64,000 bases of DNA, from positions 32,001-96,000 of the IMG/VR virus record IMGVR_UViG_2974637922_000001; one strand, 5' to 3'. A program made the position numbers and the translations under genes. The DNA is from a virus. Lineage: Duplodnaviria; Caudoviricetes. Shown piece by piece: positions 1-64,000 of the stretch. How positions within the stretch are numbered: the stretch's first letter is position 1; each line of letters opens with the position of its first letter. The notes beneath the pieces are model-generated. The model did no database searches. It saw only the letters and a program-made list of their open reading frames with translations, and was not told the DNA's origin.

Positions 1-1
1 A

Positions 2-268
2 ATGGAAGAAAACATGTCGATTTCGACAGAACTTCTAACCAGCATAAACGACGCTATGTATGTTGCTACTAACAACGCAGCTACTTACATGCATGGTGAT
101 AGAGGTGCTGACGCTATGTGTCTCCTAAACGAGTGGACTACAGAGGATGGTGAATGTTTACTCACACAATATGCAAAGGGTGAAGTATGTGAGCACATGG
201 GAACTTTCATGTTTATCAACCTAGAAGAAGAAACATGGGGTGAGTTTATTATATCCGATGTTGAGTAA
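2..268 (+). CDS. Hypothetical acidic protein (start may lie before the window)
   Basis: ORF track; at window edge. Confidence 0.6.
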   Translation: MEENMSISTELLTSINDAMYVATNNAATYMHGDRGADAMCLLNEWTTEDGECLLTQYAKGEVCEHMGTFMFINLEEETWGEFIISDVE

Positions 269-515
269 ACTATATACTACAGACAATTATTCAGGTACAA
301 TGAACCTAACTGAACATCAAAAGATTCAACTCTCACAATTTATTCATGAGTCGTTCTCTACATTCTATGAGGAGGAACTAAAGTTTCAAGTAGAAACTCT
401 AAAAGATGATGATAAGTTGGATTGGACTTATACAATCACACCAAGAGACTCAGGGGAGATTTATGATAAGGTTCAGGAATTATTCACACTGGAAAGGCGT
501 GTGACAGTAGAATAA
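240..515 (+). CDS. Hypothetical protein (true start probably 258 or 300)
   Basis: ORF track; stop lies inside dyad R1 (..VTVE*). Confidence 0.65.
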   Translation: MSLLYPMLSKLYTTDNYSGTMNLTEHQKIQLSQFIHESFSTFYEEELKFQVETLKDDDKLDWTYTITPRDSGEIYDKVQELFTLERRVTVE

Positions 516-581
516 GTGACACAAGGGGGGTTGGCAAACCCCCTTTTTGCTGCCATAATATACTCATACACACAAAGACCC
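500..581 (+). promoter_or_regulatory. Repeat R1: dyad + promoter with terminator-like hairpin
   Basis: TGTGACAGTAGAATAAGTGACACA; TTGGCA-N17-CATAAT; GGGGGTT-GGCA-AACCCCC-TTTTT. Confidence 0.9.
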
Positions 582-710
582 ATGAACGTCCCCAACTGGC
601 AGAAGCACTCCAAGAAAGACCAGAAGGGTCGCGGAGTGAGCAAGGGTCAGATGAGAGCCCGCAAACAGGCTCTACGTGCCCTGAAGGCAAAGCTCCTTGT
701 GACAGTCTAG
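582..710 (+). CDS. Small basic protein, 42 aa (MNVPNWQKHSKK..)
   Basis: ATG at the standard position after R1; stop inside R2. Confidence 0.75.
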   Translation: MNVPNWQKHSKKDQKGRGVSKGQMRARKQALRALKAKLLVTV

Positions 711-780
711 GAAGTGGCACAAGCCCCCTAGGCAAACCACCCCACACCTGCTATACTAAACACATACAAAGGAAACCACC
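698..780 (+). promoter_or_regulatory. Repeat R2
   Basis: TGTGACAGTCTAGGAAGTGGCACA; TAGGCA-N17-TATACT; AAAGGA SD. Confidence 0.9.
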
Positions 781-1191
781 ATGGCTCGTCACTCTGAAGT
801 TCTCATCCAAGGCACTGAAGTTCCCGGTCTTCGTATGATCGTAACCGTTCCAGTCGATCACACCTGGGCATCAGAAACCGCCGAGAGCATCTATGGATTT
901 GGTGGCAACACCCAATATATCTGGCGGAAGTCTTGGGAGACTAACCAACCCGCCCCCCGTGGTGGTGGTTCCTCCTCCTCTGGCATGGGTCCTGGAGCTA
1001 TCCTGATGGGGATGATTGGTCTTATCCTGGTTGCTGGTATTGGTTCCGCCTTCGAGGGTAACGACACCCCCTCAGCTCCTTCCTATGACGCTCCCGCACC
1101 TGTTGAGAGGTCATACGTTCCACAGGCACCCGCATCAACATCCTCCTACGATAACGGTCCTTGCCTCACAGCTAACTTTGAACCTTGTTAA
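781..1191 (+). CDS. Hypothetical protein with one TM helix and Pro/Ser-rich tail
   Basis: Follows R2 with SD; hydrophobic stretch AILMGMIGLILVAGIG. Confidence 0.75.
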   Translation: MARHSEVLIQGTEVPGLRMIVTVPVDHTWASETAESIYGFGGNTQYIWRKSWETNQPAPRGGGSSSSGMGPGAILMGMIGLILVAGIGSAFEGNDTPSAPSYDAPAPVERSYVPQAPASTSSYDNGPCLTANFEPC

Positions 1192-1192
1192 T

Positions 1193-1366
1193 ATGAAAGA
1201 CTTTCGTCCCCCACATCACACCACTACTAAAGAAGAGTGGGAGTTTATTTTCCAAACACAGATACATAACTGCGCCCAACTAAAGAACACAGAACTCCAA
1301 CGTTTTGTGTGTGTAGATAGTATGGGCAACAAAACTACCAAATACGTTATCGAATACAATGACTGA
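1193..1366 (+). CDS. Hypothetical protein, 57 aa (MKDFRPP..)
   Basis: ATG 1 nt after the previous stop; in frame with track ORF 1016..1366. Confidence 0.65.
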   Translation: MKDFRPPHHTTTKEEWEFIFQTQIHNCAQLKNTELQRFVCVDSMGNKTTKYVIEYND

Positions 1367-1649
1367 AAAAGAAGTAGAGCTACACTTTGGGAGTGAGTAT
1401 GAGGCTGGCATTGACTATGGGGATAGTGATGATTCAGACATTTTAGACTACACCAAAGAAGTAAGTGTCACACTAACCCGTTCAGATTGGAATTGGTTTG
1501 TTACACTGATGTCAGACTCCGTTAATAAGATGGAGGCTGCAGTTTCTGCACAAGGTATGGATGCTGAGTCCTTCCTTTCTATTGATGTTCTTCGCACTAT
1601 TCGTAATGAAATCGCAACTCAGAGTGGACTCACTCAATATATTGATTGA
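1359..1649 (+). CDS. Hypothetical acidic protein
   Basis: ORF track; overlapping operon packing. Confidence 0.7.
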   Translation: MTEKEVELHFGSEYEAGIDYGDSDDSDILDYTKEVSVTLTRSDWNWFVTLMSDSVNKMEAAVSAQGMDAESFLSIDVLRTIRNEIATQSGLTQYID

Positions 1650-1650
1650 G

Positions 1651-1923
1651 ATGCCAGTGGTGGCACCTAAAGGGTATCACTATGAGGCAGTAGAACACAA
1701 ACAAAATGTAGTGTCTATTTGGTTATGTGGGGGTCCAACATACCTCTACAAGATGGGAGAAACTGCTAGAACTATTCACTCCTTCTATAATATTAAGAAG
1801 AAAACCTGGTATGCACCTATCAACTGCAAGAAGCCAGGTAAGGAGGTATCAGTGGATAAGATACGACCTTACACATCAATGCAACTGAACTACAACCCTC
1901 TGGAGATGCTACTATATGGCTAA
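1651..1923 (+). CDS. Cyanophage-type hypothetical protein (APKGYHYE..YTSMQLNYNPLE)
   Basis: In frame with track ORF 1561..1923; motif recalled from cyanomyovirus hypotheticals. Confidence 0.7.
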   Translation: MPVVAPKGYHYEAVEHKQNVVSIWLCGGPTYLYKMGETARTIHSFYNIKKKTWYAPINCKKPGKEVSVDKIRPYTSMQLNYNPLEMLLYG

Positions 1924-1958
1924 ATATATGTTATAATATCATAACATATATCACGAAT

Positions 1959-2180
1959 ATGAAGTCCAAAGACCAATACAAGAAAGAGTTTCAATTCACA
2001 CTGAATACATCCGATGATAAGATCGCGGAAGAGAATATTCTTCACGATTTCGCCAGAGAGGTTTCAGTTATTGATGCTTTCCTACAAGGTGGGAAGGTAT
2101 CACTAAAGGAGGCAAAACAGCGTATCAAAGATGTATACAAAGTGTGGAAGAACTCACTGAAAAACAACAACCAAATGTAA
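1959..2180 (+). CDS. Hypothetical protein
   Basis: ORF track; preceded by extended -10 TGTTATAAT (1929-1937). Confidence 0.65.
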   Translation: MKSKDQYKKEFQFTLNTSDDKIAEENILHDFAREVSVIDAFLQGGKVSLKEAKQRIKDVYKVWKNSLKNNNQM

Positions 2181-2567
2181 ATGGAACCTTTCCTGCGAAT
2201 GGCTGTTGATGTAGCTGAGTCTTCACCTTCTAGAAAGAAGGTTGGAGCTGTTCTAATGAATAAGAACAAAGTTATAGCAACAGCCACAAATCATGATTGT
2301 AAATCACACCCTCTACAAGCAAAGTGGGCAGACCGTGTGGGACTATCTGAAAAGATATATCTACACGCTGAGATGTCAGCAATGATCAAAGCCCGTGATG
2401 ACTCAGACAAAATCGTTGTAGTTAGACTAGGAGGACATTCTGGTCACGAACTACGACAATCACGTCCTTGTCCTATATGTGAATCATACCTGAAATATTC
2501 GGGTATTGAACACGTATATTATTCCACTGGGAATAACAAATTTACCTATGAATACTGGGGGAAATGA
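2181..2567 (+). CDS. Zinc-dependent cytidine/dCMP deaminase family protein
   Basis: HAE (LHAEMSAM) and PCxxC (RPCPIC) motifs; VGAVL strand. Confidence 0.85.
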   Translation: MEPFLRMAVDVAESSPSRKKVGAVLMNKNKVIATATNHDCKSHPLQAKWADRVGLSEKIYLHAEMSAMIKARDDSDKIVVVRLGGHSGHELRQSRPCPICESYLKYSGIEHVYYSTGNNKFTYEYWGK

Positions 2568-2764
2568 TGGAAACGTTCACAGCAACTTGTCCCAAAGACT
2601 ACGACAGACATCACTATTCAGTTGTCAACAAAGACGGCACGAATAGGATGTTTAGTAGTTGGGAACTCGCACAGAGTTACTGGTGGCATACTAACAAACT
2701 TGGTACACTATCACACATCGATGTGATAGACTATAAAGAACAATCAAGAGGTTTTGGAGCATGA
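2564..2764 (+). CDS. Hypothetical protein
   Basis: ATGA-coupled ORF. Confidence 0.7.
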   Translation: MMETFTATCPKDYDRHHYSVVNKDGTNRMFSSWELAQSYWWHTNKLGTLSHIDVIDYKEQSRGFGA

Positions 2765-2979
2765 ACATGTTGGGTAAACAATCAGAGACTGGGATGAAAG
2801 TAACCTTTCTTGGTTATATCCCAGAACAAGTGAAGTTCGCAGGATCGGACACACCAGACAAACTGAATACCACTACAACATATACCATTGAACAGGTAAA
2901 ACGATTCAACTCGTATACCAAGATCAAACTAGTTGGTGATGATCTGTGGTATAATTCAGTTCACTTTAGAGTTACTTAA
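2761..2979 (+). CDS. Hypothetical protein (..WYNSVHF..)
   Basis: ATGA-coupled ORF. Confidence 0.7.
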   Translation: MNMLGKQSETGMKVTFLGYIPEQVKFAGSDTPDKLNTTTTYTIEQVKRFNSYTKIKLVGDDLWYNSVHFRVT

Positions 2980-3179
2980 TGGATAACATCTATGGGCGTG
3001 AGTATCACAGACATGCTGTTGATTACGCTCTGATGATAGGTGAGTTAGAAGGAACTTACACTCACCTGAAACGAATGTCTTACTTTGAGGATGCTGCTAT
3101 CCTTGAAGAAATGAAGAAACGTTACTACAAGATCTACTTCCGTACCTTACGTGAAGAAAGAGAAAAAGCAGAAAACTAA
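2979..3179 (+). CDS. Hypothetical protein
   Basis: TAATG-coupled ORF. Confidence 0.7.
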   Translation: MDNIYGREYHRHAVDYALMIGELEGTYTHLKRMSYFEDAAILEEMKKRYYKIYFRTLREEREKAEN

Positions 3180-3197
3180 CCTAATTGAGGATTTTGA

Positions 3198-3506
3198 ATG
3201 GTGTTAACTTGGACCGACGAAGAAAAGACAAACCTAACCCGTGCAGAGGTTAGTATTCATGGAGAGAATATCACTCCAGATAAACTAGACAACAAAACTC
3301 TACCAACAGATATTCACGTAGTTGAATATGAGATGGAAGGTGTAACTTACTACGACGCGGTTCGTGCATACAAGATGGTTAGTATCTTTGATGTTTATCA
3401 CGATAAGCTAAAAGGTGGTGGTAAAGTTGTTAGAATCACCAATGGGTATGGTAGCATTAGACCTAACCTGTGGAACAGCAATAAGAGTGAGAAGGGTGAT
3501 GAGTGA
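3198..3506 (+). CDS. Cyanophage-type hypothetical protein (LPTD..DAVRAYKMVSIFDVYHD..GYGSIRPNLW)
   Basis: SD GAGG; motif recalled from cyanomyovirus hypotheticals. Confidence 0.75.
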   Translation: MVLTWTDEEKTNLTRAEVSIHGENITPDKLDNKTLPTDIHVVEYEMEGVTYYDAVRAYKMVSIFDVYHDKLKGGGKVVRITNGYGSIRPNLWNSNKSEKGDE

Positions 3507-3678
3507 GAGGAAGGCAGAGGACTGGATTAGTGAGTGGAAAGGAATGAATGATGAGTTCATTGAAGAAGACACTATGTTCAGACTTGACATTCCTTCCACT
3601 GAAAAGACACAAGAATGGATGGATAGAGAACCATTAATCTTAAAAGTAGATCACTCGAAGTATTATTTTGATGACTGA
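3499..3678 (+). CDS. Hypothetical protein, 59 aa
   Basis: In frame with track ORF 3415..3678; coupled start. Confidence 0.6.
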   Translation: MSERKAEDWISEWKGMNDEFIEEDTMFRLDIPSTEKTQEWMDREPLILKVDHSKYYFDD

Positions 3679-3874
3679 AGAAGATCTAATGATCAACTGG
3701 AAACAGAAGATGATGAAACATTGCACCCACGATTGGGAAAAGCAACTATTACGTGAAGGTGCCACATCATCTGTGACAGCAATGGGTATAATGTCACTAA
3801 AGAAACGATACAAAAAGATTATGGGTATTGATGATGATCCAAAGCCACCTGTAGTTCAGTATGCTTCATATTGA
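3668..3874 (+). CDS. Hypothetical protein
   Basis: ORF track; stop inside R3. Confidence 0.7.
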   Translation: MMTEEDLMINWKQKMMKHCTHDWEKQLLREGATSSVTAMGIMSLKKRYKKIMGIDDDPKPPVVQYASY

Positions 3875-3954
3875 CACTTGAATAACTGGCACAAGGGGGG
3901 TAGGCACCCCCCTTTTTTGTGCCATAATACAGAGGTAAACAACGGGAACCACCC
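3870..3954 (+). promoter_or_regulatory. Repeat R3 with terminator-like hairpin
   Basis: ATTGACACTTGAATAACTGGCACA; GGGGGGT-AGGC-ACCCCCC-TTTTTT; TGCCATAAT. Confidence 0.85.
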
Positions 3955-4332
3955 ATGCAACTACCTACCCCCCTGCTAAACAGAGGTTACACTATAAACG
4001 GCAATACTGCCAGTAGGGTATATCAGCACGGTTTTAGAGTAGAGTTAGAGGCACTAACTACCCTAAACATGCCCATAGGTTTACTAAACTATATTATAAA
4101 CGAAAACGATATAGAGTGCCCCTGGGCACCAGCAGATGTAGAGCAGTTTGATACTATCTGGCACTATACTGTTACAGATATTAGAGGTGAGATACTAGAT
4201 AATACATATGGTTTTACAACCTATTATATGTTTGACTCTATTAGAGAGATACATAACGCACTAACAGATATTACAGTAGATAATGCGTTAGATATTATGA
4301 ATGGCACATCTGAACTATATGCCACCTGCTAA
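3955..4332 (+). CDS. Hypothetical lysine-free protein with skewed k-mer content
   Basis: Single-gene cassette between R3 and R4. Confidence 0.8.
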   Translation: MQLPTPLLNRGYTINGNTASRVYQHGFRVELEALTTLNMPIGLLNYIINENDIECPWAPADVEQFDTIWHYTVTDIRGEILDNTYGFTTYYMFDSIREIHNALTDITVDNALDIMNGTSELYATC

Positions 4333-4399
4333 ACTGGCACAGGGGGGCTAGGCACAGCCCCCTACACCTGCTATACTAAACACATACCAAACCAATACT
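4318..4399 (+). promoter_or_regulatory. Repeat R4
   Basis: TATGCCACCTGCTAAACTGGCACA; TAGGCA...TGCTATACT. Confidence 0.85.
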
Positions 4400-4576
4400 A
4401 TGTTTGAATTGATGTTATTGGCGGGGGTGGCATTCACACCTCTCCAAGGATCAGAAACTATCAATCAATTTTGTTCTGAAGTTGTTGGTATCCCATACGC
4501 CAGTGATAACTTCACTGATGAAGAATGGGAACGTTTTACTTATTGTCGCGAATCTATCAAGGTACCTCAAAAATGA
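4400..4576 (+). CDS. Small protein, 58 aa (MFELMLLAGV..IPYASDNFTDEEWERF..)
   Basis: Hand-translated; ATG at the standard position after R4; ATGA overlap with next gene. Confidence 0.75.
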   Translation: MFELMLLAGVAFTPLQGSETINQFCSEVVGIPYASDNFTDEEWERFTYCRESIKVPQK

Positions 4577-4857
4577 AATCAGTTATGTCTGGCGTTTATG
4601 GTGCTCTAATTGGCACCGCTTCTGCTATTGTTGTATTTGCTGGGTTGGAGTTCTTCTTCCCTACTCAAGATACATACACAGTTGATCTCAACAAAAGAGA
4701 AACTACTTCCCTAAAGATGTCTGTTATTCGCACACCCTGTGGATATGATTATTGTTTCATTCCTGCTATCAAGGAAGGAGAAGCAATTGAGATTGAAACA
4801 CATAACCCAAACCCTGAGCCCGGTTTCCTTCGCCCTGTAGAATCTACTGATTACTGA
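4573..4857 (+). CDS. Hypothetical protein with N-terminal TM helix
   Basis: In frame with track ORF 4525..4857; coupled start. Confidence 0.7.
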   Translation: MKSVMSGVYGALIGTASAIVVFAGLEFFFPTQDTYTVDLNKRETTSLKMSVIRTPCGYDYCFIPAIKEGEAIEIETHNPNPEPGFLRPVESTDY

Positions 4858-4858
4858 T

Positions 4859-5068
4859 ATGGATTATCAACCCCCAACTCTCTGTATTCGGAGTATTGAA
4901 CCAGCTACAACTCCCGGTAGGTTCTTGTTAGATATGCCTTCACTTTGGAGAGAACCAGGAGCATTAGAGGTGGATCAATATACCATCGATTATGTTACTG
5001 GTGGGAAATATGAGGTTCCTAAATGTCCCCCAGGTTATCCAAATCCACCAACCCCCGATACACAATGA
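4859..5068 (+). CDS. Hypothetical Pro-rich protein
   Basis: ORF track. Confidence 0.65.
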   Translation: MDYQPPTLCIRSIEPATTPGRFLLDMPSLWREPGALEVDQYTIDYVTGGKYEVPKCPPGYPNPPTPDTQ

Positions 5069-5181
5069 CACCCGAAGAATTTGAAGAGAACGCAAGAATT
5101 ATCACGGGTGACCCAACATGGTCCCTAGATGATGATGTGACAGTTGAGGAAGTGGCACACACTTCCCCGCAAACACCCTGA
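5065..5181 (+). CDS. Small ORF, 38 aa, reading through dyad R5
   Basis: Hand-translated MTPEEFEENARIITGDPTWSLDDDVTVEEVAHTSPQTP; ATGA-coupled. Confidence 0.45.
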   Translation: MTPEEFEENARIITGDPTWSLDDDVTVEEVAHTSPQTP

Positions 5182-5254
5182 AACCTGTTATCTTATAGGA
5201 GTGGGAGAGATACACCCCCCACACCAAACAAACCCCCTACAACCCCTTCTAAGT
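5136..5254 (+). promoter_or_regulatory. Repeat R5 (divergent -10, long leader)
   Basis: TGTGACAGTTGAGGAAGTGGCACA; TGTTATCTT at the -10 position. Confidence 0.8.
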
Positions 5255-5605
5255 ATGAATCTCAAGGCACTGGCACTCACTTCCGTTCTCGCCGTTGGTG
5301 GCATCTTTGGATCAGTTGCACCAGCATCAGCTGGCACCTGTTGGTTTGAAAACTACAGTGGTAGTTTGTCTCCAACATATTGTTCCACATATGTTAGGAC
5401 TAACGCTAACGGACACAGGGTTGTGGATGTTGTTGACTATGAAGGAACCGCAATGACGTTGGTATTCTGGACTGATAGTTCAGTTGAGATTCTCTACACT
5501 AACGGGCAATACAATGGTAACCGAGTTGTGGCAACTTGGTACTTCGATGATGATGGTGACCGTCGCATCTACGTTGGTGACTTTGAAATGAGTCTCCGAG
5601 TTTGA
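5255..5605 (+). CDS. Predicted exported protein (signal peptide MNLKALALTSVLAVGG..APASA)
   Basis: Start after R5 leader; n/h/c signal peptide with AxA. Confidence 0.8.
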   Translation: MNLKALALTSVLAVGGIFGSVAPASAGTCWFENYSGSLSPTYCSTYVRTNANGHRVVDVVDYEGTAMTLVFWTDSSVEILYTNGQYNGNRVVATWYFDDDGDRRIYVGDFEMSLRV

Positions 5606-5612
5606 TAACACT

Positions 5613-5637
5613 GGAGGGTTTATAACCCTCCTTTTTT
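5613..5637 (+). terminator. Intrinsic terminator
   Basis: GGAGGGTT-TAT-AACCCTCC-TTTTTT. Confidence 0.85.
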
Positions 5638-5645
5638 ATGCCATG

Positions 5646-5674
5646 TTGCCATTGTAGTTGATATGTGTTATAAT
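5646..5674 (+). promoter_or_regulatory. sigma70-type promoter without dyad
   Basis: TTGCCA-N17-TATAAT with extended TG. Confidence 0.7.
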
Positions 5675-5699
5675 ACCTTTGTCAGGATCAGTAGGGATT

Positions 5700-5966
5700 A
5701 TGAAACGCAAAGCAACCAGGAACTTCGACCTTAGAATAAGGTTAGACGGCAACAAGTGGAAGGTAGTTCAGTTAGAAGAAGGTAAGATTATTACCCCAGC
5801 TAAGTTGAAAGAACTGAACGATAGACAGATAAGAGATTATACAGAAGAAGTTAAAGAGGTTGACTTAAGTTTTCTATCACCAGAAGATAAGCGTTACTAC
5901 CGTAAACATAAGTCTAATCCAGATATGGATTGGGCTCTAGATATTCTCTCCTACCCCCCCAACTAA
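5700..5966 (+). CDS. Hypothetical basic protein (MKRKATRNF..)
   Basis: In frame with track ORF 5658..5966; ATG after promoter. Confidence 0.7.
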   Translation: MKRKATRNFDLRIRLDGNKWKVVQLEEGKIITPAKLKELNDRQIRDYTEEVKEVDLSFLSPEDKRYYRKHKSNPDMDWALDILSYPPN

Positions 5967-6131
5967 ATGAAAAGCAACTACCTTCTTCTAATGTCTCACT
6001 GGAAACGAGCAATGACTATGGGTAAGAAACAAGAAGCTGAAGACCTTATGTTACAAATCAAGGAGATAGTTTCTTCTGGTAATGTAACAGATAAGGAGAT
6101 AACAGCAGGTAAGTTTATTGGTTGGCGTTAA
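5967..6131 (+). CDS. Small protein, 54 aa (MKSNYLLL..)
   Basis: Hand-translated; abuts the previous stop. Confidence 0.6.
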   Translation: MKSNYLLLMSHWKRAMTMGKKQEAEDLMLQIKEIVSSGNVTDKEITAGKFIGWR

Positions 6132-6146
6132 GTAACATAAACTCAG

Positions 6147-6292
6147 TTTTCCATAACGGGGATGGCAGGGACTACCTACCGTCCCTTTTTTATGAAAATA
6201 TGGATTTTTACGAGTTTGGGTCTAGTGCCTGACTGGGTTCTCAGGGAGCAACAAACCCCATATCACCCTGATACCACCCCCCTACACAAAAC
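6147..6292 (+). repeat. Second repeat family, copy A (multi-block non-coding element)
   Basis: Blocks TTTTCCATA, GGCA, CCTACC, ATATGG, GTCTAGTG, TCTCAG, ACAAA, TCACCC, ATACCACCCC, CAAAAC are colinear with 15378-15524 at offset 9231-9232. Confidence 0.8.
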
Positions 6293-6302
6293 CACAAACT
6301 AT

Positions 6303-6408
6303 TGTGCCAGTTGGACTAGTGGCACAACCCCCCTAGGCAAGACCTCCCCTATCGTGTATTGTATAGAAGTGGAGGGGAAACCCACCACACAAACCACTAA
6401 CTAACCAA
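6303..6408 (+). promoter_or_regulatory. Repeat R6
   Basis: TGTGCCAGTTGGACTAGTGGCACA; TAGGCA; divergent -10. Confidence 0.8.
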
Positions 6409-6591
6409 ATGAACCGCATCCAACTCAACAAAGAACTCACACAACTTCGCGAAGAACGTGAAAAAGCACAACGTGAAGTTGATAACATCCAAGGATGTAT
6501 GAATGAGTTAATGAGGAAGCGAAATGAGTTGGATATGGAACAAGAAGAGCGTTCAGGTCAGATGTTATTCGACCAGATGTTCGGAGGTTGA
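6409..6591 (+). CDS. Small coiled-coil protein (..LFDQMFGG)
   Basis: Follows R6. Confidence 0.75.
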   Translation: MNRIQLNKELTQLREEREKAQREVDNIQGCMNELMRKRNELDMEQEERSGQMLFDQMFGG

Positions 6592-6620
6592 GTTAGTAAC
6601 ACAAACTATTCACTAAAACA

Positions 6621-6866
6621 ATGAACACAACAACAATCAACATTCTCAAATCACTGGACATTCTTTCCACTTTGATTCAAGCATTCTATGAGATTGGATA
6701 TGAACTTGGCACCTTCTATCGCGACCATCTCCATTCACATGTAAAGTTTGCTATTGAATACTCTGGTCTCGTTATTCGTGAGACCTATAGTAACCGCCAA
6801 GAGTATTTCACAAAACTGAATAACCTTCGCAACCAAGCTGGTTCATACTTTGTCTATAGCGTGTGA
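6621..6866 (+). CDS. Hypothetical protein
   Basis: ORF track; stop GTG-TGA formed by dyad R7. Confidence 0.7.
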   Translation: MNTTTINILKSLDILSTLIQAFYEIGYELGTFYRDHLHSHVKFAIEYSGLVIRETYSNRQEYFTKLNNLRNQAGSYFVYSV

Positions 6867-6946
6867 CAGTTGGGGAAGTGGCACAAGCCCCCTAGGCAAA
6901 CCCCTCAGGGGGTGCTATACTATATTCATACCAAAGGGAACCACCC
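6862..6946 (+). promoter_or_regulatory. Repeat R7
   Basis: TGTGACAGTTGGGGAAGTGGCACA; TAGGCA...TGCTATACT. Confidence 0.9.
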
Positions 6947-7189
6947 ATGACTCATCTTTCCTTCACTCAGACCACACAAAACGCACTCCGTGAGTTAGAT
7001 CGTTTAGAGGGAATTAAAGTTAGACTCGCTGGTCTGATTGTTGATCTTAAAGAGACACCATCAGCTAACTCTGAAACTTGGGTCAGGATGTATACTGACC
7101 GCCTCGTTTCTAATGTTATCCCAGCCATCAAGGAAGTTAAAGAATATCTCACTAGTCAGGATGCACTAGTTACCAAAGCATCCAACTGA
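6947..7189 (+). CDS. Hypothetical protein
   Basis: Cassette R7-R8. Confidence 0.75.
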   Translation: MTHLSFTQTTQNALRELDRLEGIKVRLAGLIVDLKETPSANSETWVRMYTDRLVSNVIPAIKEVKEYLTSQDALVTKASN

Positions 7190-7266
7190 GATACTGGCAC
7201 AAGGGGGGTTGGCAAGACCCCTCAAAACCCCTATACTAAACACATACCAAACAAAGGGAACAACCC
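7178..7266 (+). promoter_or_regulatory. Repeat R8 (left arm degenerate)
   Basis: ...ACTGGCACA; TTGGCA...TATACT. Confidence 0.85.
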
Positions 7267-7518
7267 ATGGCTCAACAAATCAAAATGAGAACACGAGTTT
7301 ATTCTGATGTGACAGTAAGAGATCCACAGAGATATTATGATAGCGTGTTTCAGGGTTATAATGAGTATTGGACACTATTAGAATCAGATGATCCAAAGTG
7401 TATCTTAGTTGAGACTACAGCACAATATGATCTTAACCTGGAAGGACTGAGTTCCTTATATGATATGATCACACCTGAAATGTATCAGTCAACATACAGA
7501 ACTTATATTGAAGTCTAA
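7267..7518 (+). CDS. Hypothetical protein
   Basis: Cassette R8-R9. Confidence 0.75.
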   Translation: MAQQIKMRTRVYSDVTVRDPQRYYDSVFQGYNEYWTLLESDDPKCILVETTAQYDLNLEGLSSLYDMITPEMYQSTYRTYIEV

Positions 7519-7520
7519 GA

Positions 7521-7603
7521 TGTGACAGTTGGGGAAGTGGCACACGCTTCCCCACAAACCACTCCATACCTGCTATACTAAACACATACCAAAGGAAACC
7601 AAC
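7521..7603 (+). promoter_or_regulatory. Repeat R9
   Basis: TGTGACAGTTGGGGAAGTGGCACA; TGCTATACT. Confidence 0.9.
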
Positions 7604-7801
7604 ATGGTTATCGACACTGAAAACTATTTCACCACTGACAACGATCTTCTTCAGACAGTATCACAATTCATTCTCTCACTGAATAATAAATTGATCAGTC
7701 AGAATGTGAACTTTATGGAGTCTATTGGCGTTGATACTTTGACTGACTTCAACCAACAACTCATCCTTGAATGTGAAGAATACAAGTGTTATGATGTATA
7801 A
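7604..7801 (+). CDS. Hypothetical acidic protein (MVIDTENY..)
   Basis: ATG after R9 leader; in frame with track ORF 7529..7801. Confidence 0.7.
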   Translation: MVIDTENYFTTDNDLLQTVSQFILSLNNKLISQNVNFMESIGVDTLTDFNQQLILECEEYKCYDV

Positions 7802-7938
7802 TGAGATTACTTATTCTCTTCTTGTTTGTTACTGGGTTTCTAGTCCTTAGATTCGGAGTTGTCCCCCATGACAACTACGTATTCGATTGTGATAATATCC
7901 CACAAACAACAATCAACACCATCGCCTGTGGTGGTTAA
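7801..7938 (+). CDS. Small membrane/exported protein, 45 aa
   Basis: Hand-translated MRLLILFLFVTGFLVLRFG..; TAATG coupling. Confidence 0.55.
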   Translation: MRLLILFLFVTGFLVLRFGVVPHDNYVFDCDNIPQTTINTIACGG

Positions 7939-7961
7939 CACTCAACCTCAACTATTTCACC

Positions 7962-8471
7962 ATGACTGATACCAACAAGGCTCAAACAATTGAAGAGCTG
8001 AAAGCTGAAGTTTCTGAACTGAAGGCAGCTAGGAAGGAAGAACTTCTGGCACAGGCAGAACAACGAAAGCAAGATGAGGAACTTCGTTCACTCGAACTTC
8101 AGAAACAAGCTCTAGAAAGTGGTTCCCTCCCCTCCCCCACAGGCACACCTCAGTCACTACAACGTAGGATGACTGATATTGAAAACGCACGAGTTCGCAC
8201 CTGGGCATATGCACTAGGAGCTTATTTCACTGGTCCTATCATGCCAGCTGTGGTGGCTAATCGTACTAAGAATTGGACACCTTTCTGGGCTGGATTGGGT
8301 CTTGGTATTGTATCTCTCCCCCTAGCATTTGCTGACCTTGGTATCATCTCCTCTGTTCCTGCAGCTGCTTTAGGAACTGTACTTCAGGCTCAGAAATCTA
8401 ACAAGAAGCGTGAGGAGTTGGGTATTGTTTCCCCTGAGGAAGCTGACCTTCTCCGTTTCAAACAGTTCTGA
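7962..8471 (+). CDS. Coiled-coil plus membrane protein
   Basis: N-terminal heptads, C-terminal hydrophobic segments. Confidence 0.75.
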   Translation: MTDTNKAQTIEELKAEVSELKAARKEELLAQAEQRKQDEELRSLELQKQALESGSLPSPTGTPQSLQRRMTDIENARVRTWAYALGAYFTGPIMPAVVANRTKNWTPFWAGLGLGIVSLPLAFADLGIISSVPAAALGTVLQAQKSNKKREELGIVSPEEADLLRFKQF

Positions 8472-8568
8472 TTAAGTTACATCTCTGACCTCCTCAGTTT
8501 ATACTGACGACTAAACCAACTGAGAGCGCTGGTCCCCTCTCACAACTCACCTTATCTAACTATCTACT

Positions 8569-9105
8569 ATGGCTATTTTCTCCGAAGAGTTCACCAACAG
8601 CATCAAGTCTAAAGTTGATTCAGTGAAGGATAAATTCACAGGTATCAACATCGGGAAACAGAGTGTTGTTGCTATTGTGGGAGGTACGTTGGTATTCTCT
8701 ACCCTCGCAGTTGGTGCAGTTGGTGCTACAGTTCGTCAGGTTGTTGGTTCTAACATGGCAAAACAATGTAATGTGGCTGTTGGTAACTATGTGGAGTTGG
8801 CTGAAGTTCAGGAAACCGAACTAGTGAGGGCTAATGGATATATTCAATCGGTTCTAGAAAACCCTTGGAGCGCCCTAGTCCTTGGTGCTAGGATGTCTGA
8901 GATGGCAGACGAGATGAGTGCTCGTTGGGATGAGATTGGTGAAGCTGATGATAACTATTTGGAGGCATGTGTTCCTGATAGTGACTTCAAACAATGGGTG
9001 TTTGGTGGATATGTTGAAGCCGATCGGGAAGCTAAGTGGGAAGCAGAATCTACCCTAGAAGATACTCGCCAAATCACAATCAAACTCTCTGAACAACTCG
9101 GATGA
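8569..9105 (+). CDS. Membrane-anchored helical protein
   Basis: TM segment VVAIVGGTLVFSTLAVGAV. Confidence 0.75.
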   Translation: MAIFSEEFTNSIKSKVDSVKDKFTGINIGKQSVVAIVGGTLVFSTLAVGAVGATVRQVVGSNMAKQCNVAVGNYVELAEVQETELVRANGYIQSVLENPWSALVLGARMSEMADEMSARWDEIGEADDNYLEACVPDSDFKQWVFGGYVEADREAKWEAESTLEDTRQITIKLSEQLG

Positions 9106-9353
9106 ACAACCCTTTCGCCTCACTAACTACCGAAGAGTTTATCTCTCTATCTGATGCATGTGCTCTCTCTGAACAAATGTGGAGGGAGCGCTCCCGTTCT
9201 ATAAAAGCAGGGGAGCCACGTTGGTTTTTAGATGGCGAACCTATGTTTACTGAGGAGGAATGTCGCTCAGAGATGAAACGATATCGTGAGTTACAGAAAC
9301 GAGTTTCCTGGTTCACCCTCACACCAGAGGAGAGGGAGGGTGTGCCAGTCTAA
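9102..9353 (+). CDS. Hypothetical protein
   Basis: ATGA-coupled; stop inside R10. Confidence 0.7.
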   Translation: MNNPFASLTTEEFISLSDACALSEQMWRERSRSIKAGEPRWFLDGEPMFTEEECRSEMKRYRELQKRVSWFTLTPEEREGVPV

Positions 9354-9422
9354 GAAGTGGCACAACCCCCCTAGACAAACCCCTCCTTTTCTGCTATACT
9401 ATTCACATACAGACAAAACACT
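9341..9422 (+). promoter_or_regulatory. Repeat R10
   Basis: TGTGCCAGTCTAAGAAGTGGCACA; TAGACA-N17-TATACT. Confidence 0.9.
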
Positions 9423-10328
9423 ATGGCTAAGAATCTCCACCTAGAACACCCAGAAGACCAGCTCCTCACTGGTGACGATAGTGTCATCAGTTGGTTCTAT
9501 GCAACCTCTAGTTCCTCTGTGAAGATGGATGGGGCTCCTGCTATTGTATGGGGAACTAACCCTGAAAATGGTGAGTTCTTTGTTGGAACTAAGTCAGTGT
9601 TTAACAAGAAGAAGATCAAGATATGTTATACTCAGAAGGATATTACAACACTATATGGCCATCAACCTAATGTGGTTGCTATCCTCACTGCCTGTTTGGC
9701 ATACCTCCCCCGCACTGATGTAGTGTATCAGGGTGACTTTATTGGCTTTGGTGGTGATGATACTTACACCCCAAATACTGTCACCTATGTGTTCCCTGAG
9801 GTTGTTGAGGAACGTGTTATCATGGCACCCCATACTTTCTATGTGGGTGAGAAGATGACTGAGATGGATGCCTTCCCTATCTTATCCACTCTAGATGAAT
9901 CACGTCACGTTCACTTTGTTCAACCTACCGTGGATATCTACAACAATAAGGCAAACTGGGAAGAGTTTCAGCGTTGTTATGATGAAGTGAAAGAGGTAGA
10001 TGGTTTCCTAGGTATCAAGAGAGCCGCAGAGGCAAAGATCATCATCAACCAGTTACTCCGTAACAACAAGTATCTTAGTATTCCACTATTGACTGAGATC
10101 TTTGGTACTAAAGAGATGGCTATTCTGTACACCTTCGCACTACATGAGAAGTTCAGAATCCTTGAGGATGCTATCTACTACGATGGTCCCCAGTGTTTGT
10201 TAGATGGTGATGATGTAGAGGCTGAGGGTATTGTTAGAACCAATCAGTTTGGTTCTATGAAACTCGTCAATCGTTACATCTTCAGTGTAGCAAACTTCAA
10301 CAACAGTAAGTTCAGAGAGGTTAAGTAA
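9423..10328 (+). CDS. ATP-dependent ligase-superfamily (RNA-ligase-like) nucleotidyltransferase domain protein
   Basis: Motif I KMDG, motif III-like YQGDF, motif IV EGIV, motif V MKLV; N-terminal HLEHPED recalled from cyanophage proteins. Confidence 0.65.
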   Translation: MAKNLHLEHPEDQLLTGDDSVISWFYATSSSSVKMDGAPAIVWGTNPENGEFFVGTKSVFNKKKIKICYTQKDITTLYGHQPNVVAILTACLAYLPRTDVVYQGDFIGFGGDDTYTPNTVTYVFPEVVEERVIMAPHTFYVGEKMTEMDAFPILSTLDESRHVHFVQPTVDIYNNKANWEEFQRCYDEVKEVDGFLGIKRAAEAKIIINQLLRNNKYLSIPLLTEIFGTKEMAILYTFALHEKFRILEDAIYYDGPQCLLDGDDVEAEGIVRTNQFGSMKLVNRYIFSVANFNNSKFREVK

Positions 10329-10522
10329 TGATTGACTTCGATACTCTAACCCACGAAGAACTAGAGAGACTATCTGATGACTGTGAAGACTTTCTTCTTC
10401 ATAGAAATATACCTCTAAGGTCACATTCCTATGAGAATATCATCAGACATGCTATCTTGGAAGGATACCAACTCTCTCGGTATCCTGGTGTGACACCTGG
10501 GAAACTGGCACAAGACCCCTAG
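10328..10522 (+). CDS. Hypothetical protein
   Basis: TAATG-coupled; reads through dyad R11. Confidence 0.7.
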   Translation: MIDFDTLTHEELERLSDDCEDFLLHRNIPLRSHSYENIIRHAILEGYQLSRYPGVTPGKLAQDP

Positions 10523-10572
10523 ACAAACCAGACCACACCTGCTATACTATATTCATACCAAACAAACAACCC
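10489..10572 (+). promoter_or_regulatory. Repeat R11
   Basis: TGTGACACCTGGGAAACTGGCACA; TAGACA...TGCTATACT. Confidence 0.9.
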
Positions 10573-10830
10573 ATGCAACTCACAGCACAACACGCAAACA
10601 TCGTTGTTGATTTCTACCCTGTCAAGTACTCTGATGGCACTATCAGTGAGCGTCTAATGTATAAAACAGTGAAGTTCGTTGGTTCACCTGCATCTAAGTC
10701 ATATATCAACAAAGAATCCTTTGAAAAGGAAGTTGATTCTCGTGTGTATGGTTTTGGTTATGAGGTAACTGATCTACATACAGAGCCACAACTCTTCAAC
10801 TCTGCACTTGTTCAAACTCGCTGGTCATAA
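10573..10830 (+). CDS. Hypothetical protein (MQLT..VVDFYPVK..PQLFNS)
   Basis: Follows R11. Confidence 0.75.
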   Translation: MQLTAQHANIVVDFYPVKYSDGTISERLMYKTVKFVGSPASKSYINKESFEKEVDSRVYGFGYEVTDLHTEPQLFNSALVQTRWS

Positions 10831-10832
10831 GT

Positions 10833-11024
10833 ATGAATTACACACAACGTTTGTATGAGGCTGAACAACTCTCTACTATGTGTTACCTTTGTAATATTGA
10901 CCTAACGGAATGTATTACAGAGGTTTCTGATTACCTAGAGTTGGGTTATAATGACAGTAAAGATATTGCCTCAGGTACCTATAAAGTTCTCTCAACAATG
11001 AATCCCCATGAGCCTATCAAATGA
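10833..11024 (+). CDS. Hypothetical protein
   Basis: ORF track. Confidence 0.65.
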   Translation: MNYTQRLYEAEQLSTMCYLCNIDLTECITEVSDYLELGYNDSKDIASGTYKVLSTMNPHEPIK

Positions 11025-11367
11025 ATCAATGAGCAAGCTTGTCGATAACATTGCCTCTGATGTTTTCCATCTTATTGCTTCTGACCCATACTATACTGAG
11101 ACCTTTATGAATCTATTACCCGGTGCAATCACTGAGGTTATTGGTGATACTTCCCCTGAACTTATTGGTGAGTTGGGTGGTAGAATCATGGACAGAGTTG
11201 GGGTTGATGGATGTGATGTCAATTCCGATAAAGTATGGGAGCAAAGGTATAGATCTCTGTTTCACTATGTTAAAAAGAACTACGCATCAGAGTATGTTGA
11301 TGGGGCAGAATATGGTCAGATGGGTACAATGTATGGAGATTTTACTAGTACCTCGGAGTTAGACTGA
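11008..11367 (+). CDS. Hypothetical acidic protein
   Basis: ORF track. Confidence 0.7.
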   Translation: MSLSNESMSKLVDNIASDVFHLIASDPYYTETFMNLLPGAITEVIGDTSPELIGELGGRIMDRVGVDGCDVNSDKVWEQRYRSLFHYVKKNYASEYVDGAEYGQMGTMYGDFTSTSELD

Positions 11368-11570
11368 TGCCATCATTTACACCCTATGGTAGATACCAAC
11401 TAACATCAGTTCAGGTAGATTTGATCCTACACTGCATGAGTGAGTATAAAGGACTCACCACACAGGAAGATAACGAGAGGAGAAAGATTGTAGAAGAACT
11501 TAGCAACTCTTTTGCTGATACTGACCCATCAGATCCTTACCTAGATCATTACTATACTTGTGACTATTGA
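11367..11570 (+). CDS. Hypothetical protein
   Basis: TGATG-coupled. Confidence 0.65.
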   Translation: MPSFTPYGRYQLTSVQVDLILHCMSEYKGLTTQEDNERRKIVEELSNSFADTDPSDPYLDHYYTCDY

Positions 11571-11944
11571 TGAATGAACTCTTTCCTTTTCCTGGTTTCC
11601 AGTATAGATTAGACTATACAGATAACGGAACCCCAAAGCTATGTTGGTTTGAATGTGAGGATCATTTAGCCAAACATATATCTAGATACAAACTAACAAA
11701 GAAAACTCACAGGGCAAAGATCCAAACCCCTCGCGGTGTGAAGTTGGCGAAAGACCCGCTAGCCACCAAACCAGCCAGGAAACGGAAAACCACCCCCTCA
11801 AAACCCAGTGATACCAAGGGTTCTAAAGTATCAAAAACTACAAAATCCATAACGAAGGGCAAGAAGGTAGAAACACCCACCCCCTCCCGTAGGAAAGCGA
11901 AGAAATCAGTTTTTAGTACCGTGGAGGACTTCTTTACCAAATGA
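11567..11944 (+). CDS. Protein with conserved-looking N-terminus (FPFPGFQYRL..CWFECEDHL) and Lys-rich tail
   Basis: ORF track. Confidence 0.7.
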   Translation: MMNELFPFPGFQYRLDYTDNGTPKLCWFECEDHLAKHISRYKLTKKTHRAKIQTPRGVKLAKDPLATKPARKRKTTPSKPSDTKGSKVSKTTKSITKGKKVETPTPSRRKAKKSVFSTVEDFFTK

Positions 11945-12132
11945 TTGTACCTAACGAATCAGAATTGCTTCACCTAAAGATACAAGCAGCAATGAGGGAG
12001 AATGCTTTTCCTCACAATCAGTTGATGTATCTGGGTGAGAGAGAAGATCAACACTGGTATCTAATAGCAGGAAAACATGAAGTGCCGGTAACAATGTTAG
12101 AAGGATTTGAGAGGATTGATGATGAAGAATGA
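11941..12132 (+). CDS. Hypothetical protein (..HWYLIAGKHEVP..)
   Basis: ATGA-coupled. Confidence 0.7.
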   Translation: MIVPNESELLHLKIQAAMRENAFPHNQLMYLGEREDQHWYLIAGKHEVPVTMLEGFERIDDEE

Positions 12133-12274
12133 TAAACTAAAGACATATCACCTAAAGGTAAAGTTTATGGATGAACTAACCTATGGTCAGTTTATTACAG
12201 CACCCAGTGAAGAGGAAGCCATGAGACTTTTCATTGAGGAGTATATCTACATCGCATCGGAGAGAGACACATGA
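12122..12274 (+). CDS. Small protein, 50 aa (MKNDKLKTYHLKV..)
   Basis: Hand-translated; fills gap, ATGA overlap with next ORF. Confidence 0.55.
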   Translation: MKNDKLKTYHLKVKFMDELTYGQFITAPSEEEAMRLFIEEYIYIASERDT

Positions 12275-12462
12275 ACCACAATAAGGTAGCAGAGGCTCTT
12301 CATGAAGAAGTAACTGATTATATCTTTAAGAACCATTATCGCCATATCAAATCAGTTTATACTGATGTTGTTGAGGAATACATAGAGAGGGAAGTGGGTC
12401 CTCTAACTGAGAAGAACCACAAACAACTAGTTAAACAACTCGTTAAATTCTACATCTCCTGA
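12271..12462 (+). CDS. Hypothetical protein
   Basis: ORF track. Confidence 0.65.
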   Translation: MNHNKVAEALHEEVTDYIFKNHYRHIKSVYTDVVEEYIEREVGPLTEKNHKQLVKQLVKFYIS

Positions 12463-12476
12463 TTGAGCTTTTCGTT

Positions 12477-12686
12477 ATGTCTTCACCATCAGCATTCACA
12501 CCAGCATTAGGTCTAGAAGTTGAATACAGGGGCTTTGTGGGTTATATCAAGTTTATAGATGAAGAATATTTAACAGTGTGTGTGAAGAAGAAAGAGCACC
12601 AAATGTTTGGTGATGTTTGTATGGTTGTGTATCCAAGTCAGTGGGAACACATTAAACTAATGGGCGGACCTCACAGAGACCGCTAG
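12477..12686 (+). CDS. Hypothetical small beta-rich protein (GLEVEYRGFVGYIKFI..)
   Basis: ORF track; stop inside R12. Confidence 0.7.
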   Translation: MSSPSAFTPALGLEVEYRGFVGYIKFIDEEYLTVCVKKKEHQMFGDVCMVVYPSQWEHIKLMGGPHRDR

Positions 12687-12770
12687 GACAGTTGGAGAAG
12701 TGTCACAAGGGGGGTTCGCAACCCTCCTTTTTTATGCTATACTATATTCATACCAAAGGGAACCACCCCC
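12684..12770 (+). promoter_or_regulatory. Repeat R12 with terminator-like hairpin
   Basis: TAGGACAGTTGGAGAAGTGTCACA; GGGGGGTT-CGC-AACCCTCC-TTTTTT; TGCTATACT. Confidence 0.85.
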
Positions 12771-12917
12771 ATGACTATCAACTTCAAAAGTCTATTCATC
12801 ACCACTTGTGTGGGTCTCACCCTAATACTAGGGAGCTTCGCTTTTACCAGTGATTATGGTACTGAGACCGGGCGTGGCGAACAGACTGAGAGCCCTTACT
12901 ACGGACCCGCTTTCTAA
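12771..12917 (+). CDS. Small membrane/exported peptide, 48 aa
   Basis: Hand-translated; cassette R12-R13. Confidence 0.7.
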   Translation: MTINFKSLFITTCVGLTLILGSFAFTSDYGTETGRGEQTESPYYGPAF

Positions 12918-12985
12918 AGTGGCACAAGGGGGGTTGGCAAGACCCTCTACACCTGCTATACTAAACACATACCAAACAAGGAACC
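12903..12985 (+). promoter_or_regulatory. Repeat R13 (left arm degenerate)
   Basis: ...AAGTGGCACA; TTGGCA...TGCTATACT. Confidence 0.85.
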
Positions 12986-13162
12986 ATGTTCAAACTTCAA
13001 CTTAAGTGGCAGAAAGGAGGTGAGTGGATTGATACAGTATACGCTCCTACAGAATACGCAACAGCTTTCTTTCGTTGGAGACAGTACCAAGAGCTTTGGG
13101 GTGATACTCACACCTATCGCCTCCTCGATGTGACACCTCAGGAAGTGGCACAAGCCTCCTAG
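12986..13162 (+). CDS. Small Trp-rich protein, 58 aa (MFKLQLKWQKGGEW..)
   Basis: Hand-translated; cassette R13-R14, reads through dyad. Confidence 0.7.
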   Translation: MFKLQLKWQKGGEWIDTVYAPTEYATAFFRWRQYQELWGDTHTYRLLDVTPQEVAQAS

Positions 13163-13211
13163 GCAAACCACCCCACACCTGCTATACTAAACACATACCA
13201 AACAAAGAACC
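13129..13211 (+). promoter_or_regulatory. Repeat R14
   Basis: TGTGACACCTCAGGAAGTGGCACA; promoter part nearly identical to R2. Confidence 0.9.
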
Positions 13212-13493
13212 ATGAATTTCAAGTCCTTCCTTCTCTCCTCTCTCATCGTTACCACTGGGCTAGTAGCTTCAGCACCAGGAGCCAAAGCCGCTGAATGTTT
13301 CAATGGTGATGGATATCGGGTTTGTATGGAGAGCTTAGGCATGAATCGTTGGGAAGTATCCTTTGAGAACAATCACGGATCAGAGTTTATGGAGGTTCAG
13401 TGTATTGGCAAGAGTGTGAGTGATTGGACCTCACGGGGTGATTTGAGTCAGTCTGAAGCACAGTATCTCGCAGAGGAATTCTGTTCCTGGTAA
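13212..13493 (+). CDS. Predicted exported 4-Cys protein, paralog of 16458..16775
   Basis: Signal peptide ..APGAKA; four Cys. Confidence 0.8.
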   Translation: MNFKSFLLSSLIVTTGLVASAPGAKAAECFNGDGYRVCMESLGMNRWEVSFENNHGSEFMEVQCIGKSVSDWTSRGDLSQSEAQYLAEEFCSW

Positions 13494-13526
13494 GATACAC
13501 CAACTAACCAACTCTACACTATTATC

Positions 13527-13682
13527 ATGTTTGTATCCTTCACTGAAATCCAAGACTACATTCGCGAAGATCAATACACATATAGTGAGCGCCAGTTCCG
13601 CTCACGCAAGTATAAAAAGAACGAACGTCGTTACCAACGTCGCCAGAAACAACAACAAAGAGACCGCACCTACGACGTGTGA
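13527..13682 (+). CDS. Small Arg/Gln-rich protein, 51 aa
   Basis: Hand-translated MFVSFTEIQDYIRED..; stop GTG-TGA in R15. Confidence 0.65.
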   Translation: MFVSFTEIQDYIREDQYTYSERQFRSRKYKKNERRYQRRQKQQQRDRTYDV

Positions 13683-13761
13683 CAGTTGGAGAAGTGGCAC
13701 ACGCTTCTCCGCAAACCCCTAAGGGGGTGCTATACTATATTCATACCAAAGGGAACCACCC
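13678..13761 (+). promoter_or_regulatory. Repeat R15
   Basis: TGTGACAGTTGGAGAAGTGGCACA; TCCGCA-N17-TATACT. Confidence 0.9.
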
Positions 13762-13986
13762 ATGACCACCACCACTCCAAACCTCTACAACGAAGCTATC
13801 CGTCGTTTGGCTGACGGGTTCTCCTCAGAGTTCGCTGAGTTCTGTGCAGGAGACGAGAGGGTTCACGAGATCATGATGGAACTCGCTAGTGAGTTCGTAG
13901 AAACTAATATCCCTGTAGTGAGTGAGGACAGCCAGACTGACGTGGCATCTGAGCTCCTCATGAGTATCACAGTCACCAAGGTGTGA
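13762..13986 (+). CDS. Hypothetical acidic protein
   Basis: Cassette R15-R16. Confidence 0.75.
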   Translation: MTTTTPNLYNEAIRRLADGFSSEFAEFCAGDERVHEIMMELASEFVETNIPVVSEDSQTDVASELLMSITVTKV

Positions 13987-14066
13987 CAGTCTAGGAACTG
14001 GCACAAGGGGGGTTGGCAACACCCCCCAAACCCCTTATAATAAACACATACCAAACAACCCAGACC
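13982..14066 (+). promoter_or_regulatory. Repeat R16
   Basis: TGTGACAGTCTAGGAACTGGCACA; TTGGCA...TATAAT. Confidence 0.9.
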
Positions 14067-14615
14067 ATGAACTTCAAGAAACTCTTCCTTTCCGCCCTCG
14101 CACTTGGTTCAGTTGTAGCCCCTTCAGCAAACGCTGGTTATACCTATGAGGGTTATCACTTGATGGATGGTTCTGACTTTCCTGGTTATGAGAGAGTGGC
14201 AACCCCAATGATTCAGGCTCTCAATGAAATGGGTGTTCCTGTTGTTGATGGTGGTAAGAATAACGTAGAAATGTGTATTCCTGAAGAGGAAAAGATGACT
14301 CTTGGTTTCTACGTTCCAGCATCCAATGTGATGGTTATCTGTACCAAGTCTATCCCAGGTTGGCTCCAGATGGAGACACTTACCCACGAAACAGTTCATG
14401 TCATCCAAGACGCACGGGCTGGTATTGATAACGGAGATTTGGGAGAGGCACCAACCGATCACCTTATCACCCTCGCTAATGAGATGGATCCCGATAAGAT
14501 GAATATCATCTACAGCCTCTACGATGAGTCTGATTACGCAGTAGAGATTGAAGCTTTCTACTTTGAAACAGAACCCCAGGTGGTTATGAATGAGATCCAG
14601 AAGTGGGCATTCTGA
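14067..14615 (+). CDS. Predicted exported zinc metallopeptidase-like protein
   Basis: Signal peptide ..APSANA; HExxH (THETVHVIQ) and downstream EIEAF. Confidence 0.75.
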   Translation: MNFKKLFLSALALGSVVAPSANAGYTYEGYHLMDGSDFPGYERVATPMIQALNEMGVPVVDGGKNNVEMCIPEEEKMTLGFYVPASNVMVICTKSIPGWLQMETLTHETVHVIQDARAGIDNGDLGEAPTDHLITLANEMDPDKMNIIYSLYDESDYAVEIEAFYFETEPQVVMNEIQKWAF

Positions 14616-14657
14616 TACACTAAGTAACACTCACCAAACACACTAACTAACAACATC

Positions 14658-15044
14658 ATGGGCACACGTTCACGCATCGGTTATCAACTTCCAACTGGCA
14701 ATATCGTTTCTGTGTATCATCATTGGGATTCCTATCCTACGTGGTTGGGTAAGAGACTCACCAAAAACTATATCACTGATAAAACTATCACCGAACTGAT
14801 TGATGGTGGTGATATGTCATCTATCGAGAGTAATCGCGACTGGGATCTTAATGAAGTTGCCCCACATGTTCAGTATTATTCACAACGTGGTGACACTGGA
14901 TGTGAACCCCTCCTTCACAAAAACCAAAGAGAGTTTATCAAAACCACTGTAGACTGTTGGGGTGAGTATTCCTACTTATACAGGAATGGACGTTGGTTCT
15001 GTTATGATGAGAAGGGTAAGTCTGTTTCACTGAAGAACTTATGA
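14658..15044 (+). CDS. Phage hypothetical protein (MGTRSRIG..VYHHWDSYP.WLG)
   Basis: Motif recalled from phage hypotheticals. Confidence 0.8.
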   Translation: MGTRSRIGYQLPTGNIVSVYHHWDSYPTWLGKRLTKNYITDKTITELIDGGDMSSIESNRDWDLNEVAPHVQYYSQRGDTGCEPLLHKNQREFIKTTVDCWGEYSYLYRNGRWFCYDEKGKSVSLKNL

Positions 15045-15376
15045 TTAGCAAACTGTTTTCACTATCTGTTGTTCTTGCGGGTTCTATCTTACCCGCACAG
15101 GCATACCCCAATATCGTATATTGGGAACGCATTGATTGTAACCTCATCACCGAAACTATCCAGAAGTGTGATAGGTACAATGGGCAGAATGGAGTTTTCA
15201 TCGAATCATACTACCTGGACATATACACAAACGAACATAGCTTTATAGATCCACGAGGACCTGAAATAGTTGTACCTGATGTAATAGAAGAAGAGACACT
15301 AGATGATATCCAACCTGATGTAGAATACAACGAACCGATAACAACAACAGACCCACTCCTGAATGATAGTTACTGA
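15041..15376 (+). CDS. Predicted exported protein with acidic tail
   Basis: Signal peptide ..PAQA. Confidence 0.7.
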   Translation: MISKLFSLSVVLAGSILPAQAYPNIVYWERIDCNLITETIQKCDRYNGQNGVFIESYYLDIYTNEHSFIDPRGPEIVVPDVIEEETLDDIQPDVEYNEPITTTDPLLNDSY

Positions 15377-15377
15377 T

Positions 15378-15524
15378 TTTTCCATATTCCTGTCGGCAAC
15401 CACCTCCTACCATACCCCCTGCCAAACCGATATGGTTTTTTCACCTTTCCCGTCTAGTGGCTCACTGGTGTCTCAGCGAGGCACAAATGAGATTTCACCC
15501 CCATACCACCCCTCTGACCAAAAC
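15378..15524 (+). repeat. Second repeat family, copy B
   Basis: Colinear blocks with 6147-6292. Confidence 0.8.
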
Positions 15525-15529
15525 GGATC

Positions 15530-15841
15530 ATGAAACGCTACGGACTTTATTGGCTGAGAGCTATCACCCTGGGAGCTGGTTTGAACTTTGTTTTGACTGG
15601 TTACCTTATGGGTCACCAAAAGTGGAAGTTTCAACATGCAGCTCCACTCTCAGCGTTTATCTGTGTGAATCTATCGTATGTGGCAGATCGTCTTATCTTT
15701 GGCGATAAGAAGGAACCTGAAGATTTAGATCCAGATACTATTGTTATATCAACCCCACACTGTTGCCCCGTATGTTCAGAGTATCCTTGCACTTGTGACA
15801 GTTGGGAAAGTGGCACAACCCCCCTAGGCAACACCCTCTGA
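15530..15841 (+). CDS. Two-TM protein with C-terminal Cys cluster (CCPVCSEYPCTC)
   Basis: ORF track; reads through R17. Confidence 0.65.
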   Translation: MKRYGLYWLRAITLGAGLNFVLTGYLMGHQKWKFQHAAPLSAFICVNLSYVADRLIFGDKKEPEDLDPDTIVISTPHCCPVCSEYPCTCDSWESGTTPLGNTL

Positions 15842-15877
15842 ACCTGCTATACTAAACACATACCAAAGGAACCAACC
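15794..15877 (+). promoter_or_regulatory. Repeat R17
   Basis: TGTGACAGTTGGGAAAGTGGCACA; TAGGCA...TGCTATACT. Confidence 0.9.
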
Positions 15878-16075
15878 ATGAAAGTCTCTCAGGAAGTTTT
15901 CAAGAGTTACATTCAGATACTGGATGAAAACACACAAACATCATGGGATATCCTAAATGTTTTGAATGATATTGTTAGAGGTGACTGGGATAACTCAGTC
16001 CAGTATTGTTTGGAAAATCCATCAGGCGACCCTATGGATGATTTCAACTACGCAGGCAGTCGCCACCACTATTGA
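15878..16075 (+). CDS. Hypothetical protein (..DDFNYAGSRHHY)
   Basis: Follows R17. Confidence 0.75.
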   Translation: MKVSQEVFKSYIQILDENTQTSWDILNVLNDIVRGDWDNSVQYCLENPSGDPMDDFNYAGSRHHY

Positions 16076-16104
16076 TCACTAACTCACCACACCAACTAAC
16101 AACT

Positions 16105-16389
16105 ATGACACGCACTCCAATCACAGTTACCCTCAAGCGTAGCGAATGGGAATGTTATACAGACACTCCTGATACTATCATCGAAACCATCAACACATAC
16201 TTCTCTTATGTGTTATCAACTAAAGATAACGCATTTGATGCACAAGCTGAGATATTTAAGTTTCTGAATATGTTTAGTGAGTTTGGGTTTATGGATAGTG
16301 AGTGCCTAGAATGTGCAACTAGAGTTATCAATCGTTACTTTGATTCATATCTTTCCCGCTGGAGTCAGGTGGGTGATGTGACAGTCTAG
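16105..16389 (+). CDS. Hypothetical protein (MTRTPITV..)
   Basis: In frame with track ORF 16072..16389; stop inside R18. Confidence 0.7.
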   Translation: MTRTPITVTLKRSEWECYTDTPDTIIETINTYFSYVLSTKDNAFDAQAEIFKFLNMFSEFGFMDSECLECATRVINRYFDSYLSRWSQVGDVTV

Positions 16390-16457
16390 GAACTGGCACA
16401 CGCTTCTCCGCAAACCCCTCAGGGGGTGCTATACTATATTCATACCAAAGGAACCAA
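16377..16457 (+). promoter_or_regulatory. Repeat R18
   Basis: TGTGACAGTCTAGGAACTGGCACA; TCCGCA...TGCTATACT. Confidence 0.9.
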
Positions 16458-16775
16458 ATGAATTTCAGAACACTAGCACTCACCACCACCCTGGCTCTCT
16501 CCACTGTCCTAGGTGGTTTGGCTCCTGAAGCTAAGTCAGCTGACTTTTGTGACAACATCCCCGGCAACTCGGGATACGTTTGTGTTACCATGGGTCTCTG
16601 GTTCGACTTGGTTGAGGCAGACATACCCGCCTTTGGTGGTAAAGAGTCATTACACATCACCTGTGACGGTGGCTGGTCCTACCGTTCGAATGGCAACTGG
16701 AACAAAGACGCCGCTTCCCTTGTGGCTAAGGAGTACTGTGAAGGTGCTGGCTGGAACAGCCACTCCGAGGTGTGA
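16458..16775 (+). CDS. Predicted exported 4-Cys protein, paralog of 13212..13493
   Basis: Signal peptide; cassette R18-R19. Confidence 0.8.
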   Translation: MNFRTLALTTTLALSTVLGGLAPEAKSADFCDNIPGNSGYVCVTMGLWFDLVEADIPAFGGKESLHITCDGGWSYRSNGNWNKDAASLVAKEYCEGAGWNSHSEV

Positions 16776-16854
16776 CAGTTGAGGAAGTGGCACACGCTTC
16801 CCCCAAAACCCCTCAGGGGGTGCTATACTATATTCATACCAAACAAGGAAACCA
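16771..16854 (+). promoter_or_regulatory. Repeat R19
   Basis: TGTGACAGTTGAGGAAGTGGCACA; TGCTATACT. Confidence 0.9.
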
Positions 16855-17121
16855 ATGTTCCCACACCTCCACATCTCTGAATCAAACCTCGGACCTCACA
16901 CCTCCATGTTTTTCAAAGTATCATCACAACCACAAGATGAGTGGCAGAATGGCATTTTCCATAACTCACCTTATGGTATCTTCCACCTTCATTCTGAGAA
17001 AGGTGTTTATAAGTTGGAACTATCTTCCTCAGGTTTGAATACACCTAAGTTCAGAAAGTGTAAGTGTGAAGATGAACTTACCGCACTCACTAAGATTCGT
17101 CAGTGGATGGATAAGTTCTGA
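16855..17121 (+). CDS. Hypothetical protein (EWQNGIFHNSPY..KFRKCK)
   Basis: Follows R19. Confidence 0.75.
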   Translation: MFPHLHISESNLGPHTSMFFKVSSQPQDEWQNGIFHNSPYGIFHLHSEKGVYKLELSSSGLNTPKFRKCKCEDELTALTKIRQWMDKF

Positions 17122-17156
17122 TATTATCTAACACAAACCACTCACAACAAACTATC

Positions 17157-17330
17157 ATGAACCGACTAGAACTACTGACCCAACGTGAACAACTGATGGA
17201 GAGGATTGACTCTATCTGTGATGAATTCTTTTATAAGAACTATAATGGAGATACGTCAGAAGCAGATGAATTAGTTCGTATTCTATGTGATGCTGTTTGT
17301 GAAACCATAGACCCAGCGGGTATGGTGTGA
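17157..17330 (+). CDS. Small protein, 57 aa (MNRLELLTQREQLME..LCDAVC)
   Basis: Hand-translated; stop GTG-TGA in R20. Confidence 0.7.
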   Translation: MNRLELLTQREQLMERIDSICDEFFYKNYNGDTSEADELVRILCDAVCETIDPAGMV

Positions 17331-17409
17331 CAGTTGGACTAGTGGCACACGCTTCTCCGCAAACCCCTCCTCACCTGCTATACTATATTCATACCAAAGG
17401 AAACCGACC
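17326..17409 (+). promoter_or_regulatory. Repeat R20
   Basis: TGTGACAGTTGGACTAGTGGCACA; TCCGCA...TGCTATACT. Confidence 0.9.
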
Positions 17410-17673
17410 ATGTTCCAAGTCTGTATTGAAGATTCACTAGATCACCGTCATACAGTTGATGAGTTTGAGACTCTGGAAGAAGCACAAGAGTGTTATAACG
17501 AGTGTTTGAAGATTGGTCCTGAGGGTTATGAACTCTCTGTTGAGTTAGAGCAAGTTATTGGCGACCATGATGATTATATTTCAATTGATTTCACCGAGTG
17601 GTTTACACAAGAGGAGTGGGATGTGGCTCATCCATGGAATGAGAAGGAAGGAGTATGGGAAAACATAGACTGA
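17410..17673 (+). CDS. Very acidic small protein
   Basis: Cassette R20-R21. Confidence 0.75.
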   Translation: MFQVCIEDSLDHRHTVDEFETLEEAQECYNECLKIGPEGYELSVELEQVIGDHDDYISIDFTEWFTQEEWDVAHPWNEKEGVWENID

Positions 17674-17759
17674 TGTGACAGTTGGAGAAGTGGCACACGC
17701 TTCTCCGCAAGACCCGCCTCACCTGCTATACTATTCACATACCAAACAAAGGAAACCAA
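17674..17759 (+). promoter_or_regulatory. Repeat R21
   Basis: TGTGACAGTTGGAGAAGTGGCACA; TCCGCA...TGCTATACT. Confidence 0.9.
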
Positions 17760-18101
17760 ATGACCACCACCCAAACCAAAACCGAGTTCCTCACCGAGGC
17801 AATGATCGAACAGGTGAACAACCTCTGGAAGGTTTATAACGTGGAGTCAGGTCACACCATCACCCCACTCCTTAAGTATGAAGTGGCTAAGAAGTATATC
17901 AAGGTCTATCGTCTTGATGTTGTCAATGGTGAGATTCGTGACGGTCGTTCTGTGTTTATGTTTATCGATAAGGAGACTGGAGCAGTTCTGAAACCAGCCA
18001 GTTGGAGAGCACCCGCTAAGGGTATCCGGTTCTACATTGAGTCGTTGGCAGAGAACCCTGAGCTGGTTGATCAATACGGTTCATTCCTCTACCGTCGCTG
18101 A
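17760..18101 (+). CDS. Phage hypothetical protein (FIDKETGAVLKPASWRAPAKGIRF)
   Basis: Cassette R21-R22; motif recalled from phage hypotheticals. Confidence 0.8.
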   Translation: MTTTQTKTEFLTEAMIEQVNNLWKVYNVESGHTITPLLKYEVAKKYIKVYRLDVVNGEIRDGRSVFMFIDKETGAVLKPASWRAPAKGIRFYIESLAENPELVDQYGSFLYRR

Positions 18102-18183
18102 TGTGACAGCCACCAAGGTGGCACAGGGGGGCTAGGCAGCTCCCCTTCTTTATGCTATACTATATTCATACCAAAGGAACCCG
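18102..18183 (+). promoter_or_regulatory. Repeat R22 with hairpin
   Basis: TGTGACAGCCACCAAGGTGGCACA; GGGGGGCT-AGGC-AGCTCCCC-TTCTTT; TGCTATACT. Confidence 0.9.
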
Positions 18184-19437
18184 ATGACCCTGACTCTCCG
18201 CCCCCACCAACTAGAAGCACTTCAGGTGATGGCTGAGACCCGTCTTGGCCAGATATTAGTTCCAACCGGTGGTGGTAAGACCCTTATCGCTATCATGGAC
18301 GTTGTGAGGACTCTAGAGAACGCAGGAACCCCTCAGACTATCGTTGTGGTAGCTCCCCGTATCCTTCTAGCTCAGCAACTCTGTAGTGAGTATATGGAGG
18401 TTCTGAGCGACCAGTTCGCCAACGTTATCCCCGCCCATATTCACTCAGGTCATACACCTCACTTTTCTACCACTAACATTCAGAAGATCCATCTTTTCGA
18501 GAAGATGATGGATACCGCCAACCTCCACCGCATATATTTCACCACATACAACTCACTTCCACGTTTAGCAGAAGCAGGTGTAAGTGTAGATACTATTATG
18601 TTTGATGAGGCACATAACTCTACTCGTAATGACTTCTATCCCGCTACCAAGTATTTCTCACAGACCGCTAGTCGTTGTTACTACTTTACAGCAACTCCCC
18701 GCCACTCTGTAACATCCAAGAGACACGGAATGAACGAGTCTGATGTATACGGACAGGTTATCTACAATGTTCCCGCTCCTACACTTGTACAAGGTGGTTT
18801 CATCATCCCCCCACAGGTTCTTGTTAAAGAAATGGAGTTCGTAGCTAAACACGAGCTCATCTCACAACGTGACACAAACCACCTCATCTCTTGTATTGAT
18901 GACAACAACACGAGCAAAGTTCTAGTTTGTGCTAAGTCTGTCAAACAGATCATGCGTATGTTTAGTGAGACCGATATCAGCCAACAACTTGATGATCGTG
19001 GTTTCTCCTATATGTACATCTCAGCTAAGACTGGTGGTGTTATCAATGGTAAGAAAGTATCACGTACTATGTTCTTCGATACTCTAAACGAGTGGGGTAA
19101 GGATAACGACAAGAAGTTCATTGTACTTCATCATTCTATTCTCAGTGAAGGTATCAACGTGAGTGGTTTGGAGTCAGCTATCTTCTTACGTACCATGGAT
19201 CATATTACTATCTCCCAAACGATTGGACGTGTGATAAGACTTCACAAAGATGATGCTCAAGGTATGAGAGAGGGTACGATTCGCCCCGGTGATCTTAACT
19301 CCTACACTAAGTCGTTTGGTTTGTGTATTGTTCCAGTTTATTCTAAGACACAACAAACCGTTGCTAAGTCTCTTCAAGCAGTTGTCAATACCGTCTTTGT
19401 TGAAGGTGAAGCAGCAACCACAGTTGTGAGGCGTTAG
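18184..19437 (+). CDS. SF2 DEAH-box helicase (ResIII-like)
   Basis: Q-motif LRPHQ, Walker A PTGGGKT, DEAH, TATP, SEGIN, QTIGRVIR. Confidence 0.9.
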   Translation: MTLTLRPHQLEALQVMAETRLGQILVPTGGGKTLIAIMDVVRTLENAGTPQTIVVVAPRILLAQQLCSEYMEVLSDQFANVIPAHIHSGHTPHFSTTNIQKIHLFEKMMDTANLHRIYFTTYNSLPRLAEAGVSVDTIMFDEAHNSTRNDFYPATKYFSQTASRCYYFTATPRHSVTSKRHGMNESDVYGQVIYNVPAPTLVQGGFIIPPQVLVKEMEFVAKHELISQRDTNHLISCIDDNNTSKVLVCAKSVKQIMRMFSETDISQQLDDRGFSYMYISAKTGGVINGKKVSRTMFFDTLNEWGKDNDKKFIVLHHSILSEGINVSGLESAIFLRTMDHITISQTIGRVIRLHKDDAQGMREGTIRPGDLNSYTKSFGLCIVPVYSKTQQTVAKSLQAVVNTVFVEGEAATTVVRR

Positions 19438-19545
19438 TATGAATTATCAAAACCAAGCTCTTGTGATACTTCTAGGTCTAATGTTCATAGCTGGTATTAA
19501 CGTACTTCACTACGAACAACAATGGCAATGTAGGATGCATCAAAC

Positions 19546-20256
19546 CTATTGTTTTGTTTCTGAATAATACCATAGGTAACCCTTCCAACGCGAACCCCAT
19601 TTGATTGAAGTACAAATACCCTTCCCACGATCCTCCTCGTTAAAGGATCTCATCGCAGCACTAATAGAGTCAAACACGGGTGTAACATGACCGCTCTTAT
19701 GAACTCCATAGACTTGTTTCTTATTCTTAGCGTGTTTATGAATCCACCATTTATGACCATATGCAGTGCCCTCTCGATCTATACTACGACGGATACTTGA
19801 TGGAATTCCGTTTACATATTCAGCGGCAGCAACCCAACCATGAAAGGTCTTTATCTTACCCGTTTCAAGGTTACGACATTTGATCACGTTCTTATCATGT
19901 TTCTTAGGTTTCTTCTTCCGTTGATAACCCCAACGCCTATCCCCTTTATGATATGACTCTTTATTATTCAGCTTCTTAGTCTTATGCTCCATCACTAAAA
20001 CGTTGTACTCAGGGTTATACTTATTCATCCAATATTCCACTCGTTCAGTAACCTTATTCTCATTCACTTCTTCTAGTATGCGTATAGTGAAGTCATCGGA
20101 GTTATAGTAACCCAACGCATTCGACAGAGGAGTATTTTCCTCCTTATGATTCTTAAGGATATTAGACCAAACTTTATTCAGGGGAAGCGTATCATAACCA
20201 ATGTATTTGTGAGAGGTTTGTCTATTCAAGATGATGTAGATGTTTGTGATACTCAC
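19546..20256 (-). CDS. GIY-YIG-like domain plus two NUMOD1-like DNA-binding repeats; catalytic residues look substituted
   Basis: NIYII..KYIG, F.IRILE, EYN; C-terminal F.GW..AA..TAYGHKW and FDSISAAM..WKGYLW repeats. Confidence 0.7.
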   Translation of the reverse strand: MSITNIYIILNRQTSHKYIGYDTLPLNKVWSNILKNHKEENTPLSNALGYYNSDDFTIRILEEVNENKVTERVEYWMNKYNPEYNVLVMEHKTKKLNNKESYHKGDRRWGYQRKKKPKKHDKNVIKCRNLETGKIKTFHGWVAAAEYVNGIPSSIRRSIDREGTAYGHKWWIHKHAKNKKQVYGVHKSGHVTPVFDSISAAMRSFNEEDRGKGICTSIKWGSRWKGYLWYYSETKQ

Positions 20257-20340
20257 GCCAGATACTCTCTATTCTGATTGTATATATAAACATTATCTTT
20301 TTTTATCACATATCGTTCATCATCTCCCTATTGAATGTTA

Positions 20341-20456
20341 TAATAGAAAGGAAGAGATAAACGTATATAACCAACGTAATCACCTAAGGAAAGGTTATCT
20401 AATAGAAGGAACTAATCAATACATTAACCAACGTAATCATATAGGGGAAGGTGAAT
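20341..20456 (+). repeat. Two imperfect ~57-bp tandem repeats in non-coding DNA
   Basis: TAACCAACGTAATCA at 20368 and 20425; each unit starts TAATAGAA and ends ..AAGGT. Confidence 0.75.
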
Positions 20457-20666
20457 AGAAAGCCCTATAGAAAGAACCCCTTATTCAATACAATCCCCAA
20501 GGTAATAACCAATAAGATAGTATCATATAACGAGGTCTTTAGGTTGCTCTAAGTCTCTCCTAAACTCCACTGCCCGTTGCAACCTAAGCCCGTTATAACA
20601 CGGGACTTCGGAAAAGTCAAGGGATCTCCGAAAAACTTAATATTTCTCCCCTCCCCCCTGGACTCC

Positions 20667-20753
20667 TGTGCCAATTCCCAAACTGGCACACGGAAACCCC
20701 AAAACCCCTCCCAGTACCCTATACTATATTCATACAAACAAAGGGAACACCCC
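20667..20753 (+). promoter_or_regulatory. Repeat R23
   Basis: TGTGCCAATTCCCAAACTGGCACA; TATACT. Confidence 0.85.
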
Positions 20754-20912
20754 ATGACCAAAGCAACTCAGAGACCTTCCACCCAGAGCCGTTACACCAG
20801 TCAGGTAGCCCGGGACCGTAAGGCAGCAGCACTCCAGAGGGCTGAGGAGCGTCGCCTCACTGGCTCATGTGGAGAGGATCAGGTGAACCGCCTCTACACT
20901 GTGACACTCTGA
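20754..20912 (+). CDS. Small basic protein, 52 aa
   Basis: Cassette R23-R24; in frame with track ORF 20577..20912. Confidence 0.7.
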   Translation: MTKATQRPSTQSRYTSQVARDRKAAALQRAEERRLTGSCGEDQVNRLYTVTL

Positions 20913-21009
20913 TAACTGGCACAACCCCCCTTGACCCCACCCCCTCTATACCCTATAATATAGAGGTAGGGGGGGAAACCACTCTACACTCACTCTAAAC
21001 TCTCTAAAC
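20900..21009 (+). promoter_or_regulatory. Repeat R24
   Basis: TGTGACACTCTGATAACTGGCACA; TTGACC-N17-TATAAT. Confidence 0.9.
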
Positions 21010-21378
21010 ATGAAAACGTTTCGTTACTCATCCGCCGATCTTAACCAGGGCATGGCTAACCTACTCATCAGCCTCGAGCACGGGGTGGCAGCTGATAGGG
21101 TACAGGTTAACCCTATCGAGGTGGGTACCCCAGTAGTTTCATACGTAACCGATACCACTCGCCGCGGTACTCACGTTATCGTAGGGTTCGCTCGTGGCAC
21201 CACTACCGAGGCTAACCCATGGGGCACCGAGGGGCTTAAAACCGTTTACCAGGTGGCATGGGTAGCTGAGGCAGTGAGGTTCATACCTGAGGCAGTTGTA
21301 CCTATCGTGAGTACCACCCGGGCTAACGAAGAGATGGCACAGGCTCTGATGGTAGCAGCCCTGGCACCCCGATACTGA
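21010..21378 (+). CDS. Hypothetical protein with skewed k-mer content
   Basis: Follows R24. Confidence 0.8.
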   Translation: MKTFRYSSADLNQGMANLLISLEHGVAADRVQVNPIEVGTPVVSYVTDTTRRGTHVIVGFARGTTTEANPWGTEGLKTVYQVAWVAEAVRFIPEAVVPIVSTTRANEEMAQALMVAALAPRY

Positions 21379-21440
21379 TAACCGATATACAGGGGGGCTC
21401 TCAGTAGCCCCCTCTATACAACCCCCTATACAGAACACCA

Positions 21441-21602
21441 ATGAACAGCCAACAGCATCTCGACTCTCTTGTATCAGAACTAGCCCAGGGCGGTTGCCAA
21501 GAGATCGCAGTTATCAAGCTCCCCTCTATGGCGAAGAGGAACCACAAGACCCTGTTCAGCCCACCCAACCGTAAAGGACCTAGAGCCAAGGTTTCAGCCT
21601 GA
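21441..21602 (+). CDS. Small protein, 53 aa
   Basis: Hand-translated MNSQQHLDSLVSEL.. Confidence 0.55.
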   Translation: MNSQQHLDSLVSELAQGGCQEIAVIKLPSMAKRNHKTLFSPPNRKGPRAKVSA

Positions 21603-21639
21603 TCACCCTACTCACTCATCCCCCTACACTCTGAGAACT

Positions 21640-21831
21640 ATGAACAACATCGATAACCTGGCTATGGACCGTTTGGATCAGTTGGCTTCTATGGTCAACC
21701 ATCACATGGAGAACGGAAACGAATCACTCGCTGAACTCTGTGATCAGGAGGCACGGGACCTACTGAACGAACTGGAATCCGAGGACTACACTTTCTGGGT
21801 AATGCAGGACCTCAGCGGGCTGGAAGCCTAG
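21640..21831 (+). CDS. Small acidic protein
   Basis: ORF track. Confidence 0.7.
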   Translation: MNNIDNLAMDRLDQLASMVNHHMENGNESLAELCDQEARDLLNELESEDYTFWVMQDLSGLEA

Positions 21832-22300
21832 GGACAGGTTACCCAGGGGGACAGATCGACAGTCCCCCGAATCGACAGGTCCCCCGCCCGTTGAGCCGAT
21901 ACCCCCGGATCGCGATACCAAAAGCAATAGGGGACCCAACTCGCAACCTACAAAAGTAAATATCGACTTCTATATCTCCCTCTTCCATTTTATTTTTCCC
22001 AGGGTCACCGAGCCCCAGAGGTCGCCTATATTATTACCCCCCGTAGGGGATCTTCTTCCCAGTTTCCCAGGGTTCCCAAAATTTCCCCAGGTAAAAATAT
22101 TCCCCATAAGGTTACGCAGTAAACACGGAGTGTTTCTCTTCAAGTATCTCCCTGTCACTCTCACTCTCATTATAACACACTGATGCTCTATATTACACAC
22201 TGATACTCTGAGGTTCTAAACACAGAGATATGGTGTGGAACGTAGTGAAACTATGGTAGAATGTAGAAGTTCTATATACAACAGTTGTTACCCCTATATG
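21832..22300. other. Long non-coding region at the end of the early array; origin-like candidate
   Basis: GGGGGAC/GTCCCCC hairpin, ATCGACAG(G)TCCCCCG direct repeat, TTCCC(C)A repeats, minus-strand G4 motif at 22058-22088. Confidence 0.5.
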
Positions 22301-22301
22301 A

Positions 22302-22466
22302 ATGAAAAAGGAAAACACGTTTATCACTGAGTTACAAGAGAATGTCTCCACGGGAGATCTAATGGCTTCTATTCCTCCACAGGTCCTCTCAGAGATGGGA
22401 TGGTATGAAGGTACAGAGGTCCGTTGGGTCGTCGATGGAAACGAGTTAGTTCTTATGGAGGCTTGA
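22302..22466 (+). CDS. AbrB/MazE-like swapped-hairpin DNA-binding protein, 54 aa
   Basis: Hand-translated ..GDLMASIPPQVLSEMGWYEGTEVRWVVDGNELVL..; IP..(L/M)GW..G..V pattern of the AbrB fold. Confidence 0.75.
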   Translation: MKKENTFITELQENVSTGDLMASIPPQVLSEMGWYEGTEVRWVVDGNELVLMEA

Positions 22467-22513
22467 TGTCTTCTGTAAGTTAGAAATCTTATGAAGTCTT
22501 AGAGACTAAAAAA

Positions 22514-22705
22514 ATGGCACAAAAAACATCCCTGTATCATATCTACGTCAACAAAGAGCCCATCTATGTCAATCTAGATGAGGATGATTTTAAGCGAGAA
22601 TATAGTTACCTGTTGGGGTTTTTGGAGTTGACTAATCTAAAGAAAGATGCTACAATAGAGTATGAGGAGTGTGAGACGATACTCGGTTTAGAGTCGTCTT
22701 ACTAA
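22514..22705 (+). CDS. Small hypothetical protein (LYHIY..LDEDDF)
   Basis: ORF track. Confidence 0.75.
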   Translation: MAQKTSLYHIYVNKEPIYVNLDEDDFKREYSYLLGFLELTNLKKDATIEYEECETILGLESSY

Positions 22706-22744
22706 TCCTACATACTAGTATGAACACATTAATGGAGTATTGAA

Positions 22745-23512
22745 ATGGCAAAGGGTTTCACCGTGAAGGCGAAGACACCCCCTAAAGGAACCGAAGCTAA
22801 AAAGGCATCGGAATGGGATTATGATAAGGCTAAGGAGATTATGCGTGGTAAGAGCGTAGTATTCTGTCTCCCTGGTCGTGGCGTTAGTTATACGTATCTA
22901 AAGAACTTCGTTCAACTATGTTTTGACTTAGTTCAAATGGGAGCTTCGATTCAGATCTCTCAAGACTATAGTTCAATGGTTAACTTTGCACGTTGTAAGT
23001 GCTTAGGTGCCAACGTCCTACGGGGTCCTGATCAGATTCCATGGGATGGTCGCCTTAAGTACGATTACCAACTCTGGATTGATAGTGATATCGTATTCAA
23101 CACTGAGAAGTTCCTACAACTTGTTCTAATGGACAAGGACATCGCTTCTGGTTGGTATTGTACTGAAGACGGACGTACCTCCTCTGTAGCCCACTGGCTA
23201 GAGGAAGATGACTTTGCCAAGAATGGTGGTGTCATGAACCATGAGAACCTAGAAACAATGGCTAAGCGTAAGAATCCTTTCACGGTTGACTACACTGGCT
23301 TTGGTTGGGTCCTTATCAAGAATGGTGTATTCGAACATCCTGAGATGAAGTATCCATGGTTCGCACCTAAGATGCAGATCTTTGAATCTGGTGATGTACA
23401 AGATATGTGTGGTGAAGACGTTAGCTTCTGTTTAGATGCTATCGAAGCTGGATTTGAGATCTGGTGTGACCCTCGTATCCGTGTTGGACACGAGAAGAGT
23501 AGAGTTATCTGA
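22745..23512 (+). CDS. GT-A fold glycosyltransferase-like protein of cyanophage type
   Basis: DxD motif WIDSDIVF, GFGWVLI, GEDVSFC, VGHEK. Confidence 0.8.
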   Translation: MAKGFTVKAKTPPKGTEAKKASEWDYDKAKEIMRGKSVVFCLPGRGVSYTYLKNFVQLCFDLVQMGASIQISQDYSSMVNFARCKCLGANVLRGPDQIPWDGRLKYDYQLWIDSDIVFNTEKFLQLVLMDKDIASGWYCTEDGRTSSVAHWLEEDDFAKNGGVMNHENLETMAKRKNPFTVDYTGFGWVLIKNGVFEHPEMKYPWFAPKMQIFESGDVQDMCGEDVSFCLDAIEAGFEIWCDPRIRVGHEKSRVI

Positions 23513-23518
23513 TATAGA

Positions 23519-23555
23519 GGAGGGTCTTGACAACCCTCCTTTTTTATGCTATAAT
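23519..23555 (+). promoter_or_regulatory. Overlapping terminator and consensus sigma70 promoter
   Basis: GGAGGGT-CTTGACA-ACCCTCC-TTTTTT; TTGACA(23527)-N17-TATAAT(23550). Confidence 0.85.
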
Positions 23556-23583
23556 TACGGAGTACCGTCAAGGAGTAACTTCC

Positions 23584-23859
23584 ATGATTAATATTTTCAG
23601 AAACAGCAAACGTATAAACAACCCCAATGTTCCAGACAGTTATCCTGTTCCCTTTCGTCACGCTGTCGATGTTTTGATCAACCAGCATCCACAGAGTACT
23701 ATTACTAGAGAACATCTTTGTAGTCTCTTGAATAGGGAGAACGACGAAGAAATCAACTACGCTATCAAACTCGGCATTTGGGATTGCAAACATGCCGGTG
23801 TTATTGAGCAAGTATCTACAGACTACTATAGAATTACAGATAGGAAGAGTAAACAATGA
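23584..23859 (+). CDS. Hypothetical protein, possibly winged-helix-like
   Basis: SD AAGGAG; in frame with track ORF 23527..23859. Confidence 0.7.
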   Translation: MINIFRNSKRINNPNVPDSYPVPFRHAVDVLINQHPQSTITREHLCSLLNRENDEEINYAIKLGIWDCKHAGVIEQVSTDYYRITDRKSKQ

Positions 23860-24020
23860 CTCACCTATATGATATAATCATAGAAGGTCAGGTTATTCAT
23901 AAGGGAGTATGTGAAGAGGAGTTTCTAGATCTTATGGAGATCTTCTCTTCCAACTATTATGAATGTGGGTTCCCCCATCCTGACACCATCTCTCACACAA
24001 TGTATACTAAGGAGAACTAA
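23856..24020 (+). CDS. Small protein, 54 aa, resembling 22514..22705
   Basis: Hand-translated MTHLYDIIIEGQVIHKGVCEEEFLDLME.. Confidence 0.7.
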   Translation: MTHLYDIIIEGQVIHKGVCEEEFLDLMEIFSSNYYECGFPHPDTISHTMYTKEN

Positions 24021-24151
24021 TGTACGGAAACACTAAGACTCAGGATGCGGCAAGACCTAAGAGAACCTCTCAAGGTCGTTCAGCAAACACTAAGATGAGT
24101 GCTACCTCACGAAACTCTCGTAAGAAGCGTTACCGCGGACAAGGTAGATAA
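24020..24151 (+). CDS. Small basic protein, 43 aa (..KKRYRGQGR)
   Basis: Hand-translated; SD AAGGAG; motif recalled from cyanophages. Confidence 0.7.
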   Translation: MYGNTKTQDAARPKRTSQGRSANTKMSATSRNSRKKRYRGQGR

Positions 24152-24158
24152 GATATCT

Positions 24159-24189
24159 AACCACCTCTAAATACTAGGGGTGGTTTTTT
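24159..24189 (+). terminator. Intrinsic terminator with late-promoter-like TCTAAATA in stem/loop
   Basis: AACCACCTCTA-AATAC-TAGGGGTGGTT-TTTT. Confidence 0.75.
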
Positions 24190-24203
24190 AGTGCTATTTC
24201 TTT

Positions 24204-24812
24204 ATGGAAGTGTTGCATGAGTTTTTGAATGTACATCCAGATGACATGTGGGTGTATAACAAACTACAACTTTGTCGTAAGTTGGAGTATATCTGTGGAC
24301 CTCTAGGGGCACCAGTACCCTTTCCTGGTTGGTATATCCTTAAGCCCGCTATAAACTTCCTTGGTATGGGAAGGAACTCAAGAAAGATATGGTTAACTCC
24401 TGAAGATAAGACAGAAAACTTTGGAATACCGGGTGAGTTTTGGTCTGAGTTCTTTGTAGGGGAACATATTAGTATAGATTATCACAAAAGACATCAGATA
24501 TTAACTGTCAAGGGATACCCAGAGGATAAGAAACACATCTCTGAGTGCTCTAGATGGAAGAAGTGGACTAAAGTTGATAGAGAAGTACCATTCCCAGAAG
24601 TATTAGGGGATGTATGGAGGAACTATGCTACTATTAACATTGAATGCATTGGTGGAAATATGATTGAAGCCCATGTTAGGGGTAACCCTGACTTTGTTTG
24701 GGGTAATGAAGAAGCTATTCCAGTGTGGAAAGGTGATAGAATAGATCCACCGGATGGTTATACATATGTCAAGAGTCCAGATTACGAAAGAGTTGGGTTC
24801 TACATCAAGTAA
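24204..24812 (+). CDS. Hypothetical protein, possibly ATP-grasp-like
   Basis: YILKPAINFLGMG, FWSEFF.GEHISID, NIECIGG..IE.H.R. Confidence 0.7.
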   Translation: MEVLHEFLNVHPDDMWVYNKLQLCRKLEYICGPLGAPVPFPGWYILKPAINFLGMGRNSRKIWLTPEDKTENFGIPGEFWSEFFVGEHISIDYHKRHQILTVKGYPEDKKHISECSRWKKWTKVDREVPFPEVLGDVWRNYATINIECIGGNMIEAHVRGNPDFVWGNEEAIPVWKGDRIDPPDGYTYVKSPDYERVGFYIK

Positions 24813-24879
24813 ATAAAGTATCAGGGGATAGAAACCCCCTTAAAAGTTCTATAACTGTTGTTTTTAGGACTATAGTACT

Positions 24880-25017
24880 ATGGGAAGACCAGTAGATCGT
24901 TCAGAAGGAGTTCTTTTAGTCACCGATTATGGTGCTCTTGAGTGGGCGTTGAAGAAAAAGAAGGAAATGTCTAAGAGATGTCCGTCATGTTCTTGTCAGA
25001 CAAAGGCAACTTCCTGA
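24880..25017 (+). CDS. Small protein, 45 aa (PVDRS..LVTDYG)
   Basis: Hand-translated. Confidence 0.55.
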   Translation: MGRPVDRSEGVLLVTDYGALEWALKKKKEMSKRCPSCSCQTKATS

Positions 25018-25023
25018 TAATAC

Positions 25024-25041
25024 ACTAAATACAACTAAATA
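25024..25041 (+). promoter_or_regulatory. Tandem late-promoter-like boxes
   Basis: ACTAAATA twice, upstream of gp25. Confidence 0.65.
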
Positions 25042-25051
25042 CGCAACAATA

Positions 25052-25456
25052 ATGGCAGAAGTCACACGTATTTCTAGGGCATTTAAGGACATTAGTCTCT
25101 CGTTCAAACCTCATCCGGTTACGGGAGATATTTCTGTGCTCAAAAACGAGAGAGCGATCAACAAATCTGTACAGAATATCGTCGAAACCATTCCTGGTGA
25201 GAAGTTTTTCAATCCTAACTTTGGTTCTGACGTTAGATCAATGCTTTTTGAGTTAGTTGACTTTGGTAGTTCCGCATTAATTGAGGATCAGATCCTAACT
25301 TCCATTAATAACTACGAACCAAGAGTTAATAAAGTAAAAGTATCGGTAGATCCGAGACCTGATACTAATGAATTCGAGGTTACTGTTAATTATGAAATCA
25401 TAGGACAACCATTTCCTTCCCAAACATTCACATTCATCTTAGAGGCAACTAGGTAA
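25052..25456 (+). CDS. gp25: Baseplate wedge subunit
   Basis: FKDISLSF..HP, T.PGE.FF.P.FGS, NYEPRV. Confidence 0.95.
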   Translation: MAEVTRISRAFKDISLSFKPHPVTGDISVLKNERAINKSVQNIVETIPGEKFFNPNFGSDVRSMLFELVDFGSSALIEDQILTSINNYEPRVNKVKVSVDPRPDTNEFEVTVNYEIIGQPFPSQTFTFILEATR

Positions 25457-27381
25457 TGGCATTTACTAAGTTCACTAACCTAGATTACGACCAGATTAAG
25501 GCGTCTATTAAGGATTATCTAAGAGCAAACTCAGATTTCACTGGGTTTGACTTTGATGGTTCTAACTTTTCTGTGCTAATTGATACTTTAGCATACAACG
25601 CCTACATCAACTCAGTAAATGCCAACATGATTGTCAATGAATCCTTTTTGGATTCAGCAGTCGTTAGGAGAAACGTGGTTTCTCTTGCTGGAAATATCGG
25701 ATATCTACCAAGATCAAAGAAAGCAGCACAAGCAAAGATTACACTTACTATTGCAACCGCCTCAGATACTCCTACGCTCACCCTGAAGGCGGGTTTAGTG
25801 TGTGTTGGGGCACAAGATAACACAAACTATGTGTTCTCCATTCCAGAGGATATTACGACACTAGTAAATGATGGGGTTGCTCAGTTTGGAACTACTGAAG
25901 ATCCCATTACTGTCTACCAAGGAACATATTTACAGAACTCCTTTACCTATGATGGGTCCTTAGATCAGAGATTCATCATTACCAACTCCAATATGGACTA
26001 CAGTACCCTTGTGGTGCGTGTTAAAGATCAAAATGAACAGACTCCTGGTAAAGTCTGGAACAGAGTAGAGAATATTATCAAGATCAATAGGGATAGTGAG
26101 ATATATTTCTTAGCAGAAGTTGAAAAGGAGTACTATGAACTCCTATTTGGTGATGGAATCTTTGGTAAGAAGCTAAAACAGGGACAACAACCTGTTGCAA
26201 GTTACATTTTGACTGATGGGTTGGCAGGAAATGGACCTTCTAAGTTCAGTTATTCGGGTTCTGTGGTTAGTTCGACTGGTGGAGTGATAATCCCTACCAA
26301 TACCATCGATATAACCACTGTAGAGAGTGCTAGGAATGGTGCAAATATTGAATCTGTTGACTCTGTAAGGTATTATGCACCCAAACTCTATGGTGCTCAG
26401 TATAGAAGTGTAACTGCTCGTGATTACGAGGGTATTATTAAGGAAATTTACCCAAATACGGAGTCTGTCTCTGTTGTTGGTGGTGAAGAACTCGATCCAC
26501 CCCAGTTTGGTAACGTTTTAATCAGTATCAAACCGGTAAATGGTACCGAAGTCTCTGATTTTGACAAAAAGAACATATTGGAGGGGTTGAAACAGTACAC
26601 AATCGCTGGAATCAACCAACAACTAGTGGATCTTAAGATTCTATTCGTCGAATTGGACTCTTATGTCTATTATGATGTAACTAAAGTGGCATCTGCTGAC
26701 TCTTTGAAGACAGAAGTCATTGGTTCACTCAATACTTACGCAAAATCAGTCGATCTTAACAAGTTTGGCGGTAGATTCAAGTATTCGAAGGCACAGAAGG
26801 TAATTGACGACACCAGTATCGCTGTTACCTCCAATATTACTCGTGTTGTTATCCGTAGAAACCTATCTGCAGCGATTGGGCAGTTTGCACAGTATGAATT
26901 GTGCTTTGGTAACGGTTTTCACATCAAAGCATCAGGTGGAAACATCAAAACCACTGGTTTCCGCATTACTGGGTTGAATGATGTTGTATATTTAACAGAT
27001 ACACCAAATAAAGATGCAAATGGAAATGTAGATAACTCAGGGAAGGGTAAGATTTCCGTAATTACTGGAATTGCCGATGATAATGGTAGTTTCCGATATA
27101 CTGTTGTTATTGATAAGGCAGGAACAGTGGATTATACAAAAGGAGAGATAATGTTGAACACTTTACAGATAAGTTCTACTGTTAAACCCAATAGAATTGT
27201 TGAAGTACAGGCATACCCAACATCTAATGATATTATTGGTTTGAAGGACCTTTATGTGTCACTAGCTGTTCCTGATAGTGAGATAAATATGGTTAAGGAT
27301 ACTATTACCAGTGGTGAGCAAATCTCTGGTGTAGGATTCAAAGTAACCTCCAGTTACGGCAACGGCAAGTTAACACGGTAA
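25456..27381 (+). CDS. gp6: Baseplate wedge subunit
   Basis: LDYDQIK..DFDGSN..ESFLDSA; RSVTARDY. Confidence 0.95.
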   Translation: MAFTKFTNLDYDQIKASIKDYLRANSDFTGFDFDGSNFSVLIDTLAYNAYINSVNANMIVNESFLDSAVVRRNVVSLAGNIGYLPRSKKAAQAKITLTIATASDTPTLTLKAGLVCVGAQDNTNYVFSIPEDITTLVNDGVAQFGTTEDPITVYQGTYLQNSFTYDGSLDQRFIITNSNMDYSTLVVRVKDQNEQTPGKVWNRVENIIKINRDSEIYFLAEVEKEYYELLFGDGIFGKKLKQGQQPVASYILTDGLAGNGPSKFSYSGSVVSSTGGVIIPTNTIDITTVESARNGANIESVDSVRYYAPKLYGAQYRSVTARDYEGIIKEIYPNTESVSVVGGEELDPPQFGNVLISIKPVNGTEVSDFDKKNILEGLKQYTIAGINQQLVDLKILFVELDSYVYYDVTKVASADSLKTEVIGSLNTYAKSVDLNKFGGRFKYSKAQKVIDDTSIAVTSNITRVVIRRNLSAAIGQFAQYELCFGNGFHIKASGGNIKTTGFRITGLNDVVYLTDTPNKDANGNVDNSGKGKISVITGIADDNGSFRYTVVIDKAGTVDYTKGEIMLNTLQISSTVKPNRIVEVQAYPTSNDIIGLKDLYVSLAVPDSEINMVKDTITSGEQISGVGFKVTSSYGNGKLTR

Positions 27382-27393
27382 TAGGTATTAAAC

Positions 27394-30300
27394 ATGATCG
27401 GTACTGAGCTAGGTATTGACGTGAGAGTTAAGATTCAGGATGTGGTTTCCTCACAACTTCCTGATTATATTTTAAGTGAAGCTCCACTCACCGACGATTT
27501 TCTAAAACAGTTTTACATATCTCAGGAATACCAAGGCGGTACTGTAGATTTTGCGTCAAACCTAGATCAATACCTCTCTCTGACAACACTTGGCAGTGAG
27601 AATCTTTATACTGCCTTTGAACTTACACAAGATGTAAGTATTGATGATACTATTATTCATGTTAATACTACAAGTACCTTCCCCAACGAATGGGGTCTTT
27701 TAAAGATTGATGATGAGATTGTCACCTATACCGGTCTCACCACAAACACCTTCACTGGAGTTGTAAGAGGTTTCAGTGGTATTTCTAGTTACAGAGATTC
27801 TGATAATCCTTCCGAACTTGTATTTGAAACCACAACCGCTGCCACTCACACTACAGAAACCAATGTTGAGAATCTATCAACACTCTTCCTAAAGAATTTC
27901 TACGACAAACTCAAGTATACCTTTGCTCCTGGTTTTGAGAACCTAGAGTTCAATAGTGAAGTTAGTGTTGGTCAGTGGATTCGTCAGGCAAGATCATTCT
28001 ACCAATCTAAGGGTAGTGAAGAGTCCTTCAAGATTCTATTCAGAGTATTATATGGTGAAGATCCTCTAGTTATTGATCTAGAGCAGTTCCTTATCAAACC
28101 TTCCCAAGCAGAGTACTCTAGAAGGGACTATGCGGTTGCTATTCCAGTCAGTGGTAACCCTATAACCCTCAAGGGTAAGACAGTGTATCAGAGTGATGCA
28201 GAGGACGTGTTTGGTGCCATCTCAGAGATTGAGACATTTACTAGAGATAACAAATTATATTACAGAATCTACTTCTTTGTTAGTAATGATGAAATTGCTA
28301 ATGAGAGAAAACTATTCACTATCCCTGGTAGATCAAGAACACAGAGAGGATGGAATCAGGGTGACACTACAATCACTGTAGATACTACTCTTGGGTTTAG
28401 GGATAACAACGAGTTTATCACTGAAGATGGAACTAAGTTTACATACTTGGAGAGAACTGTTAACCAGTTTCTAGGTGTTGAATGTAGTGATACAGAGAAA
28501 ACACTAGGTGTTAATGAAGATATCATTGATGATATTACTATCTTTGGTATTAATGATGCTGGTGAGACTGTCTCATTACGTATGACTGGTGTTATCTCTG
28601 ATATTGAGTTCCCCGATGAAGTCCCATTCACTACACCTGGGGAGAAGATATCTGTAGATACCTTAGGTGAGAATATCATCTCTGCTGATGTAACTAGAAG
28701 TGAGCCTACACAGAGACAGATCATTGCTAATAGTTTCATCTATAACACTTCAGTAAGAATGGAAGTAGATGAACTCAATGGTTCTGATTTCCAAATCAAT
28801 ACTGCCTACTTAGATAAAGCTTTCATTTCTCCTGGTGACTCTGTTGATATTCTCCAAAGAGGCTCGCAGCTTGTCTATGTCGCTAATCGCAAAGTAACCT
28901 CAGTTGACTATCTCAATAGTATTATAACAATCAATTACTCATTTGGCATCCCTTTAGATCAATCACTTGATATCAGAAGGAATCAGAACTATGCAAAGAG
29001 TAGCACTACAGATATTGAGTATGGTCAGAACTCTGTTCTATCCAATGTTCTGAACCTTTATGATGCAACAGAGTTTGATGGTAACTTCTATGTTGCAACT
29101 AACTCCCTACCTTCCTATGATATGGAAGTTAAAGTTGTTGAGAGTATCCTCACTGGAATCACTACTTCTAACTTTGAAGGATATAACTCATTCACTGATC
29201 AGTATTCAACAATTATCTTTGATTCTGCCACTTCATTCATAACTGGTGATCTAATTTCATATAGAGTTATCTCAGTAGAAAGAACAGGTATTCCCCTTAT
29301 CACTGAAGGTGAATACTTTGTAGAGGTTCTCAGCAACCCCAGAAAGATTAAACTATATGTATCACCTTCCTTTATTGGAAGTGATAACTTTGTTGGATTC
29401 GTATATAACGATGCAGTAGGTGCTCATGCATTCACTCTAGAGGAACAGAAAGATAGAAGAATCAATACTAAGAATGTATTCAAGAAGATTCCCTTCACAG
29501 CAACCAAACAGAATATCACTATCCCTAGAACACCCGATGTAACCCCCTCAGGTTCCCCTGTGGCAGTTCTTACTAATGGTGTAGAGGTATTGTCATATAA
29601 GTCACCAGATAAGGTGTTCTTGGGTCCTTTAGAAGAAGTTGTTCCTGTTGCTTCTGGTGAGGGTTATAGTGTTATTGGACCACCCAATATCCTAATCACA
29701 CCACCTAATATTCAAGTTACAGATCCAACTGGTATTCCTACTGATGGTGGTGTTGCTAGAGTATCACCAGTTATCTCTGGTAGGTTGAAGAAGATCTATA
29801 TCGATCCACAAGACTTTGATATTGAGGAAGTATTCTCAATCACTGTTGTTGGTGGTAACAGTCGTGGTGCCACAGCAAAACCACAGATTTCTAAGAGAAC
29901 TCGTTCTATCCCCTTTGATACGAGACTTGATATCTACGGTGGTGGTATTAATCCAAATGAAGAGACCATCCTATTCTTAACTGAACACAAACTCGCCAAG
30001 GGTGATGCAATTATCTACGAAAACAACGATACACAAAGTATTGGTGTTAACGTTGCTGGTGGTAGTAACATCTATAATGGCCAGACACTATCTAACGGTG
30101 CTGTGTATTTTGCAGAACCCCTTAATAATGTAACCATTAAGATCTATGAGACTCTAGAAGATTTGAACTTGGGTATCAATACCGTTGGGTTCACTTCAAG
30201 TCAAACTGGGTTTGGTGTTCAGGACTTTACTACTATTCCTAGAAACCAACTCACTGGTGCTTTCATCACAGATGATGGTGGTGAGTTTGTATATCGTAAG

Positions 30301-33300
30301 ATGGAGTTCCAACCAGAGAACATCTATCCTGAGTATGATGAGTTGAGATACGACGGTCATGGTTTCTCCAGTGGTGATTTGGTGGAGTATGGAACCTTTG
30401 GTTCTGTTGTTGGTGGTCTATCTACTGAGAAGCAATACTATGTTGATGCTTTAGATGAAAATATCATCAAACTATCTGATGCCGGTATTGGTGGAACAAG
30501 TAGGTTTGACTATGATAGGAAGGACTATGTTGATTTCACCAACATTGGTGTTGGAACACAGTTTATCAAGTATCCTGATGTCACTGTCAATGTTGTAGTA
30601 TCCTATGCCTCGTCTATCACTGGTATCATTACAGCAACACCTATTATCCGCGGTGGTATTATTCAAACATATGTTGAGACTGGAGGATACTATGGTTCTG
30701 ATATTCTCAACTTTGCCAAGACACCAGAAGTAACAGTTCAGACTGGTGAAGGTGCTAGAATCAAACCAGTTATTGTTAATGGTAAGGTTACCACAGTTCA
30801 GATTCTAAGTAAGGGTATCAACTACCCACCCACACCAGATATTCGTGTTATTGATAAGTCCCGTAAAGGTGCTGGTGCTCTTCTTCGCCCAGTAGTTATT
30901 GATGGTGTTATCCAGAGTGTTGTTGTTATTAGCACTGGTGAAAACTATGATCCATTGAATACTGATATTACAGTAATTGATCCTGCTAGACGATGTATTC
31001 TTGTTCCTAGAATTACACCTCTCACAGTTAATACCTTTGCTAGATTTGGATTCGAAGGTCTATCTAATAATGACTACTCGGTTGTTGCCTATGACAGAAA
31101 GATTCGTGAGGATGTATATGGTGACCTAGGTGCTTCCCACTCACCCATCATTGGTTGGGCAAACGATGGTAACCCCATCTATGGTGGTTTTGGTTTCGAT
31201 GATCCAGAGAACTCCAGTTCTGGTTTCCGGGCGATGAGAACTTCCTATGAACTCTTCCCTGGTGAGATCTATGGTCGTCCCCCACTAACACTATATCCTG
31301 CTGGTTCTTTTGTTGAGGACTACAAGTTTACAGATAATGGTGATCTAGACATCTATAATGGTAGGTATGGTAGAACTCCTGAGTACCCTAATGGTGTGTA
31401 TGCATACTTCGCTGGTATCTCCACTGATACTCAGTCACTAGCAAGAGAACCACAATTCCCTTACTTCATTGGTCCTGAGTTTAGGGATGGATTGGGTATT
31501 CAAGATAATACTGTATCCCAAGATTTTGATATTAATAATAAGGATATTTTCCGTAATACTTTCCCATATGCCGTAGGTAACCCTATTATCGGCAGTGAGT
31601 TCCTAGATCAATCATACTTAGAGGATACTCAGGATTCTATTATACAATCTATCAATAATGGTACTGTTGATAACTTAACCATCGTTGGTGCTGGTGTTAG
31701 TTACTCTGTTGGTGATATTGTTAATTTTGATGATACTTTCGACTACATTAGTGTAGTTGTAGATCAGGTAGATGGTCCCGAGGTAACACAGATTCAAACT
31801 CTCATCAAGAGTTATGGTAAAGCAGAAACCAAAGTCATTAAAGTTGATAACACAACTGTTCGTGTTTATGTTGATCCCTTCCACGAGTATCTTGATGGAG
31901 ATAAAGTTGTAATTAGTGGTCTATCAACAAACACAGATCAACTCAACGGGACTCATGAGATTAACTTCATGAGGGAGCAAATGACAATGTTTGCTCCTAT
32001 TCCTCCTACTTTGTTTGAGACAGTATCTGATATCTTTGTCAATACTATTTCAGATAAGGTTTCTGTTGGTTCTAGTATTACTGTTGGTCTTGGCACTCTA
32101 TCGGAGGATATGGAAGTTATCAACATCTTCCCTATTAATAAGGCACTTCGGGTTAAGAGACCAGTAGGTTATGGTTTCACACACCCAATTGGTGATGCTG
32201 TTAACATTGCTCCTAATTACTTTGATATTAAGAAGAATGTAGATTCATTCCCGTCTGAGATTGATGTTGAGTACTACTTCAACCCACACCAAACAGTGGC
32301 AGTTGGATTGGAGACTGGTGTAAGTGTTGGTTTGGTGTATTCAATTGGTACTATCGATAAGAATATCTCAGTACAGACTCAAAGAATATATGCACCATCC
32401 CATGGTTTCAGAACTGGTGAGGAGATTACTTTTGAGAAGAATGATACTGATACTGCATTAGTTGTAACAGACGGTAGTACTGTATATACACTACCTGGTG
32501 TAGGTAATACAAGTAACGCATATGTTGTATCACTATCCAAAAACTATATTGGTATTAGAACAGTAACAGATGGTCCTGATCTATTCTTCTCTACTGATGG
32601 TTCCGATTCTCCTCTATATTCTATTAAGACTAATCGTTTCGCTGAGACTGCATTAGTAGATAGAATTCAGGCAGAAGTTAAAACGAAAACGGATCATAGG
32701 TTGGGGAATGACGATCAGATATTTACTGATGTTATTTCTTCTGGAAAATCAGGTGTAGGTACTAACCCCAACATCAAACTTGAGTTCGATGATTCATCAC
32801 AATCACTTATTGTAGATCCATACTTCACACAACCTAGTGATATTGATACGGTTAATAACCTAATTAATATCAATAACCACGGTTATACTAATGGGGATAT
32901 TGTTCTATATCAAAACTATGGAAGTTCTATTGGTGGTTTAACAACTCATCACAAATATTACACTATTCCCTTTGATAGGGATAAGTTCTATGTTGCTGAA
33001 ACATTTGTTGATGTAAGACCCGGAACTAAACTACCTGTGAATCTAACTTCTGTTGGTATTGGTTCCCATAAGTTCTCCAAGGTCAATCCACCACTACTCA
33101 TCACTAATAATAATGATATTGAGTTTGATGTGTCATCACCAACTCTATTTGGTAAAACACTAGAATTCTTCTTTGATCGGACTCTAACTGAAATATTTGA
33201 TAATAACAGTATAGACAATGTATTTGTTGTTTCTGGTGTATCTACTGAGGGATATGAGGATGCTAGGAAGTCTATTAGATACTCTGATAACAATCCAGAT

Positions 33301-36300
33301 GTATTCTTCTATGGTATTACTGAAGGTGGTTATATTTCCACTGCAGATACTGAAGTATCTAGAAACAACTCTATTAGATATGAGGCAAGTGAGTACGCAA
33401 TTGAAGGTAGAGTAACCGTTATAGACGATAGCACCTTTACCTATACACTCAATACTATTCCCGAGAAGCCACTATACACTAATCCTGATACACAACTCTC
33501 ATACAAGACTTCCTCTAGTACTGCTCTAGGTGGTGTTGGTAGATTGAATATCATCTTCAGTGGTAATAACTTCCCAGCTCTACCTGAGTTTGAGGGTATT
33601 CAAACTGAGTATGGGCAGAACGCAACTATCAGAGCAGAGTCTGATGATATTGGAACACTTGCTTCCTTCAGAATCCAGAACGCTGGTTGGGATTACTCCG
33701 CTGATAATACACTTCGCCCCTTTGGTGTTATTCAACCAACCATTAGATTTGATAATAGTGACTTTGTTACTGAGGTTACTGTTCTTGATGGTGGTAATGG
33801 ATATCAGAACCCCCCTAATGCTGTTCTAGTAGACTCTGTAACAAGAGAAGTAGTAGATAATGGATCTATCATCCTAGAGGTACAATCATCCACCATCACA
33901 GATGTTATTGTTGAGGTTGCTCCTTCTGGTTTATCCAAGGATCTCCAAGAACTATGGACTGTCAATAATAGTAATGGTATTCCTATCCTACTAATTGGTA
34001 ACATTGATAATGTTGCTGGTGTAGTTACATATACAGTACAGACTCCTATTGAGGGTTATGCAACACCACCATTCTCAGTTGGTGATAGAGTATTTGTTGA
34101 GAATATTCTAGTAGATCAAGATGCTCCCCCCTCTAAACTCAATTCTGGTGATTATGGGTATCAGTTCTTGGAAGTTGTTGCCGTAACACCAACAAACCCA
34201 ATCACTATTGGTATTCAGTATCCTGAAGAAGCTATTGGTAACCTAGGTTATGGTGTTACTTTCCAACAGGCTTTCTCTGGTATTGTTAACGAGGATATCT
34301 ATCCTAAGTTTGCAGTACAACAGACAACTGCAGTCTTCCTAGAGGGTGAGAGACTTTCTATCTTTGATTCCTTTGGTAATCTTGATGAGACTGACCTAGT
34401 TGTGGAAGAGTCCAACACTAGTTTCTTTAAAGTTACTGGAAACTATGATTTATTGGTTGGTGATGTACTCAAGGGTAACAATAGTGGTGTTATTTTAACT
34501 GTTACTGAAATTGACAGTAGTAGTTGTAGATATCTAGTTGATTCTATCTCCAGAATCAACACTGGTTGGAACGATAAGACAGGTTTCCTTAATGAGGAGA
34601 CACAGAACCTACCAGATAACGATTACTATCAGAATCTATCTTACTCCATTAAGAGTACAATTAACTTCGAGGAACTTATCAACCCAGTCAATAGATTGGT
34701 ACATCCTTCTGGTCTAAAGAACTTCTCTGATACCAAGATTGAGTCCATTGGTGATATTGGTGTTGGTAGTAGTGAGAGCTCTGAGTCAACAGTTACTATT
34801 GACTTTATTGGTCTAACTGATATAGCAGAAACTCCACTGAGAGTTGATCGCATCAATGTATTCGACTTGGGTTGGGATGCCAATGTCAATAACAACAGAT
34901 CTAACGCCATTAGACTTCAGAGTAGAACTCCTAACAAGAGACTAACTGACTATATCGAAGTTCGTACTAACAGAGTATTGATGCATGACGACATCAGTAA
35001 CGAGTTTATTGACTCAGATAACGCCTCTTCCAAGTCCCCCTATAGTGAGTTCAATATTATCACTGGTGAGTATACCAGAGGATTGGTTCAGGCAAGAAAT
35101 CCCTTCACCGATCAAGTTCAATTCACTGAGATTATTGTTTTATCAGTTGATAACAGTGCCTTCACTTTACAGAAGGCGAGTATCTCTGATAATGATCTTG
35201 GTTATGGTATCTTTGAGGGTAGATCTTTAGCTAGTAGTGAATATCAAATGAGATTCACTCCCTTCAACACAGATGATTTTGATATTGACCTAAAACTACT
35301 ATCCCATAAGTTTATCTTTAGTGGTGAGTCAGCTGAAGAGATTGGATATGTAAACCTAGCCGGTAATACACTATCTACACCAGACGCTGCTAGTACTCAA
35401 ATATATGGAGCTAGTAATAGTAATAATAGAGCAGTTGTTGTTCACGCAAATATTACCACAATTGATGGTCTTCTTTATTACTATGAGATATATGCTTTTA
35501 CTGATGGTACTGATGTATACTATGCACCTTATGGTTATAGTAGTGATGTACTAAAGGGTTTCAATAGTGAGTTGGATGGTGATTTTAACGCCACACTACA
35601 AGGTGGTAAGTTGGCAATCTACTTCACTAATAATACTGGTGGTCCAGTTAGTATCACCACCAAGTCTATTGAGTTCAAGCAGTCTTTCAGTGGAACATCA
35701 CCTTATAGATTTAAGAAAAATAATGTTCCTGATACTGAAGAAAGAAGTATTATTCTAGACTCAGTATCCACTGCGGGTGTTAGTACACAAACCACTGAGG
35801 TATTCAGATACGACACCACTCTATTCCAGAGTGTTAGATCTATCGTTCATATCTCTGGTACGGATGTTGGTGCCATTCATCAGGTAATGACTATCAATAG
35901 TGATGGTTCTACTTATTGTGAAGTGTATCCTTTCATTACTGAGGGTGATGAGGTAGATTCTACTTCTGGTATTGGTACCTTTGGTTCATCAATTGATGGA
36001 ACTGATATGGTTCTAACTTTCTATCCAGATGCAGCTATTGGAAGTCAGGCACTAACTCTCACCTCCTATAACGAAACATTCTATAGAGAATTGGATGAAG
36101 TTAACTACACATTCGGTAGACCATTAGTTTATTCTGAGAGTGAGGAGAACTACTACCTAGAGAGGTATATTGCTCCTCTAGGTTTGAGAAACAACCTACT
36201 TAGATTCCCTCTGACATACGAAGGTATTCCCATCTATGAGAAGGCATTTGATCCAGCAACTACAATTAGCATAAACAACGGTAATTTGACATTGTTCAAC

Positions 36301-39300
36301 ATTACTGAGCACTTCTTTAGTCCAGCTGAAGAACTATATTACCTACCAGATACAACTTTAGCTAACAACCTCAAATCTCCTATCGAGATTCAACCAGTTG
36401 TTGATTATAGAGGTATAACAACTTCTACAATGCCTGACAGAGTGTATGCCATCAAGAGGGATCTAAATGTATTCCAACTAGCACCAACTGCATCTGATGC
36501 ACTTGCTGGTCAAGCAATTGTTATCACTGGGTTTGGTACTGGTATTTCCCATAGATTGGGTATGATGAAGAAGCTAGAGAAGACTATCATTACCATTGAT
36601 GGTGTTATCCAGTCTCCTATTACTAGCGCACTCAAAACATTCAATCTAGATGCACCACTAGGTTTTGATGACGAATATGCAGTTCTAACTGGTATTGGTA
36701 CTATTCGTGTTGGTGATCTATTTCTAATTGATGAGGAGTACTTAAAGATTGATAATGTTGGATTATCTACATCACAGACTGGTCCTATTAGTAATACTGG
36801 TACTATTCCTCTAATTGAAATTAGTAGAGGTGTTGTTGGTTCTTCCGCAACTAGTCATACTAGTGGTTCTGATCTCGATCTATACAGAGGTAGCTTCAAT
36901 ATTGTTGAGAGTGACGTTGTATTCACCGAAGCACCTGCTGGTAGGGGTGAGATTAATATCAATGAGTCCAACCTAGTACAGGTTAACTCATCATTCCAAG
37001 GTAGAACATTCCTACAGAGAGAGTATGATCAGATTGCACTATTTGATGATATCAGTGATTTGTTCAATGGTTCAGATTATGAGTTCAACATTACTTCCGC
37101 TGGTAGTACTATTGGTGAGATTGAGAATGGTTCTGGTGTTCTAACCATCAACGATATCTACCAAACTCCAACTACCGATAACAACGCAGGTAACAACTAT
37201 TTCTATAGTTATGGAGCACAAACTGGTATCAATACTCTAACCTTTACTGGTATTACTTCCACTAATGGTCAGAGAGTTGAGTCTAGATTTGATATCAATC
37301 AGAACCAGATTCCTCGCGGTGGTGTTATCGTATCACTAGGTTCTACACCTGGTTTGGGATACGCCCCACTCTATGGAGCAAAGATAACTCCAGTAGTTAC
37401 TGGTGGTGTTATTACTGATATTGTATCGACCAATAGAGTTGGTTTTACAACTGATGTTCTTTGGGCAGACTATGATAACGAAACTGGTGACTTGGTTGTT
37501 TCTGGTATTGGATCGGCACTAACCACACAGTTCAACATCACAGATGCCGACTATCGTAACACCTCCGGCGTCCTAATTATCACGAGCGCAACTTCTCTAA
37601 TATCTGCTGGTATCAACCCAGGTGATATTATGTATCTGAGAGGTATGGACTTCTCCTGTACTTCAGGTGGAGCACCTGCCACACTTACATACCCAGACCA
37701 AGACCCAGTATACGCTGTGGATAGGATTGTAGATGAATTTAGGTTCTCAGTGAACGCTGGAATATCTACTATTCCACATACTTATGTTTCTGGTGGTACC
37801 TGGCAAAAGTATTCACCATTCCAGTTTGGAAGGGAACAGATTAACCCCAAACAGGTTTATCTAAATGGTTTGGAGTTTGATTGTACCAATAGTCCATTCA
37901 TCACTACCAATATCTTCCCTGATAGTTTCGAGTCAGCATCTTTTGTTACTCGTGATGATGATGCACACTTCAGACTAAACGTTGGTATCGCAAGTTTCAC
38001 ACACGACTATGTTGGTAGTGGAATCTTTGGTCAGTATATTGAAAACAACCCAGGTTCTGGTTATATCGATAGAGTTTCTATCGCAGTTACTGATCCCAAC
38101 CACTCTGGAACACCTGCAGAGATTGTGGGTATCCCAACTGCTGGTGGTGAGTTATCATTCACAATTATTGGTGGTGGTTCTGGATATAACCAACCAACCA
38201 CAGATACCTTTGCTCCTGATCCAGCATACTTTAACCTTCCAGTTATTGGTGTATCTAGGAGAAATATTGGATTCACAACTATCACTGGTAAGAATCTCTT
38301 TGTAACTGTTGAGGTATCAGCAGCAACCACCACGGCAATCGGTCGTAGTGAGTTCTTTGAAGTTAGTGGTTACCAAATCACTAACCAGGGTTATGGTTTT
38401 GAAGAAGGTGATGTTATTGAGGTTGTTGGTATTCCTACTGATAAGAATCTATCCCAACCAATTGAACCCTTCCAACTCACAGTTCTAGACACCTTCACCG
38501 ATAACTTCTCCGCCTGGAACTTCGGTGAAACTGATTATATTGATAGTATCAAGACTCTACAGGATGGTTCAAGACTTAACTTCCCACTTTCATACAAAGG
38601 TGAGGAACTATCCTTCGAATCAAATCCCTCCAATGAAGACTCTGCGGCAATTGATTTAGACGCTATCCTCCTCATCTATGTGAATACAGTACTACAAGTA
38701 CCTGGTGTAAGTTATGAGTTTACTGGTGGTAACACCTTTACATTCTCACAACCACCATTCCCACAGGATGATGTTGATATTTACTTCTATAGAGGTAAGA
38801 GGAATATTGATAGTACAGTTATTACTGAAATTGATGAATCTATTAGACCTGGTGATCAGTTACAACTTGTTAAAAACAATAAGTACAATGACAATGTATT
38901 CATTGACCTAACCAGAACACAGGACCTTAGAACAGTCACAGAGATTGCTTCTTCTGACACAGTTAGAACTAATATCTACTTTGGTAACAAAGACTTAGAT
39001 ACTCTAAGAGAAAGGCAAGTCGGTTGGGAAAAACAGAAGAGAGATATCTTCATCTATGGTGAACCAGCACCTAAGACTAGAGATAGTCTAGAACCTGTTA
39101 TTGTACCAACAGCGGCAATCATCAGAGATACCTCCAAATCACAAACAGAACTCTTTGTTAGTAACTCTGAGATATTTGTTTATGAAGAAGATGTTCCTGG
39201 TTCTAGTATTGTTCTAACCAATATCAGTGGTGAGATCTATAGACCAGTTGAGTATAAGTACAATCCACCAGTACTATTCGAACCCGCGTCAATACGCGCG

Positions 39301-40071
39301 AATGTAGATGGTAATGGTAAAGTAACTTCACTCACAATCCTAGACGCAGGACAAGGTTACCCAACAGGTACTGAAATCACTATTGGTATTTCTTCCACGG
39401 GTGATAGGGCAGAGGTTGGTACTACTATCCTCAATCCAATTGATGGTTCTATTATCTCTGTTATCCTATCTAAGAGTGGATCTGGTTACAATCAAAGTAA
39501 CCCACCATTCGTTCTTATTTCAGAACCACAGGTAGATATTGAACCTTTGGAACTTATTCCAAATATCCAAGGTTTCAGTGGTATTGTTACTGGTATTCAG
39601 GCAACTACAGGTTCCTCTGGGGCAACCAAGGGTATCCGGGTATTCTACACAGTAGATTCCACAGTTGTTGCTTCTGAACTAAATGCAGGTTACTCAGTTG
39701 TTCTATCTAATACTGTTGTTGGTAATGGTGTTGAAACTATCGGAACTAACGCAGCAACCGTGGTTGGTTTGGGAACACAGTTCCTAGATGCTGTTTATGA
39801 GATTAGGTCTAATGGTAACCTAGGAATAAATGGTGTATGGGAAGCAAATGTATCCAATGGAACTAACATATCTGGTATTGATATTTCTGGAGATAACCTC
39901 GGAAGTTTCAGCTGGGGTAGGTTATCCAATGTTCCAAGAGATATTGATTTGGCACTCTCATACAATGTAGATGGAACTACATACTCACCCAATATGGATA
40001 ACTACCCAACTCTCAAGAGAAGTAGTGAAGGTCTCCGTAACGAAGGTGGTATCGCTAAGAGGGTTCTGTAG
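27394..40071 (+). CDS. gp7: Giant baseplate wedge initiator / structural protein, 4225 aa
   Basis: Position between gp6 and gp8; FYQSKGSEESFKILFR, DNDYYQNLSYSIKS, VHPSG; internal HSPIIGWA.DG.PIYG..NGRY..TPEYPNG.YAYF domain. Confidence 0.85.
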   Translation: MIGTELGIDVRVKIQDVVSSQLPDYILSEAPLTDDFLKQFYISQEYQGGTVDFASNLDQYLSLTTLGSENLYTAFELTQDVSIDDTIIHVNTTSTFPNEWGLLKIDDEIVTYTGLTTNTFTGVVRGFSGISSYRDSDNPSELVFETTTAATHTTETNVENLSTLFLKNFYDKLKYTFAPGFENLEFNSEVSVGQWIRQARSFYQSKGSEESFKILFRVLYGEDPLVIDLEQFLIKPSQAEYSRRDYAVAIPVSGNPITLKGKTVYQSDAEDVFGAISEIETFTRDNKLYYRIYFFVSNDEIANERKLFTIPGRSRTQRGWNQGDTTITVDTTLGFRDNNEFITEDGTKFTYLERTVNQFLGVECSDTEKTLGVNEDIIDDITIFGINDAGETVSLRMTGVISDIEFPDEVPFTTPGEKISVDTLGENIISADVTRSEPTQRQIIANSFIYNTSVRMEVDELNGSDFQINTAYLDKAFISPGDSVDILQRGSQLVYVANRKVTSVDYLNSIITINYSFGIPLDQSLDIRRNQNYAKSSTTDIEYGQNSVLSNVLNLYDATEFDGNFYVATNSLPSYDMEVKVVESILTGITTSNFEGYNSFTDQYSTIIFDSATSFITGDLISYRVISVERTGIPLITEGEYFVEVLSNPRKIKLYVSPSFIGSDNFVGFVYNDAVGAHAFTLEEQKDRRINTKNVFKKIPFTATKQNITIPRTPDVTPSGSPVAVLTNGVEVLSYKSPDKVFLGPLEEVVPVASGEGYSVIGPPNILITPPNIQVTDPTGIPTDGGVARVSPVISGRLKKIYIDPQDFDIEEVFSITVVGGNSRGATAKPQISKRTRSIPFDTRLDIYGGGINPNEETILFLTEHKLAKGDAIIYENNDTQSIGVNVAGGSNIYNGQTLSNGAVYFAEPLNNVTIKIYETLEDLNLGINTVGFTSSQTGFGVQDFTTIPRNQLTGAFITDDGGEFVYRKMEFQPENIYPEYDELRYDGHGFSSGDLVEYGTFGSVVGGLSTEKQYYVDALDENIIKLSDAGIGGTSRFDYDRKDYVDFTNIGVGTQFIKYPDVTVNVVVSYASSITGIITATPIIRGGIIQTYVETGGYYGSDILNFAKTPEVTVQTGEGARIKPVIVNGKVTTVQILSKGINYPPTPDIRVIDKSRKGAGALLRPVVIDGVIQSVVVISTGENYDPLNTDITVIDPARRCILVPRITPLTVNTFARFGFEGLSNNDYSVVAYDRKIREDVYGDLGASHSPIIGWANDGNPIYGGFGFDDPENSSSGFRAMRTSYELFPGEIYGRPPLTLYPAGSFVEDYKFTDNGDLDIYNGRYGRTPEYPNGVYAYFAGISTDTQSLAREPQFPYFIGPEFRDGLGIQDNTVSQDFDINNKDIFRNTFPYAVGNPIIGSEFLDQSYLEDTQDSIIQSINNGTVDNLTIVGAGVSYSVGDIVNFDDTFDYISVVVDQVDGPEVTQIQTLIKSYGKAETKVIKVDNTTVRVYVDPFHEYLDGDKVVISGLSTNTDQLNGTHEINFMREQMTMFAPIPPTLFETVSDIFVNTISDKVSVGSSITVGLGTLSEDMEVINIFPINKALRVKRPVGYGFTHPIGDAVNIAPNYFDIKKNVDSFPSEIDVEYYFNPHQTVAVGLETGVSVGLVYSIGTIDKNISVQTQRIYAPSHGFRTGEEITFEKNDTDTALVVTDGSTVYTLPGVGNTSNAYVVSLSKNYIGIRTVTDGPDLFFSTDGSDSPLYSIKTNRFAETALVDRIQAEVKTKTDHRLGNDDQIFTDVISSGKSGVGTNPNIKLEFDDSSQSLIVDPYFTQPSDIDTVNNLININNHGYTNGDIVLYQNYGSSIGGLTTHHKYYTIPFDRDKFYVAETFVDVRPGTKLPVNLTSVGIGSHKFSKVNPPLLITNNNDIEFDVSSPTLFGKTLEFFFDRTLTEIFDNNSIDNVFVVSGVSTEGYEDARKSIRYSDNNPDVFFYGITEGGYISTADTEVSRNNSIRYEASEYAIEGRVTVIDDSTFTYTLNTIPEKPLYTNPDTQLSYKTSSSTALGGVGRLNIIFSGNNFPALPEFEGIQTEYGQNATIRAESDDIGTLASFRIQNAGWDYSADNTLRPFGVIQPTIRFDNSDFVTEVTVLDGGNGYQNPPNAVLVDSVTREVVDNGSIILEVQSSTITDVIVEVAPSGLSKDLQELWTVNNSNGIPILLIGNIDNVAGVVTYTVQTPIEGYATPPFSVGDRVFVENILVDQDAPPSKLNSGDYGYQFLEVVAVTPTNPITIGIQYPEEAIGNLGYGVTFQQAFSGIVNEDIYPKFAVQQTTAVFLEGERLSIFDSFGNLDETDLVVEESNTSFFKVTGNYDLLVGDVLKGNNSGVILTVTEIDSSSCRYLVDSISRINTGWNDKTGFLNEETQNLPDNDYYQNLSYSIKSTINFEELINPVNRLVHPSGLKNFSDTKIESIGDIGVGSSESSESTVTIDFIGLTDIAETPLRVDRINVFDLGWDANVNNNRSNAIRLQSRTPNKRLTDYIEVRTNRVLMHDDISNEFIDSDNASSKSPYSEFNIITGEYTRGLVQARNPFTDQVQFTEIIVLSVDNSAFTLQKASISDNDLGYGIFEGRSLASSEYQMRFTPFNTDDFDIDLKLLSHKFIFSGESAEEIGYVNLAGNTLSTPDAASTQIYGASNSNNRAVVVHANITTIDGLLYYYEIYAFTDGTDVYYAPYGYSSDVLKGFNSELDGDFNATLQGGKLAIYFTNNTGGPVSITTKSIEFKQSFSGTSPYRFKKNNVPDTEERSIILDSVSTAGVSTQTTEVFRYDTTLFQSVRSIVHISGTDVGAIHQVMTINSDGSTYCEVYPFITEGDEVDSTSGIGTFGSSIDGTDMVLTFYPDAAIGSQALTLTSYNETFYRELDEVNYTFGRPLVYSESEENYYLERYIAPLGLRNNLLRFPLTYEGIPIYEKAFDPATTISINNGNLTLFNITEHFFSPAEELYYLPDTTLANNLKSPIEIQPVVDYRGITTSTMPDRVYAIKRDLNVFQLAPTASDALAGQAIVITGFGTGISHRLGMMKKLEKTIITIDGVIQSPITSALKTFNLDAPLGFDDEYAVLTGIGTIRVGDLFLIDEEYLKIDNVGLSTSQTGPISNTGTIPLIEISRGVVGSSATSHTSGSDLDLYRGSFNIVESDVVFTEAPAGRGEININESNLVQVNSSFQGRTFLQREYDQIALFDDISDLFNGSDYEFNITSAGSTIGEIENGSGVLTINDIYQTPTTDNNAGNNYFYSYGAQTGINTLTFTGITSTNGQRVESRFDINQNQIPRGGVIVSLGSTPGLGYAPLYGAKITPVVTGGVITDIVSTNRVGFTTDVLWADYDNETGDLVVSGIGSALTTQFNITDADYRNTSGVLIITSATSLISAGINPGDIMYLRGMDFSCTSGGAPATLTYPDQDPVYAVDRIVDEFRFSVNAGISTIPHTYVSGGTWQKYSPFQFGREQINPKQVYLNGLEFDCTNSPFITTNIFPDSFESASFVTRDDDAHFRLNVGIASFTHDYVGSGIFGQYIENNPGSGYIDRVSIAVTDPNHSGTPAEIVGIPTAGGELSFTIIGGGSGYNQPTTDTFAPDPAYFNLPVIGVSRRNIGFTTITGKNLFVTVEVSAATTTAIGRSEFFEVSGYQITNQGYGFEEGDVIEVVGIPTDKNLSQPIEPFQLTVLDTFTDNFSAWNFGETDYIDSIKTLQDGSRLNFPLSYKGEELSFESNPSNEDSAAIDLDAILLIYVNTVLQVPGVSYEFTGGNTFTFSQPPFPQDDVDIYFYRGKRNIDSTVITEIDESIRPGDQLQLVKNNKYNDNVFIDLTRTQDLRTVTEIASSDTVRTNIYFGNKDLDTLRERQVGWEKQKRDIFIYGEPAPKTRDSLEPVIVPTAAIIRDTSKSQTELFVSNSEIFVYEEDVPGSSIVLTNISGEIYRPVEYKYNPPVLFEPASIRANVDGNGKVTSLTILDAGQGYPTGTEITIGISSTGDRAEVGTTILNPIDGSIISVILSKSGSGYNQSNPPFVLISEPQVDIEPLELIPNIQGFSGIVTGIQATTGSSGATKGIRVFYTVDSTVVASELNAGYSVVLSNTVVGNGVETIGTNAATVVGLGTQFLDAVYEIRSNGNLGINGVWEANVSNGTNISGIDISGDNLGSFSWGRLSNVPRDIDLALSYNVDGTTYSPNMDNYPTLKRSSEGLRNEGGIAKRVL

Positions 40072-40076
40072 GGTGT

Positions 40077-40084
40077 TATAAATA
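40077..40084 (+). promoter_or_regulatory. T4-type late promoter
   Basis: TATAAATA upstream of gp8. Confidence 0.85.
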
Positions 40085-40122
40085 GGGTTTAGGTACTGTA
40101 TCCTAAATCCTGTATATACACA

Positions 40123-41667
40123 ATGGCTGCTTTAATCACAGATGATTTTAGGCTGTTTAACGCCGACAACTTCATCGAATCTGTAACTGATCCGAATAAC
40201 TCATATTATATCTTTGTAGGTCTTCCCAACCCGGTTGGTGGAGGCTATGGTAGATCCCTTAATTGGAATAATGATCCACCACAACCCATCGATAACTTCG
40301 CATACCTCCGTCATTGTTATGACACTATGATGTATGGACGAAGAATCACGCCTGGAAATGTCAAGAGGGTGATTCGTCGTATCAACTGGGTCAAGGGGAC
40401 CAGATACGATCAGTATCGAGATGACTATAGTGTGAATAACGTTTCACCTAATACTGGTTCCACCAGACTATACGATGCCAACTATTACATTATTAATAGT
40501 GAGTTTAAAGTATATACTTGTTTGAGTAATGGTTCTAACGGCAATAACCCTAAGGGTGCTGGATCTGAGGATGAACCTAACTTTGTAGACACTGAACCGT
40601 CCGCAGCAGGTTCCAGTGGTGATGGATACATATGGAAGTATTTGTTTACAGTATCTCCTTCCGACGTTATCAAGTTCGATAGTACCGACTACATCACTGT
40701 ACCCAATGACTGGGGTACAACTGATAACTCACAGATTGTTGCCATTAGAGAAAGTGGAGACTCCCTCATCAATGATAGTCAACTAAAACAAGTTTATGTT
40801 GATATCCAAGGTGTTGGATATGCTGGAGGTATAGGTCAGGAGTTACCTATTATTGGTGATGGTGAAGGTGCTAGAGCCATTGTTGATGTCAACTCTGGAC
40901 GTGTTACTAACGCTATTATTGCCAAGGGTGGTAAGAACTATAGTTGGGGTTTGGTTGATCTTGGTACTATCAATCAGAGTGCTACAACAGCAGCCAAACT
41001 AGATGTTATCATCCCACCCTCAAGAGGACATGGTTATGATATCTACCAAGAACTAGGTACCGACAGGGTTCTAGTATATGCTAGATTTGATGACTCTACT
41101 CAAGACTTCCCTATTGATACTAAGTTTGCTCAGATTGGTTTAGTTAGAAACCCAACAGTTAATGGATCTAACCAGATCTTCACTGAGAACACATTCACTT
41201 CCTGTGAATCACTCAAGATGTTATCTTTCAGTGGTGGTGTAGAAGTTGGTGATATTATCAATCAAGATACTACAGAAGGTACCGCTAGAGGATATGTTGT
41301 TTCCTTTGATGAGGAAACAAAGGTTATGAAGTATATCCAGGATAGGTCACTATACTATAACCCCAATACATATGATAATACTGACTATGTTGGTATTACT
41401 ACTAGTGGAAAGAAGATCTCCTTTGAGTCTAATCTAAACCCAGTTATTACTAACGACGGTTTCCTATCTACTGTTGATACAACCTTTAATGGATCTACCG
41501 AAACAGTGGGTGCCAAATCAGTAGAACTCGGTGTAGAATTCACAAATGGGGTTGCAGTATCGGAGATAAATACTCAGAGTGGTGAGATACTTTACTTGGA
41601 TAACAGACCAGTAGTACCCAGGAATCCACGACAAAAAGAAGACGTTAAGATCATCTTGGAATTCTAA
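40123..41667 (+). CDS. gp8: Baseplate wedge subunit
   Basis: MAALITDDFR, DGYIWKYLF, QKEDVKIILEF. Confidence 0.95.
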   Translation: MAALITDDFRLFNADNFIESVTDPNNSYYIFVGLPNPVGGGYGRSLNWNNDPPQPIDNFAYLRHCYDTMMYGRRITPGNVKRVIRRINWVKGTRYDQYRDDYSVNNVSPNTGSTRLYDANYYIINSEFKVYTCLSNGSNGNNPKGAGSEDEPNFVDTEPSAAGSSGDGYIWKYLFTVSPSDVIKFDSTDYITVPNDWGTTDNSQIVAIRESGDSLINDSQLKQVYVDIQGVGYAGGIGQELPIIGDGEGARAIVDVNSGRVTNAIIAKGGKNYSWGLVDLGTINQSATTAAKLDVIIPPSRGHGYDIYQELGTDRVLVYARFDDSTQDFPIDTKFAQIGLVRNPTVNGSNQIFTENTFTSCESLKMLSFSGGVEVGDIINQDTTEGTARGYVVSFDEETKVMKYIQDRSLYYNPNTYDNTDYVGITTSGKKISFESNLNPVITNDGFLSTVDTTFNGSTETVGAKSVELGVEFTNGVAVSEINTQSGEILYLDNRPVVPRNPRQKEDVKIILEF

Positions 41668-41670
41668 TCA

Positions 41671-44600
41671 ATGTCTCAGATTAACCTAGATACCAGCCCA
41701 TACTTTGACGACTTCGATCCGTCAAAGGACTACTATAAAGTACTCTTCAAGCCAGGATTCCCGGTTCAAGCAAGAGAACTTACCACTCTGCAATCAATTT
41801 TACAGAACCAGGTAAGTAACTTTGGAAAGCACCTCTTCAAAGAGGGATCCATGGTTATCCCTGGTAGTATAACTTATAATGCAAAGTATGAGTCTATTGT
41901 CATAAACAAACAACAGGGTGGTATCGACGTTTCTCTATATGCTTCTCGACTAGTTGGTAAAACTATTCAGGGTAAAACTAGCGGAGTTACCGCTAAGGTT
42001 ATTAACTTCCTACTACCACCAAATAACGGAGTAACAAGCCCAACAATCTTTGTTTCATATATCAATAGTGGTTCGGATGCGGCAACAACTGTTTTCGACA
42101 ATAACGAGGAGTTAATTTCCACTTCCGACATTGTATATGGTAATACTACAATTACTGCCGGGACTACATTTGCTAGTACTATTTCAACTCTATCCACAGC
42201 GGTAGGTTCTGCTGCCCAGATCAGAGATGGTATCTACTTCATTCGGGGTTTCTTTGCTCAGGTTCGTGAAAGTGTAGTAATCTTAGAACCTTTTAGTAAT
42301 ACTCCTTCATATAGAGTTGGTCTACAGATCACTGAACAGGTTATTACTGCTGGTCAGGACAACTCACTATATGATAACGCCAAGGGGTTCAATAACTTCT
42401 CAGCACCAGGTGCGGATAGACTAAAAATATCCACCAAACTTATTAAGAAACCACTAGACGATTATAATGATACTAACTTTGTAGAGTTATTACGTGTTGA
42501 TAACGGTGAAGTTAAGAAAATTGCGGAGAATAGTGACTATAATATCATTAAGGACTACCTAGCACAAAGAACCTATGAGGAGTCTGGTGACTATACCCTG
42601 TTTGGTATGGGTATTAAAGTTGCAGAGTCATTAAGTGATAACTTAGGTAACGGTGGTGTATATCAGTTTGATCAGAAAACAGAGCAAGGGGGAACACCCA
42701 CTGACGATCTAGCGGTAGTTAAAGTATCTGCTGGTAAGGCATATGTTCGAGGTTATGACATCAATAATCCTGGAACTGTTAACCTAGACATCAACAAACC
42801 CAGAACAACAGAGAACGTCGAAGCAAGTTCCGTTCCCTTTGAGATGGGAAGTAAGTTCTTCATCAATAACGTTACAGGAACTCCTGTTATTGGTCTAGAC
42901 GTTAATGATAATATCGTCGAACTATACAATGGTCGTGTAGATGGTGCAGGGTCCTCCACAGGAGATCTTATTGGTGAGTCTCGTGTATATTCCTATTCCC
43001 TAGAAGACGCACCCTATACAGGTCCTTCTACACCTTGGAACCTATATCTATATGATACTCAGATCTTTACCAAACTAACTCTAAATGTAGATGCAACTGG
43101 TAATATCCTAACTTCATATAAGGTGAGGGGTCTCAGTAGTAACGCTACTGGTTATGTTCGTTCTGTTAGTACCACAGAAGTAGTTCTAACTCAGGTATCT
43201 GGTGAATTTATCAGAAACGAAGCTATTTCTGTTAATGGAAAGATATCCAGTTCACTTAGTGTATCTTTAGTTGATAGTTACAGGAATAACGATGTTAGAT
43301 CCATTAGCCAGGCAAGTTCCTCACTAGATCCAAACATTGAAGTTGACTTTAGTGCAGATACTCTCCAATACTCTGCTATCCCAACTGGTTTCACAGCTTC
43401 AGATTCAGTTACAATCACTACTGGTGGTGTTGTTACTTGTCCTGGTAGAATATTTGATGCTTTCCGAGTTGGTGATGTTATTGGATATCAGAAAGCTGGA
43501 TCAGAAGTAATTACATACAATCAAGTATTATCACTCAACGCCACTAACACCAGTATTACTGTTGATGCAGTTGCAAATGTTGCTGGTGTTTGTGATGGAA
43601 CTTTACCTTCATCCGAAACTAGATCTGGTATTAGGTTATACAACTCTAGACTCCTTAACCAAGAGATTTCTCAGTTATATGCAACTTTAGAAGAGAGGAA
43701 TATTTCCAGTGTTGATTTGGCATCATCGTCATTAACCTTCGCCAAACAGATCAACAACTTATCTACAGATGCTAGTGGTGTTCTAACTGTAAATGTATCC
43801 GACCTAGATGTTTCTGGTGCGGTATTTGAAGCCTTTGATCAAGAGAGATATAGTATTCATTATTCCAATGGAACTACACAATCTCTTAGTTCTAGTCAGG
43901 TAACTATTACATCCTCAACAGCAGAATTTACAAACTTACTCCCAAGTCAGACAACCAACGTAACACTCAATTGTACTGCTATCAAGACTGGTATTAAGTC
44001 TAAGACTAAAGTTCTACTTAGGTCTCAACTATTAGAAGTTACCAAGGCAAGCAGTGGTATTTCTACTGTGGCTCAGGGTTTGGGACAAAATGACTACTAT
44101 GGTTTAAGGGTTGATGATGAAGAGATCTCACTAAATGTATCAGATGTAACTAATATTGTTGCTGTATATGAGTCATTGGATGATGGTACCCCAACGTTTG
44201 ATGTTCTAGGTTTTGTCAATGGTTTAGAACTAGACACTAGAGTTGCAGTTGGAGAACAGATCAAGGGTGATGTATCTGGTGCTATTGCTCGGGTTGTTAC
44301 AGTTGCAACACCTGCTTCAGTCAATATTGTATACCTAACTGAATCAACTTTTGAAGTTGGTGAATTAGTTACGTTTATGGAATCCAAGATTGAAACTAAT
44401 CTTCAATCTATTACAGAAGGTAACTACAGTAACATTACAAACAGATTTACACTTGATAAAGGACAACGTGAACAGTTCTATGACTATTCTCGTCTAGTCA
44501 GGAATAAGAATGCTAAAGCACCTAACAAGAGAATACTAATCATCTATGATAGATTCGCTGTTCCAGTGAATGACAAAGGTGATTTCTACACTGCCAATAG

Positions 44601-47600
44601 TTACTCCGAAGAAGACTTCAGTAAAGGTGTTCCTATGTTGGCTGGTGGAACTCTCCGTGCCTCGGACACCCTAGATTTTAGACCCAGAGTCGCCGCCTTT
44701 ACCTCACTCAACTCCTCACCATTTAACTACACTTCTCGTGACTTTGGTGACAATGGTAATACTGTTATCCTAGTTACCAAACCAAGTGAAAGTATGGTTC
44801 TAGGTTATAGTTACTTTGTTGGAAGAAGGGATCGTATTGTACTAGGATCTAATGGAAAATTCAGTGTAATTGAAGGTACACCCGCTGAGTTCCCAACATT
44901 ACCCACAATTGGTGATGGTGTAATGGAACTCGCCCAAATAACTTATCCACCATACCTATACTACATCGAAGACGTTCAAATTATCGAGGTTGATAATAGA
45001 CGATATACGATGAGAGATATTGGTAAGTTGGAAGATCGTATTGAGAACTTAGAAGAAGTTACGTCACTTTCACTACTAGAAAGGGAAACAGAATCACTAC
45101 AAGTTTTGGATGAAGATGGTAACGACAGATTTAAATCTGGTTTCTTTGCCGATGATTTCACGAATGCAGAATTTATTGATAATGATTATGAAGATACCAA
45201 CATTGATGTTGAACCTGCAACTTCTTCCCTAGTCACTAGACAGTTATTTTCCACCATTCCATTAAGAGCTCAACTATCAGAAAGTATTGATGAGAACATA
45301 GTTGATTTGAGTGATAACTTACCTCTAGTAGATACTAATCTACAAAAGACTGGTGATATAGTTACCCTATCATATGTTGAAGTTCCTTGGATTACACAAC
45401 CACTATCTTCGAGAACAGAAAATGTTAACCCATTCAATGTTATTCTATTCAATGGTAGTATTACATTAAACCCAGCTTCTGATGATTTTGTTATTACTAG
45501 ACAGATTCCAGGCAATACTCAAACTATTGATGTATTTGGTGATGGAAACAGTTCTAATTTCGATCAGACGTTTGTTGAGAGTGTAGAAACTGCTCAGTGG
45601 ATGAGATCACGTAACATTGCTTTCCACGGTCGTGGAATCAAACCCTTCACTCAGTTCTATGCGTTCTTTGACGGAACTTCTGGTATTGATATTATCCCCA
45701 AACTTATTGAAATCACCATGACTAACGGTGCTTTCTCCGTTGGGGAGAGGGTTGTTGGTACTACTGGAGGTAGAAGAATCTTTGCAGCTAGAGTAGCTAC
45801 ACCTAATCATAAGGAAGGTACTTTCAATAGTCCAGATAGAACTTTTGAGACAAATCCATATAATAGGGACGCTCAGTTGGCGTCTTCATACTCAGCCTCG
45901 TCTACAATTCTCAATATTGATACCAACTCACTAGCAGATATCACTGACTCACGTTTCTTTGGTTATATCACACCAGGAACTAGATTAGTTGGTCAGTCTA
46001 GTGGAGCTATTGCTGATGTTACAGAAGTAAAATTAATCGCTGATACATTTGCTGAACTATATGGTGCTATTTGGTTGAGGGATCCATACGCATCCCCAAC
46101 ACCATCATTCAGACTTGCTACCGGTGTTCGTACACTAAAACTAACCTCTAGTACAACTAACGCACAATCTACACTTGGTGGAACAACGATCTCCTTTGCA
46201 GAGTCTAACTTCCAATCTAGTGGTTTGGTTCAGAACAGGCAGACTGATACTACTGTGGTAACAGTTAGACCCCTACCACCACCACCCCCACCAATTATTA
46301 TTGACCAAACAGTTACTATTGTCAATAACAATACGACAGTTATCGATAATACTGTTACTCAAAATATCGATAATACTCAAACTATTATCCGAGAAGTGGA
46401 AGTTGACGATGACGACCCATTGGCACAGACCTTTATGGTTGATGAGACCGGTGCGTTCCTAACCAGTATTGATCTGTTTATGGCTACTAAGTCTGAAACA
46501 GATAACTTAATTGTTCAGGTTAGAACTACTGAGTTGGCAACTCCAACCAACCTTCTTATTCAAGATTTTGCTGAGGTTGTTCTATCACCTGATCAAGTTA
46601 ATGTATCAGAAGATGGGACTGCGGTAACTAAAGTTACTTTCCCCTCTCCCATATATCTTGAGTCAGGTATAACATATGCCGTTGTACTACTTGCCCCAAC
46701 TACTGACGAATACACTTCGTTTATTGCTGTTATGGGTGAGGAGAATCTCTCTGGTGAGATTGATCCTAACTTAGATCTAAACGCAACACTTCCAGAAGGA
46801 TCTACTCAAAGTAACTCCAATCTCCCAGGAACTGCTATTATTTCCCAGCAGTATCTCGGTGGATCACTCTTTAAGTCTCAGAATGGTACTATCTGGACAC
46901 CAACTCAGTTTGAGGATCTTAAGTTCACTCTCAACAAAGCACAGTTTAACCAGACTCCAGGAACTCTATTCCTCAACAATCCACCACTAACTGAGACCGG
47001 AATTCTACCACCTGATCCAATTGAAACACTACCTAGAAAACTCAAGGTATCTGTAAGTTCTAATACTTACAACTTCAGTGAAGGTGATATCATTTCTTCT
47101 GTTGGTTCAGGTGCTACCAATACCGCGTTGGTAACTGGTGACCTAGAGACCCTAGGTGGTCCACTAGCAACACTCGATGTAACTGACCCTGGTGTTGGTT
47201 TCATTGATGGTTCCTACAGTAGTGTAACTGTATATCCAATTACCAGTTCTGGTTCAGGTGCTGAACTCAATGTTACCATTTCTGGTAATGTAATTACAGC
47301 AGCAACAGTAACTACTGGTGGTTCTGGTTATAGAGTTGGAGATACCATTGGTATTACAACCGCTGATGTTGGTGCCGCTGGTGGTGACTCTGTATTGACT
47401 CTCGATACCATTGGTGATACAGATACACTATTCCTCACTAACGTACAAGGTGAGAAGATGGTTATAACAGAGAGTATTAAGGTATACGATACTGTTACTG
47501 AATCCCTAAGGACAACTGGTGTAGATATTACAACAGAATCTGAAGTTCTCAATCCAATGTATAATGGTAGTATCTTTGTTGCTAACATACCCAATCATGG

Positions 47601-48891
47601 TATGGAAGCAGACAACAATGTGGTTAGTATCACAGATATCCAACCAGATACAATTGGTACCCCACTAACACAGAGAGTTGATGTTTCCTCTAGTAGTTTG
47701 ACAATTCAGGACTCTTCCTCATTCTCCACCTTTGAGGGTATTACTACCAGTATTGGTTATGCTCTAGTTGGTGGTGAGATTATTGAATACTCCAACAGTG
47801 GTAGTGGTACTATTGGTATTACTTCTAGAGGTGTAGATAATAGTATTATTTCTACTCATAACGCTGGTGAGAGAGTATTCAAGTATGAACTCAGTGGTGT
47901 ATCACTAAGGCGTATCAATAGGGAACATTTGATTCCTAATGATAGTCTCTTAGGTAATACTAGAGAGATTAATAACTTACCCATACAGATTAGTAGAAGT
48001 CCAAGAGTATCTGGTAGAGATCAATTGAGCTTCAATCAGGAACAGACCGCAGGTGGAGCATTTGGTAGATCCTCTCAAAACTATGAGTATACTAGAATCC
48101 TACCCAATCTAGCAGCCTTTGGTTTCGGTGATTCTACTAGTATTAGATCCGTAGCAAGAACCATATCAGGTACAAGTGCTGGTGGTTCTGAAGTATCTTT
48201 CCTAGATCAGGGAAGTATACCTGTGAATCTAAACACCTGGAACACTTTCCCCAGTGTGAGAATGGTTGCTTCTCAGGTCAATGAGATTGAATATCTACAA
48301 GATCTTCCTAGACAGAAGTCGTTTACACTAGGGTTGACACTAACCAGTACAGATCCCAACCTCTCTCCAGTAGTTGATCTTCAACAGGTTAGTTTGATTA
48401 CCTCTAGAAACTCCCTAAACAAACCAATCACCAACTACGCAGATGATTCAAGAGTTAACTTACTAGTAGGTGATCCTCACGCTTCTATCTATGTTTCACA
48501 GGTGATCAACTTAGAAACACCAGCTACCTCACTTGAGGTCATCATTAGTGCTTATCGTGATGTATCAGCTGACTTCCGTGTTCTCTATAGGTTGTATGGT
48601 CCCAACTCCAATAACTCCACAGAACCAACTTGGGAGTTATTCCCTGGTTACACCAACATGCTAGATACTACTGGTGATGGTGTTGGTAATAGAATTATTG
48701 ATCCTTCCAAGAACAATGGTTTACCAAATGCAAGAGTTAGGGATAGTAACATTGGTGAAGTTCTAGAGTATGGTTACCACGTAGATGAGTTATCTGAGTT
48801 TTCTGGTTTCCAACTTAAGATTGTCTTTAGTGGAACCAATGAAGCAAGACCACCACTATTTACCGATATTAGAGCAATCGCGTTGGCTTAA
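41671..48891 (+). CDS. Large VrlC-like virion structural protein, 2406 aa
   Basis: PYFDDFD..LFKPGFPVQARELT, APGADRLKI, RYTMRDIG, DPLAQTF, GSLFKSQN. Confidence 0.85.
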   Translation: MSQINLDTSPYFDDFDPSKDYYKVLFKPGFPVQARELTTLQSILQNQVSNFGKHLFKEGSMVIPGSITYNAKYESIVINKQQGGIDVSLYASRLVGKTIQGKTSGVTAKVINFLLPPNNGVTSPTIFVSYINSGSDAATTVFDNNEELISTSDIVYGNTTITAGTTFASTISTLSTAVGSAAQIRDGIYFIRGFFAQVRESVVILEPFSNTPSYRVGLQITEQVITAGQDNSLYDNAKGFNNFSAPGADRLKISTKLIKKPLDDYNDTNFVELLRVDNGEVKKIAENSDYNIIKDYLAQRTYEESGDYTLFGMGIKVAESLSDNLGNGGVYQFDQKTEQGGTPTDDLAVVKVSAGKAYVRGYDINNPGTVNLDINKPRTTENVEASSVPFEMGSKFFINNVTGTPVIGLDVNDNIVELYNGRVDGAGSSTGDLIGESRVYSYSLEDAPYTGPSTPWNLYLYDTQIFTKLTLNVDATGNILTSYKVRGLSSNATGYVRSVSTTEVVLTQVSGEFIRNEAISVNGKISSSLSVSLVDSYRNNDVRSISQASSSLDPNIEVDFSADTLQYSAIPTGFTASDSVTITTGGVVTCPGRIFDAFRVGDVIGYQKAGSEVITYNQVLSLNATNTSITVDAVANVAGVCDGTLPSSETRSGIRLYNSRLLNQEISQLYATLEERNISSVDLASSSLTFAKQINNLSTDASGVLTVNVSDLDVSGAVFEAFDQERYSIHYSNGTTQSLSSSQVTITSSTAEFTNLLPSQTTNVTLNCTAIKTGIKSKTKVLLRSQLLEVTKASSGISTVAQGLGQNDYYGLRVDDEEISLNVSDVTNIVAVYESLDDGTPTFDVLGFVNGLELDTRVAVGEQIKGDVSGAIARVVTVATPASVNIVYLTESTFEVGELVTFMESKIETNLQSITEGNYSNITNRFTLDKGQREQFYDYSRLVRNKNAKAPNKRILIIYDRFAVPVNDKGDFYTANSYSEEDFSKGVPMLAGGTLRASDTLDFRPRVAAFTSLNSSPFNYTSRDFGDNGNTVILVTKPSESMVLGYSYFVGRRDRIVLGSNGKFSVIEGTPAEFPTLPTIGDGVMELAQITYPPYLYYIEDVQIIEVDNRRYTMRDIGKLEDRIENLEEVTSLSLLERETESLQVLDEDGNDRFKSGFFADDFTNAEFIDNDYEDTNIDVEPATSSLVTRQLFSTIPLRAQLSESIDENIVDLSDNLPLVDTNLQKTGDIVTLSYVEVPWITQPLSSRTENVNPFNVILFNGSITLNPASDDFVITRQIPGNTQTIDVFGDGNSSNFDQTFVESVETAQWMRSRNIAFHGRGIKPFTQFYAFFDGTSGIDIIPKLIEITMTNGAFSVGERVVGTTGGRRIFAARVATPNHKEGTFNSPDRTFETNPYNRDAQLASSYSASSTILNIDTNSLADITDSRFFGYITPGTRLVGQSSGAIADVTEVKLIADTFAELYGAIWLRDPYASPTPSFRLATGVRTLKLTSSTTNAQSTLGGTTISFAESNFQSSGLVQNRQTDTTVVTVRPLPPPPPPIIIDQTVTIVNNNTTVIDNTVTQNIDNTQTIIREVEVDDDDPLAQTFMVDETGAFLTSIDLFMATKSETDNLIVQVRTTELATPTNLLIQDFAEVVLSPDQVNVSEDGTAVTKVTFPSPIYLESGITYAVVLLAPTTDEYTSFIAVMGEENLSGEIDPNLDLNATLPEGSTQSNSNLPGTAIISQQYLGGSLFKSQNGTIWTPTQFEDLKFTLNKAQFNQTPGTLFLNNPPLTETGILPPDPIETLPRKLKVSVSSNTYNFSEGDIISSVGSGATNTALVTGDLETLGGPLATLDVTDPGVGFIDGSYSSVTVYPITSSGSGAELNVTISGNVITAATVTTGGSGYRVGDTIGITTADVGAAGGDSVLTLDTIGDTDTLFLTNVQGEKMVITESIKVYDTVTESLRTTGVDITTESEVLNPMYNGSIFVANIPNHGMEADNNVVSITDIQPDTIGTPLTQRVDVSSSSLTIQDSSSFSTFEGITTSIGYALVGGEIIEYSNSGSGTIGITSRGVDNSIISTHNAGERVFKYELSGVSLRRINREHLIPNDSLLGNTREINNLPIQISRSPRVSGRDQLSFNQEQTAGGAFGRSSQNYEYTRILPNLAAFGFGDSTSIRSVARTISGTSAGGSEVSFLDQGSIPVNLNTWNTFPSVRMVASQVNEIEYLQDLPRQKSFTLGLTLTSTDPNLSPVVDLQQVSLITSRNSLNKPITNYADDSRVNLLVGDPHASIYVSQVINLETPATSLEVIISAYRDVSADFRVLYRLYGPNSNNSTEPTWELFPGYTNMLDTTGDGVGNRIIDPSKNNGLPNARVRDSNIGEVLEYGYHVDELSEFSGFQLKIVFSGTNEARPPLFTDIRAIALA

Positions 48892-49115
48892 TGGGAAAGA
48901 AAAGGGTACAGGGTTACAATAACCTTTATCGTAACGAATCCGGTGCTATCGTTAATACCGATACCACTGGTTATGTTGCATACAAAAAGAAAAGAGATTC
49001 CTCCAAACTGAAACAGGATCAAATTGAATCCTTAGGAACTCAGTTAGAGGAAGCAAAGAATGAGATCAATGAGCTCAAGGATCTGGTCAAACAGATGATT
49101 AATAAGAACGTCTAA
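48891..49115 (+). CDS. Small coiled-coil protein (LYRNESGAIVN)
   Basis: TAATG-coupled. Confidence 0.8.
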   Translation: MGKKRVQGYNNLYRNESGAIVNTDTTGYVAYKKKRDSSKLKQDQIESLGTQLEEAKNEINELKDLVKQMINKNV

Positions 49116-49142
49116 ATATTAGAGTAATACTAGCTAATTCTC

Positions 49143-49676
49143 ATGGCAAGTGCCTACGTATCAAATATAACTATTGATCAGGGTGCTGACTTTTCTGCTT
49201 ATTTCACATTAGATGATGCTGGAACCTCGGTTCCTATCAATCTAACTAGATTTACTGCATATGGGCAACTTAGGAAACATCCTACTGCCCCTTTTGGTGT
49301 GCAGTTTGATATTAAGATCGCTAAGCCAAAAACTGGCGAGATTATTATCTCATTGAACTCAGCACAGACCTCCGCTTTAGATGAGGGTCGTTATGTATAT
49401 GATGTATATCTCAGAAGCACCACGAACGCTAAAGTGTATCGTGTTGTGGAGGGAATGGCACTAGTTAACCCCGGTGTAACCGACATGCAAACTGGAATTA
49501 TCCCACCATCATACCCACCCGTCGCTATCGGACCAACTCCACCCGCAGATCCCATCGAAGGGAATCTCTGGTGGAACTCTGAAGATGGGCGTATGTATAT
49601 CTACTATATTGATAAAGACTCAGCACAGTGGGTACAGACCAATCCAAGTAGTAAAGACACAGAGAGGACTAACTGA
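49143..49676 (+). CDS. Virion structural protein (IDQGADF..GRYVYDV..RVVEG) with tail-fibre-like C-terminal GNLWWNS motif
   Basis: Motifs; late box TCTAAATA at 49111. Confidence 0.8.
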   Translation: MASAYVSNITIDQGADFSAYFTLDDAGTSVPINLTRFTAYGQLRKHPTAPFGVQFDIKIAKPKTGEIIISLNSAQTSALDEGRYVYDVYLRSTTNAKVYRVVEGMALVNPGVTDMQTGIIPPSYPPVAIGPTPPADPIEGNLWWNSEDGRMYIYYIDKDSAQWVQTNPSSKDTERTN

Positions 49677-49933
49677 TGGCAAACTTACTCGATCAAATCG
49701 GTCAGAGAAATGTTGTTAGGGTAGTATCCCAAGGTGTCCCAGCAACATTATCTGGACTTTCAGATACAGACTTTAGTGGTATTGGTACTGGAATGGTACC
49801 AGTATGGGATGGTGATGCTTTCACACCAATAGTAGGAGGTGCCAACCAAAGTGTCTCCAATATCATTCTAACGACAAACCCAGTCACACACGCAACTGCA
49901 TGGACTGATACTATTGATGGTGGATTCTTCTAA
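49676..49933 (+). CDS. Small structural protein (..IDGGFF)
   Basis: Coupled ORF. Confidence 0.7.
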   Translation: MANLLDQIGQRNVVRVVSQGVPATLSGLSDTDFSGIGTGMVPVWDGDAFTPIVGGANQSVSNIILTTNPVTHATAWTDTIDGGFF

Positions 49934-50826
49934 TGGCAAAACCCCACACACGACAAGAACTTGTCAATTATGGATTGAGGCAGTTGGGCGCTCCAGTTCT
50001 AGAGATTAATATTGCAGATGAGCAAATTGATGATCTACTAGACGATACTATCCAACACTTCCAAGAAAGGCACTACGATGGTGTTGTTAGAACATATCTA
50101 AAGTATGAACTAACAAAAGAAGATATTGCACGCGGTGGTGACATCAATCCAATGGTGAATCCAGGTATCACTACAGTAGGACCAGTAACATATCCAAACC
50201 CACCCAAACAAGTAGAAGACAGGTACATAGAGAACTCCAATTGGATTCATCTACCTGATTATGTTATCGGTGTTGAGAAGGTCTATGTACCCCGAGAAGC
50301 GACTGGTGGTGTAGGTGGATATATAAACCTGATTGGTCCCGATGGGGGTCTTGGAGGAGGTTGTGGCGGTGGCGGACTCGGTGGTGGTGGTCTAGCCGGT
50401 ATGGGTTATCTTGGTGGTGGAGATATAATTTCATATTTTATGGCTAAGCAATGGATGGCAACATATGACTATATGTTCAACCCAGACGCTGCTATTCGGT
50501 TCAATAAGAGAATGGATCGTCTATATCTTGACATCAACTGGCGTCGCCTAACAGCAGGTGAGCTTATTGTTGTTGATTGCTACAGAGCACTTGATCCTGA
50601 ACAATTTGTAGAAGTCTACAATGATAGTTGGGTGAAGAAGTGGTTTACTGCTCTATTGAAAAAGCAATGGGGTCAGAACCTAATGAAGTTCAAAGGAACT
50701 AGACTTGCTGGTGGCATTGAGATGAATGGTAGAGAAATCTACGATGAAGGTGTCAAAGAACTTGAGATCATTAAGAATGATATGTCTAGTCATTATGAAC
50801 TTCCTCCATTGGATATGATTGGTTAA
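49933..50826 (+). CDS. gp13: Neck protein
   Basis: LRQLGAPVLEINI, QWGQNL.KF.G..L.GG, LPPLDMIG. Confidence 0.95.
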   Translation: MAKPHTRQELVNYGLRQLGAPVLEINIADEQIDDLLDDTIQHFQERHYDGVVRTYLKYELTKEDIARGGDINPMVNPGITTVGPVTYPNPPKQVEDRYIENSNWIHLPDYVIGVEKVYVPREATGGVGGYINLIGPDGGLGGGCGGGGLGGGGLAGMGYLGGGDIISYFMAKQWMATYDYMFNPDAAIRFNKRMDRLYLDINWRRLTAGELIVVDCYRALDPEQFVEVYNDSWVKKWFTALLKKQWGQNLMKFKGTRLAGGIEMNGREIYDEGVKELEIIKNDMSSHYELPPLDMIG

Positions 50827-50831
50827 GTAAA

Positions 50832-52310
50832 ATGGTTGTTAATCCCTTTTTCCTACATGGTTCCACTCAGGAACAAAACCTGATGCAGAATCTGGTCAAT
50901 GAACAGATTCAAATGTACGGGATCGATGTATATTACATCCCTCGTACATTTATTAGGGATGCGACCATCATGCGGGAGGTCACTTCCTCTGCATTTCGAT
51001 CATACTTTGTTCTAGAAGCATACCTAGAGAACTTTGATGGATATGGTGGTCAAGGAGACCTCATGTCCAAGTTTGGCATTCAAGTCAAAGATGAAGTTAC
51101 ACTTACCATCTCCAGGGATAGGTATGAGAACTATATTGCACCATTCCTGAACTCCAGGATGTTGTACTTAATGGACTCTCCCCAAGATGATGGTCAAATG
51201 ATGACCATCCAGAGACCCAAAGAAGGGGATCTAATCTACTTCCCATTGGGTAGAAGACTATTTGAAATTAAGTTTGTAGAGCATGAGAAACCCTTCTATC
51301 AGTTAGGTAAGGGATATGTTTATGAACTTCAGTGCGAACTATTTGAGTATGAAGATGAAGTCCTCGATACAAGTGTCGATGAGATCGATAGTACTCTACT
51401 TAATAAGGGTTATATTACAACTATTAACCTTGTCCCCGTTAGTAACAGAGCTGTTGTTACACCCAAAACTGGCACTGGATACATCACAGAACTAACTATC
51501 TTCAATGAGGGTAGTGGATATAAGTCACCACCTAGTATTGTTATTGATCCACCACAACTGGGAACAGATCCTAGTGTTGTTGCACTACTCACTAGACCAG
51601 ATTCTAGTACCCCTGAACCTGCCATCAAACAGGTTGTAGTATTTAATAGTGGTTCTGGATATGTGGAACCACCTAGTGTTATTGCAGTTGGTGGTGAAGG
51701 AGAGGGTTCTATTATTAGAGCAGGTATCAATAGCCTATCTGATGGTATTATTGATTTTGTTGTATCTGAGAAGGGTGCTGGTTATCCAGAAGATGTGGAT
51801 ATCATTGTATATGATGATGACAATAATATTGTGGCACAGGGTAAAGGGCTATCTGATGGTGATCAGATTGTATCTGCTATTATCACAAACCCAGGAAAAG
51901 ACCTACCATCCAGTGTGAGGGCTATTGTGGCAAAACCAGCAGATGAGGGTGATGGTATCTTTGTATACAATGAGATTGTAGTGGGACAACAGTCCGGTAT
52001 GAGAGCGAGAGTTCGTGGATGGGATCAACCCAATTACCAACTACATATCACTAACTTAGATCCCACTCAGAAGTCTATTAACTTCCAAGCAGGTGAGACT
52101 ATTGTTGGTGAAACCAGTGGTGCCAAGTATTCTCTCAAGAACTTTGTGGATACACAATCCAAAGCAGACTTCTACTCCGATAACGATAATATTGGAAATG
52201 AGGGTGAGGAGATTGTGAATACTGATGACGAATATAACCAGTTCTTTGATACTAATAGAAACTACTTTAACCCTGATTTCAGTAACAACGATCCCTTCGG
52301 TGAACAGTAA
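50832..52310 (+). CDS. gp14: Neck protein with internal insertion
   Basis: NPFFL, YYIPR, PKEGDLIYFP, PFYQLGK, DPFGE. Confidence 0.9.
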   Translation: MVVNPFFLHGSTQEQNLMQNLVNEQIQMYGIDVYYIPRTFIRDATIMREVTSSAFRSYFVLEAYLENFDGYGGQGDLMSKFGIQVKDEVTLTISRDRYENYIAPFLNSRMLYLMDSPQDDGQMMTIQRPKEGDLIYFPLGRRLFEIKFVEHEKPFYQLGKGYVYELQCELFEYEDEVLDTSVDEIDSTLLNKGYITTINLVPVSNRAVVTPKTGTGYITELTIFNEGSGYKSPPSIVIDPPQLGTDPSVVALLTRPDSSTPEPAIKQVVVFNSGSGYVEPPSVIAVGGEGEGSIIRAGINSLSDGIIDFVVSEKGAGYPEDVDIIVYDDDNNIVAQGKGLSDGDQIVSAIITNPGKDLPSSVRAIVAKPADEGDGIFVYNEIVVGQQSGMRARVRGWDQPNYQLHITNLDPTQKSINFQAGETIVGETSGAKYSLKNFVDTQSKADFYSDNDNIGNEGEEIVNTDDEYNQFFDTNRNYFNPDFSNNDPFGEQ

Positions 52311-52317
52311 CTAAATA
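52310..52317 (+). promoter_or_regulatory. Late-promoter-like box
   Basis: ACTAAATA upstream of gp15. Confidence 0.65.
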
Positions 52318-52345
52318 ACTTATCTAGTTATTATCATTAATACCC

Positions 52346-53146
52346 GTGGGTGAATATTTTTATCATGAGATCATCAAGAGAACTGTTGTCGGTTTCGGCA
52401 ATCTCTTCAATGGTCTTACTATCCAAAAGGTAGACAAGAAGCAAAACGTCATTAACGTGATGAAGGTGCCTCTTGCATATGGTCCTACCCAGAAGTTTCT
52501 GGCAAAGATTACTCAGCAGGGTGAGTTAAACCAACCTACTGAGATTACTTTACCACGTATGTCTTTTGAGATGAACTCTCTTGCATATGACGGATCGCGG
52601 AAGACCGCACCCACTCAGATGTTTAAGACACTAGATAACGGGGAGACACTTAAAAAGGTTTATCTTCCAGTTCCATATAATATTGGTTTTGAACTTAATA
52701 TTATGACCAAGTTGAATGAGGATGCTCTACAACTTGTCGAACAAATTCTTCCATATTTCCAACCTTCCTTTAATATTACTGTCGATCTAGTTGATCAGAT
52801 TGGTGAGAAGAGAGATATCCCTGTGGTACTCGACTCCATCAACTTCACTGACGACTATGAAGGAGACTTCACAGGTAGACGTATTCTAATCTATACTCTA
52901 TCATTCACTGCCAAATCCTACATGTTTGGACCTGTCAGTGAATCTGGGGATGGTCTTATTCGTAAGGTTCAGGTTGATTATCATACTTCAACCGAGAGGG
53001 ATTCACCTCGTGAGGTTCGTTACACAGCCACACCAGACCCAGTTGATGCCGAACCCACTGATGACTTTGGGTTTAGTGAAGAAACTGTAGTATACTTTGA
53101 TTCTAAAGTATACAGTCCAACTCAAGGTGAGGATTACACTCCATGA
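52346..53146 (+). CDS. gp15: Tail sheath stabiliser / tail terminator
   Basis: YFYHEII..FG.LFN, VPLAYGP.QKFL, LPRMSFE, EQILPYFQP. Confidence 0.95.
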   Translation: MGEYFYHEIIKRTVVGFGNLFNGLTIQKVDKKQNVINVMKVPLAYGPTQKFLAKITQQGELNQPTEITLPRMSFEMNSLAYDGSRKTAPTQMFKTLDNGETLKKVYLPVPYNIGFELNIMTKLNEDALQLVEQILPYFQPSFNITVDLVDQIGEKRDIPVVLDSINFTDDYEGDFTGRRILIYTLSFTAKSYMFGPVSESGDGLIRKVQVDYHTSTERDSPREVRYTATPDPVDAEPTDDFGFSEETVVYFDSKVYSPTQGEDYTP

Positions 53147-53568
53147 GCTTTGAATCAATAGATGATGCACTGGATATTGAATCCAGTATTGTGAAAAAAG
53201 AAGAAGAGGTGGAGGTTACTCCTACCAATTCTAAAGAGAAACCATCTACTCCCCAAACTGAACAAGATTACAACTATAGTAGGGGACAACTCTATTCTCT
53301 CATTGAGAAGGGACAAGAGGCGGTTAACAACGCATTAGAACTCGCCAACGAAGGTTCTAGTGCTAGATCATATGAGGTTGTTGGTGGTCTTATTAAGAAT
53401 GTCGCAGACGTTACTGATAAACTACTAGATCTCCAAAAGAAGGTTAAGGATCTGGATGAAATTTCAGTTACTAATAACCAAACCAATGTAACCAACAATT
53501 CGGTATTCGTCGGATCAACTACTGAACTCCAGAAGATGTTGAAAGAAGGATTGTTGAATAACGATTAA
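53143..53568 (+). CDS. gp16: Terminase small subunit
   Basis: DYNYSRGQLYSLIEKG, RSYEV, FVGSTTELQK. Confidence 0.92.
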   Translation: MSFESIDDALDIESSIVKKEEEVEVTPTNSKEKPSTPQTEQDYNYSRGQLYSLIEKGQEAVNNALELANEGSSARSYEVVGGLIKNVADVTDKLLDLQKKVKDLDEISVTNNQTNVTNNSVFVGSTTELQKMLKEGLLNND

Positions 53569-53573
53569 CTACT

Positions 53574-53987
53574 ATGGCTTACGAAGAAGAAAATCAGTGT
53601 AACTCTACACCTGAGGGTGAAGATTGCCCTAAGCACAAGAAGAAGTGCTGCAATTCTGAGGAAAAGAAACGCAAAAAGGGGATGTACGGTCTCCAGGATG
53701 AGGATAGTGAAGGCGATGAGTCCTCACAAGAGAATGGTGGCATGCCTCAGGATAGTGCCAATGAGGAAAGACAACTTAACCCAGACACTGACCTGAAGGA
53801 CATGTCCAGTGATAGTAAGAAGAGGGCTATGGATTCTTTCCGTGAAAGAAGTTCTGAAGCTAAGAAAAGAAAATCAGATAAAGATAAGAAGGATGAATTG
53901 GCAACTGAACGCATGACAAAGGGCATAAGGTTCTTTGACAAACAGGGTTCAGGTTATATTAAAAAAGGTAAAAAGAGTTACGACTAA
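53574..53987 (+). CDS. Highly charged hypothetical protein
   Basis: ORF track; CN.TPEG.DCPKH, GIRFFDKQGSGY. Confidence 0.75.
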   Translation: MAYEEENQCNSTPEGEDCPKHKKKCCNSEEKKRKKGMYGLQDEDSEGDESSQENGGMPQDSANEERQLNPDTDLKDMSSDSKKRAMDSFRERSSEAKKRKSDKDKKDELATERMTKGIRFFDKQGSGYIKKGKKSYD

Positions 53988-53989
53988 CC

Positions 53990-54601
53990 ATGACACTAAT
54001 TAACGAACATAATCTTGGAGCTTGGAAAGCTTTAAACCCCCAAGACAAAAGACTACAAGCATTAACACTCTCAGAACTATTGGAGAATGTCGATCCAACT
54101 AGCGTAGATTTCAGTAGTATTACCTTTAAGGGGCGTACAGACGGTCTACTCGGAGATGGTCTCGATTGTGCTGAAAGTATTGGTTTTGTTGTATTTGATT
54201 GTGTATGTCTGTTCCTAGGAGCAGCAACACTAAGAGCTTCAGCCACTGCTGAGGTAGCCGAAGATATGGCTAAAGCTGCAGAACCTGTTGTTAACCAACT
54301 AACACAGTATATTAGAACCATTTCTGATTCAGCATCATCAACATATGATGTTGCTTATGCTGTGTTTAAGGTAATCTCTACCATCTACAGTGGAGGTGCT
54401 TTAGGTGCTGTTTGTGGTGTGTTCTTCACGTCCCTAACTTGGTACAATGCTATTCTCTATGGAATGACTGCTGTTGGTACTATTATGGCTGCTTTGGCAA
54501 CTGATGGTGCTGCTGAAATTGGTATTATTGTTGTGGAAATAGCAACAGCTGGTTTCCTAATTTCCGACAGTGTTGCCTGCTCTAAAGCTTGCAACTACTG
54601 A
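53990..54601 (+). CDS. Hydrophobic Ala/Cys-rich protein, possibly membrane-associated
   Basis: Several hydrophobic segments. Confidence 0.75.
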   Translation: MTLINEHNLGAWKALNPQDKRLQALTLSELLENVDPTSVDFSSITFKGRTDGLLGDGLDCAESIGFVVFDCVCLFLGAATLRASATAEVAEDMAKAAEPVVNQLTQYIRTISDSASSTYDVAYAVFKVISTIYSGGALGAVCGVFFTSLTWYNAILYGMTAVGTIMAALATDGAAEIGIIVVEIATAGFLISDSVACSKACNY

Positions 54602-54702
54602 GTTGCTAAATATATCTGAAAGGCAATCTAGTCGTGGGCGGTATTTTAATATCGTTAACAATTGTCCATTGAAGCCTTTCCCACATTTACGGTTCAATAG
54701 AT

Positions 54703-57522
54703 ATGGGTAATCTACACAAATGGTTTTCAGGTTCCAAGTCCAAAGACGGCAAGTCTGGATGGGTGAATGTAAAGACTGGTGGTACCTGTGCAAGTGATGA
54801 ACCCGGAGAGGGCACACCCAAGTGTGTGTCTTCATCTAAAAGAGCTAGTATGACCAAATCCGAAAGGGAGTCTGCTTCTCGTAGAAAGAAAGCTGCTGAC
54901 CCTGGACAACAACAAAAGTCAGGTGCTGCTAAACCAACTTACGTATCTACCGACAAGCCTAAGAAGATGAAAAAAGAACATTTTTCTAATTGGAGGGATG
55001 ATACACCAGAACCAATGGTCAATGAACTCTTTGGAATGGGTAAGAAGAAGGAAAAGAAAAACAACGGTTCTGGTGGTTCTTTCTCAGCTTCTACGGCAGA
55101 GGCGAACGCTAGATCCAGGGGGTGGAAACCTGAAAACGAAAAACCAAAACCCATGGGTGCTTTTGGTCCAGAAAAAGGAAAGAGTAAATCCCCAGACCAA
55201 TTCAAAAATGTGAAGAAAGCTTTGGGTATTCGTCCAAAACCAGAACCCAAAGTTACAAGTCAAACAAAACCAGAACCCAAAGTTACAAGTCAAACAAAAA
55301 CAGATCCTACACCCAAGTCCAATCCATATTCTGGAAAGGATAAGTTAAAACCCCAAAGTTTTAGTACTGCAGTTAAATCTGGTACTAAAATGAAAAAGAG
55401 TACTCCATCAGCCCCAGGTAAAATTGTGACTCAACAAGGTAATCAAAAAGAGCAGTTTTCTAACTGGAGAGATAACTACGTAGCCACTGAGCACGAGTTC
55501 ATCGATCTCATCAAACCAGAACCTATGGTAGGTATCTCCGAAACCAAGGAAGGTCAGATGAAATCTGGTAGGGAGCAGTATAAGAAAGAGAAGGAGGAAG
55601 GTCGTTATGGTGGAACTAAACCTTCTAATGAGAGAGTCGCAAAACTCATGAAGAAGCTGAAGGAGGAGACCAAGCAAGATGGTCCCGAACCTACAACGAA
55701 ACAGACTCGTGGTGCTATGAAGAACATTCGTAGTAAAATGAATACTGCAAGTCACAAAGACCCAGATAAGAAGAAGACAAAGCAAGAACTAGCTTTCCAA
55801 AAGGCTAGAGCTAAGGCTTGGGGTATGACTGAAGAAAAGATGTCAGAACGAGATAAGGAAGTCGCCAAGTACCGCGAACAGGCTAAAAAGAAAACTACTA
55901 TGCCTGATGGTGATGTTGGTCATGATATTCACAAGAGAGCAGTCGATCAATATAACAAACAGAACCCCAGTAAGAAGGTGAAGGAGGAGTTTGAGATCTC
56001 CGAAGAGGATAAGAAAGGTTCAGGTAGTGGTAAGAAAGACGCCTGTTACAATAAGGTGAAGGCATCAGCTTCTGTATGGCCATCAGCTTATGCTTCTGGT
56101 CGTTTAGTTCAGTGCCGTAAGAAAGGTGCTGCCAACTATGGCAAATCCAAGAATGAGGAGTTTATCAGTATTGTAGCCTCCGAGTATTTCATCAATGAAG
56201 GACTCAATGATGAGGGAGTGGCAGAACTAGTTGATTTGTTGGGACCTATTCAGTTTGGTGAATTGGTTAATGAGATTGCTGAGGGTGTAGAAGAAGATCT
56301 ACTTACTGAAGCTAGAGCTGGTGGAGTTAAGATTGAACCCAAGAATAAGTCTGGTACTAGAGTTTCAGATCTATCCAAGGGGGCTAGAACTAGAGCTATT
56401 AACACACTCCGTAAAGAGAAGGCAGCTAAGAGAGCTGGTGAAGGTGAAGGTGGCAAGGGCAGTCTAAAGGACTCCCTAAAATCACAAGCCAAGGCAGCTA
56501 AGAAATCAGAGCCCAAAAAGGCTAAGAAGGAAGAACCCAAAAAGGAAGCAGCTAAACCAGCAGTTGAGAAGGCTAAAGCCACTCAACCTAAGAAGAGAGG
56601 TTTCTTAGATTCTGTAGCCCGTCAGGTTAATAAGGGTATGGATCGCCATAGAAAGGCAATGGAACTAGCCCGTGAAACTGGTAAGGTAGCTAAGAAGGCA
56701 GCCAATATTGGTGGTCAAGTTGCTAAAGGTGCAGTTCAAGGTGTTAAGGACACCGCCAAGACAACCAAAAACGTAGCTGATAAACTAAAAGAAGAATACG
56801 TATTGGTTGTATCTGAAGAGTGGAAGCCTGATCCCACTGAGAAACGTGAAAAGAAAGCTGCTAAGCTAGGTAGGGATGAAGAGATCGAGAAAGGCAAGTC
56901 CAAGAAATATGGACGCGATGAATCCAAGATTGACAAACTCTACAAGCGTCGTATGGCTGTTCAGTTCAAAAAGAAAATGAGTGAGGAAAGACTAGACGAA
57001 CTCAAGTGTTGGAAAGGTTACAAGCGTAAGAAGGGTTCTACACCTGGAGCTCCTGGTTCCTGTGTGAAAGAAGGTTTCTCCAGTTGGAGAGACGACCTTG
57101 ACCTTATGGAAGGTGTTGCAGCTTGGCAACGTAAGTTTGTTTCTGAAGAATCCAAAAGAGAACTTCAGATTCGTGCTTCGAAGGGTGACAAGGCAGCCAT
57201 GAAGAAACTTCATCAACTTCGTGCCGATGGTAAGATTGGTAAAGAACCTGGTTTTGAACCTAAGAGAGATCTTCCTGAAGGTGCAGCATGGACACGTAAA
57301 GAGGGAAAGAATAAAGCCGGGGGGCTTAACGAGAAGGGACGTAAGTCTTACGAACGAGAGAACCCCGGCAGTGACCTCAAAGCACCACAACCTGAGGGTG
57401 GTAGTCGCAAGAAGTCATTCTGTGCTAGAATGGGCGGAATGAAGAAGAAACTAACCTCTTCCAAGACCGCCAACGATCCCGATTCAAGAATCAATAAGTC
57501 ACTAAGAAAATGGAACTGCTGA
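54703..57522 (+). CDS. 939-aa Lys-rich modular protein, putative internal head/prohead protein
   Basis: Basic modules separated by (I/L/V/M)xE sites; three E.FS(N/S)WRD repeats; late box GCTAAATA at 54605. Confidence 0.8.
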   Translation: MGNLHKWFSGSKSKDGKSGWVNVKTGGTCASDEPGEGTPKCVSSSKRASMTKSERESASRRKKAADPGQQQKSGAAKPTYVSTDKPKKMKKEHFSNWRDDTPEPMVNELFGMGKKKEKKNNGSGGSFSASTAEANARSRGWKPENEKPKPMGAFGPEKGKSKSPDQFKNVKKALGIRPKPEPKVTSQTKPEPKVTSQTKTDPTPKSNPYSGKDKLKPQSFSTAVKSGTKMKKSTPSAPGKIVTQQGNQKEQFSNWRDNYVATEHEFIDLIKPEPMVGISETKEGQMKSGREQYKKEKEEGRYGGTKPSNERVAKLMKKLKEETKQDGPEPTTKQTRGAMKNIRSKMNTASHKDPDKKKTKQELAFQKARAKAWGMTEEKMSERDKEVAKYREQAKKKTTMPDGDVGHDIHKRAVDQYNKQNPSKKVKEEFEISEEDKKGSGSGKKDACYNKVKASASVWPSAYASGRLVQCRKKGAANYGKSKNEEFISIVASEYFINEGLNDEGVAELVDLLGPIQFGELVNEIAEGVEEDLLTEARAGGVKIEPKNKSGTRVSDLSKGARTRAINTLRKEKAAKRAGEGEGGKGSLKDSLKSQAKAAKKSEPKKAKKEEPKKEAAKPAVEKAKATQPKKRGFLDSVARQVNKGMDRHRKAMELARETGKVAKKAANIGGQVAKGAVQGVKDTAKTTKNVADKLKEEYVLVVSEEWKPDPTEKREKKAAKLGRDEEIEKGKSKKYGRDESKIDKLYKRRMAVQFKKKMSEERLDELKCWKGYKRKKGSTPGAPGSCVKEGFSSWRDDLDLMEGVAAWQRKFVSEESKRELQIRASKGDKAAMKKLHQLRADGKIGKEPGFEPKRDLPEGAAWTRKEGKNKAGGLNEKGRKSYERENPGSDLKAPQPEGGSRKKSFCARMGGMKKKLTSSKTANDPDSRINKSLRKWNC
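55235..55299 (+). repeat. 30-bp tandem duplication (KPEPKVTSQT x2)
   Basis: CAAAACCAGAACCCAAAGTTACAAGTCAAA twice. Confidence 0.9.
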
Positions 57523-57628
57523 GAACCGCCCTGTCCCACACTTGGTTTGTGGGAATTTTGTCATACTTACTGGTAACAATTCCCGTTATTGGAATTGATA
57601 TAATCCACAGACAAGAAAACAACTAACA

Positions 57629-58840
57629 ATGTCTATCCTAACTCACACTAATAATAACTACGAAAGGTACGATGAGGACAATGTTCTAGCGTCACCTCAG
57701 CCTGCATTTAGGAGTGAGAGTATGGATGCAGTTGGTTGGACTAATTTTACCTGGAAAGATTTTGATGGTGATTATGTCAAGACTCTAGTGGGTGGTGGTA
57801 TAACTTCTATTAATGAGTATGTGAAGAGAGACGTAGATAATAATATAGTCACTCAACCCCAATACATCAGGCACGACATAGACAATAACCCACTGGGTAG
57901 TTTGGATCCACTAGAACTTGTAGGTGTTGGTAATATTACAGCACCTGATGGGTTTGCTGTCGGTAGAGATATGGCTGGTCAGGTTGCTGGTTATCAGGGT
58001 GGCACTGAACCCATCACTGTTGAAGGTCAGTTACAGAAACAAGAAACTACTGGTGGTCCTTGGATTGGTATTAGTCCTTGGGCGGCAGTTGATACTGCAG
58101 TAAAAGAGATAGACTCTTCTTTGGTGGGAGCTAAACTTCGTATTTCTACTAGAATTCAAGATGCCATAATCGCTCCATCATATCTCACTGTCAATACTCC
58201 TGCTTCGGATGTTGTTGTTGATGAGATGACTTCCGATGTGGAGGGTACTCTTACTTTTAGTGGAGCGGACCCTGCATATCCAGGAGATGTACTTACTCAG
58301 ACAGAAGGCACTATAACCGGTGGTATCGGTCCATTCACTCGTGAATTTGAATGGATTAGAAGAGAAGTTGGCGCCACTGGTTCATATGCAAGATTTGGTG
58401 CTCCAAATGGATTGACTTATACTATTCAGTATAGTGATATTGGTTATGATGTTAAAGGAAGAACTGATTGGCAAGATTCATATAACTATTATAAATCGAC
58501 CGGTACGATTCCAAACCACATTGAGGTTATAGCAGAACCACTAGCATTGGTATCAAAGGGAACTCTCGATGGAATTGGGCGATCAGGCACAGTCCTAACA
58601 CAAACTGAAGCAGTATTCAGTGGTGGTGTTCCCCCATTCACTTATAGATATGAATGGGTCAGGAGACTAACTGCTGGATCAGGATTCTTCGAGTTTGGTG
58701 CTCCAGATGGTCTTCAGTATATTATTAGGTCTTCTGATATCGGTTATGACATTAGGGGAAGAACTGTAATCATTGACTCCTTAGGAAGTACGTTGAGTAG
58801 TAGTTCTACTATTCCTCAGGATATTAGTGTGACATCATAA
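57629..58840 (+). CDS. Putative virion protein with Ig-like beta-sandwich repeats
   Basis: Two repeats VLTQTE...GG..PFT...EW.RR....FGAP.GL.Y.I..SDIGYD..GRT. Confidence 0.75.
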   Translation: MSILTHTNNNYERYDEDNVLASPQPAFRSESMDAVGWTNFTWKDFDGDYVKTLVGGGITSINEYVKRDVDNNIVTQPQYIRHDIDNNPLGSLDPLELVGVGNITAPDGFAVGRDMAGQVAGYQGGTEPITVEGQLQKQETTGGPWIGISPWAAVDTAVKEIDSSLVGAKLRISTRIQDAIIAPSYLTVNTPASDVVVDEMTSDVEGTLTFSGADPAYPGDVLTQTEGTITGGIGPFTREFEWIRREVGATGSYARFGAPNGLTYTIQYSDIGYDVKGRTDWQDSYNYYKSTGTIPNHIEVIAEPLALVSKGTLDGIGRSGTVLTQTEAVFSGGVPPFTYRYEWVRRLTAGSGFFEFGAPDGLQYIIRSSDIGYDIRGRTVIIDSLGSTLSSSSTIPQDISVTS

Positions 58841-58873
58841 CTACTACATAAGGTAGGTAGGTATAATATTATT

Positions 58874-60520
58874 ATGGCGGATACTAAGTATCTTGGGAAT
58901 CCAAATTTAAAGAAGGCGAACGTTGCTGTCAACTTCACTTTGGATCAGGTGAAGGAGTATGTTAGATGTAAAGAAGACCCAATCTATTTTGCCAGGAACT
59001 ACATTAAGATTGTTTCCTTGGATCATGGTCTTGTGCCATTTAAGTTGTATGATTTCCAGGAAGACTTAGTTAGAAGTTTCCATGAGAAGAGATTTACTAT
59101 CTGTAAGATGCCTAGACAGACAGGCAAGTCTACAACCTGTGTGGCGTTTCTTCTCCACTACTTGGTATTCAATGATAATGTCAACGTCGGTATCCTAGCA
59201 AACAAAGCAGCAACTGCTAGAGAGATTCTAGGACGACTACAGATTGCATATGAGAACTTACCGTCGTGGATGCAACACGGTATTGTATCTTGGAACAAAG
59301 GTTCAGTGGAGTTAGAAAATGGCAGTAAGATATTGGCAGCTTCTACGTCTGCAAGTGCTGTCCGAGGTATGTCTTTTAATATCATCTTCCTCGATGAATT
59401 TGCGTTCGTTCAGAACAATATTGCAGAGCAGTTCTTTGCCTCTGTTTATCCTACTATTACTTCTGGTAAATCAACGAAAGTAATCATCGTTTCCACGCCA
59501 CATGGTATGAACCACTTCTACCGAATGTGGCATGATGCTGAGAGGGGTATAAATGAGTACAATCCAATTGAAGTTCACTGGTCTCAGGTACCGGGAAGAG
59601 ACTCCATATGGAAAGAACAAACTATTAAGAACACTTCTGCTGAACAGTTCAAGGTTGAGTTTGAGTGTGAATTCATTGGTTCTGTTGATACTTTGATTGC
59701 TCCATCTGTTCTCAGGGCGATGGAATACAGAGAACCAATTAGGAAGCAAAAGAGTTTAGATATATTCTACGAACCAGAAAAAGATAACATCTATGTAATC
59801 ACCGTAGACGTTGCCAGAGGGGTCGGAAAGGATTACTCTGCCTTTGTGGTGTTTGATGTGACAAAGTTCCCCTACAAGGTTGTGGCTAAGTATAGAGACA
59901 ACGAAATCAAGCCAATGGTATTCCCTAGTATCATTGAGAGGGTGGCAAAGTCATATAATAGGGCGTGGTGTCTTATTGAGGTGAATGATATTGGTGATCA
60001 GGTTGCCTCTATCCTAAACTATGATTTGGAGTATCCCAATCTCATGATGTGTGCTATGAGGGGTAGGGCTGGACAACAACTAGGTGCGGGTTTCAGTGGG
60101 TCCAAGACTCAGTTGGGTGTGAAGATGAGTGTTGCCACCAAGAAACTAGGTTGCTCCAACCTCAAGACTCTGGTGGAGGAAACTAAACTAATCTTTGAAG
60201 ACTACAATATTGTTCAGGAACTGACGACCTTTATTCAAAAGAACAACTCATTCCAAGCGGAAGAGGGGTGTAATGATGACTTGGCTATGTGCTTGGTTAT
60301 CTTCTCTTGGGTAGTGGCTCAGGACTACTTCAAAGAGATGACTAACAATGATGTGAGAAAGGAGATATACAATGAAAAGGAGAACCAGATTGAACAGGAT
60401 ATGTCACCATTTGGTTTCTTCTCTGACGGAACTGAAGAGGGTACCTTTGTAGATAATAGTGGGGACGTGTGGCACACTGATGAATATGGGGATATGAGCC
60501 ACATGTGGGAATATATGTAG
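58874..60520 (+). CDS. gp17: Terminase large subunit
   Basis: YLGNPNLK, PRQTGKS, FLDEFAF, VDVARG, NDDLAM. Confidence 0.97.
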   Translation: MADTKYLGNPNLKKANVAVNFTLDQVKEYVRCKEDPIYFARNYIKIVSLDHGLVPFKLYDFQEDLVRSFHEKRFTICKMPRQTGKSTTCVAFLLHYLVFNDNVNVGILANKAATAREILGRLQIAYENLPSWMQHGIVSWNKGSVELENGSKILAASTSASAVRGMSFNIIFLDEFAFVQNNIAEQFFASVYPTITSGKSTKVIIVSTPHGMNHFYRMWHDAERGINEYNPIEVHWSQVPGRDSIWKEQTIKNTSAEQFKVEFECEFIGSVDTLIAPSVLRAMEYREPIRKQKSLDIFYEPEKDNIYVITVDVARGVGKDYSAFVVFDVTKFPYKVVAKYRDNEIKPMVFPSIIERVAKSYNRAWCLIEVNDIGDQVASILNYDLEYPNLMMCAMRGRAGQQLGAGFSGSKTQLGVKMSVATKKLGCSNLKTLVEETKLIFEDYNIVQELTTFIQKNNSFQAEEGCNDDLAMCLVIFSWVVAQDYFKEMTNNDVRKEIYNEKENQIEQDMSPFGFFSDGTEEGTFVDNSGDVWHTDEYGDMSHMWEYM

Positions 60521-60538
60521 TTCTAAAATACATATTTC

Positions 60539-60546
60539 TATAAATA
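60539..60546 (+). promoter_or_regulatory. T4-type late promoter
   Basis: TATAAATA upstream of gp18. Confidence 0.85.
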
Positions 60547-60588
60547 TTTCTAGATTAATTTCGGACTTTCAAAAGGGAGAACCAAAAG

Positions 60589-62784
60589 ATGCCAGTAAAC
60601 TTAGCATCGCCCGGAATTGTCGTAAGAGAGGTGGACCTTACCCTAGGTAATGTACAGACTTCTACGGACAAGACCGGCGCAATTGTTGCCTCTTTCGCAA
60701 GAGGACCTGTTGATAAGCCAACCCTAATCGCAAGCGAGAACGAGCTTCTCGATGTCTTCGGACAACCCTCATCTACTGATAGGCAGTATGAAGGATGGCT
60801 AGCCATTTCTTCTTATTTGTCATATGGCGGTATTATGCAGGTTGTTCGTTCTGACAACGAGAAACTCAATAATAGCTTTGTGGGTACGGCCAGCAGCATT
60901 AAAATTAAAAGCTTAGAGGATTATAACGATCTAGCTTATGATGAGAACCAGATTCCTGGTGTCACGGTAGCATCCAGAAACCCAGGATCCTGGGCAAACG
61001 GTATTAAGGTAGCGTTTATTGATGGTAAAGCTGACCAATATGTCAGTTCAGTGGGTCTTGGCACTTCAGCCACTTCTTCCATTGCTCTAGGACAGGGTGT
61101 AATTCAAACTATCAGCAAAGTTGCTGCTGGTGCGGGTACTACACAATTAGTAGAAGGAGACCTTAAGGGTATTATTACTGGAGTAAACACCTCCACGGAT
61201 CAACTAGAAGTTAAAGTCCTTTCATTCACTCCCTCAACTGGTTCAAACGCAGGTGTACAATTCGAAGTTGATTATCAACAGGGTGGTACTTGGTCGTTTG
61301 TAACTGGACTCTTCCAGGTATATTCTAGCGTAGGTCTAGTGACCTCAGTAGTAGCCGGTGGAGCATCAGATTGGTTTGATGATCAAACTATCTCCGTTCA
61401 AGGTGGTAGAACAACAGTTAATTGGAACTCCCTAGCCAACAGACCAACCACAACTGAGTTCGCAAGAACTAGAAACGCTCGTTTCGATGAATTCCACATT
61501 GTCATTTTTGATGACACAGGTGATGTTACTGGTAATGCCGGTACCATTCTAGAGAAGAATATTGGAATGTCCAAGGGTACAGATGCTGAGTTCTCAGCTG
61601 GTACTCCTTCTTACTGGAGAAAGTATCTAGCTAACACTTCTTCTTATCTCTTTGGTGGATCATCCCCAGTTGGTGTTGTTACAACTTCCTTTGAGCCCGA
61701 TAACGGTAATGGTTTCGTTCCTGAAACTGGCGGTGAGTGGGATCAACAGACCCGTAATAAGAACTTCTATTCCTGTGGTAACCTAGCGGTAACTATGGAG
61801 GGTGGTAAGAACTACGACGGTGGAACTGATATCGATGCAATCGGTGCGTTAAGAGTAGATGTTGGTGATATCGCAGCAGGTTACGACAACTTTGAGTCCG
61901 ATGACGAGACTGATATTGATTTCCTAATTATGGGATCAGCAGCCTACAACGAACCTGAAACTCAGTCACTAGCTAACAAGATCATCTCGATCGCAGAACT
62001 ACGTAAGGACGCTATGGCGTTCATTTCACCTTACAGAGGTTCTCAAATTACTGATTCTGGATCAGGTGCTCAGGTTACTATCAACTCCAACAAGATTACT
62101 GATAACCTAATCAGTTTCTACTCAACTGTAGCTTCTTCCAGTTACGCCGTATTGGACACTGGTTACAAGTACATGTATGATAGGTTCGCAGACAAGTTCA
62201 GATATGTTCCTATGAACGGAGACATCGCTGGATGTTGTGCAAGAACCGATCAAGTAGCTTTCCCTTGGTTCTCACCAGCAGGAACTACAAGAGGAGCAAT
62301 CCTCAATGGTGTAAGACTAGCTTACAACCCAACACAACAACAGAGAGATCGCCTCTACTCCGCTAGAATCAATCCTGTCATCTTCGCTAATGATGTTGGT
62401 GGTATTGTTCTCTTCGGTGATAAGACAGCCCTATCAGCCTCTTCCGCTTTCGATAGAATCAACGTTCGTCGTTTGTTTATCTACGTAGAAGACGCTGTTA
62501 GTTCAGCCGCCAAGGATCAACTCTTTGAATTTAACGATGAAGTTACTAGAACTAACTTCGTGAATATTGTAGAACCTTTCCTTCGTGATGTTCAAGCGAA
62601 AAGAGGTATTACAGACTTCATTGTAGTTTGTGACGAAACCAATAACACACCTGCTGTTGTTGATAGAAACGAGTTCGTCGCTGACATCTTCATCAAACCA
62701 ACCCGTTCCATTAACTTCATCGGTCTAACGTTTGTTGCTACCCGCACTGGCGTAAGTTTCGAAGAGGTTGTTGGTACTGTTTAA
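60589..62784 (+). CDS. gp18: Tail sheath protein
   Basis: SPGIVVREVDLT, PWFSPAG, RINVRRLF, IKPTRSINFI. Confidence 0.97.
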   Translation: MPVNLASPGIVVREVDLTLGNVQTSTDKTGAIVASFARGPVDKPTLIASENELLDVFGQPSSTDRQYEGWLAISSYLSYGGIMQVVRSDNEKLNNSFVGTASSIKIKSLEDYNDLAYDENQIPGVTVASRNPGSWANGIKVAFIDGKADQYVSSVGLGTSATSSIALGQGVIQTISKVAAGAGTTQLVEGDLKGIITGVNTSTDQLEVKVLSFTPSTGSNAGVQFEVDYQQGGTWSFVTGLFQVYSSVGLVTSVVAGGASDWFDDQTISVQGGRTTVNWNSLANRPTTTEFARTRNARFDEFHIVIFDDTGDVTGNAGTILEKNIGMSKGTDAEFSAGTPSYWRKYLANTSSYLFGGSSPVGVVTTSFEPDNGNGFVPETGGEWDQQTRNKNFYSCGNLAVTMEGGKNYDGGTDIDAIGALRVDVGDIAAGYDNFESDDETDIDFLIMGSAAYNEPETQSLANKIISIAELRKDAMAFISPYRGSQITDSGSGAQVTINSNKITDNLISFYSTVASSSYAVLDTGYKYMYDRFADKFRYVPMNGDIAGCCARTDQVAFPWFSPAGTTRGAILNGVRLAYNPTQQQRDRLYSARINPVIFANDVGGIVLFGDKTALSASSAFDRINVRRLFIYVEDAVSSAAKDQLFEFNDEVTRTNFVNIVEPFLRDVQAKRGITDFIVVCDETNNTPAVVDRNEFVADIFIKPTRSINFIGLTFVATRTGVSFEEVVGTV

Positions 62785-62824
62785 TTCACTTCTACCTAAA
62801 CAAATTTTCAAGGAGCAACCCTAA

Positions 62825-63421
62825 ATGGCAAGCACAAGATCTCAGGTAGAGGGTCCAGTATTGAGGACGCTGAGTGACTTTAAAGCTAAAATGACTGGTG
62901 GCGGTGCCCGCCCCAATCTATTTGAAGTCGTTCTTCAGTTCCCAATCTCAGCACCTACCGATACCGATACACTACAGAAAACACGTTTCTTAGTTAAGGC
63001 AGCTGCACTTCCAGCTTCAAACATTGGTCCCATCGAAGTTCCCTTCCGTGGTCGTGTTTTGAAACTAGCAGGTGACAGAACCTTCGATACCTGGACTATT
63101 ACAGTTCTAAACGACACGGATTTCTCAATCCGTTCAGCGTTCGAGAAGTGGATGAACTCCATGAATCGTATGGAAGACGCAACTGGTACTCAGGATCCAG
63201 CTTTCTATCAGTCAGACGCATATGTCTATCAGTTAGACAGAGATGGTTCAACTCTACGTACCTATCGTTTCCACGACGTGTTCCCCAATAACCTATCTTC
63301 TATGGATCTCAACTATGAGACCACAGATAGCATCCACGAATTCACAGTGGAAATGCAGGTTCAGTGGTGGGAAGCAATCAGAGGAACCGGACGTAACGCC
63401 GGTGGTGAAGATATCTTCTAA
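62825..63421 (+). CDS. gp19: Tail tube protein
   Basis: GGARPNLFEV, VPFRGR..AGDRTF..WTIT. Confidence 0.97.
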   Translation: MASTRSQVEGPVLRTLSDFKAKMTGGGARPNLFEVVLQFPISAPTDTDTLQKTRFLVKAAALPASNIGPIEVPFRGRVLKLAGDRTFDTWTITVLNDTDFSIRSAFEKWMNSMNRMEDATGTQDPAFYQSDAYVYQLDRDGSTLRTYRFHDVFPNNLSSMDLNYETTDSIHEFTVEMQVQWWEAIRGTGRNAGGEDIF

Positions 63422-63436
63422 ACCCAGTTCAGTACA

Positions 63437-63467
63437 AGAGACCTCCTCAAAAAGGGGGTCTTTTTTT
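63437..63467 (+). terminator. Intrinsic terminator after gp19
   Basis: AGACCTCCT-CAAA-AGGGGGTCT-TTTTTT. Confidence 0.85.
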
Positions 63468-63529
63468 ATGCGCTAAATATATTCACGGGTCGTACCCATA
63501 CATGTTATTATAGGAAGAAAATACTCGTT

Positions 63530-64000
63530 ATGGGAAGGTTATTCGGTTTTTCAATTGAAGAAGACGACATCCAACGCCCTGGATCGATAAGTCCGGTTCC
63601 CGAAAATAACCAGGATGGTGTAGATTACTATGCCTCTGGTGGTGCGTTTGGTTCTTCTTACGTTGATATTGAAGGTGTATTTAGAACAGAGTATGATCTG
63701 ATTCGTAGATACAGAGAAATGGCACTCTACCCCGAAGTGGATTGTGCGGTAGAAGATATTGTCAATGAAGCAATTGTTAGTGACCTATATGAATCACCAG
63801 TTCAGATTGAACTCAGTAATGTAGATGCTAGTGAGAAAGTAAAGAATATTATTCGTGATGAGTTCAAATACATCAAGGAGATGTTGGACTTTGATAAGAG
63901 AGCACACGAGATTTTCCGTAACTGGTATATCGACGGTCGTATGCACTACCTGAAGGTTATCGACTTCGAGAGACCCCAAGATGGTATTATGGATCTACGA
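63530..64000 (+). CDS. gp20: Portal vertex protein (partial, runs off the window)
   Basis: Hand-translated MGRLFGFSIEE..LIRRYREMALYPEVD.AVEDIVNEAIV..FRNWYIDGR; late box GCTAAATA at 63472. Confidence 0.95.
   Translation, partial: MGRLFGFSIEEDDIQRPGSISPVPENNQDGVDYYASGGAFGSSYVDIEGVFRTEYDLIRRYREMALYPEVDCAVEDIVNEAIVSDLYESPVQIELSNVDASEKVKNIIRDEFKYIKEMLDFDKRAHEIFRNWYIDGRMHYLKVIDFERPQDGIMDLR

Follow-up and report, generated by a model that had tools for sequence, protein, structure and literature searches.

Sequence similarity identifies the source of the window (the whole 64,000-nucleotide stretch analysed) as a marine, T4-type cyanomyovirus of the ACG-2014f kind (Atlauavirus) with a genome of 197 kb (record completeness 86%). 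Between a tail-fibre-like gene and gp25 lies an array of genes in which a composite element of ~85-110 bp, typically ~90 bp, is repeated. A pattern search recovered 22 distinct full 7-10-7 dyads between positions 500 and 20923, where 0.02 matches are expected by chance, and two added copies are half-dyads that keep the right arm only, with the same promoter and leader behind each. The resulting 24 copies in 20.5 kb, all on the + strand (Table 1), agree with the initial annotation, which had described 24 dyad-headed units in a single orientation with unrelated small genes behind each copy; we find 1-10 called ORFs per unit, and the encoded proteins are mutually unrelated. Three copies lie upstream of the window, at genome positions 27211, 30087 and 31191 (window -4789, -1913 and -809), and the array extends past the range first given for it. 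The rest of the 197 kb holds three solo copies and no more (genome positions 112077, 152453 and 167084). In nine ACG-2014f isolates, the same region carries 23-27 exact forward dyads each, against 0-2 in reverse per genome.

Table 1. Copies of the repeated element and the cargo of the replacement hot spot (window coordinates).
Feature	Position	Strand	Remarks
Element 1	500..584	+	dyad 500-523; GGGGGG..CCCCC-T5 hairpin holding the -35; TGCCATAAT; ATG 582
Element 2	698..783	+	type B; unit of ~10 genes behind
Element 3	3870..3957	+	type A; hairpin 3893-3914 resembles a terminator; borders replacement hot spot on the left
Element 4	4318..4402	+	right border of replacement hot spot; homology restarts 4320-4332
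Element 5	5136..5257	+	271-bp indel terminates at 5133
Element 6	6303..6411	+	arms perfect, -10 atypical; junction overlap 41 bp, 6372-6412
Element 7	6862..6949	+	stop of upstream ORF is the TGA within TGTGA
Element 8	7178..7269	+	half-dyad, right arm ACTGGCACA 7193-7201; promoter and leader complete
Element 9	7521..7606	+	type C hairpin GGGGAAGTG/CGCTTCCCC; 84-bp junction overlap is the entire element
Element 10	9341..9425	+	pattern search, consensus scan
Element 11	10489..10575	+	Syn9 homologue of its gene likewise dyad-preceded
Element 12	12684..12773	+	chimeric; crossover in right arm of dyad; 621-bp cassette missing in this genome
Element 13	12903..12988	+	half-dyad AAGTGGCACA 12917-12926, with promoter
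Element 14	13129..13214	+	pattern search, consensus scan
Element 15	13678..13764	+	type C
Element 16	13982..14069	+	type A
Element 17	15794..15880	+	consensus scan
Element 18	16377..16460	+	left border of replaced cassette; 81-bp overlap against isolate C25
Element 19	16771..16857	+	right border of replaced cassette; homology restarts 16767
Element 20	17326..17412	+	promoter-spacing analysis
Element 21	17674..17762	+	junction overlap 48 bp, 17721-17768
Element 22	18102..18186	+	type A; helicase gene behind; boundaries 18105, 18153
Element 23	20667..20756	+	boundaries 20646-20756
Element 24	20900..21012	+	homology of relatives stops at dyad end, 20923
Hot-spot cargo	3895..4320	+	single 125-aa ORF in this genome

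From 5' to 3', the element consists of a 24-bp dyad, a G/C-rich hairpin segment, an extended -10, an AC-rich leader, an SD and an ATG. The hairpin segment carries or adjoins a -35-like hexamer (TAGGCA, TTGGCA, TAGACA or CCGCAA), which stands 7 nt past the dyad and is followed by a 17-nt spacer; CCGCAA, a poor -35, is that of the type C copies. A consensus scan independently recovered TAGGCA/TTGGCA/TAGACA-17-TATACT with the TG, together with the type A terminators. The end of the dyad is separated from TGnTATA(C/A)T by 26 nt in 11 and by 27 nt in 12 of 28 genome-wide copies, which bears out the earlier placement of the -10 hexamer 29-30 nt downstream of the dyad. The short leader, CATACCAAA..., leads to a GGAA-type SD and the ATG. 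The dyad occupies roughly positions -43 to -66 relative to the promoter; ahead of the -35 the DNA is G/C-rich and filled by this conserved dyad, with no AT-rich tract. By sequence match the element is built like a sigma70-type early promoter, leader and SD included, in line with the early-promoter role first proposed, and it is probably an early promoter for host sigma70 (SigA). Most copies, of types A and C, have a G-run/C-run hairpin, and about a quarter of the copies may double as an intrinsic terminator of the preceding unit; because a U-tract follows the hairpin in only 5-7 copies, most units do not appear to be transcriptionally insulated. The sub-modules combine freely, with every combination of post-dyad types A, B and C and leader types L1, L2 and L3 present. 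An Rfam search of the window matched no family.

The window is ~95% identical to ACG-2014f, yet mosaic. When this genome is compared with nine sister ACG-2014f isolates (ten genomes in total), 14 of the 23 unique indel or replacement boundaries in the window fall within elements, against 2.2 expected under a uniform null and 6.0 under a null that places them at gene boundaries (P=0.0006). The enrichment is similar whichever of the ten genomes serves as reference, with the proviso that, owing to the shared history of the genomes, the several references do not supply independent events. Positions of junctions, taken from where BLAST alignments stop, are approximate. Counted by junction, elements are hit at 12 of their 24 junctions compared with 5 of ~42 non-element junctions (odds ratio ~7, P ~0.001). 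About 40% of boundaries lie outside elements. Gene order differs only against S-CAM7, which belongs to a different genus, and no translocations were found among the ten close genomes. The suggestion that genes are gained, lost and reordered at the element is thus borne out for gain, loss and replacement, all of which favour elements, but not for reordering among close relatives. As to the proposed check of whether breakpoints map to the dyad, boundaries are enriched in elements, but individual crossovers lie dispersed along the element, with no fixed point at the dyad.

The structure of the junctions is informative in this regard. Overlaps of 81-84 bp correspond to whole elements, and three-way alignments reveal single chimeric elements that match one flanking copy on the left and the other on the right, with crossover intervals that span element positions 0-94. 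At the locus of the 621-bp cassette there are two different recombinant junctions, and these therefore represent independent events. At the replacement hot spot, relatives carry ~390 bp, 3.56 kb or 3.85 kb; the 3.56-kb allele has ORFs of 691 aa and 337 aa, and the 3.85-kb allele an Eco57I-like methyltransferase and a ResIII/DEAD helicase. Most ORFs of the array have no assigned function; the host-takeover or anti-defence cargo suggested earlier has a candidate in this methyltransferase-helicase allele.

Shuffling of this kind has been described for the promoter-early stem-loop (PeSL) elements of RB49/phi1, T4/PST and KVP40/nt-1 (Arbiol 2010, PMC2839356; Comeau 2014, PMC4122927). Our preferred reading, to which we assign a probability of roughly 0.75, is that the region is a hyperplastic early-gene region in which modules are shuffled in the PeSL mode by homologous recombination, with the dyad as an extra module. 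Comparison shows the ~25 copies to be the sole sequence common to otherwise unrelated cassettes, so that they serve as portable homology. The general recombination machinery of the phage, including a UvsX/RecA-like protein, would cross over anywhere within them: a cassette is lost or inserted along with one element, cargo flanked by two elements is exchanged, or an element becomes a mosaic.

Two other accounts of the shuffling deserve consideration. The elements might be a promoter family and nothing else, with units gained and lost by illegitimate recombination, selection retaining intact units, and the repeats not serving as substrate. Precise gene indels without elements (7943-8483), junctions at ATGA-coupled genes (9098-9107 and 15524-15533), the fixed gene order of the ten close genomes, and S-CAM7, which has 31 of 70 genes in common but lacks an exact dyad, are all in line with this. 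We nevertheless consider it unlikely, in that the indel junctions are chimeric elements matching both flanking copies, the long overlaps coincide with the element, the enrichment survives the gene-boundary null, one locus has two independent junctions and every sub-module combination is present. Even less probable is site-specific, integron-like or nuclease-guided exchange, whereby a dedicated enzyme would cut or exchange strands at the dyad and move single cassettes. Here one can point to homology borders at dyad edges (3885-3895, 4320-4332, 5133, 16767 and 20923), to the two half-dyad copies truncated exactly within the dyad, to the dyad arms being the most conserved part of an asymmetric, oriented element, and to upstream ORFs that adjoin or enter the dyad. 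A bias towards the dyad is however predicted by homologous recombination alone, because no other stretch shared identically by every copy is as long; crossovers also fall in the -10/leader part (element positions ~50-94), and a search for tyrosine and serine recombinases (PF00589, PF00239) gave no match in the 86%-complete genome record, in which a UvsX/RecA-like recombinase gene is present. Scattered crossovers, no integrase match and the UvsX/RecA-like gene together argue for homology-driven, PeSL-type shuffling rather than a site-specific process.

The description of the array as functionally integron-like is likewise not supported, although there is a resemblance: co-oriented, small, unrelated genes are parted by imperfect palindromes, and cassettes are present or absent as wholes among relatives. 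In contrast to integrons, no IntI-type integrase was matched in the 86%-complete record, every unit has its own -35/-10 instead of depending on one shared Pc, and crossovers are spread over the ~90-bp element (positions 0-94) rather than confined to one defined attC point. Conservation of attC sites is mainly structural, whereas the repeats here are conserved in sequence.

What, then, can be said of the dyad itself? We infer that it is a promoter-coupled, putative site for a protein other than a host regulon factor. More specifically, and only tentatively, it may be the operator of a dedicated cyanomyovirus factor, phage-encoded or virion-delivered, that would turn all ~25 early units on or off at once, as well as a preferred crossover point. 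An RNA or DNA hairpin like the PeSL stem-loop, terminating or stabilising the upstream transcript rather than binding protein, seems to us doubtful. The dyad does sit where the PeSL stem-loop does, immediately upstream of the -35, and adjoins the upstream stop codon; moreover, in type C copies its spacer forms base pairs with the CGCTTCYCC behind it, the variants match (GGGG with CCCC, GGAG with CTCC), and the fold energy is -20.9 kcal/mol (z -3.3). On the other hand, the dyad by itself folds weakly (-5 kcal/mol, z ~-1.2), its arms keep their sequence beyond mere pairing and conserve non-Watson-Crick combinations at positions 5/20 (mostly A.G) and 8/17 (mostly G.G or C.C), which render it asymmetric, 79 different contexts all keep a gap of 26-27 nt to the -10, and chimeric copies with a broken type C hairpin persist.

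The distribution of the dyad helps to narrow down candidate binding factors. Exact dyads occur in 9 stretches among 185,579 prokaryote genomes, with none in marine picocyanobacteria, and a loose pattern gives 1-3 matches in 92 of 401 cyanobacterial genomes, where a reversed control matches far fewer; a signal of regulon size is absent from these searches, and a site for a host transcription factor is rejected as the main reading. Look-alikes for CRP, NtcA and sigma54 were set aside because the half-site spacing does not fit, and cyanobacteria are not known to have sigma54. The only DNA-binding candidate noticed is an AbrB/MazE-like ORF of 54 aa (22302-22466), which we reject as dyad binder since its distribution is mismatched: S-CAM7 has the gene without an exact dyad. 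Perfect dyads elsewhere number two in Syn9, four in S-SRM01, two in ACG-2014j, two in ACG-2014e, one in Sf-CH11 and none in S-CAM7; the two of Syn9 lie at 48558 and 52996. For genes that an element heads, only three of the 12 distant homologues retain an upstream dyad. On these low counts we reject a general early-promoter motif of all cyanomyoviruses, and the expansion of the dyad is lineage-specific. Dyads are also present in diverse marine cyanomyovirus contigs, and in IMG/VR their orientation, judged by flanking coding potential, is mostly ambiguous.

The likeness to PeSLs is extensive. Both are repeated, co-oriented, intergenic composite elements in a T4-type hyperplastic region, with sigma70-like -35/-10 boxes at ~17-nt spacing, a G-run/C-run stem-loop adjoining the promoter, and a 3' end formed by an SD and an ATG; in both, ORFs of unknown function are flanked by elements, indels and replacements of close relatives map to the elements, and degraded 'half' copies occur. 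The present array differs in its cyanobacterial host, in being G/C-rich upstream of the -35, with a conserved 24-bp asymmetric dyad where PeSLs have an AT-rich tract, in having the -35 often within the hairpin loop, and in that ~1/4 of copies have a U-tract whereas the classical PeSL insulates units. Mini-circles formed by recombination of neighbouring elements are a PeSL trait. In cyanophage S-PM2, few PeSLs were found (PMC4503421). A second point of comparison is the stoperators of cluster A mycobacteriophages (L5 family), 13-mers to which a known monomeric immunity repressor of these temperate phages binds (PMC9283540). There too, a single asymmetric site recurs over 20 times in short intergenic spaces and promoters, near gene ends, with an orientation that follows the direction of transcription, as in the forward excess seen here. 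By contrast, our phage is a lytic T4-like one, and its 24-bp pseudo-palindrome, at a fixed distance from the promoter, is a putative protein-binding site.

T4-like cyanophages lack Alt, ModA/B, MotA and AsiA (PMC2984593), and the array bears both on the control of early transcription in these phages and on the turnover of their hypervariable regions. The ten natural genomes let one follow the gain, loss and replacement of cassettes back to single crossovers inside a defined promoter element, and the elements flag hot spots that hold alternative DNA-modification cargo. As read from these genomes, the PeSL shuffling model extends to cyanophages, with the dyad as an addition to the PeSL scheme. 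Should the dyad prove to be an operator, a lytic phage of the T4 type would possess a stoperator-like regulon of early units, into which new cargo would plug via the dyad. The dyad is, in any case, a conserved cis-element exposed in marine cyanomyoviruses, and a possible bait for pulling down a candidate binding factor.

A window search with TGTGMCAGTTNNNNAASTGGCACA at no more than three mismatches found 22 separate sites from 500 to 20923, where 0.02 would be expected by chance, and the flanking sequences display the same architecture downstream of all 22 dyads (24-bp pseudo-palindromes of 7-10-7 form). The resulting repeat of ~85-110 bp is here called the element, and individual copies are named by start coordinate. 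A scan by promoter and leader alone added two copies that retain only the right dyad arm (7193-7201 and 12917-12926), confirming the array of 24 copies in one orientation (+ throughout) described in the initial annotation. The array begins upstream of the window (copies at genome positions 27211, 30087 and 31191), and three solo copies lie elsewhere in the genome. Each unit carries between one and ten called ORFs, with no relatedness among their proteins.

Parts of the element in order of transcription
Feature	Sequence or length	Strand	Position
Dyad	24 bp	+	First part of element
G/C-rich stretch	7 bases	+	Between dyad and -35-like hexamer
-35-like hexamer	TAGGCA, TTGGCA, TAGACA or CCGCAA	+	After G/C-rich bases
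Spacer	17 nt, TGn at its end	+	Between -35-like hexamer and -10
-10 box	TATACT or TATAAT	+	After TGn
Leader	aaacACATACCAAA or atattCATACCAAA	+	After -10 box
GGAA-type SD, then ATG		+	After leader

The annotation was right to read the element as a putative promoter. The -35/-10 pairs were recovered again by an independent consensus scan, which also scored three type A hairpins as terminator-like, and the distance from dyad end to TGnTATACT is 26 or 27 nt in 23 of 28 copies genome-wide. Type A copies have a separate GGGGGG-loop-CCCCC-T(n) hairpin with the -35 in its loop. The elements are themselves mosaic, every combination of post-dyad type (A, B or C), leader type (L1, L2 or L3) and dyad-spacer variant being present. 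Within the array, upstream of ORF 5700-5966, there is also a composite without a dyad (5613-5674, +), combining a terminator (GGAGGGTT..AACCCTCC-T6) with a near-consensus promoter (TTGCCA-17-TGnTATAAT), which by its sequence would be a classical promoter-early stem-loop (PeSL)-like unit.

The dyad, the best-conserved segment of the element, is asymmetric, with left arm TGTG(A>>C)CA and right arm TGGCACA; the usual combination is A.G at positions 5/20 and G.G or C.C, that is, non-complementary, at positions 8/17. Its orientation is that of transcription. Folded alone it is weak (-5 kcal/mol, z ~-1.2). In type C copies the dyad spacer and right arm pair with a downstream CGCTTCYCC (-20.9 kcal/mol, z -3.3), with matched variants GGGG/CCCC and GGAG/CTCC, and chimeric copies in which this pairing is broken still persist. 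Of the 23 copies scored, 15 have an upstream ORF that ends between -4 and +14 from the dyad start, and in seven of these 15 its stop codon is the TGA of TGTGA, so that the repeat supplies the stop; the A at dyad position 5 may therefore partly reflect such use. Two called ORFs, 6162-6404 and 15530-15841, run through elements 6303 and 15794 respectively, which alone accounts for the 14 aa that they share at the C-terminus; their true ends, or their reality as genes, are doubtful.

The source record is 196,842 bp long and 86% complete, the window being its bases 32001-96000. The first 22 kb of the window are ~95% identical to nine Synechococcus phage ACG-2014f isolates (Kyanoviridae, Atlauavirus), though no more than 35-39% of the query is covered in one piece and the match is therefore mosaic. 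In these isolates the array region, made up almost wholly of small hypothetical genes, is flanked by a tail-fibre-like gene and gp25; each isolate has 23-27 exact dyads, forward in every case. Of the solo copies, the dyad at genome position 112077 heads a gene for a 377-aa protein and is kept in all isolates searched, while that at 167084 is accompanied by TGTTATAAT and has no ORF after it (its first ATG runs straight into a stop), and may drive a small non-coding RNA.

The same 39-kb region of this genome and of the nine isolates was aligned in all pairwise combinations; once collinear alignments had been chained, all structural differences of at least 60 bp were catalogued. Fourteen of the 23 unique boundaries fall within elements, where uniform positions predict 2.2 and random gene boundaries 6.0 (P=0.0006). 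The excess recurs whichever of the ten genomes serves as reference, these ten tests not being independent, and a boundary is hosted by 12 of 24 element junctions versus five of ~42 other gene junctions (odds ratio ~7, P ~0.001). The proposed gain, loss and replacement of cargo at the element is thus upheld. Between elements 3870 and 4318, 434 bp here are replaced by ~390, 3,564 or 3,847 bp in relatives, both homology borders lying within dyads, and cargo is likewise replaced from the ATG of element 16377 to the dyad of element 16771. Three indels have a junction overlap equal to a whole element (84 bp at 7519-7602, 81 bp at 12687-12767 and 81 bp at 16376-16456), further junctions lie within elements 6303, 17674, 18102, 20667 and 20900, and one indel stops at 5133, immediately before the dyad of element 5136. 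Some events are element-free in this genome: a 539-bp gene (7943-8483); an ATGA-coupled gene pair (9098-9107) where relatives carry a solo element absent here; and another ATGA junction (15524-15533) where relatives carry an inserted cassette of element plus ORF. Both ATGA sites are stop/start overlaps. Downstream of the array, 21375-24140 lacks dyads and shows more indels and replacements (at 21611, 21957-22272, 23513-23862 and 24133), including 348 bp unique to this genome at 23513-23862, with an ORF at 23584-23859.

Where a "short" genome has one element and a "long" genome has a cassette with an element on either side, three-way alignments reveal that the lone copy is a chimera of the other two. 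Every clean case has its crossover interval in the dyad (left half, right arm or end), in the hairpin-to--10 stretch or in the leader, and the intervals jointly span element positions 0-94. At the locus of a 621-bp cassette carried by isolates C24 and C16, the crossover falls in the right dyad arm in this genome, and in US34, US4 and C25 it falls between the -35 region and the SD; these are two independent recombination events on one element pair. A site-specific, integron-like mechanism, as initially proposed, is a poor fit to crossovers so scattered and is unneeded; no tyrosine or serine recombinase was found in the record (86% complete), and we consider that proposal wrong. The record does encode a RecA/UvsX-like protein. 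Homologous recombination between short, dispersed, co-oriented repeats is the simplest account, and it equals the model put forward for PeSLs (PMC2839356; PMC4122927).

Reordering, also anticipated by the annotation, is unsupported at this timescale, since the ten close genomes contain no non-collinear match that exceeds the element in length. S-CAM7, a cyanophage of a different genus, has homologues of 31 of 70 ORFs (35-87% protein identity) in broadly collinear order (Spearman 0.60); about eight are displaced, several of them single-gene, element-headed cassettes (6947, 13762, 17760 and 18184).

For most ORFs the match is to a PHROG family of unknown function, the recognisable ones being a dCMP deaminase, a ResIII/DEAD helicase, a minus-strand HNH endonuclease and several DUFs. 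At the 3870/4318 hot spot, relatives carry an Eco57I-like DNA methyltransferase plus helicase, or two larger ORFs, cargo that at this one locus would be compatible with DNA modification or counter-restriction. The HNH gene (19546-20256, -; phrog_3404; "cox1-i7 protein" in relatives), the sole minus-strand gene of the array, directly follows the helicase gene (18184-19437) and is probably a free-standing homing endonuclease. At least six cassettes (ORF starts 5255, 12771, 13212, 14067, 15041 and 16458) encode otherwise unrelated proteins with signal-peptide-like N-termini (MNFK/MNLK...A-x-A); the phage therefore appears, from these N-termini, to export several small early proteins. A 54-aa AbrB/MazE-like ORF (22302-22466, +; SpoVT-AbrB fold) is a candidate small DNA-binding protein; its homologues occur in 26 cyanophage records, S-CAM7 and S-SRM01 included, and their distribution does not track the dyad.

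What, then, is the dyad? It is not a host motif: the exact dyad occurs in only nine stretches among 185,579 prokaryote genomes, and a loose pattern gives only one to three matches in 92 of 401 cyanobacterial genomes, little above a reversed control. Nor is it a universal early promoter of cyanomyoviruses, as other genera carry 0-4 copies and, when 12 distant homologues of genes headed by elements are examined, only three have it upstream. The exact dyad is present in more than 118 IMG/VR contigs, and 108 of 118 fetched loci encode proteins at 30-80% identity with this genome, and are thus diverse cyanomyovirus-like contigs. At these loci the extended -10 box lies at 26-27 nt in 122 of 137 matches at offsets 25-28, a spacing that holds within 79 different intervening sequences. 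The dyad is probably a protein-recognition site, its nearest analogue being the stoperators of mycobacteriophages (PMC9283540).

PeSLs have been described in RB49/phi1, T4/PST and KVP40/nt-1 (PMC2839356; PMC4122927). In the literature searched, one paper takes up PeSLs in a cyanophage, S-PM2, where few were reported and the mechanism was dismissed (PMC4503421), and reviews note sigma70-like motifs upstream of cyanomyovirus early genes (PMC2984593). No earlier description of the dyad was found in the literature searched, whose coverage did not extend to the Syn9 TSS study (Doron 2016). We take the dyad to be a promoter-coupled module, expanded together with the element family in the Atlauavirus lineage, and the system to be one of PeSL-type cassettes in a cyanophage, to which a conserved dyad has been added.

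Follow-up and report, generated by a model that had tools for sequence, protein, structure and literature searches.

Promoter-early stem-loop (PeSL) cassettes have been described in the T4-type phages RB49/phi1, T4/PST and KVP40/nt-1 (Arbiol et al., 2010, PMC2839356; Comeau et al., 2014, PMC4122927), and dense PeSLs were not found in the cyanophage S-PM2 in a 2015 paper (PMC4503421). A comparable arrangement is present in a window of 64,000 nt (positions 32,001 to 96,000 of the IMG/VR record IMGVR_UViG_2974637922_000001; positions below are those of the window) from the 197-kb, 86% complete genome of a T4-like cyanomyovirus that shares 94-96% identity with isolates of its close relative, Synechococcus phage ACG-2014f. 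The first 21 kb of the window form a hyperplastic early-gene region, and the dyad-rich region is flanked by tail-fibre and baseplate genes. As with PeSLs, repeated early promoters of the sigma-70 type stand between small ORFs of a hyperplastic region, the copies are located where close relatives differ by indels and replacements, and crossovers fall at varied points within the element. The repeat-flanked indels fit the deletions and mini-circles that recombination between copies would yield. The element differs from a PeSL in having a conserved 24-bp two-armed upstream part in place of an AT-rich stretch and a stem-loop, in carrying a terminator in only 4-6 of 24 copies, with the -35 hexamer in the hairpin loop, and in that genes end inside it. 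This pattern of gene ends probably reflects genome compaction, combined with homologous and short-homology recombination of the PeSL kind between copies of the promoter.

The upstream part is a dyad, TGTGNCA-N10-TGNCACA (consensus TGTGMCASTT-N4-AASTGKCACA), which always lies on the + strand, 30 nt upstream of a -10 box. It opens a cassette of about 90 bp, in which it is followed by a weak -35 hexamer 7 nt downstream, a 17-nt spacer, a TATACT -10 box, a short leader and an ATG; 14 elements passed a hexamer scan, every one on the + strand with a 16-17-nt spacer. Near-perfect dyads number 24 in the whole 197-kb genome, 20 of them within 500-20923, and each is on the + strand and followed after 30 nt by a -10 box; elsewhere in the genome the dyad is also found upstream of core genes and psbA. 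The same layout of dyad and -10 box occurs in at least 48 uncultured IMG/VR contigs of widely differing G+C and in Syn9, S-PM2 and P-SSM2, where there are 2, 3 and 6 exact dyads, respectively, and none of a reversed control pattern. The dyad forms the upstream half of a promoter repeated along the region and is not a recombinase site; these promoters are predicted to act early. Literature searches returned no description of the dyad; the element is presumably the early-gene regulatory element of T4-like cyanophages (Doron et al., 2016, ISME J 10:1437).

A reading of the dyad as an RNA or DNA hairpin was dropped, because covariation is absent, positions 8 and 17 anti-covary, and an Rfam search of the element gave zero matches. 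In a broad set of about 200 promoters from cyanophage DNA, positions 5 and 20 are Watson-Crick paired in 93 elements against 102 expected, and positions 8 and 17 in 43 against 88 expected, the latter two carrying the identical base in 139 of 205. The dyad is more probably a protein-binding site. To our knowledge, MotA and AsiA are absent from T4-like cyanophages. Terminator-like hairpins were found by scan at 3893, 12707 and 18125 and by eye at about 525, and most copies have none.

A frame-by-frame scan of all 24 copies in the region showed that the upstream ORF ends at, in or just past the dyad in 22 of them: the stop lies within the dyad in 15 copies, the ORF reads through in four, and it ends 0-2 nt before the dyad in three, which reproduces exactly the counts of the sequence-only reading. 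With offsets given as the first base of the stop relative to dyad base 1, random positions have a stop of a + strand frame of at least 40 codons within -4..+46 with P=0.29 (observed 22/24, p=2e-10) and within -4..+14 with P=0.11 (observed 18/24, p=6e-13). Matching offsets occur at 23 of the 24 elements of the relative KJ019105, whose GenBank annotation is independent. We know of no report of gene ends embedded in the cyanophage early-gene element. The 22 upstream proteins are mutually unrelated, and their dyad-encoded tails (V*, VTV*, VPV*, VTVE*, VTL* and VTPxxxAQxx*) bear out the earlier claim that unrelated proteins share such ends.

Stops within the left arm lie mostly at +3, where a GTG-TGA ending is formed at 6862..6885 (ORF 6621-6866; promoter 6893-6921), 13678..13701 (ORF 13527-13682), 13982..14005 (ORF 13762-13986; promoter 14013-14041), 16771..16794 (ORF 16458-16775) and 17326..17349 (ORF 17157-17330), all copies being on the + strand. 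The protein that ends in the 13982 dyad has the same length in distant homologues, and the orthologue of the 16771 element in relative L001 differs in both its centre and its -35 segment. The copy at 3870..3893 has a degenerate left arm (ATTGACA) with the TGA of ORF 3668-3874 at +3, and is followed by a terminator (3893-3914) and promoter (3901-3928); in that at 12684..12707 (left arm TAGGACA; terminator 12707-12729; promoter 12715-12743), bases 1-3 are replaced by the TAG stop of ORF 12477-12686 (+1). Three genes end just outside the dyad: ORF 7267-7518 stops 2 nt before 7521..7544, and the TGA codons of ORFs 17410-17673 and 17760-18101 abut 17674..17697 and 18102..18125, the latter being followed by a terminator-like hairpin (18125-18146), a promoter (18133-18161) and a helicase-like gene (18184-19437).

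Stops in the centre are found at 500..523 (ORF 240-515, TAA at +14), 698..721 (ORF 582-710, VTV*, TAG at +11; promoter 729-757), 4318..4341 (degenerate left arm TATGCCA; ORF 3955-4332, TAA at +13; promoter 4349-4377), 9341..9364 (ORF 9102-9353, VPV*, TAA at +11; promoter 9372-9400), 16377..16400 (ORF 16072-16389, VTV*, +11) and 20900..20923 (ORF 20754-20912, TGA at +11). The first is followed by a terminator hairpin at about 525-549 that the scan did not flag, with the -35 in its loop, and by a promoter at 531-559; the copy at 16377 is preceded by a TGA, which gives stops in all three frames within 16 nt. Two half dyads retain the right arm only: at 7178..7201 (right arm 7195-7201; promoter 7209-7237) the coding sequence of ORF 6947-7189 fills the left-arm position and stops with TGA at +10, and at 12903..12926 (promoter 12934-12962) ORF 12771-12917 stops with TAA at +13. 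The half dyad at 7178 recurs as such in relatives. Coding sequence has eroded the left arm in five of the 24 copies, which are not full dyads: three have a degenerate arm (3870, 4318 and 12684) and two lack it (7178 and 12903).

The four read-through ORFs are 5065-5181 (dyad 5136..5159, stop at +44), 10328-10522 (10489..10512, TAG at +32 inside the -35; promoter 10520-10548), 12986-13162 (13129..13152, TAG at +32; promoter 13160-13188) and 15530-15841 (15794..15817, TGA at +46; promoter 15825-15853). Distant homologues of the second also read through a right arm, and the third has a different dyad centre in L002, with its stop at +11. No ORF ends at the remaining two dyads, 6303..6326 and 20667..20690, both of which have the arm pair TGTGCCA/TGGCACA, a perfect pair in the former. 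The copy at 6303 is preceded by a terminator (6167-6186) and a 95-nt repeat (6198-6292), whose second copy lies at 15430-15524; the folding of this repeat is unremarkable on both strands.

The stops are drawn from positions of the dyad that are otherwise free. In the broad set, the p-values of which are optimistic because its elements are not phylogenetically independent, position 5 is A, giving TGA, in 33 of 38 elements that an ORF enters in frame 3 and in 57 of 160 others (p=9e-9), and frame-1 stops in the centre occur in 18 of 31 elements compared with 36 of 167 (p=1e-4). The first association upholds the earlier claim that the repeat supplies the stops. Frame-2 centre stops are not enriched in this set (18/57 vs 36/141). 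Over the approximately 200 elements, stops peak at -2, -3, +3, +10/11 and +13/14.

Comparison of the window with four relatives (L001, L002, L003 and L004) revealed about 15 distinct indel or replacement events, which end mostly inside or beside elements. In element coordinates the breakpoints lie at -16, -9, -3..+4, +15, +24, +41..52, +63 and +75..98, and four indels are flanked by direct repeats of 41-84 nt that are whole or partial elements. At the 7521 dyad, L001, L003 and L004 contain an extra 174-nt cassette between two whole elements, flanked by an 84-nt direct repeat corresponding to window 7519-7602; in L002, a 621-nt insertion flanked by 81-nt repeats lies at the 12684 dyad, and a 252-nt insertion flanked by a 48-nt repeat (element +48..+95) at the 17674 dyad. 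In L004 an endonuclease gene is inserted at the 18102 dyad. In place of ORF 16458-16775, L002 has other genes, with breakpoints at +75 of the 16377 element and at -3 of the next; homology to relatives stops exactly at base 24 of the 20900 dyad. The elements are mosaics of freely recombined modules, and orthologous elements may have had their interiors swapped.

The clearest exchange is upstream of the gene at 4400, where the same element (dyad 4318) is joined to four different genes in four genomes, three of them in relatives, and all four unrelated genes stop inside the left arm or centre. Cassette exchange between close relatives, as proposed from the sequence, is thus real. The proposal that the left edge is a precise junction survives in part: gene-specific sequence ends and shared sequence begins there, but it is not the sole crossover point, breakpoints being spread from -16 to +98. 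The genes are whole and not truncated, since the ends of their distant homologues fall 0-3 codons from the edge of the dyad.

Tight gene ends are not peculiar to the dyad. Among 52 element-less junctions of L001, 25 (48%) overlap and 30 have a gap of at most 6 nt, while 17 of its 24 element junctions have stops within -4..+14. The region contains a single direct control (n=1), a dyad-less promoter at 5613..5674 (+ strand; terminator 5613-5631; promoter 5646-5674 with TTGCCA, a 17-nt spacer and TATAAT), where the upstream stop (5603-5605) lies 7 nt before the hairpin. Ragged 3′ erosion and similarly tight ends without a dyad had been named in the sequence-only reading as grounds against its junction claim; both were largely observed, in the ragged left arms of five copies and the overlapping element-less junctions, and the alternative that it had mentioned, compaction, is favoured together with recombination between promoter copies. 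Genes of the region would be packed against the next functional signal, whichever its kind: where this is a start codon, an overlap of the ATGA type or similar would result, and where it is a dyad promoter, the gene would extend as far as the dyad or enter it. The dyad may tolerate such overlap, with position 5 and the centre free to be reused as stops (TGA at +3; TAA, TAG or TGA at +10 to +14). Junctions may arise by deletion between short homologies in which the stop is contained; promoter copies, in the manner of PeSLs, could then exchange sequence by homologous recombination and gene conversion, and genes would move together with their dyad-embedded ends. Compaction is probably selected. 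By itself it does not explain the four unrelated genes that stop in one element upstream of 4400, which also require either a process that favours junctions at the dyad or the joint transfer of each gene with its left arm.

Such a process could be an active one, in which the dyad, as a bound or near-palindromic site, stalls replication or is nicked, and short-homology joining trims genes at the left arm, often with TGA as microhomology. Two reconstructed junctions use short homologies including the stop: at 3870, where comparison with the relatives shows a short-homology deletion, the left arm and centre are matched by the gene end ...TATTGACACTT, and at 5133, where L003 and L004 are without segment 4861-5133, the microhomology is TGAT. 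The association of frame 3 with A at position 5 would follow without selection for early termination, and the avoidance of perfect palindromes with 10-bp arms (positions 8/17) could reflect a cost of breakage. We nevertheless regard a hotspot of this kind as unlikely, since reconstructable junctions number only two, stops abutting the dyad (-2) show no excess of TGA (7 TGA, 6 TAG, 3 TAA), and a perfect TGTG is kept in most +3 cases, which places the join before the TGA; element-less junctions are equally tight, and no special hotspot is therefore needed. It is distinctly unlikely that the dyad is a promoter-linked gene-capture site without a dedicated recombinase, that is, a breakage-prone bound near-palindrome at which genes are trimmed exactly at the left arm and the left-arm TGA serves as both microhomology and stop. 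Early stops might instead be selected so that terminators or RNA hairpins past the dyad can fold on read-through transcripts. In the 4-6 elements that have an intrinsic terminator directly after the dyad, upstream stops lie at -2 to +14, and all four read-through ORFs of the window meet elements without a T-tract terminator. This coupling appears very improbable, because most elements are terminator-free and their upstream ORFs stop early anyway, and because, of the 126 ORFs that run into a dyad elsewhere, 53 read through it. Strict terminators in the broad set are few (1 vs 1).

The array also resembles integron attC cassettes, in which an imperfect palindrome, often overlapping the stop, follows each of a series of small unrelated ORFs, and the sequence-only reading had likened the dyad to a recombinase core site, at whose left edge cassettes would be cut and joined precisely. 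An integron-like system would accord with the presence of a two-armed site, variable in its centre, at the 3′ end of every gene, with the four different genes at one element in four genomes, and with several right-hand homology boundaries at -3..+4. The tyrosine or serine recombinase (PF00589, PF00239) that was to be sought, however, gave zero matches in this genome (86% complete) and four complete genomes of relatives, whereas control genomes were matched; breakpoints are scattered over -16..+98 and not at one fixed point, some indels having 41-84-nt repeats at their flanks. Unlike an integron, the array has one promoter per cassette, at a constant distance from the dyad, which also precedes core genes and psbA and is a promoter upstream element common to cyanomyoviruses. 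The pairing covariation expected of a folded attC-like site is absent, and the left arm is degenerate or missing in five copies. The recombinase reading was rejected on the absence of a recombinase and the scattered breakpoints, and a site-specific system of this type is extremely improbable.

With compaction and recombination between promoter copies, the shuffling of genes by promoters known from PeSLs would apply to cyanophages as well, for which it was reported not to be evident in S-PM2 (PMC4503421). Overlap of coding and regulatory sequence is pushed far in this element, the free positions of a promoter upstream site serving as stops for the preceding gene across many cyanomyoviruses. For annotation, V*, VTV* or VTPxxxAQ tails should be read as dyad-encoded and not as functional motifs.

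The dyad arms share a half-site with CGRE1, the operator of the GntR-type regulator PlmA/PMM1637 at host Yfr2 small-RNA promoters (PMC6191309). The full 24-bp dyad was no commoner than a reversed control in five Synechococcus/Cyanobium genomes and was rejected as a host operator for this lack of enrichment; none of the loci of host-genome matches adjoins a small-RNA gene, and a search for host arms spaced 2-5 nt gave no match. In three marine Synechococcus genomes, by contrast, the sequence ...ACTGGCACA abutting GTGCCAGTT(G) stands upstream of Cyano-1 (RF01701) RNAs and corresponds to the two arms of the phage. The host arms abut in the opposite order, as an inverted repeat of 21-22 nt, whereas the phage arms are everted and 4-10 nt apart. 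The common half-site makes PlmA a candidate for the protein that reads the phage dyad.

Nine Synechococcus phage ACG-2014f isolates (Kyanoviridae, Atlauavirus) match window 500-21000 at 94-96% identity, over only 36-41% of its length. The corresponding part of the annotated relatives holds a run of about 90 small hypothetical genes on the + strand, with tail-fibre genes on one side and the baseplate genes gp25 and gp6 on the other, and it is therefore a hyperplastic region of a T4-like cyanomyovirus. In the source record (196,842 bp, of which the window is bases 32001-96000), the 24-bp dyad TGTGNCA-N10-TGNCACA, allowing at most one mismatch, occurs 24 times, always on the + strand and always followed after 30 nt by TATACT or TATAAT; 20 copies lie within window 500-20923, two just upstream and two far off. 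Four additional degenerate or half dyads (3870, 7178, 12684 and 12903) bring the region to the 24 copies of the sequence-only reading, and the half dyads are conserved in relatives. In a consensus scan, 14 elements, as we call the putative early promoter cassettes of about 90 bp that contain the dyad, showed a -35-like hexamer (TTGGCA, TAGGCA or TAGACA) followed by a spacer of 16-17 nt. Because dyad promoters also lie outside the window, at genome 112077 and at genome 167084-167107, the latter about 190 nt before the psbA gene of the phage (genome 167300-168379), the element is not limited to the hyperplastic region. The region has one sizeable ORF on the minus strand (19546-20256); relatives carry it under the annotation 'cox1-i7 protein', pointing to a homing-endonuclease-like gene.

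When all 24 region copies were scanned frame by frame, the earlier gene-end counts came out unchanged: the upstream ORF has its stop within the dyad in 15 copies, at +1 (one), +3 (six), +10/+11 (five) and +13/+14 (three) from dyad base 1, reads through in four, to stops at +32, +32, +44 and +46, and finishes 0-2 nt short of the dyad in three, whereas no ORF ends at dyads 6303 and 20667. As had been proposed, the 22 proteins are mutually unrelated and share C-terminal tails encoded by the dyad. Gene ends are enriched at dyads relative to random positions in the same region (p = 2e-10 for -4..+46; p = 6e-13 for -4..+14), and independent GenBank gene calls in the relative KJ019105 give the same stop offsets. 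The pattern is real and general.

The element is also widespread in cyanophages. Scanning IMG/VR for the pattern gave 120 stretches, and at least 48 contigs, ranging in G+C from AT-rich and Prochlorococcus-phage-like to GC-rich, carry two or more dyads with the -10 box at the same distance. Exact dyads occur in Syn9 (two), S-PM2 (three) and P-SSM2 (six), against none for the reversed control pattern, and the promoter layout around those of S-PM2 and P-SSM2 is that of the window. In a broad set of about 200 non-identical elements (dyad consensus TGTGMCASTT-N4-AASTGKCACA), stop positions peak at -2, -3, +3, +10/11 and +13/14. When these elements were classed solely by which upstream frame stays open for 40 codons or more, left-arm position 5 was A, making TGA, in 33/38 entered by an ORF in the frame of that TGA versus 57/160 of the others (odds ratio 12, p = 9e-9), and stops in the centre were enriched in frame 1 (18/31 versus 36/167, p = 1e-4), these p-values being optimistic because elements share ancestry. 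The position-5 association persists with the window's genome removed (27/32 versus 45/145), and frame 2 centre stops are not enriched in the set. The earlier claim that the repeat supplies stop codons is thus borne out.

Two of the junctions, 3870 and 5136, could be reconstructed from relatives. At 3870, relatives read ...TATTGACACTT and then the next gene, and in the window the same bases run on into the centre and right arm of a dyad, both identical to those of an element 3.5 kb downstream in the relative L002; this junction is a deletion at a short homology of about 15 nt, which lays the gene's own TGA over that of the arm. The relatives L003 and L004 have lost 271 nt, with TGAT as microhomology, so that a gene's TGA abuts dyad 5136. 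Ahead of gene 4400, a different gene stands in each of four genomes, and every one of them has its stop in the left arm or centre. Each seems to move together with its own left arm. Truncation of the upstream genes was rejected, since homologues on distant contigs, mostly with no dyad after them, have ends that differ from theirs by 0-3 codons. Some junctions are old, because in distant phages, too, gene 10328-10522 extends into a right arm.

Chained BLAST of the region against four relatives mapped about 15 distinct events. Together with the four genes joined upstream of gene 4400, these support the proposed exchange of cassettes at dyad elements. However, they do not place the exchange precisely at the left edge of the dyad: four insertions are bounded by 41-84-nt direct repeats that are whole or partial elements (7519-7602, 12687-12767, 17721-17768 and 20715-20756), and other ends fall at element positions -16, -9, -3..+4, +15, +24, +41..52, +63 and +75..98. 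Between the same pair of genes, orthologous elements can differ in centre and -35 segment, identical 10-nt centres are joined to two or three different downstream segments, and each downstream class is found with each -10 class. Such scattered breakpoints and mixed modules indicate that recombination occurs throughout the element, as in the promoter-early stem-loop (PeSL) cassettes of T4-type phages (PMC2839356, PMC4122927). A clean case of promoter gain or loss lies at window 9098-9107 (L001:21837-21943), where three relatives carry a whole element plus the 15 nt upstream of it between two genes that in the window and L002 overlap as ATGA. In isolate Syn7803US39, an annotated endonuclease gene with its own promoter-like sequence (L004:31403-31918, corresponding to window 18102-18153) stands as an insertion that separates the upstream stop from the promoter of the helicase-like gene and displaces the original dyad.

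The dyad had been likened to a recombinase core site, with its left edge as a site-specific junction. This was rejected, since Phage_integrase and Resolvase profiles match nothing in the window's genome or four complete relatives, and control genomes were matched. A hairpin was likewise rejected: among 205 elements from the window's genome and L005-L123 (other element-bearing stretches), positions 5/20 are Watson-Crick paired in 93 versus 102 expected and positions 8/17 in 43 versus 88 expected, and an Rfam search gave no match. This lack of covariation at mirror positions argues for a protein site rather than a folded strand. In 139/205, one strand has an identical base at positions 8 and 17 (G/G or C/C), as in dyad 6862-6885; perfect palindromes with 10-bp arms seem to be avoided, or the dyad to be read asymmetrically. 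Ragged 3' erosion and a similar overlap of stops with dyad-less promoters, both of which the sequence-only reading had named as counting against it, were largely borne out. The right arm TGNCACA is kept in 24/24 region copies, and the left arm is degenerate or missing in five, where coding sequence overlaps it. In L001, the next gene is overlapped at 25/52 element-less junctions, and the gap is at most 6 nt at 30/52, compared with 17/24 stops within -4..+14 at junctions with an element; at the region's one dyad-less promoter (5646-5674), the preceding terminator begins 7 nt after the upstream stop. Thus, stops drawn from the repeat and cassette exchange at elements stand, but the dyad is very probably not a site-specific junction. 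Probably, promoter overlap under genome compaction places upstream gene ends in the dyad, and homologous and short-homology recombination between promoter copies exchanges cassettes.

In five Synechococcus/Cyanobium genomes, the full dyad is not more frequent than its reversed control. In three marine Synechococcus genomes, both arms are found upstream of Cyano-1 (RF01701) RNAs, presumably Yfr2, where they abut in the opposite order, ...ACTGGCACA|GTGCCAGTTG, and at two of these loci they sit 42 nt before a -10-like hexamer. This arrangement fits CGRE1, the published palindromic operator of PMM1637/PlmA, a GntR-type regulator; CGRE1 has GTTG on its flanks and begins 55-57 nt before the start site (PMC6191309). 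The half-site is common to CGRE1 and the phage dyad, although the arrangement differs, and PlmA is a candidate reader of the dyad.

A 95-nt direct repeat (6198-6292 and 15430-15524, 72% identical) occupies two gaps of about 240-280 nt, unannotated in relatives, and directly precedes a dyad or a dyad-plus-gene insertion point (15524/15530); no unusual RNA folding was seen on either strand. In one element class (7521-7560, 13678-13717, 17674-17713 and 5136-5175), the bases directly after the right arm are paired with TG and the 3' half of the dyad centre, leaving that arm in the loop; GGGGAAGTG pairs with CGCTTCCCC, and a compensating change gives GGAGAAGTG with CGCTTCTCC, the pairing being broken in the same-class copies 16377 and 17326. 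The consensus scan also placed terminator-like hairpins immediately 3' of the dyad at 3893, 12707 and 18125, with the -35 within the hairpin loop. The overlapping terminator-promoters at 525-549, 3893-3914, 12707-12729 and 18125-18146 have this layout, the hairpin being G+C-rich and the T-run serving as the promoter spacer.

Follow-up and report, generated by a model that had tools for sequence, protein, structure and literature searches.

A cyanophage cassette gene shares a strand-biased, palindrome-poor DNA style with two HNH endonuclease cassettes

Why should a small phage gene lack eight trinucleotides and every Lys codon, and do these gaps tell us about the protein that it encodes or about the DNA that carries it? 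The coding sequence in question occupies positions 3955..4332 on the + strand (ATG to TAA, 378 nt, 125 amino acids, no Lys, phrog_5752) of a 64-kb window, by which we mean the whole stretch of DNA analyzed here, which corresponds to bases 32001-96000 of an assembly of 196.8 kb. Over 3 kb around the gene, the DNA is 96-98% identical to Synechococcus phage ACG-2014f, a T4-like cyanomyovirus (Kyanoviridae, Atlauavirus), and the neighborhood is a run of small same-strand ORFs without known function that adjoins a dCMP deaminase gene. The original prediction read the missing words as strand-symmetric avoidance selected on double-stranded DNA and the gene as an anti-restriction or anti-defense factor, with the absence of Lys as protection from tRNA-Lys nucleases.

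The hand counts on which that prediction was built (the missing trinucleotides, four TC dinucleotides, 125 amino acids, no Lys) are correct. Eight trinucleotides are missing from the gene, namely AAG, CTT, GGA, TCC, TTC, GTC, TCG, and CCG, the last of which had not been listed. The 378 nt contain 4 TC, 57 TA, and 24 GA; on the coding strand, TC is depleted 5-fold, TA is enriched 1.6-fold, and GA is normal. The depletion of TC extends to all three codon phases, with counts of 2, 1, and 1. When 378-nt windows are moved across the 196.8-kb genome, 11 of 6226 have a TC count of 4 or fewer, all of them in this gene or at the psbA-psbD locus described below, and no window reaches a TA count of 57. 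We compared the gene with a same-protein null, in which the amino acids are fixed and the codons are drawn from genome usage. The null gives 18.1±3.1 TC where 4 are observed, 38.1±3.6 TA where 57 are observed, and 1.2±1.0 missing trinucleotides where 8 are observed (all P<2e-4); amino acid composition alone is therefore no explanation of the TC, TA, or missing-word values. When the 221 ORFs of the phage are ranked individually, the gene is second lowest for TC (z of -4.8) and highest for TA (z of +5.2). Our literature search returned nothing on TC depletion in phage cassettes.

The symmetry that the original prediction saw in these words dissolves on closer counting. AAG is missing because the protein has no Lys (1.0 expected, P=0.28), and TCC, TTC, GTC, and TCG are missing because TC itself is depleted; the reverse complements of the missing TC words are present (GAA 3, GAC 1, CGA 2). 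Because the TC depletion is one-stranded, it cannot stem from selection on double-stranded DNA. The view that chance, or the composition of a short, acidic protein poor in Ser and Lys, accounts for the missing words can point to the absence of AAG and to the fact that two missing reverse-complement trinucleotide pairs, of any identity, are common (234 of 3113 windows). We nevertheless regard it as extremely improbable, since the same-protein nulls reject it for TC, TA, missing trinucleotides, and palindromes alike, and the joint absence of AAG/CTT and GGA/TCC occurs nowhere else in the genome. Taken singly, AAG and CTT are both missing from 7 of 9338 windows, every one of which lies over this gene, and GGA and TCC are both missing only from this gene, the psbA-psbD locus, and genome positions 53047-53510 (window 21047-21510). 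The last of these lies in the most G+C-rich kilobase of the window (0.53).

The codon use that had been called unusual is so only in part. ATA accounts for 6 of 12 Ile codons here and for 11% in the genome, a clear departure, and GAG is modestly enriched (6 of 8, with 47% in the genome), but CTA (33% of Leu), like AGA (43% of Arg), is the normal top codon of the phage. A dependence on phage tRNAs was considered and dropped, the genome having tRNA-Arg(TCT) and tRNA-Asn(GTT) only. The two tRNA genes lie at genome positions 126211-126569, and the gene, for its part, favors AGA for Arg and AAC for Asn.

The double-stranded component of the prediction does survive in another form, through short palindromes. 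We counted the 4-bp reverse-complement words other than TATA and ATAT, which together occur in 17 copies in the gene. Only 3 palindromes are present, compared with 17.6±3.7 in dinucleotide shuffles, 17.1 under a Markov-2 model, 14.8±3.0 under synonymous permutation, which keeps both the protein and the codon usage, and 17.2 in codon-order shuffles (all P<0.001). Depletion thus stands against codon-matched nulls, on both the dinucleotide and the palindrome counts, and selection on double-stranded DNA is supported by the palindromes (3 where 15-18 are expected) and not by the trinucleotide pairs. The effect is specific to this class of word: in the gene, palindromes fall to 0.18 of expectation, as opposed to 1.01 for mirror words, 0.96 for complement-direct words, and 0.79 for direct words. 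Control word sets give 0.8-1.3 of expectation, and random 14-word sets are never as low as the palindromes. Counts of a few individual restriction sites are uninformative over only 378 nt. Dyads with gaps of at least 3 are not depleted, so the palindrome loss is not hairpin avoidance, and we rejected avoidance of hairpins or mRNA structure as its cause.

Palindromes are avoided throughout this genome. The mean ORF ratio under synonymous permutation is 0.64 (sd 0.18, 221 ORFs), and relative to Markov-2 expectation GGCC stands at 0.15, GCGC at 0.47, GTAC at 0.55, and CTAG at 1.01. The gene, with a ratio of 0.21, is fourth lowest of the 221 ORFs, at least five others lie at 0.17-0.30, and about 2% of 378-nt genome windows have 3 or fewer palindromes in raw count. 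The palindrome purge of the gene is therefore an extreme of a genome-wide trend and is not unique; it is the coupling of the purge to the TC/TA bias that is the unique part. The ORFs at genome positions 172289-172672, 38621-38866, 175268-175756, and 125667-125975 are nearly as purged and have normal TC.

The gene sits in a discrete cassette. Together with both flanking repeat modules, the unit spans 3886..4399 on the + strand. Upstream, a dyad with a T-run at 3887..3924 (+ strand, -26.4 kcal/mol, z of -4.5) forms the left arm of the first module; it contains a terminator-like stem at 3893-3914 followed by TTTTTT and looks like a candidate terminator for the preceding gene. A predicted σ70-type early promoter of the gene overlaps it at 3901..3928 (+ strand). 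By consensus match, its -35 element TAGGCA sits in the dyad loop and is separated by a 16-nt spacer from TGn-CATAAT, at 3923-3928, ahead of the ATG at 3955. Downstream, a second dyad at 4335..4373 (+ strand, -19.3 kcal/mol, z of -1.25) forms the left arm of the next module. It lacks a T-run and folds more weakly than the upstream dyad. The next cassette gene, 4400-4576, has its promoter-like site at 4349..4377 (+ strand), which consists of TAGGCA, a 17-nt spacer, and a predicted TGn-TATACT at 4372-4377. This second module precedes the same gene in isolates Syn7803US4 (US4) and C25 and in a metagenomic contig (L003). The dyad, ACTGGCACA-G6-loop-C6, occurs in 8 copies in the 64-kb window, all on the + strand, where 0.39 would be expected, and it has 14 matches in ACG-2014f isolate C16; related repeat modules are present in several other cyanomyovirus genera.

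Close relatives differ in whether they have the cassette. The segment is present in the window and in isolate C25, and US4 (KJ019105) lacks exactly 449 nt (roughly 3923-4371). At this place US4 has one hybrid repeat module, in which the same dyad is followed at once by the next gene's -10 box and leader, and the start of that gene is offset by 449 nt between the cassette carriers and US4. In contig L003, the same cassette follows another upstream gene and carries an allele with 82% amino acid identity. The low TC and palindrome counts hold for the whole cassette unit, which has 2.9 TC per 378 nt and 5 palindromes where 21.7 are expected. We considered that the style derives from the repeats, or that the gene was born from them, and rejected the idea because the repeats have 10 TC and 24 TA per 378 nt and are not TA-rich. 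Immediately upstream, at window 3868-3886, C25 and US4 have an additional 405-nt gene of ordinary composition, Syn7803C25_51, placed after the gene that ends at 3874 and before the dyad. Here it is absent, and from the junction it seems to have been cleanly deleted at a short TGA repeat.

This is the arrangement known as promoter-early stem-loop (PeSL) cassettes from T4-type coliphage, vibriophage, and related T4-like phages (Arbiol et al. 2010, PMC2839356; Comeau et al. 2014, PMC4122927). As in those cassettes, a stem-loop lies directly 5' of a σ70-like early promoter, followed by a leader, a Shine-Dalgarno sequence, and the start codon; many copies in the same orientation populate a hyperplastic region with small ORFan genes between them; and entire cassettes are present in one close relative and absent from another, with breakpoints that fall within the repeats. 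The dyad here differs in having a sequence of its own. The 2014 description of PeSLs makes no mention of cyanophages (PMC4122927). A cassette of roughly 450 nt would then have been gained or lost by recombination between PeSL-like stem-loop and promoter repeats. To our knowledge, the PeSL description does not include any special nucleotide style for the cargo.

The same style is found in other mobile DNA. Just one other place in the genome has the same TC/TA values, a 1204-nt stretch between psbA and psbD, at genome positions 168690-169893 (locus L004 1690-2893), outside the window. In composition, it stands out more strongly than any other island of the genome. It comprises 410 nt of noncoding DNA, a 54-amino-acid ORF, and a 210-amino-acid HNH-like ORF related to an HNH-type endonuclease gene of phage S-H34. 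TC occurs at 4.4 per 378 nt over the whole cassette and at 0-5.5 in all of its parts, the noncoding 410 nt having 5.5, and neither TCC nor GATC occurs in the 1204 nt. In the flanking genes TC is 29-34 per 378 nt, and the borders are sharp at psbD and at orf76, a small ORF next to psbA. The deviations of the gene and of this cassette from the genome correlate with r = 0.82 for dinucleotides and r = 0.66 for trinucleotides, where the null reaches at most 0.79 and 0.47. Most of the psbA-psbD stretch is missing from sister isolates, and six of them match one 77-nt piece only, at another place. This piece (locus L004 1773-1850, in the noncoding leader of the HNH cassette) has 85% identity to an unannotated site near 155-159 kb in six ACG-2014f genomes and includes the TGTTATACT box. 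It may be a shared promoter or small-RNA module.

A third island is present in isolate C25 (KJ019152.1 116881-117892, locus L009 16881-17892), between gp45 and gp44, and is absent from this genome. Its leader ORF is homologous to the 54-amino-acid ORF and its promoter region is likewise homologous (79-89% nucleotide identity), while its HNH protein, of 197 amino acids, is different from the one between psbA and psbD. It, too, is TC-poor, TA-rich, and palindrome-poor. Relative to dinucleotide shuffles, the psbA-psbD cassette has 5 palindromes where 50.4 are expected and the C25 island has 13 where 48.1 are expected, so that the palindrome z values are -4.0 for the gene, -8.2 for the psbA-psbD cassette, and -5.8 for the C25 island. 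When the three islands are pooled, TCC falls to 0.03 of the genome rate, GTC to 0.05, and TCA and TTC to 0.10 each; ATA, TAG, TAC, and CCC are raised about 2-fold, GAG and AGA are also up, and GAA is at 0.86. The DNA of the gene thus belongs to a compositional class that is common to two HNH homing cassettes. There is no sequence similarity between the cassette of the gene and the HNH cassettes, and the case for a common pool is consequently made from composition alone.

The style is absent from the flanking genes and from the other cassette genes and homing endonuclease genes (HEGs) that we examined, whose palindrome ratios are 0.66-0.77 and whose TC, as counted on the + strand, is ordinary. 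We therefore rejected the idea that it is a general trait of HEGs or cassette genes, C25_51, C25_102, C25_263, S-CAM7 53634-54332, and the S-H34 HNH gene being ordinary or nearly so. Scans of S-CAM7, Syn19, S-CAM22, S-RIM12, S-H34, and ACG-2014f C16 gave borderline islands only, several of them inside large structural genes (the five-genome cyanomyovirus scan covered all but one end of about 7 kb), and our viral, metagenome, and genome scans yielded one contig only and no donor genome with this style. We note that S-CAM7 53634-54332 on the minus strand (locus L077 1035-1733) and KJ019152.1 54497-55207 are reverse-oriented ORFs in same-strand early regions. Read on their own coding strands, they have a mild TC-poor, TA-rich bias with ordinary palindromes, and one of them is annotated as a cox1-i7 protein, likely an intron-type endonuclease.

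Turning to the encoded protein, it is the product of a real gene. The homologues at 75-96% identity keep the reading frame open, and dN/dS against the 82%-identical L003 allele is 0.40, which indicates a constrained gene. The protein matches phrog_5752, a family of unknown function, over its full length (residues 1-125 to profile positions 1-125, E of 1.8e-86), and a Pfam search gives no family at E≤1. Relatives are few: alleles of 75-96% identity in ACG-2014f isolates and marine metagenomes, and one 135-amino-acid relative, P0010, at 31%. The latter is the one true distant relative added by a profile search of 1.84 billion proteins; P0009 and P0011, from the same search, are repeat proteins that we regard as spurious, and a search seeded with P0010 gave no additional relatives. 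Scans of IMG/VR with the family alignment, P0010, the 54-amino-acid leader ORF, and the 210-amino-acid HNH protein found nothing, a genome-contig scan gave no hit, and a metagenome scan gave one contig. The AlphaFold model is poor, with a pLDDT of 54; a structural search with it peaks at a Z of 4.7, which is noise level, and the structural neighbors in the Atlas (DUF4304, TM 0.53) are too weak to be of use.

With these results, the functional reading can be weighed. It holds that the gene is an anti-restriction or anti-defense factor, for instance a DNA mimic, that is expressed first, has had its own DNA purged, and does without Lys against tRNA-Lys nucleases. The predicted early-type promoter, the small acidic product (pI 4.2, net charge -12), the reality of the palindrome purge, and the accessory distribution within a hyperplastic early region all agree with it. 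Yet the protein has neither a Pfam match nor a usable structural one, its sole PHROG is without known function, and its acidity is just at the 10th percentile among the small ORFs of the phage. The same style marks HNH endonuclease cassettes and noncoding DNA, and a 0.4-kb gene free of sites hardly matters for how many targets a 197-kb genome offers. Nor does the Lys argument hold, because Lys is found in close and distant relatives (K21 and K30 in P0004-P0006, K110 in P0017, and four Lys in P0010). The lack of Lys is thus not a conserved trait, and here, where two other ORFs of the 221 in this phage share it, it is incidental to an acidic composition. DNA mimics such as Ocr of T7, ArdA, and Arn of T4 are likewise small and acidic, and the present protein resembles them in its predicted early expression; it differs in that no sequence or profile similarity to them is detected and the low-confidence model gives no fold match above noise, and its net charge is modest next to theirs. 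We consider the functional reading quite improbable, and the family and fold searches lend the originally proposed anti-defense protein no link. Since the style recurs in HNH cassettes and in noncoding DNA, we take it as the mark of a mobile DNA pool and not of protein function; the purge belongs to the DNA vehicle and not to the encoded protein. The role of the protein is most likely that of an early accessory factor directed at the host or at a competitor.

A different possibility is that a strand-specific process acting on cassette transcripts or single-stranded DNA keeps the signature in place, the palindrome purge being a separate and ordinary phage trait; for example, a nuclease or base modifier that attacks TC/UC might be avoided, or mutation might be biased in a context-specific way during transfer. 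TC is low in noncoding DNA as well as in every codon phase, with GA normal, and the enriched ATA, CTA, TAC, TAT, and TAG mirror the depleted ATC, CTC, TCC, TCT, and TCG. The signature also appears to persist in another phage background. The L003 allele, which differs from the gene by 47 nt, has 6 TC and 59 TA, and over 123 aligned codons it keeps 58 TA where random substitution would leave 47 (P=0.0003). Its TC count of 6 compares with 9.7 in the same simulation (P=0.10), which is naive in that it ignores protein constraint, and its palindromes are less purged, at 9 where 17.4 are expected. Against this reading, no candidate enzyme was identified here, and TC is normal in other early genes that these repeat promoters drive. 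The lack of any TT enrichment (rho of 0.79) argues against C-to-T deamination at TC, a mechanism that we rejected for this reason. We hold a strand-specific process of this kind to be unlikely.

The reading that we prefer, at about even confidence, is that the gene is an accessory early gene from a distinct mobile-DNA pool under stronger avoidance of double-stranded-DNA nucleases, put in its place by repeats. Such a pool would have evolved under stronger sequence-specific avoidance of these nucleases, a restriction-type selection, than the carrier genome, and would have a strand bias of its own, from TC to TA on the sense strand. The gene would have been brought to its present site through repeat-mediated recombination. 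Weighing against this reading are the avoidance of palindromes throughout the genome, the failure of our scans to turn up a donor, the weaker purge of the L003 allele, and the lack of sequence similarity to the HNH cassettes. The signature itself may come from selection acting on the cassette in place or from the inherited style of a donor.

One extension of the mobile-pool reading, which we offer as improbable, is that these are "restriction-proof" selfish cassettes in which the palindrome purge is selected at the level of the cassette itself. An insert of 0.4-1.2 kb hardly alters the restriction targets of a 200-kb phage, and by this argument a near-total purge must reflect cassette-level selection. 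When a carrier is chopped by nucleases of the host or of a rival phage, a cassette free of sites would stay whole as a fragment, and it could then be rescued into a co-infecting relative via conserved flanks, the PeSL-like repeats in the one case and homing sites for the HNH units in the other. The loss of TC from the coding strand would correspond to a second, TC-specific attack on single-stranded DNA or RNA during transfer.

The avoidance of restriction sites, that is, of short palindromes, is established in phage genomes, and the present case agrees with it in that palindromes of 4-6 bp are below compositional expectation both genome-wide (ratio about 0.7) and in the gene. It departs from the usual picture in three respects: three small mobile cassettes are purged several times more strongly than the genome that carries them; nearly all 4-bp palindromes are affected at once except TATA and ATAT, with CTAG depleted less; and the purge is coupled here to a one-strand TC/TA bias. 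Free-standing HNH homing cassettes are likewise familiar from T4-like phages and cyanophages, examples being the psbA-associated endonuclease of S-PM2 and SegF, SegG, and MobE. The gene has the same DNA style and the same accessory, indel-type distribution as the two ACG-2014f cassettes. In contrast to them, it lacks a nuclease motif; it is not similar to either of them, and it moves with PeSL-like repeats, with no evident homing site.

If this account is correct, the flexible genes of ocean cyanophages do not form a single homogeneous pool and include a subset of cassettes with a DNA "dialect" of its own, in which sense-strand TC is almost nil, TA is in excess, and palindromes are few. The dialect crosses gene families, being found on one ORFan and on two different HNH endonucleases, and it could serve as an inexpensive compositional sign that a piece of phage DNA is selfish or has moved recently. 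It also leads to a testable idea, that nuclease avoidance operates at the level of the single cassette rather than of the whole virus, and the strand-specific bias may point to a TC-directed nuclease or modifier in the arms race between cyanophages and their hosts. It carries a warning as well: a purged DNA sequence is no evidence for the function of the encoded protein.

A last observation concerns the most conserved part of the coding sequence, at window 4157-4175. Here, CTGGCAC is directly joined to TATACT, and the same junction is found in the L003 allele. The two pieces correspond to the first seven bases of the dyad motif and to a -10 box of the module, with no dyad in between; the junction may be due to chance, may be an internal promoter, or may be a recombination scar.
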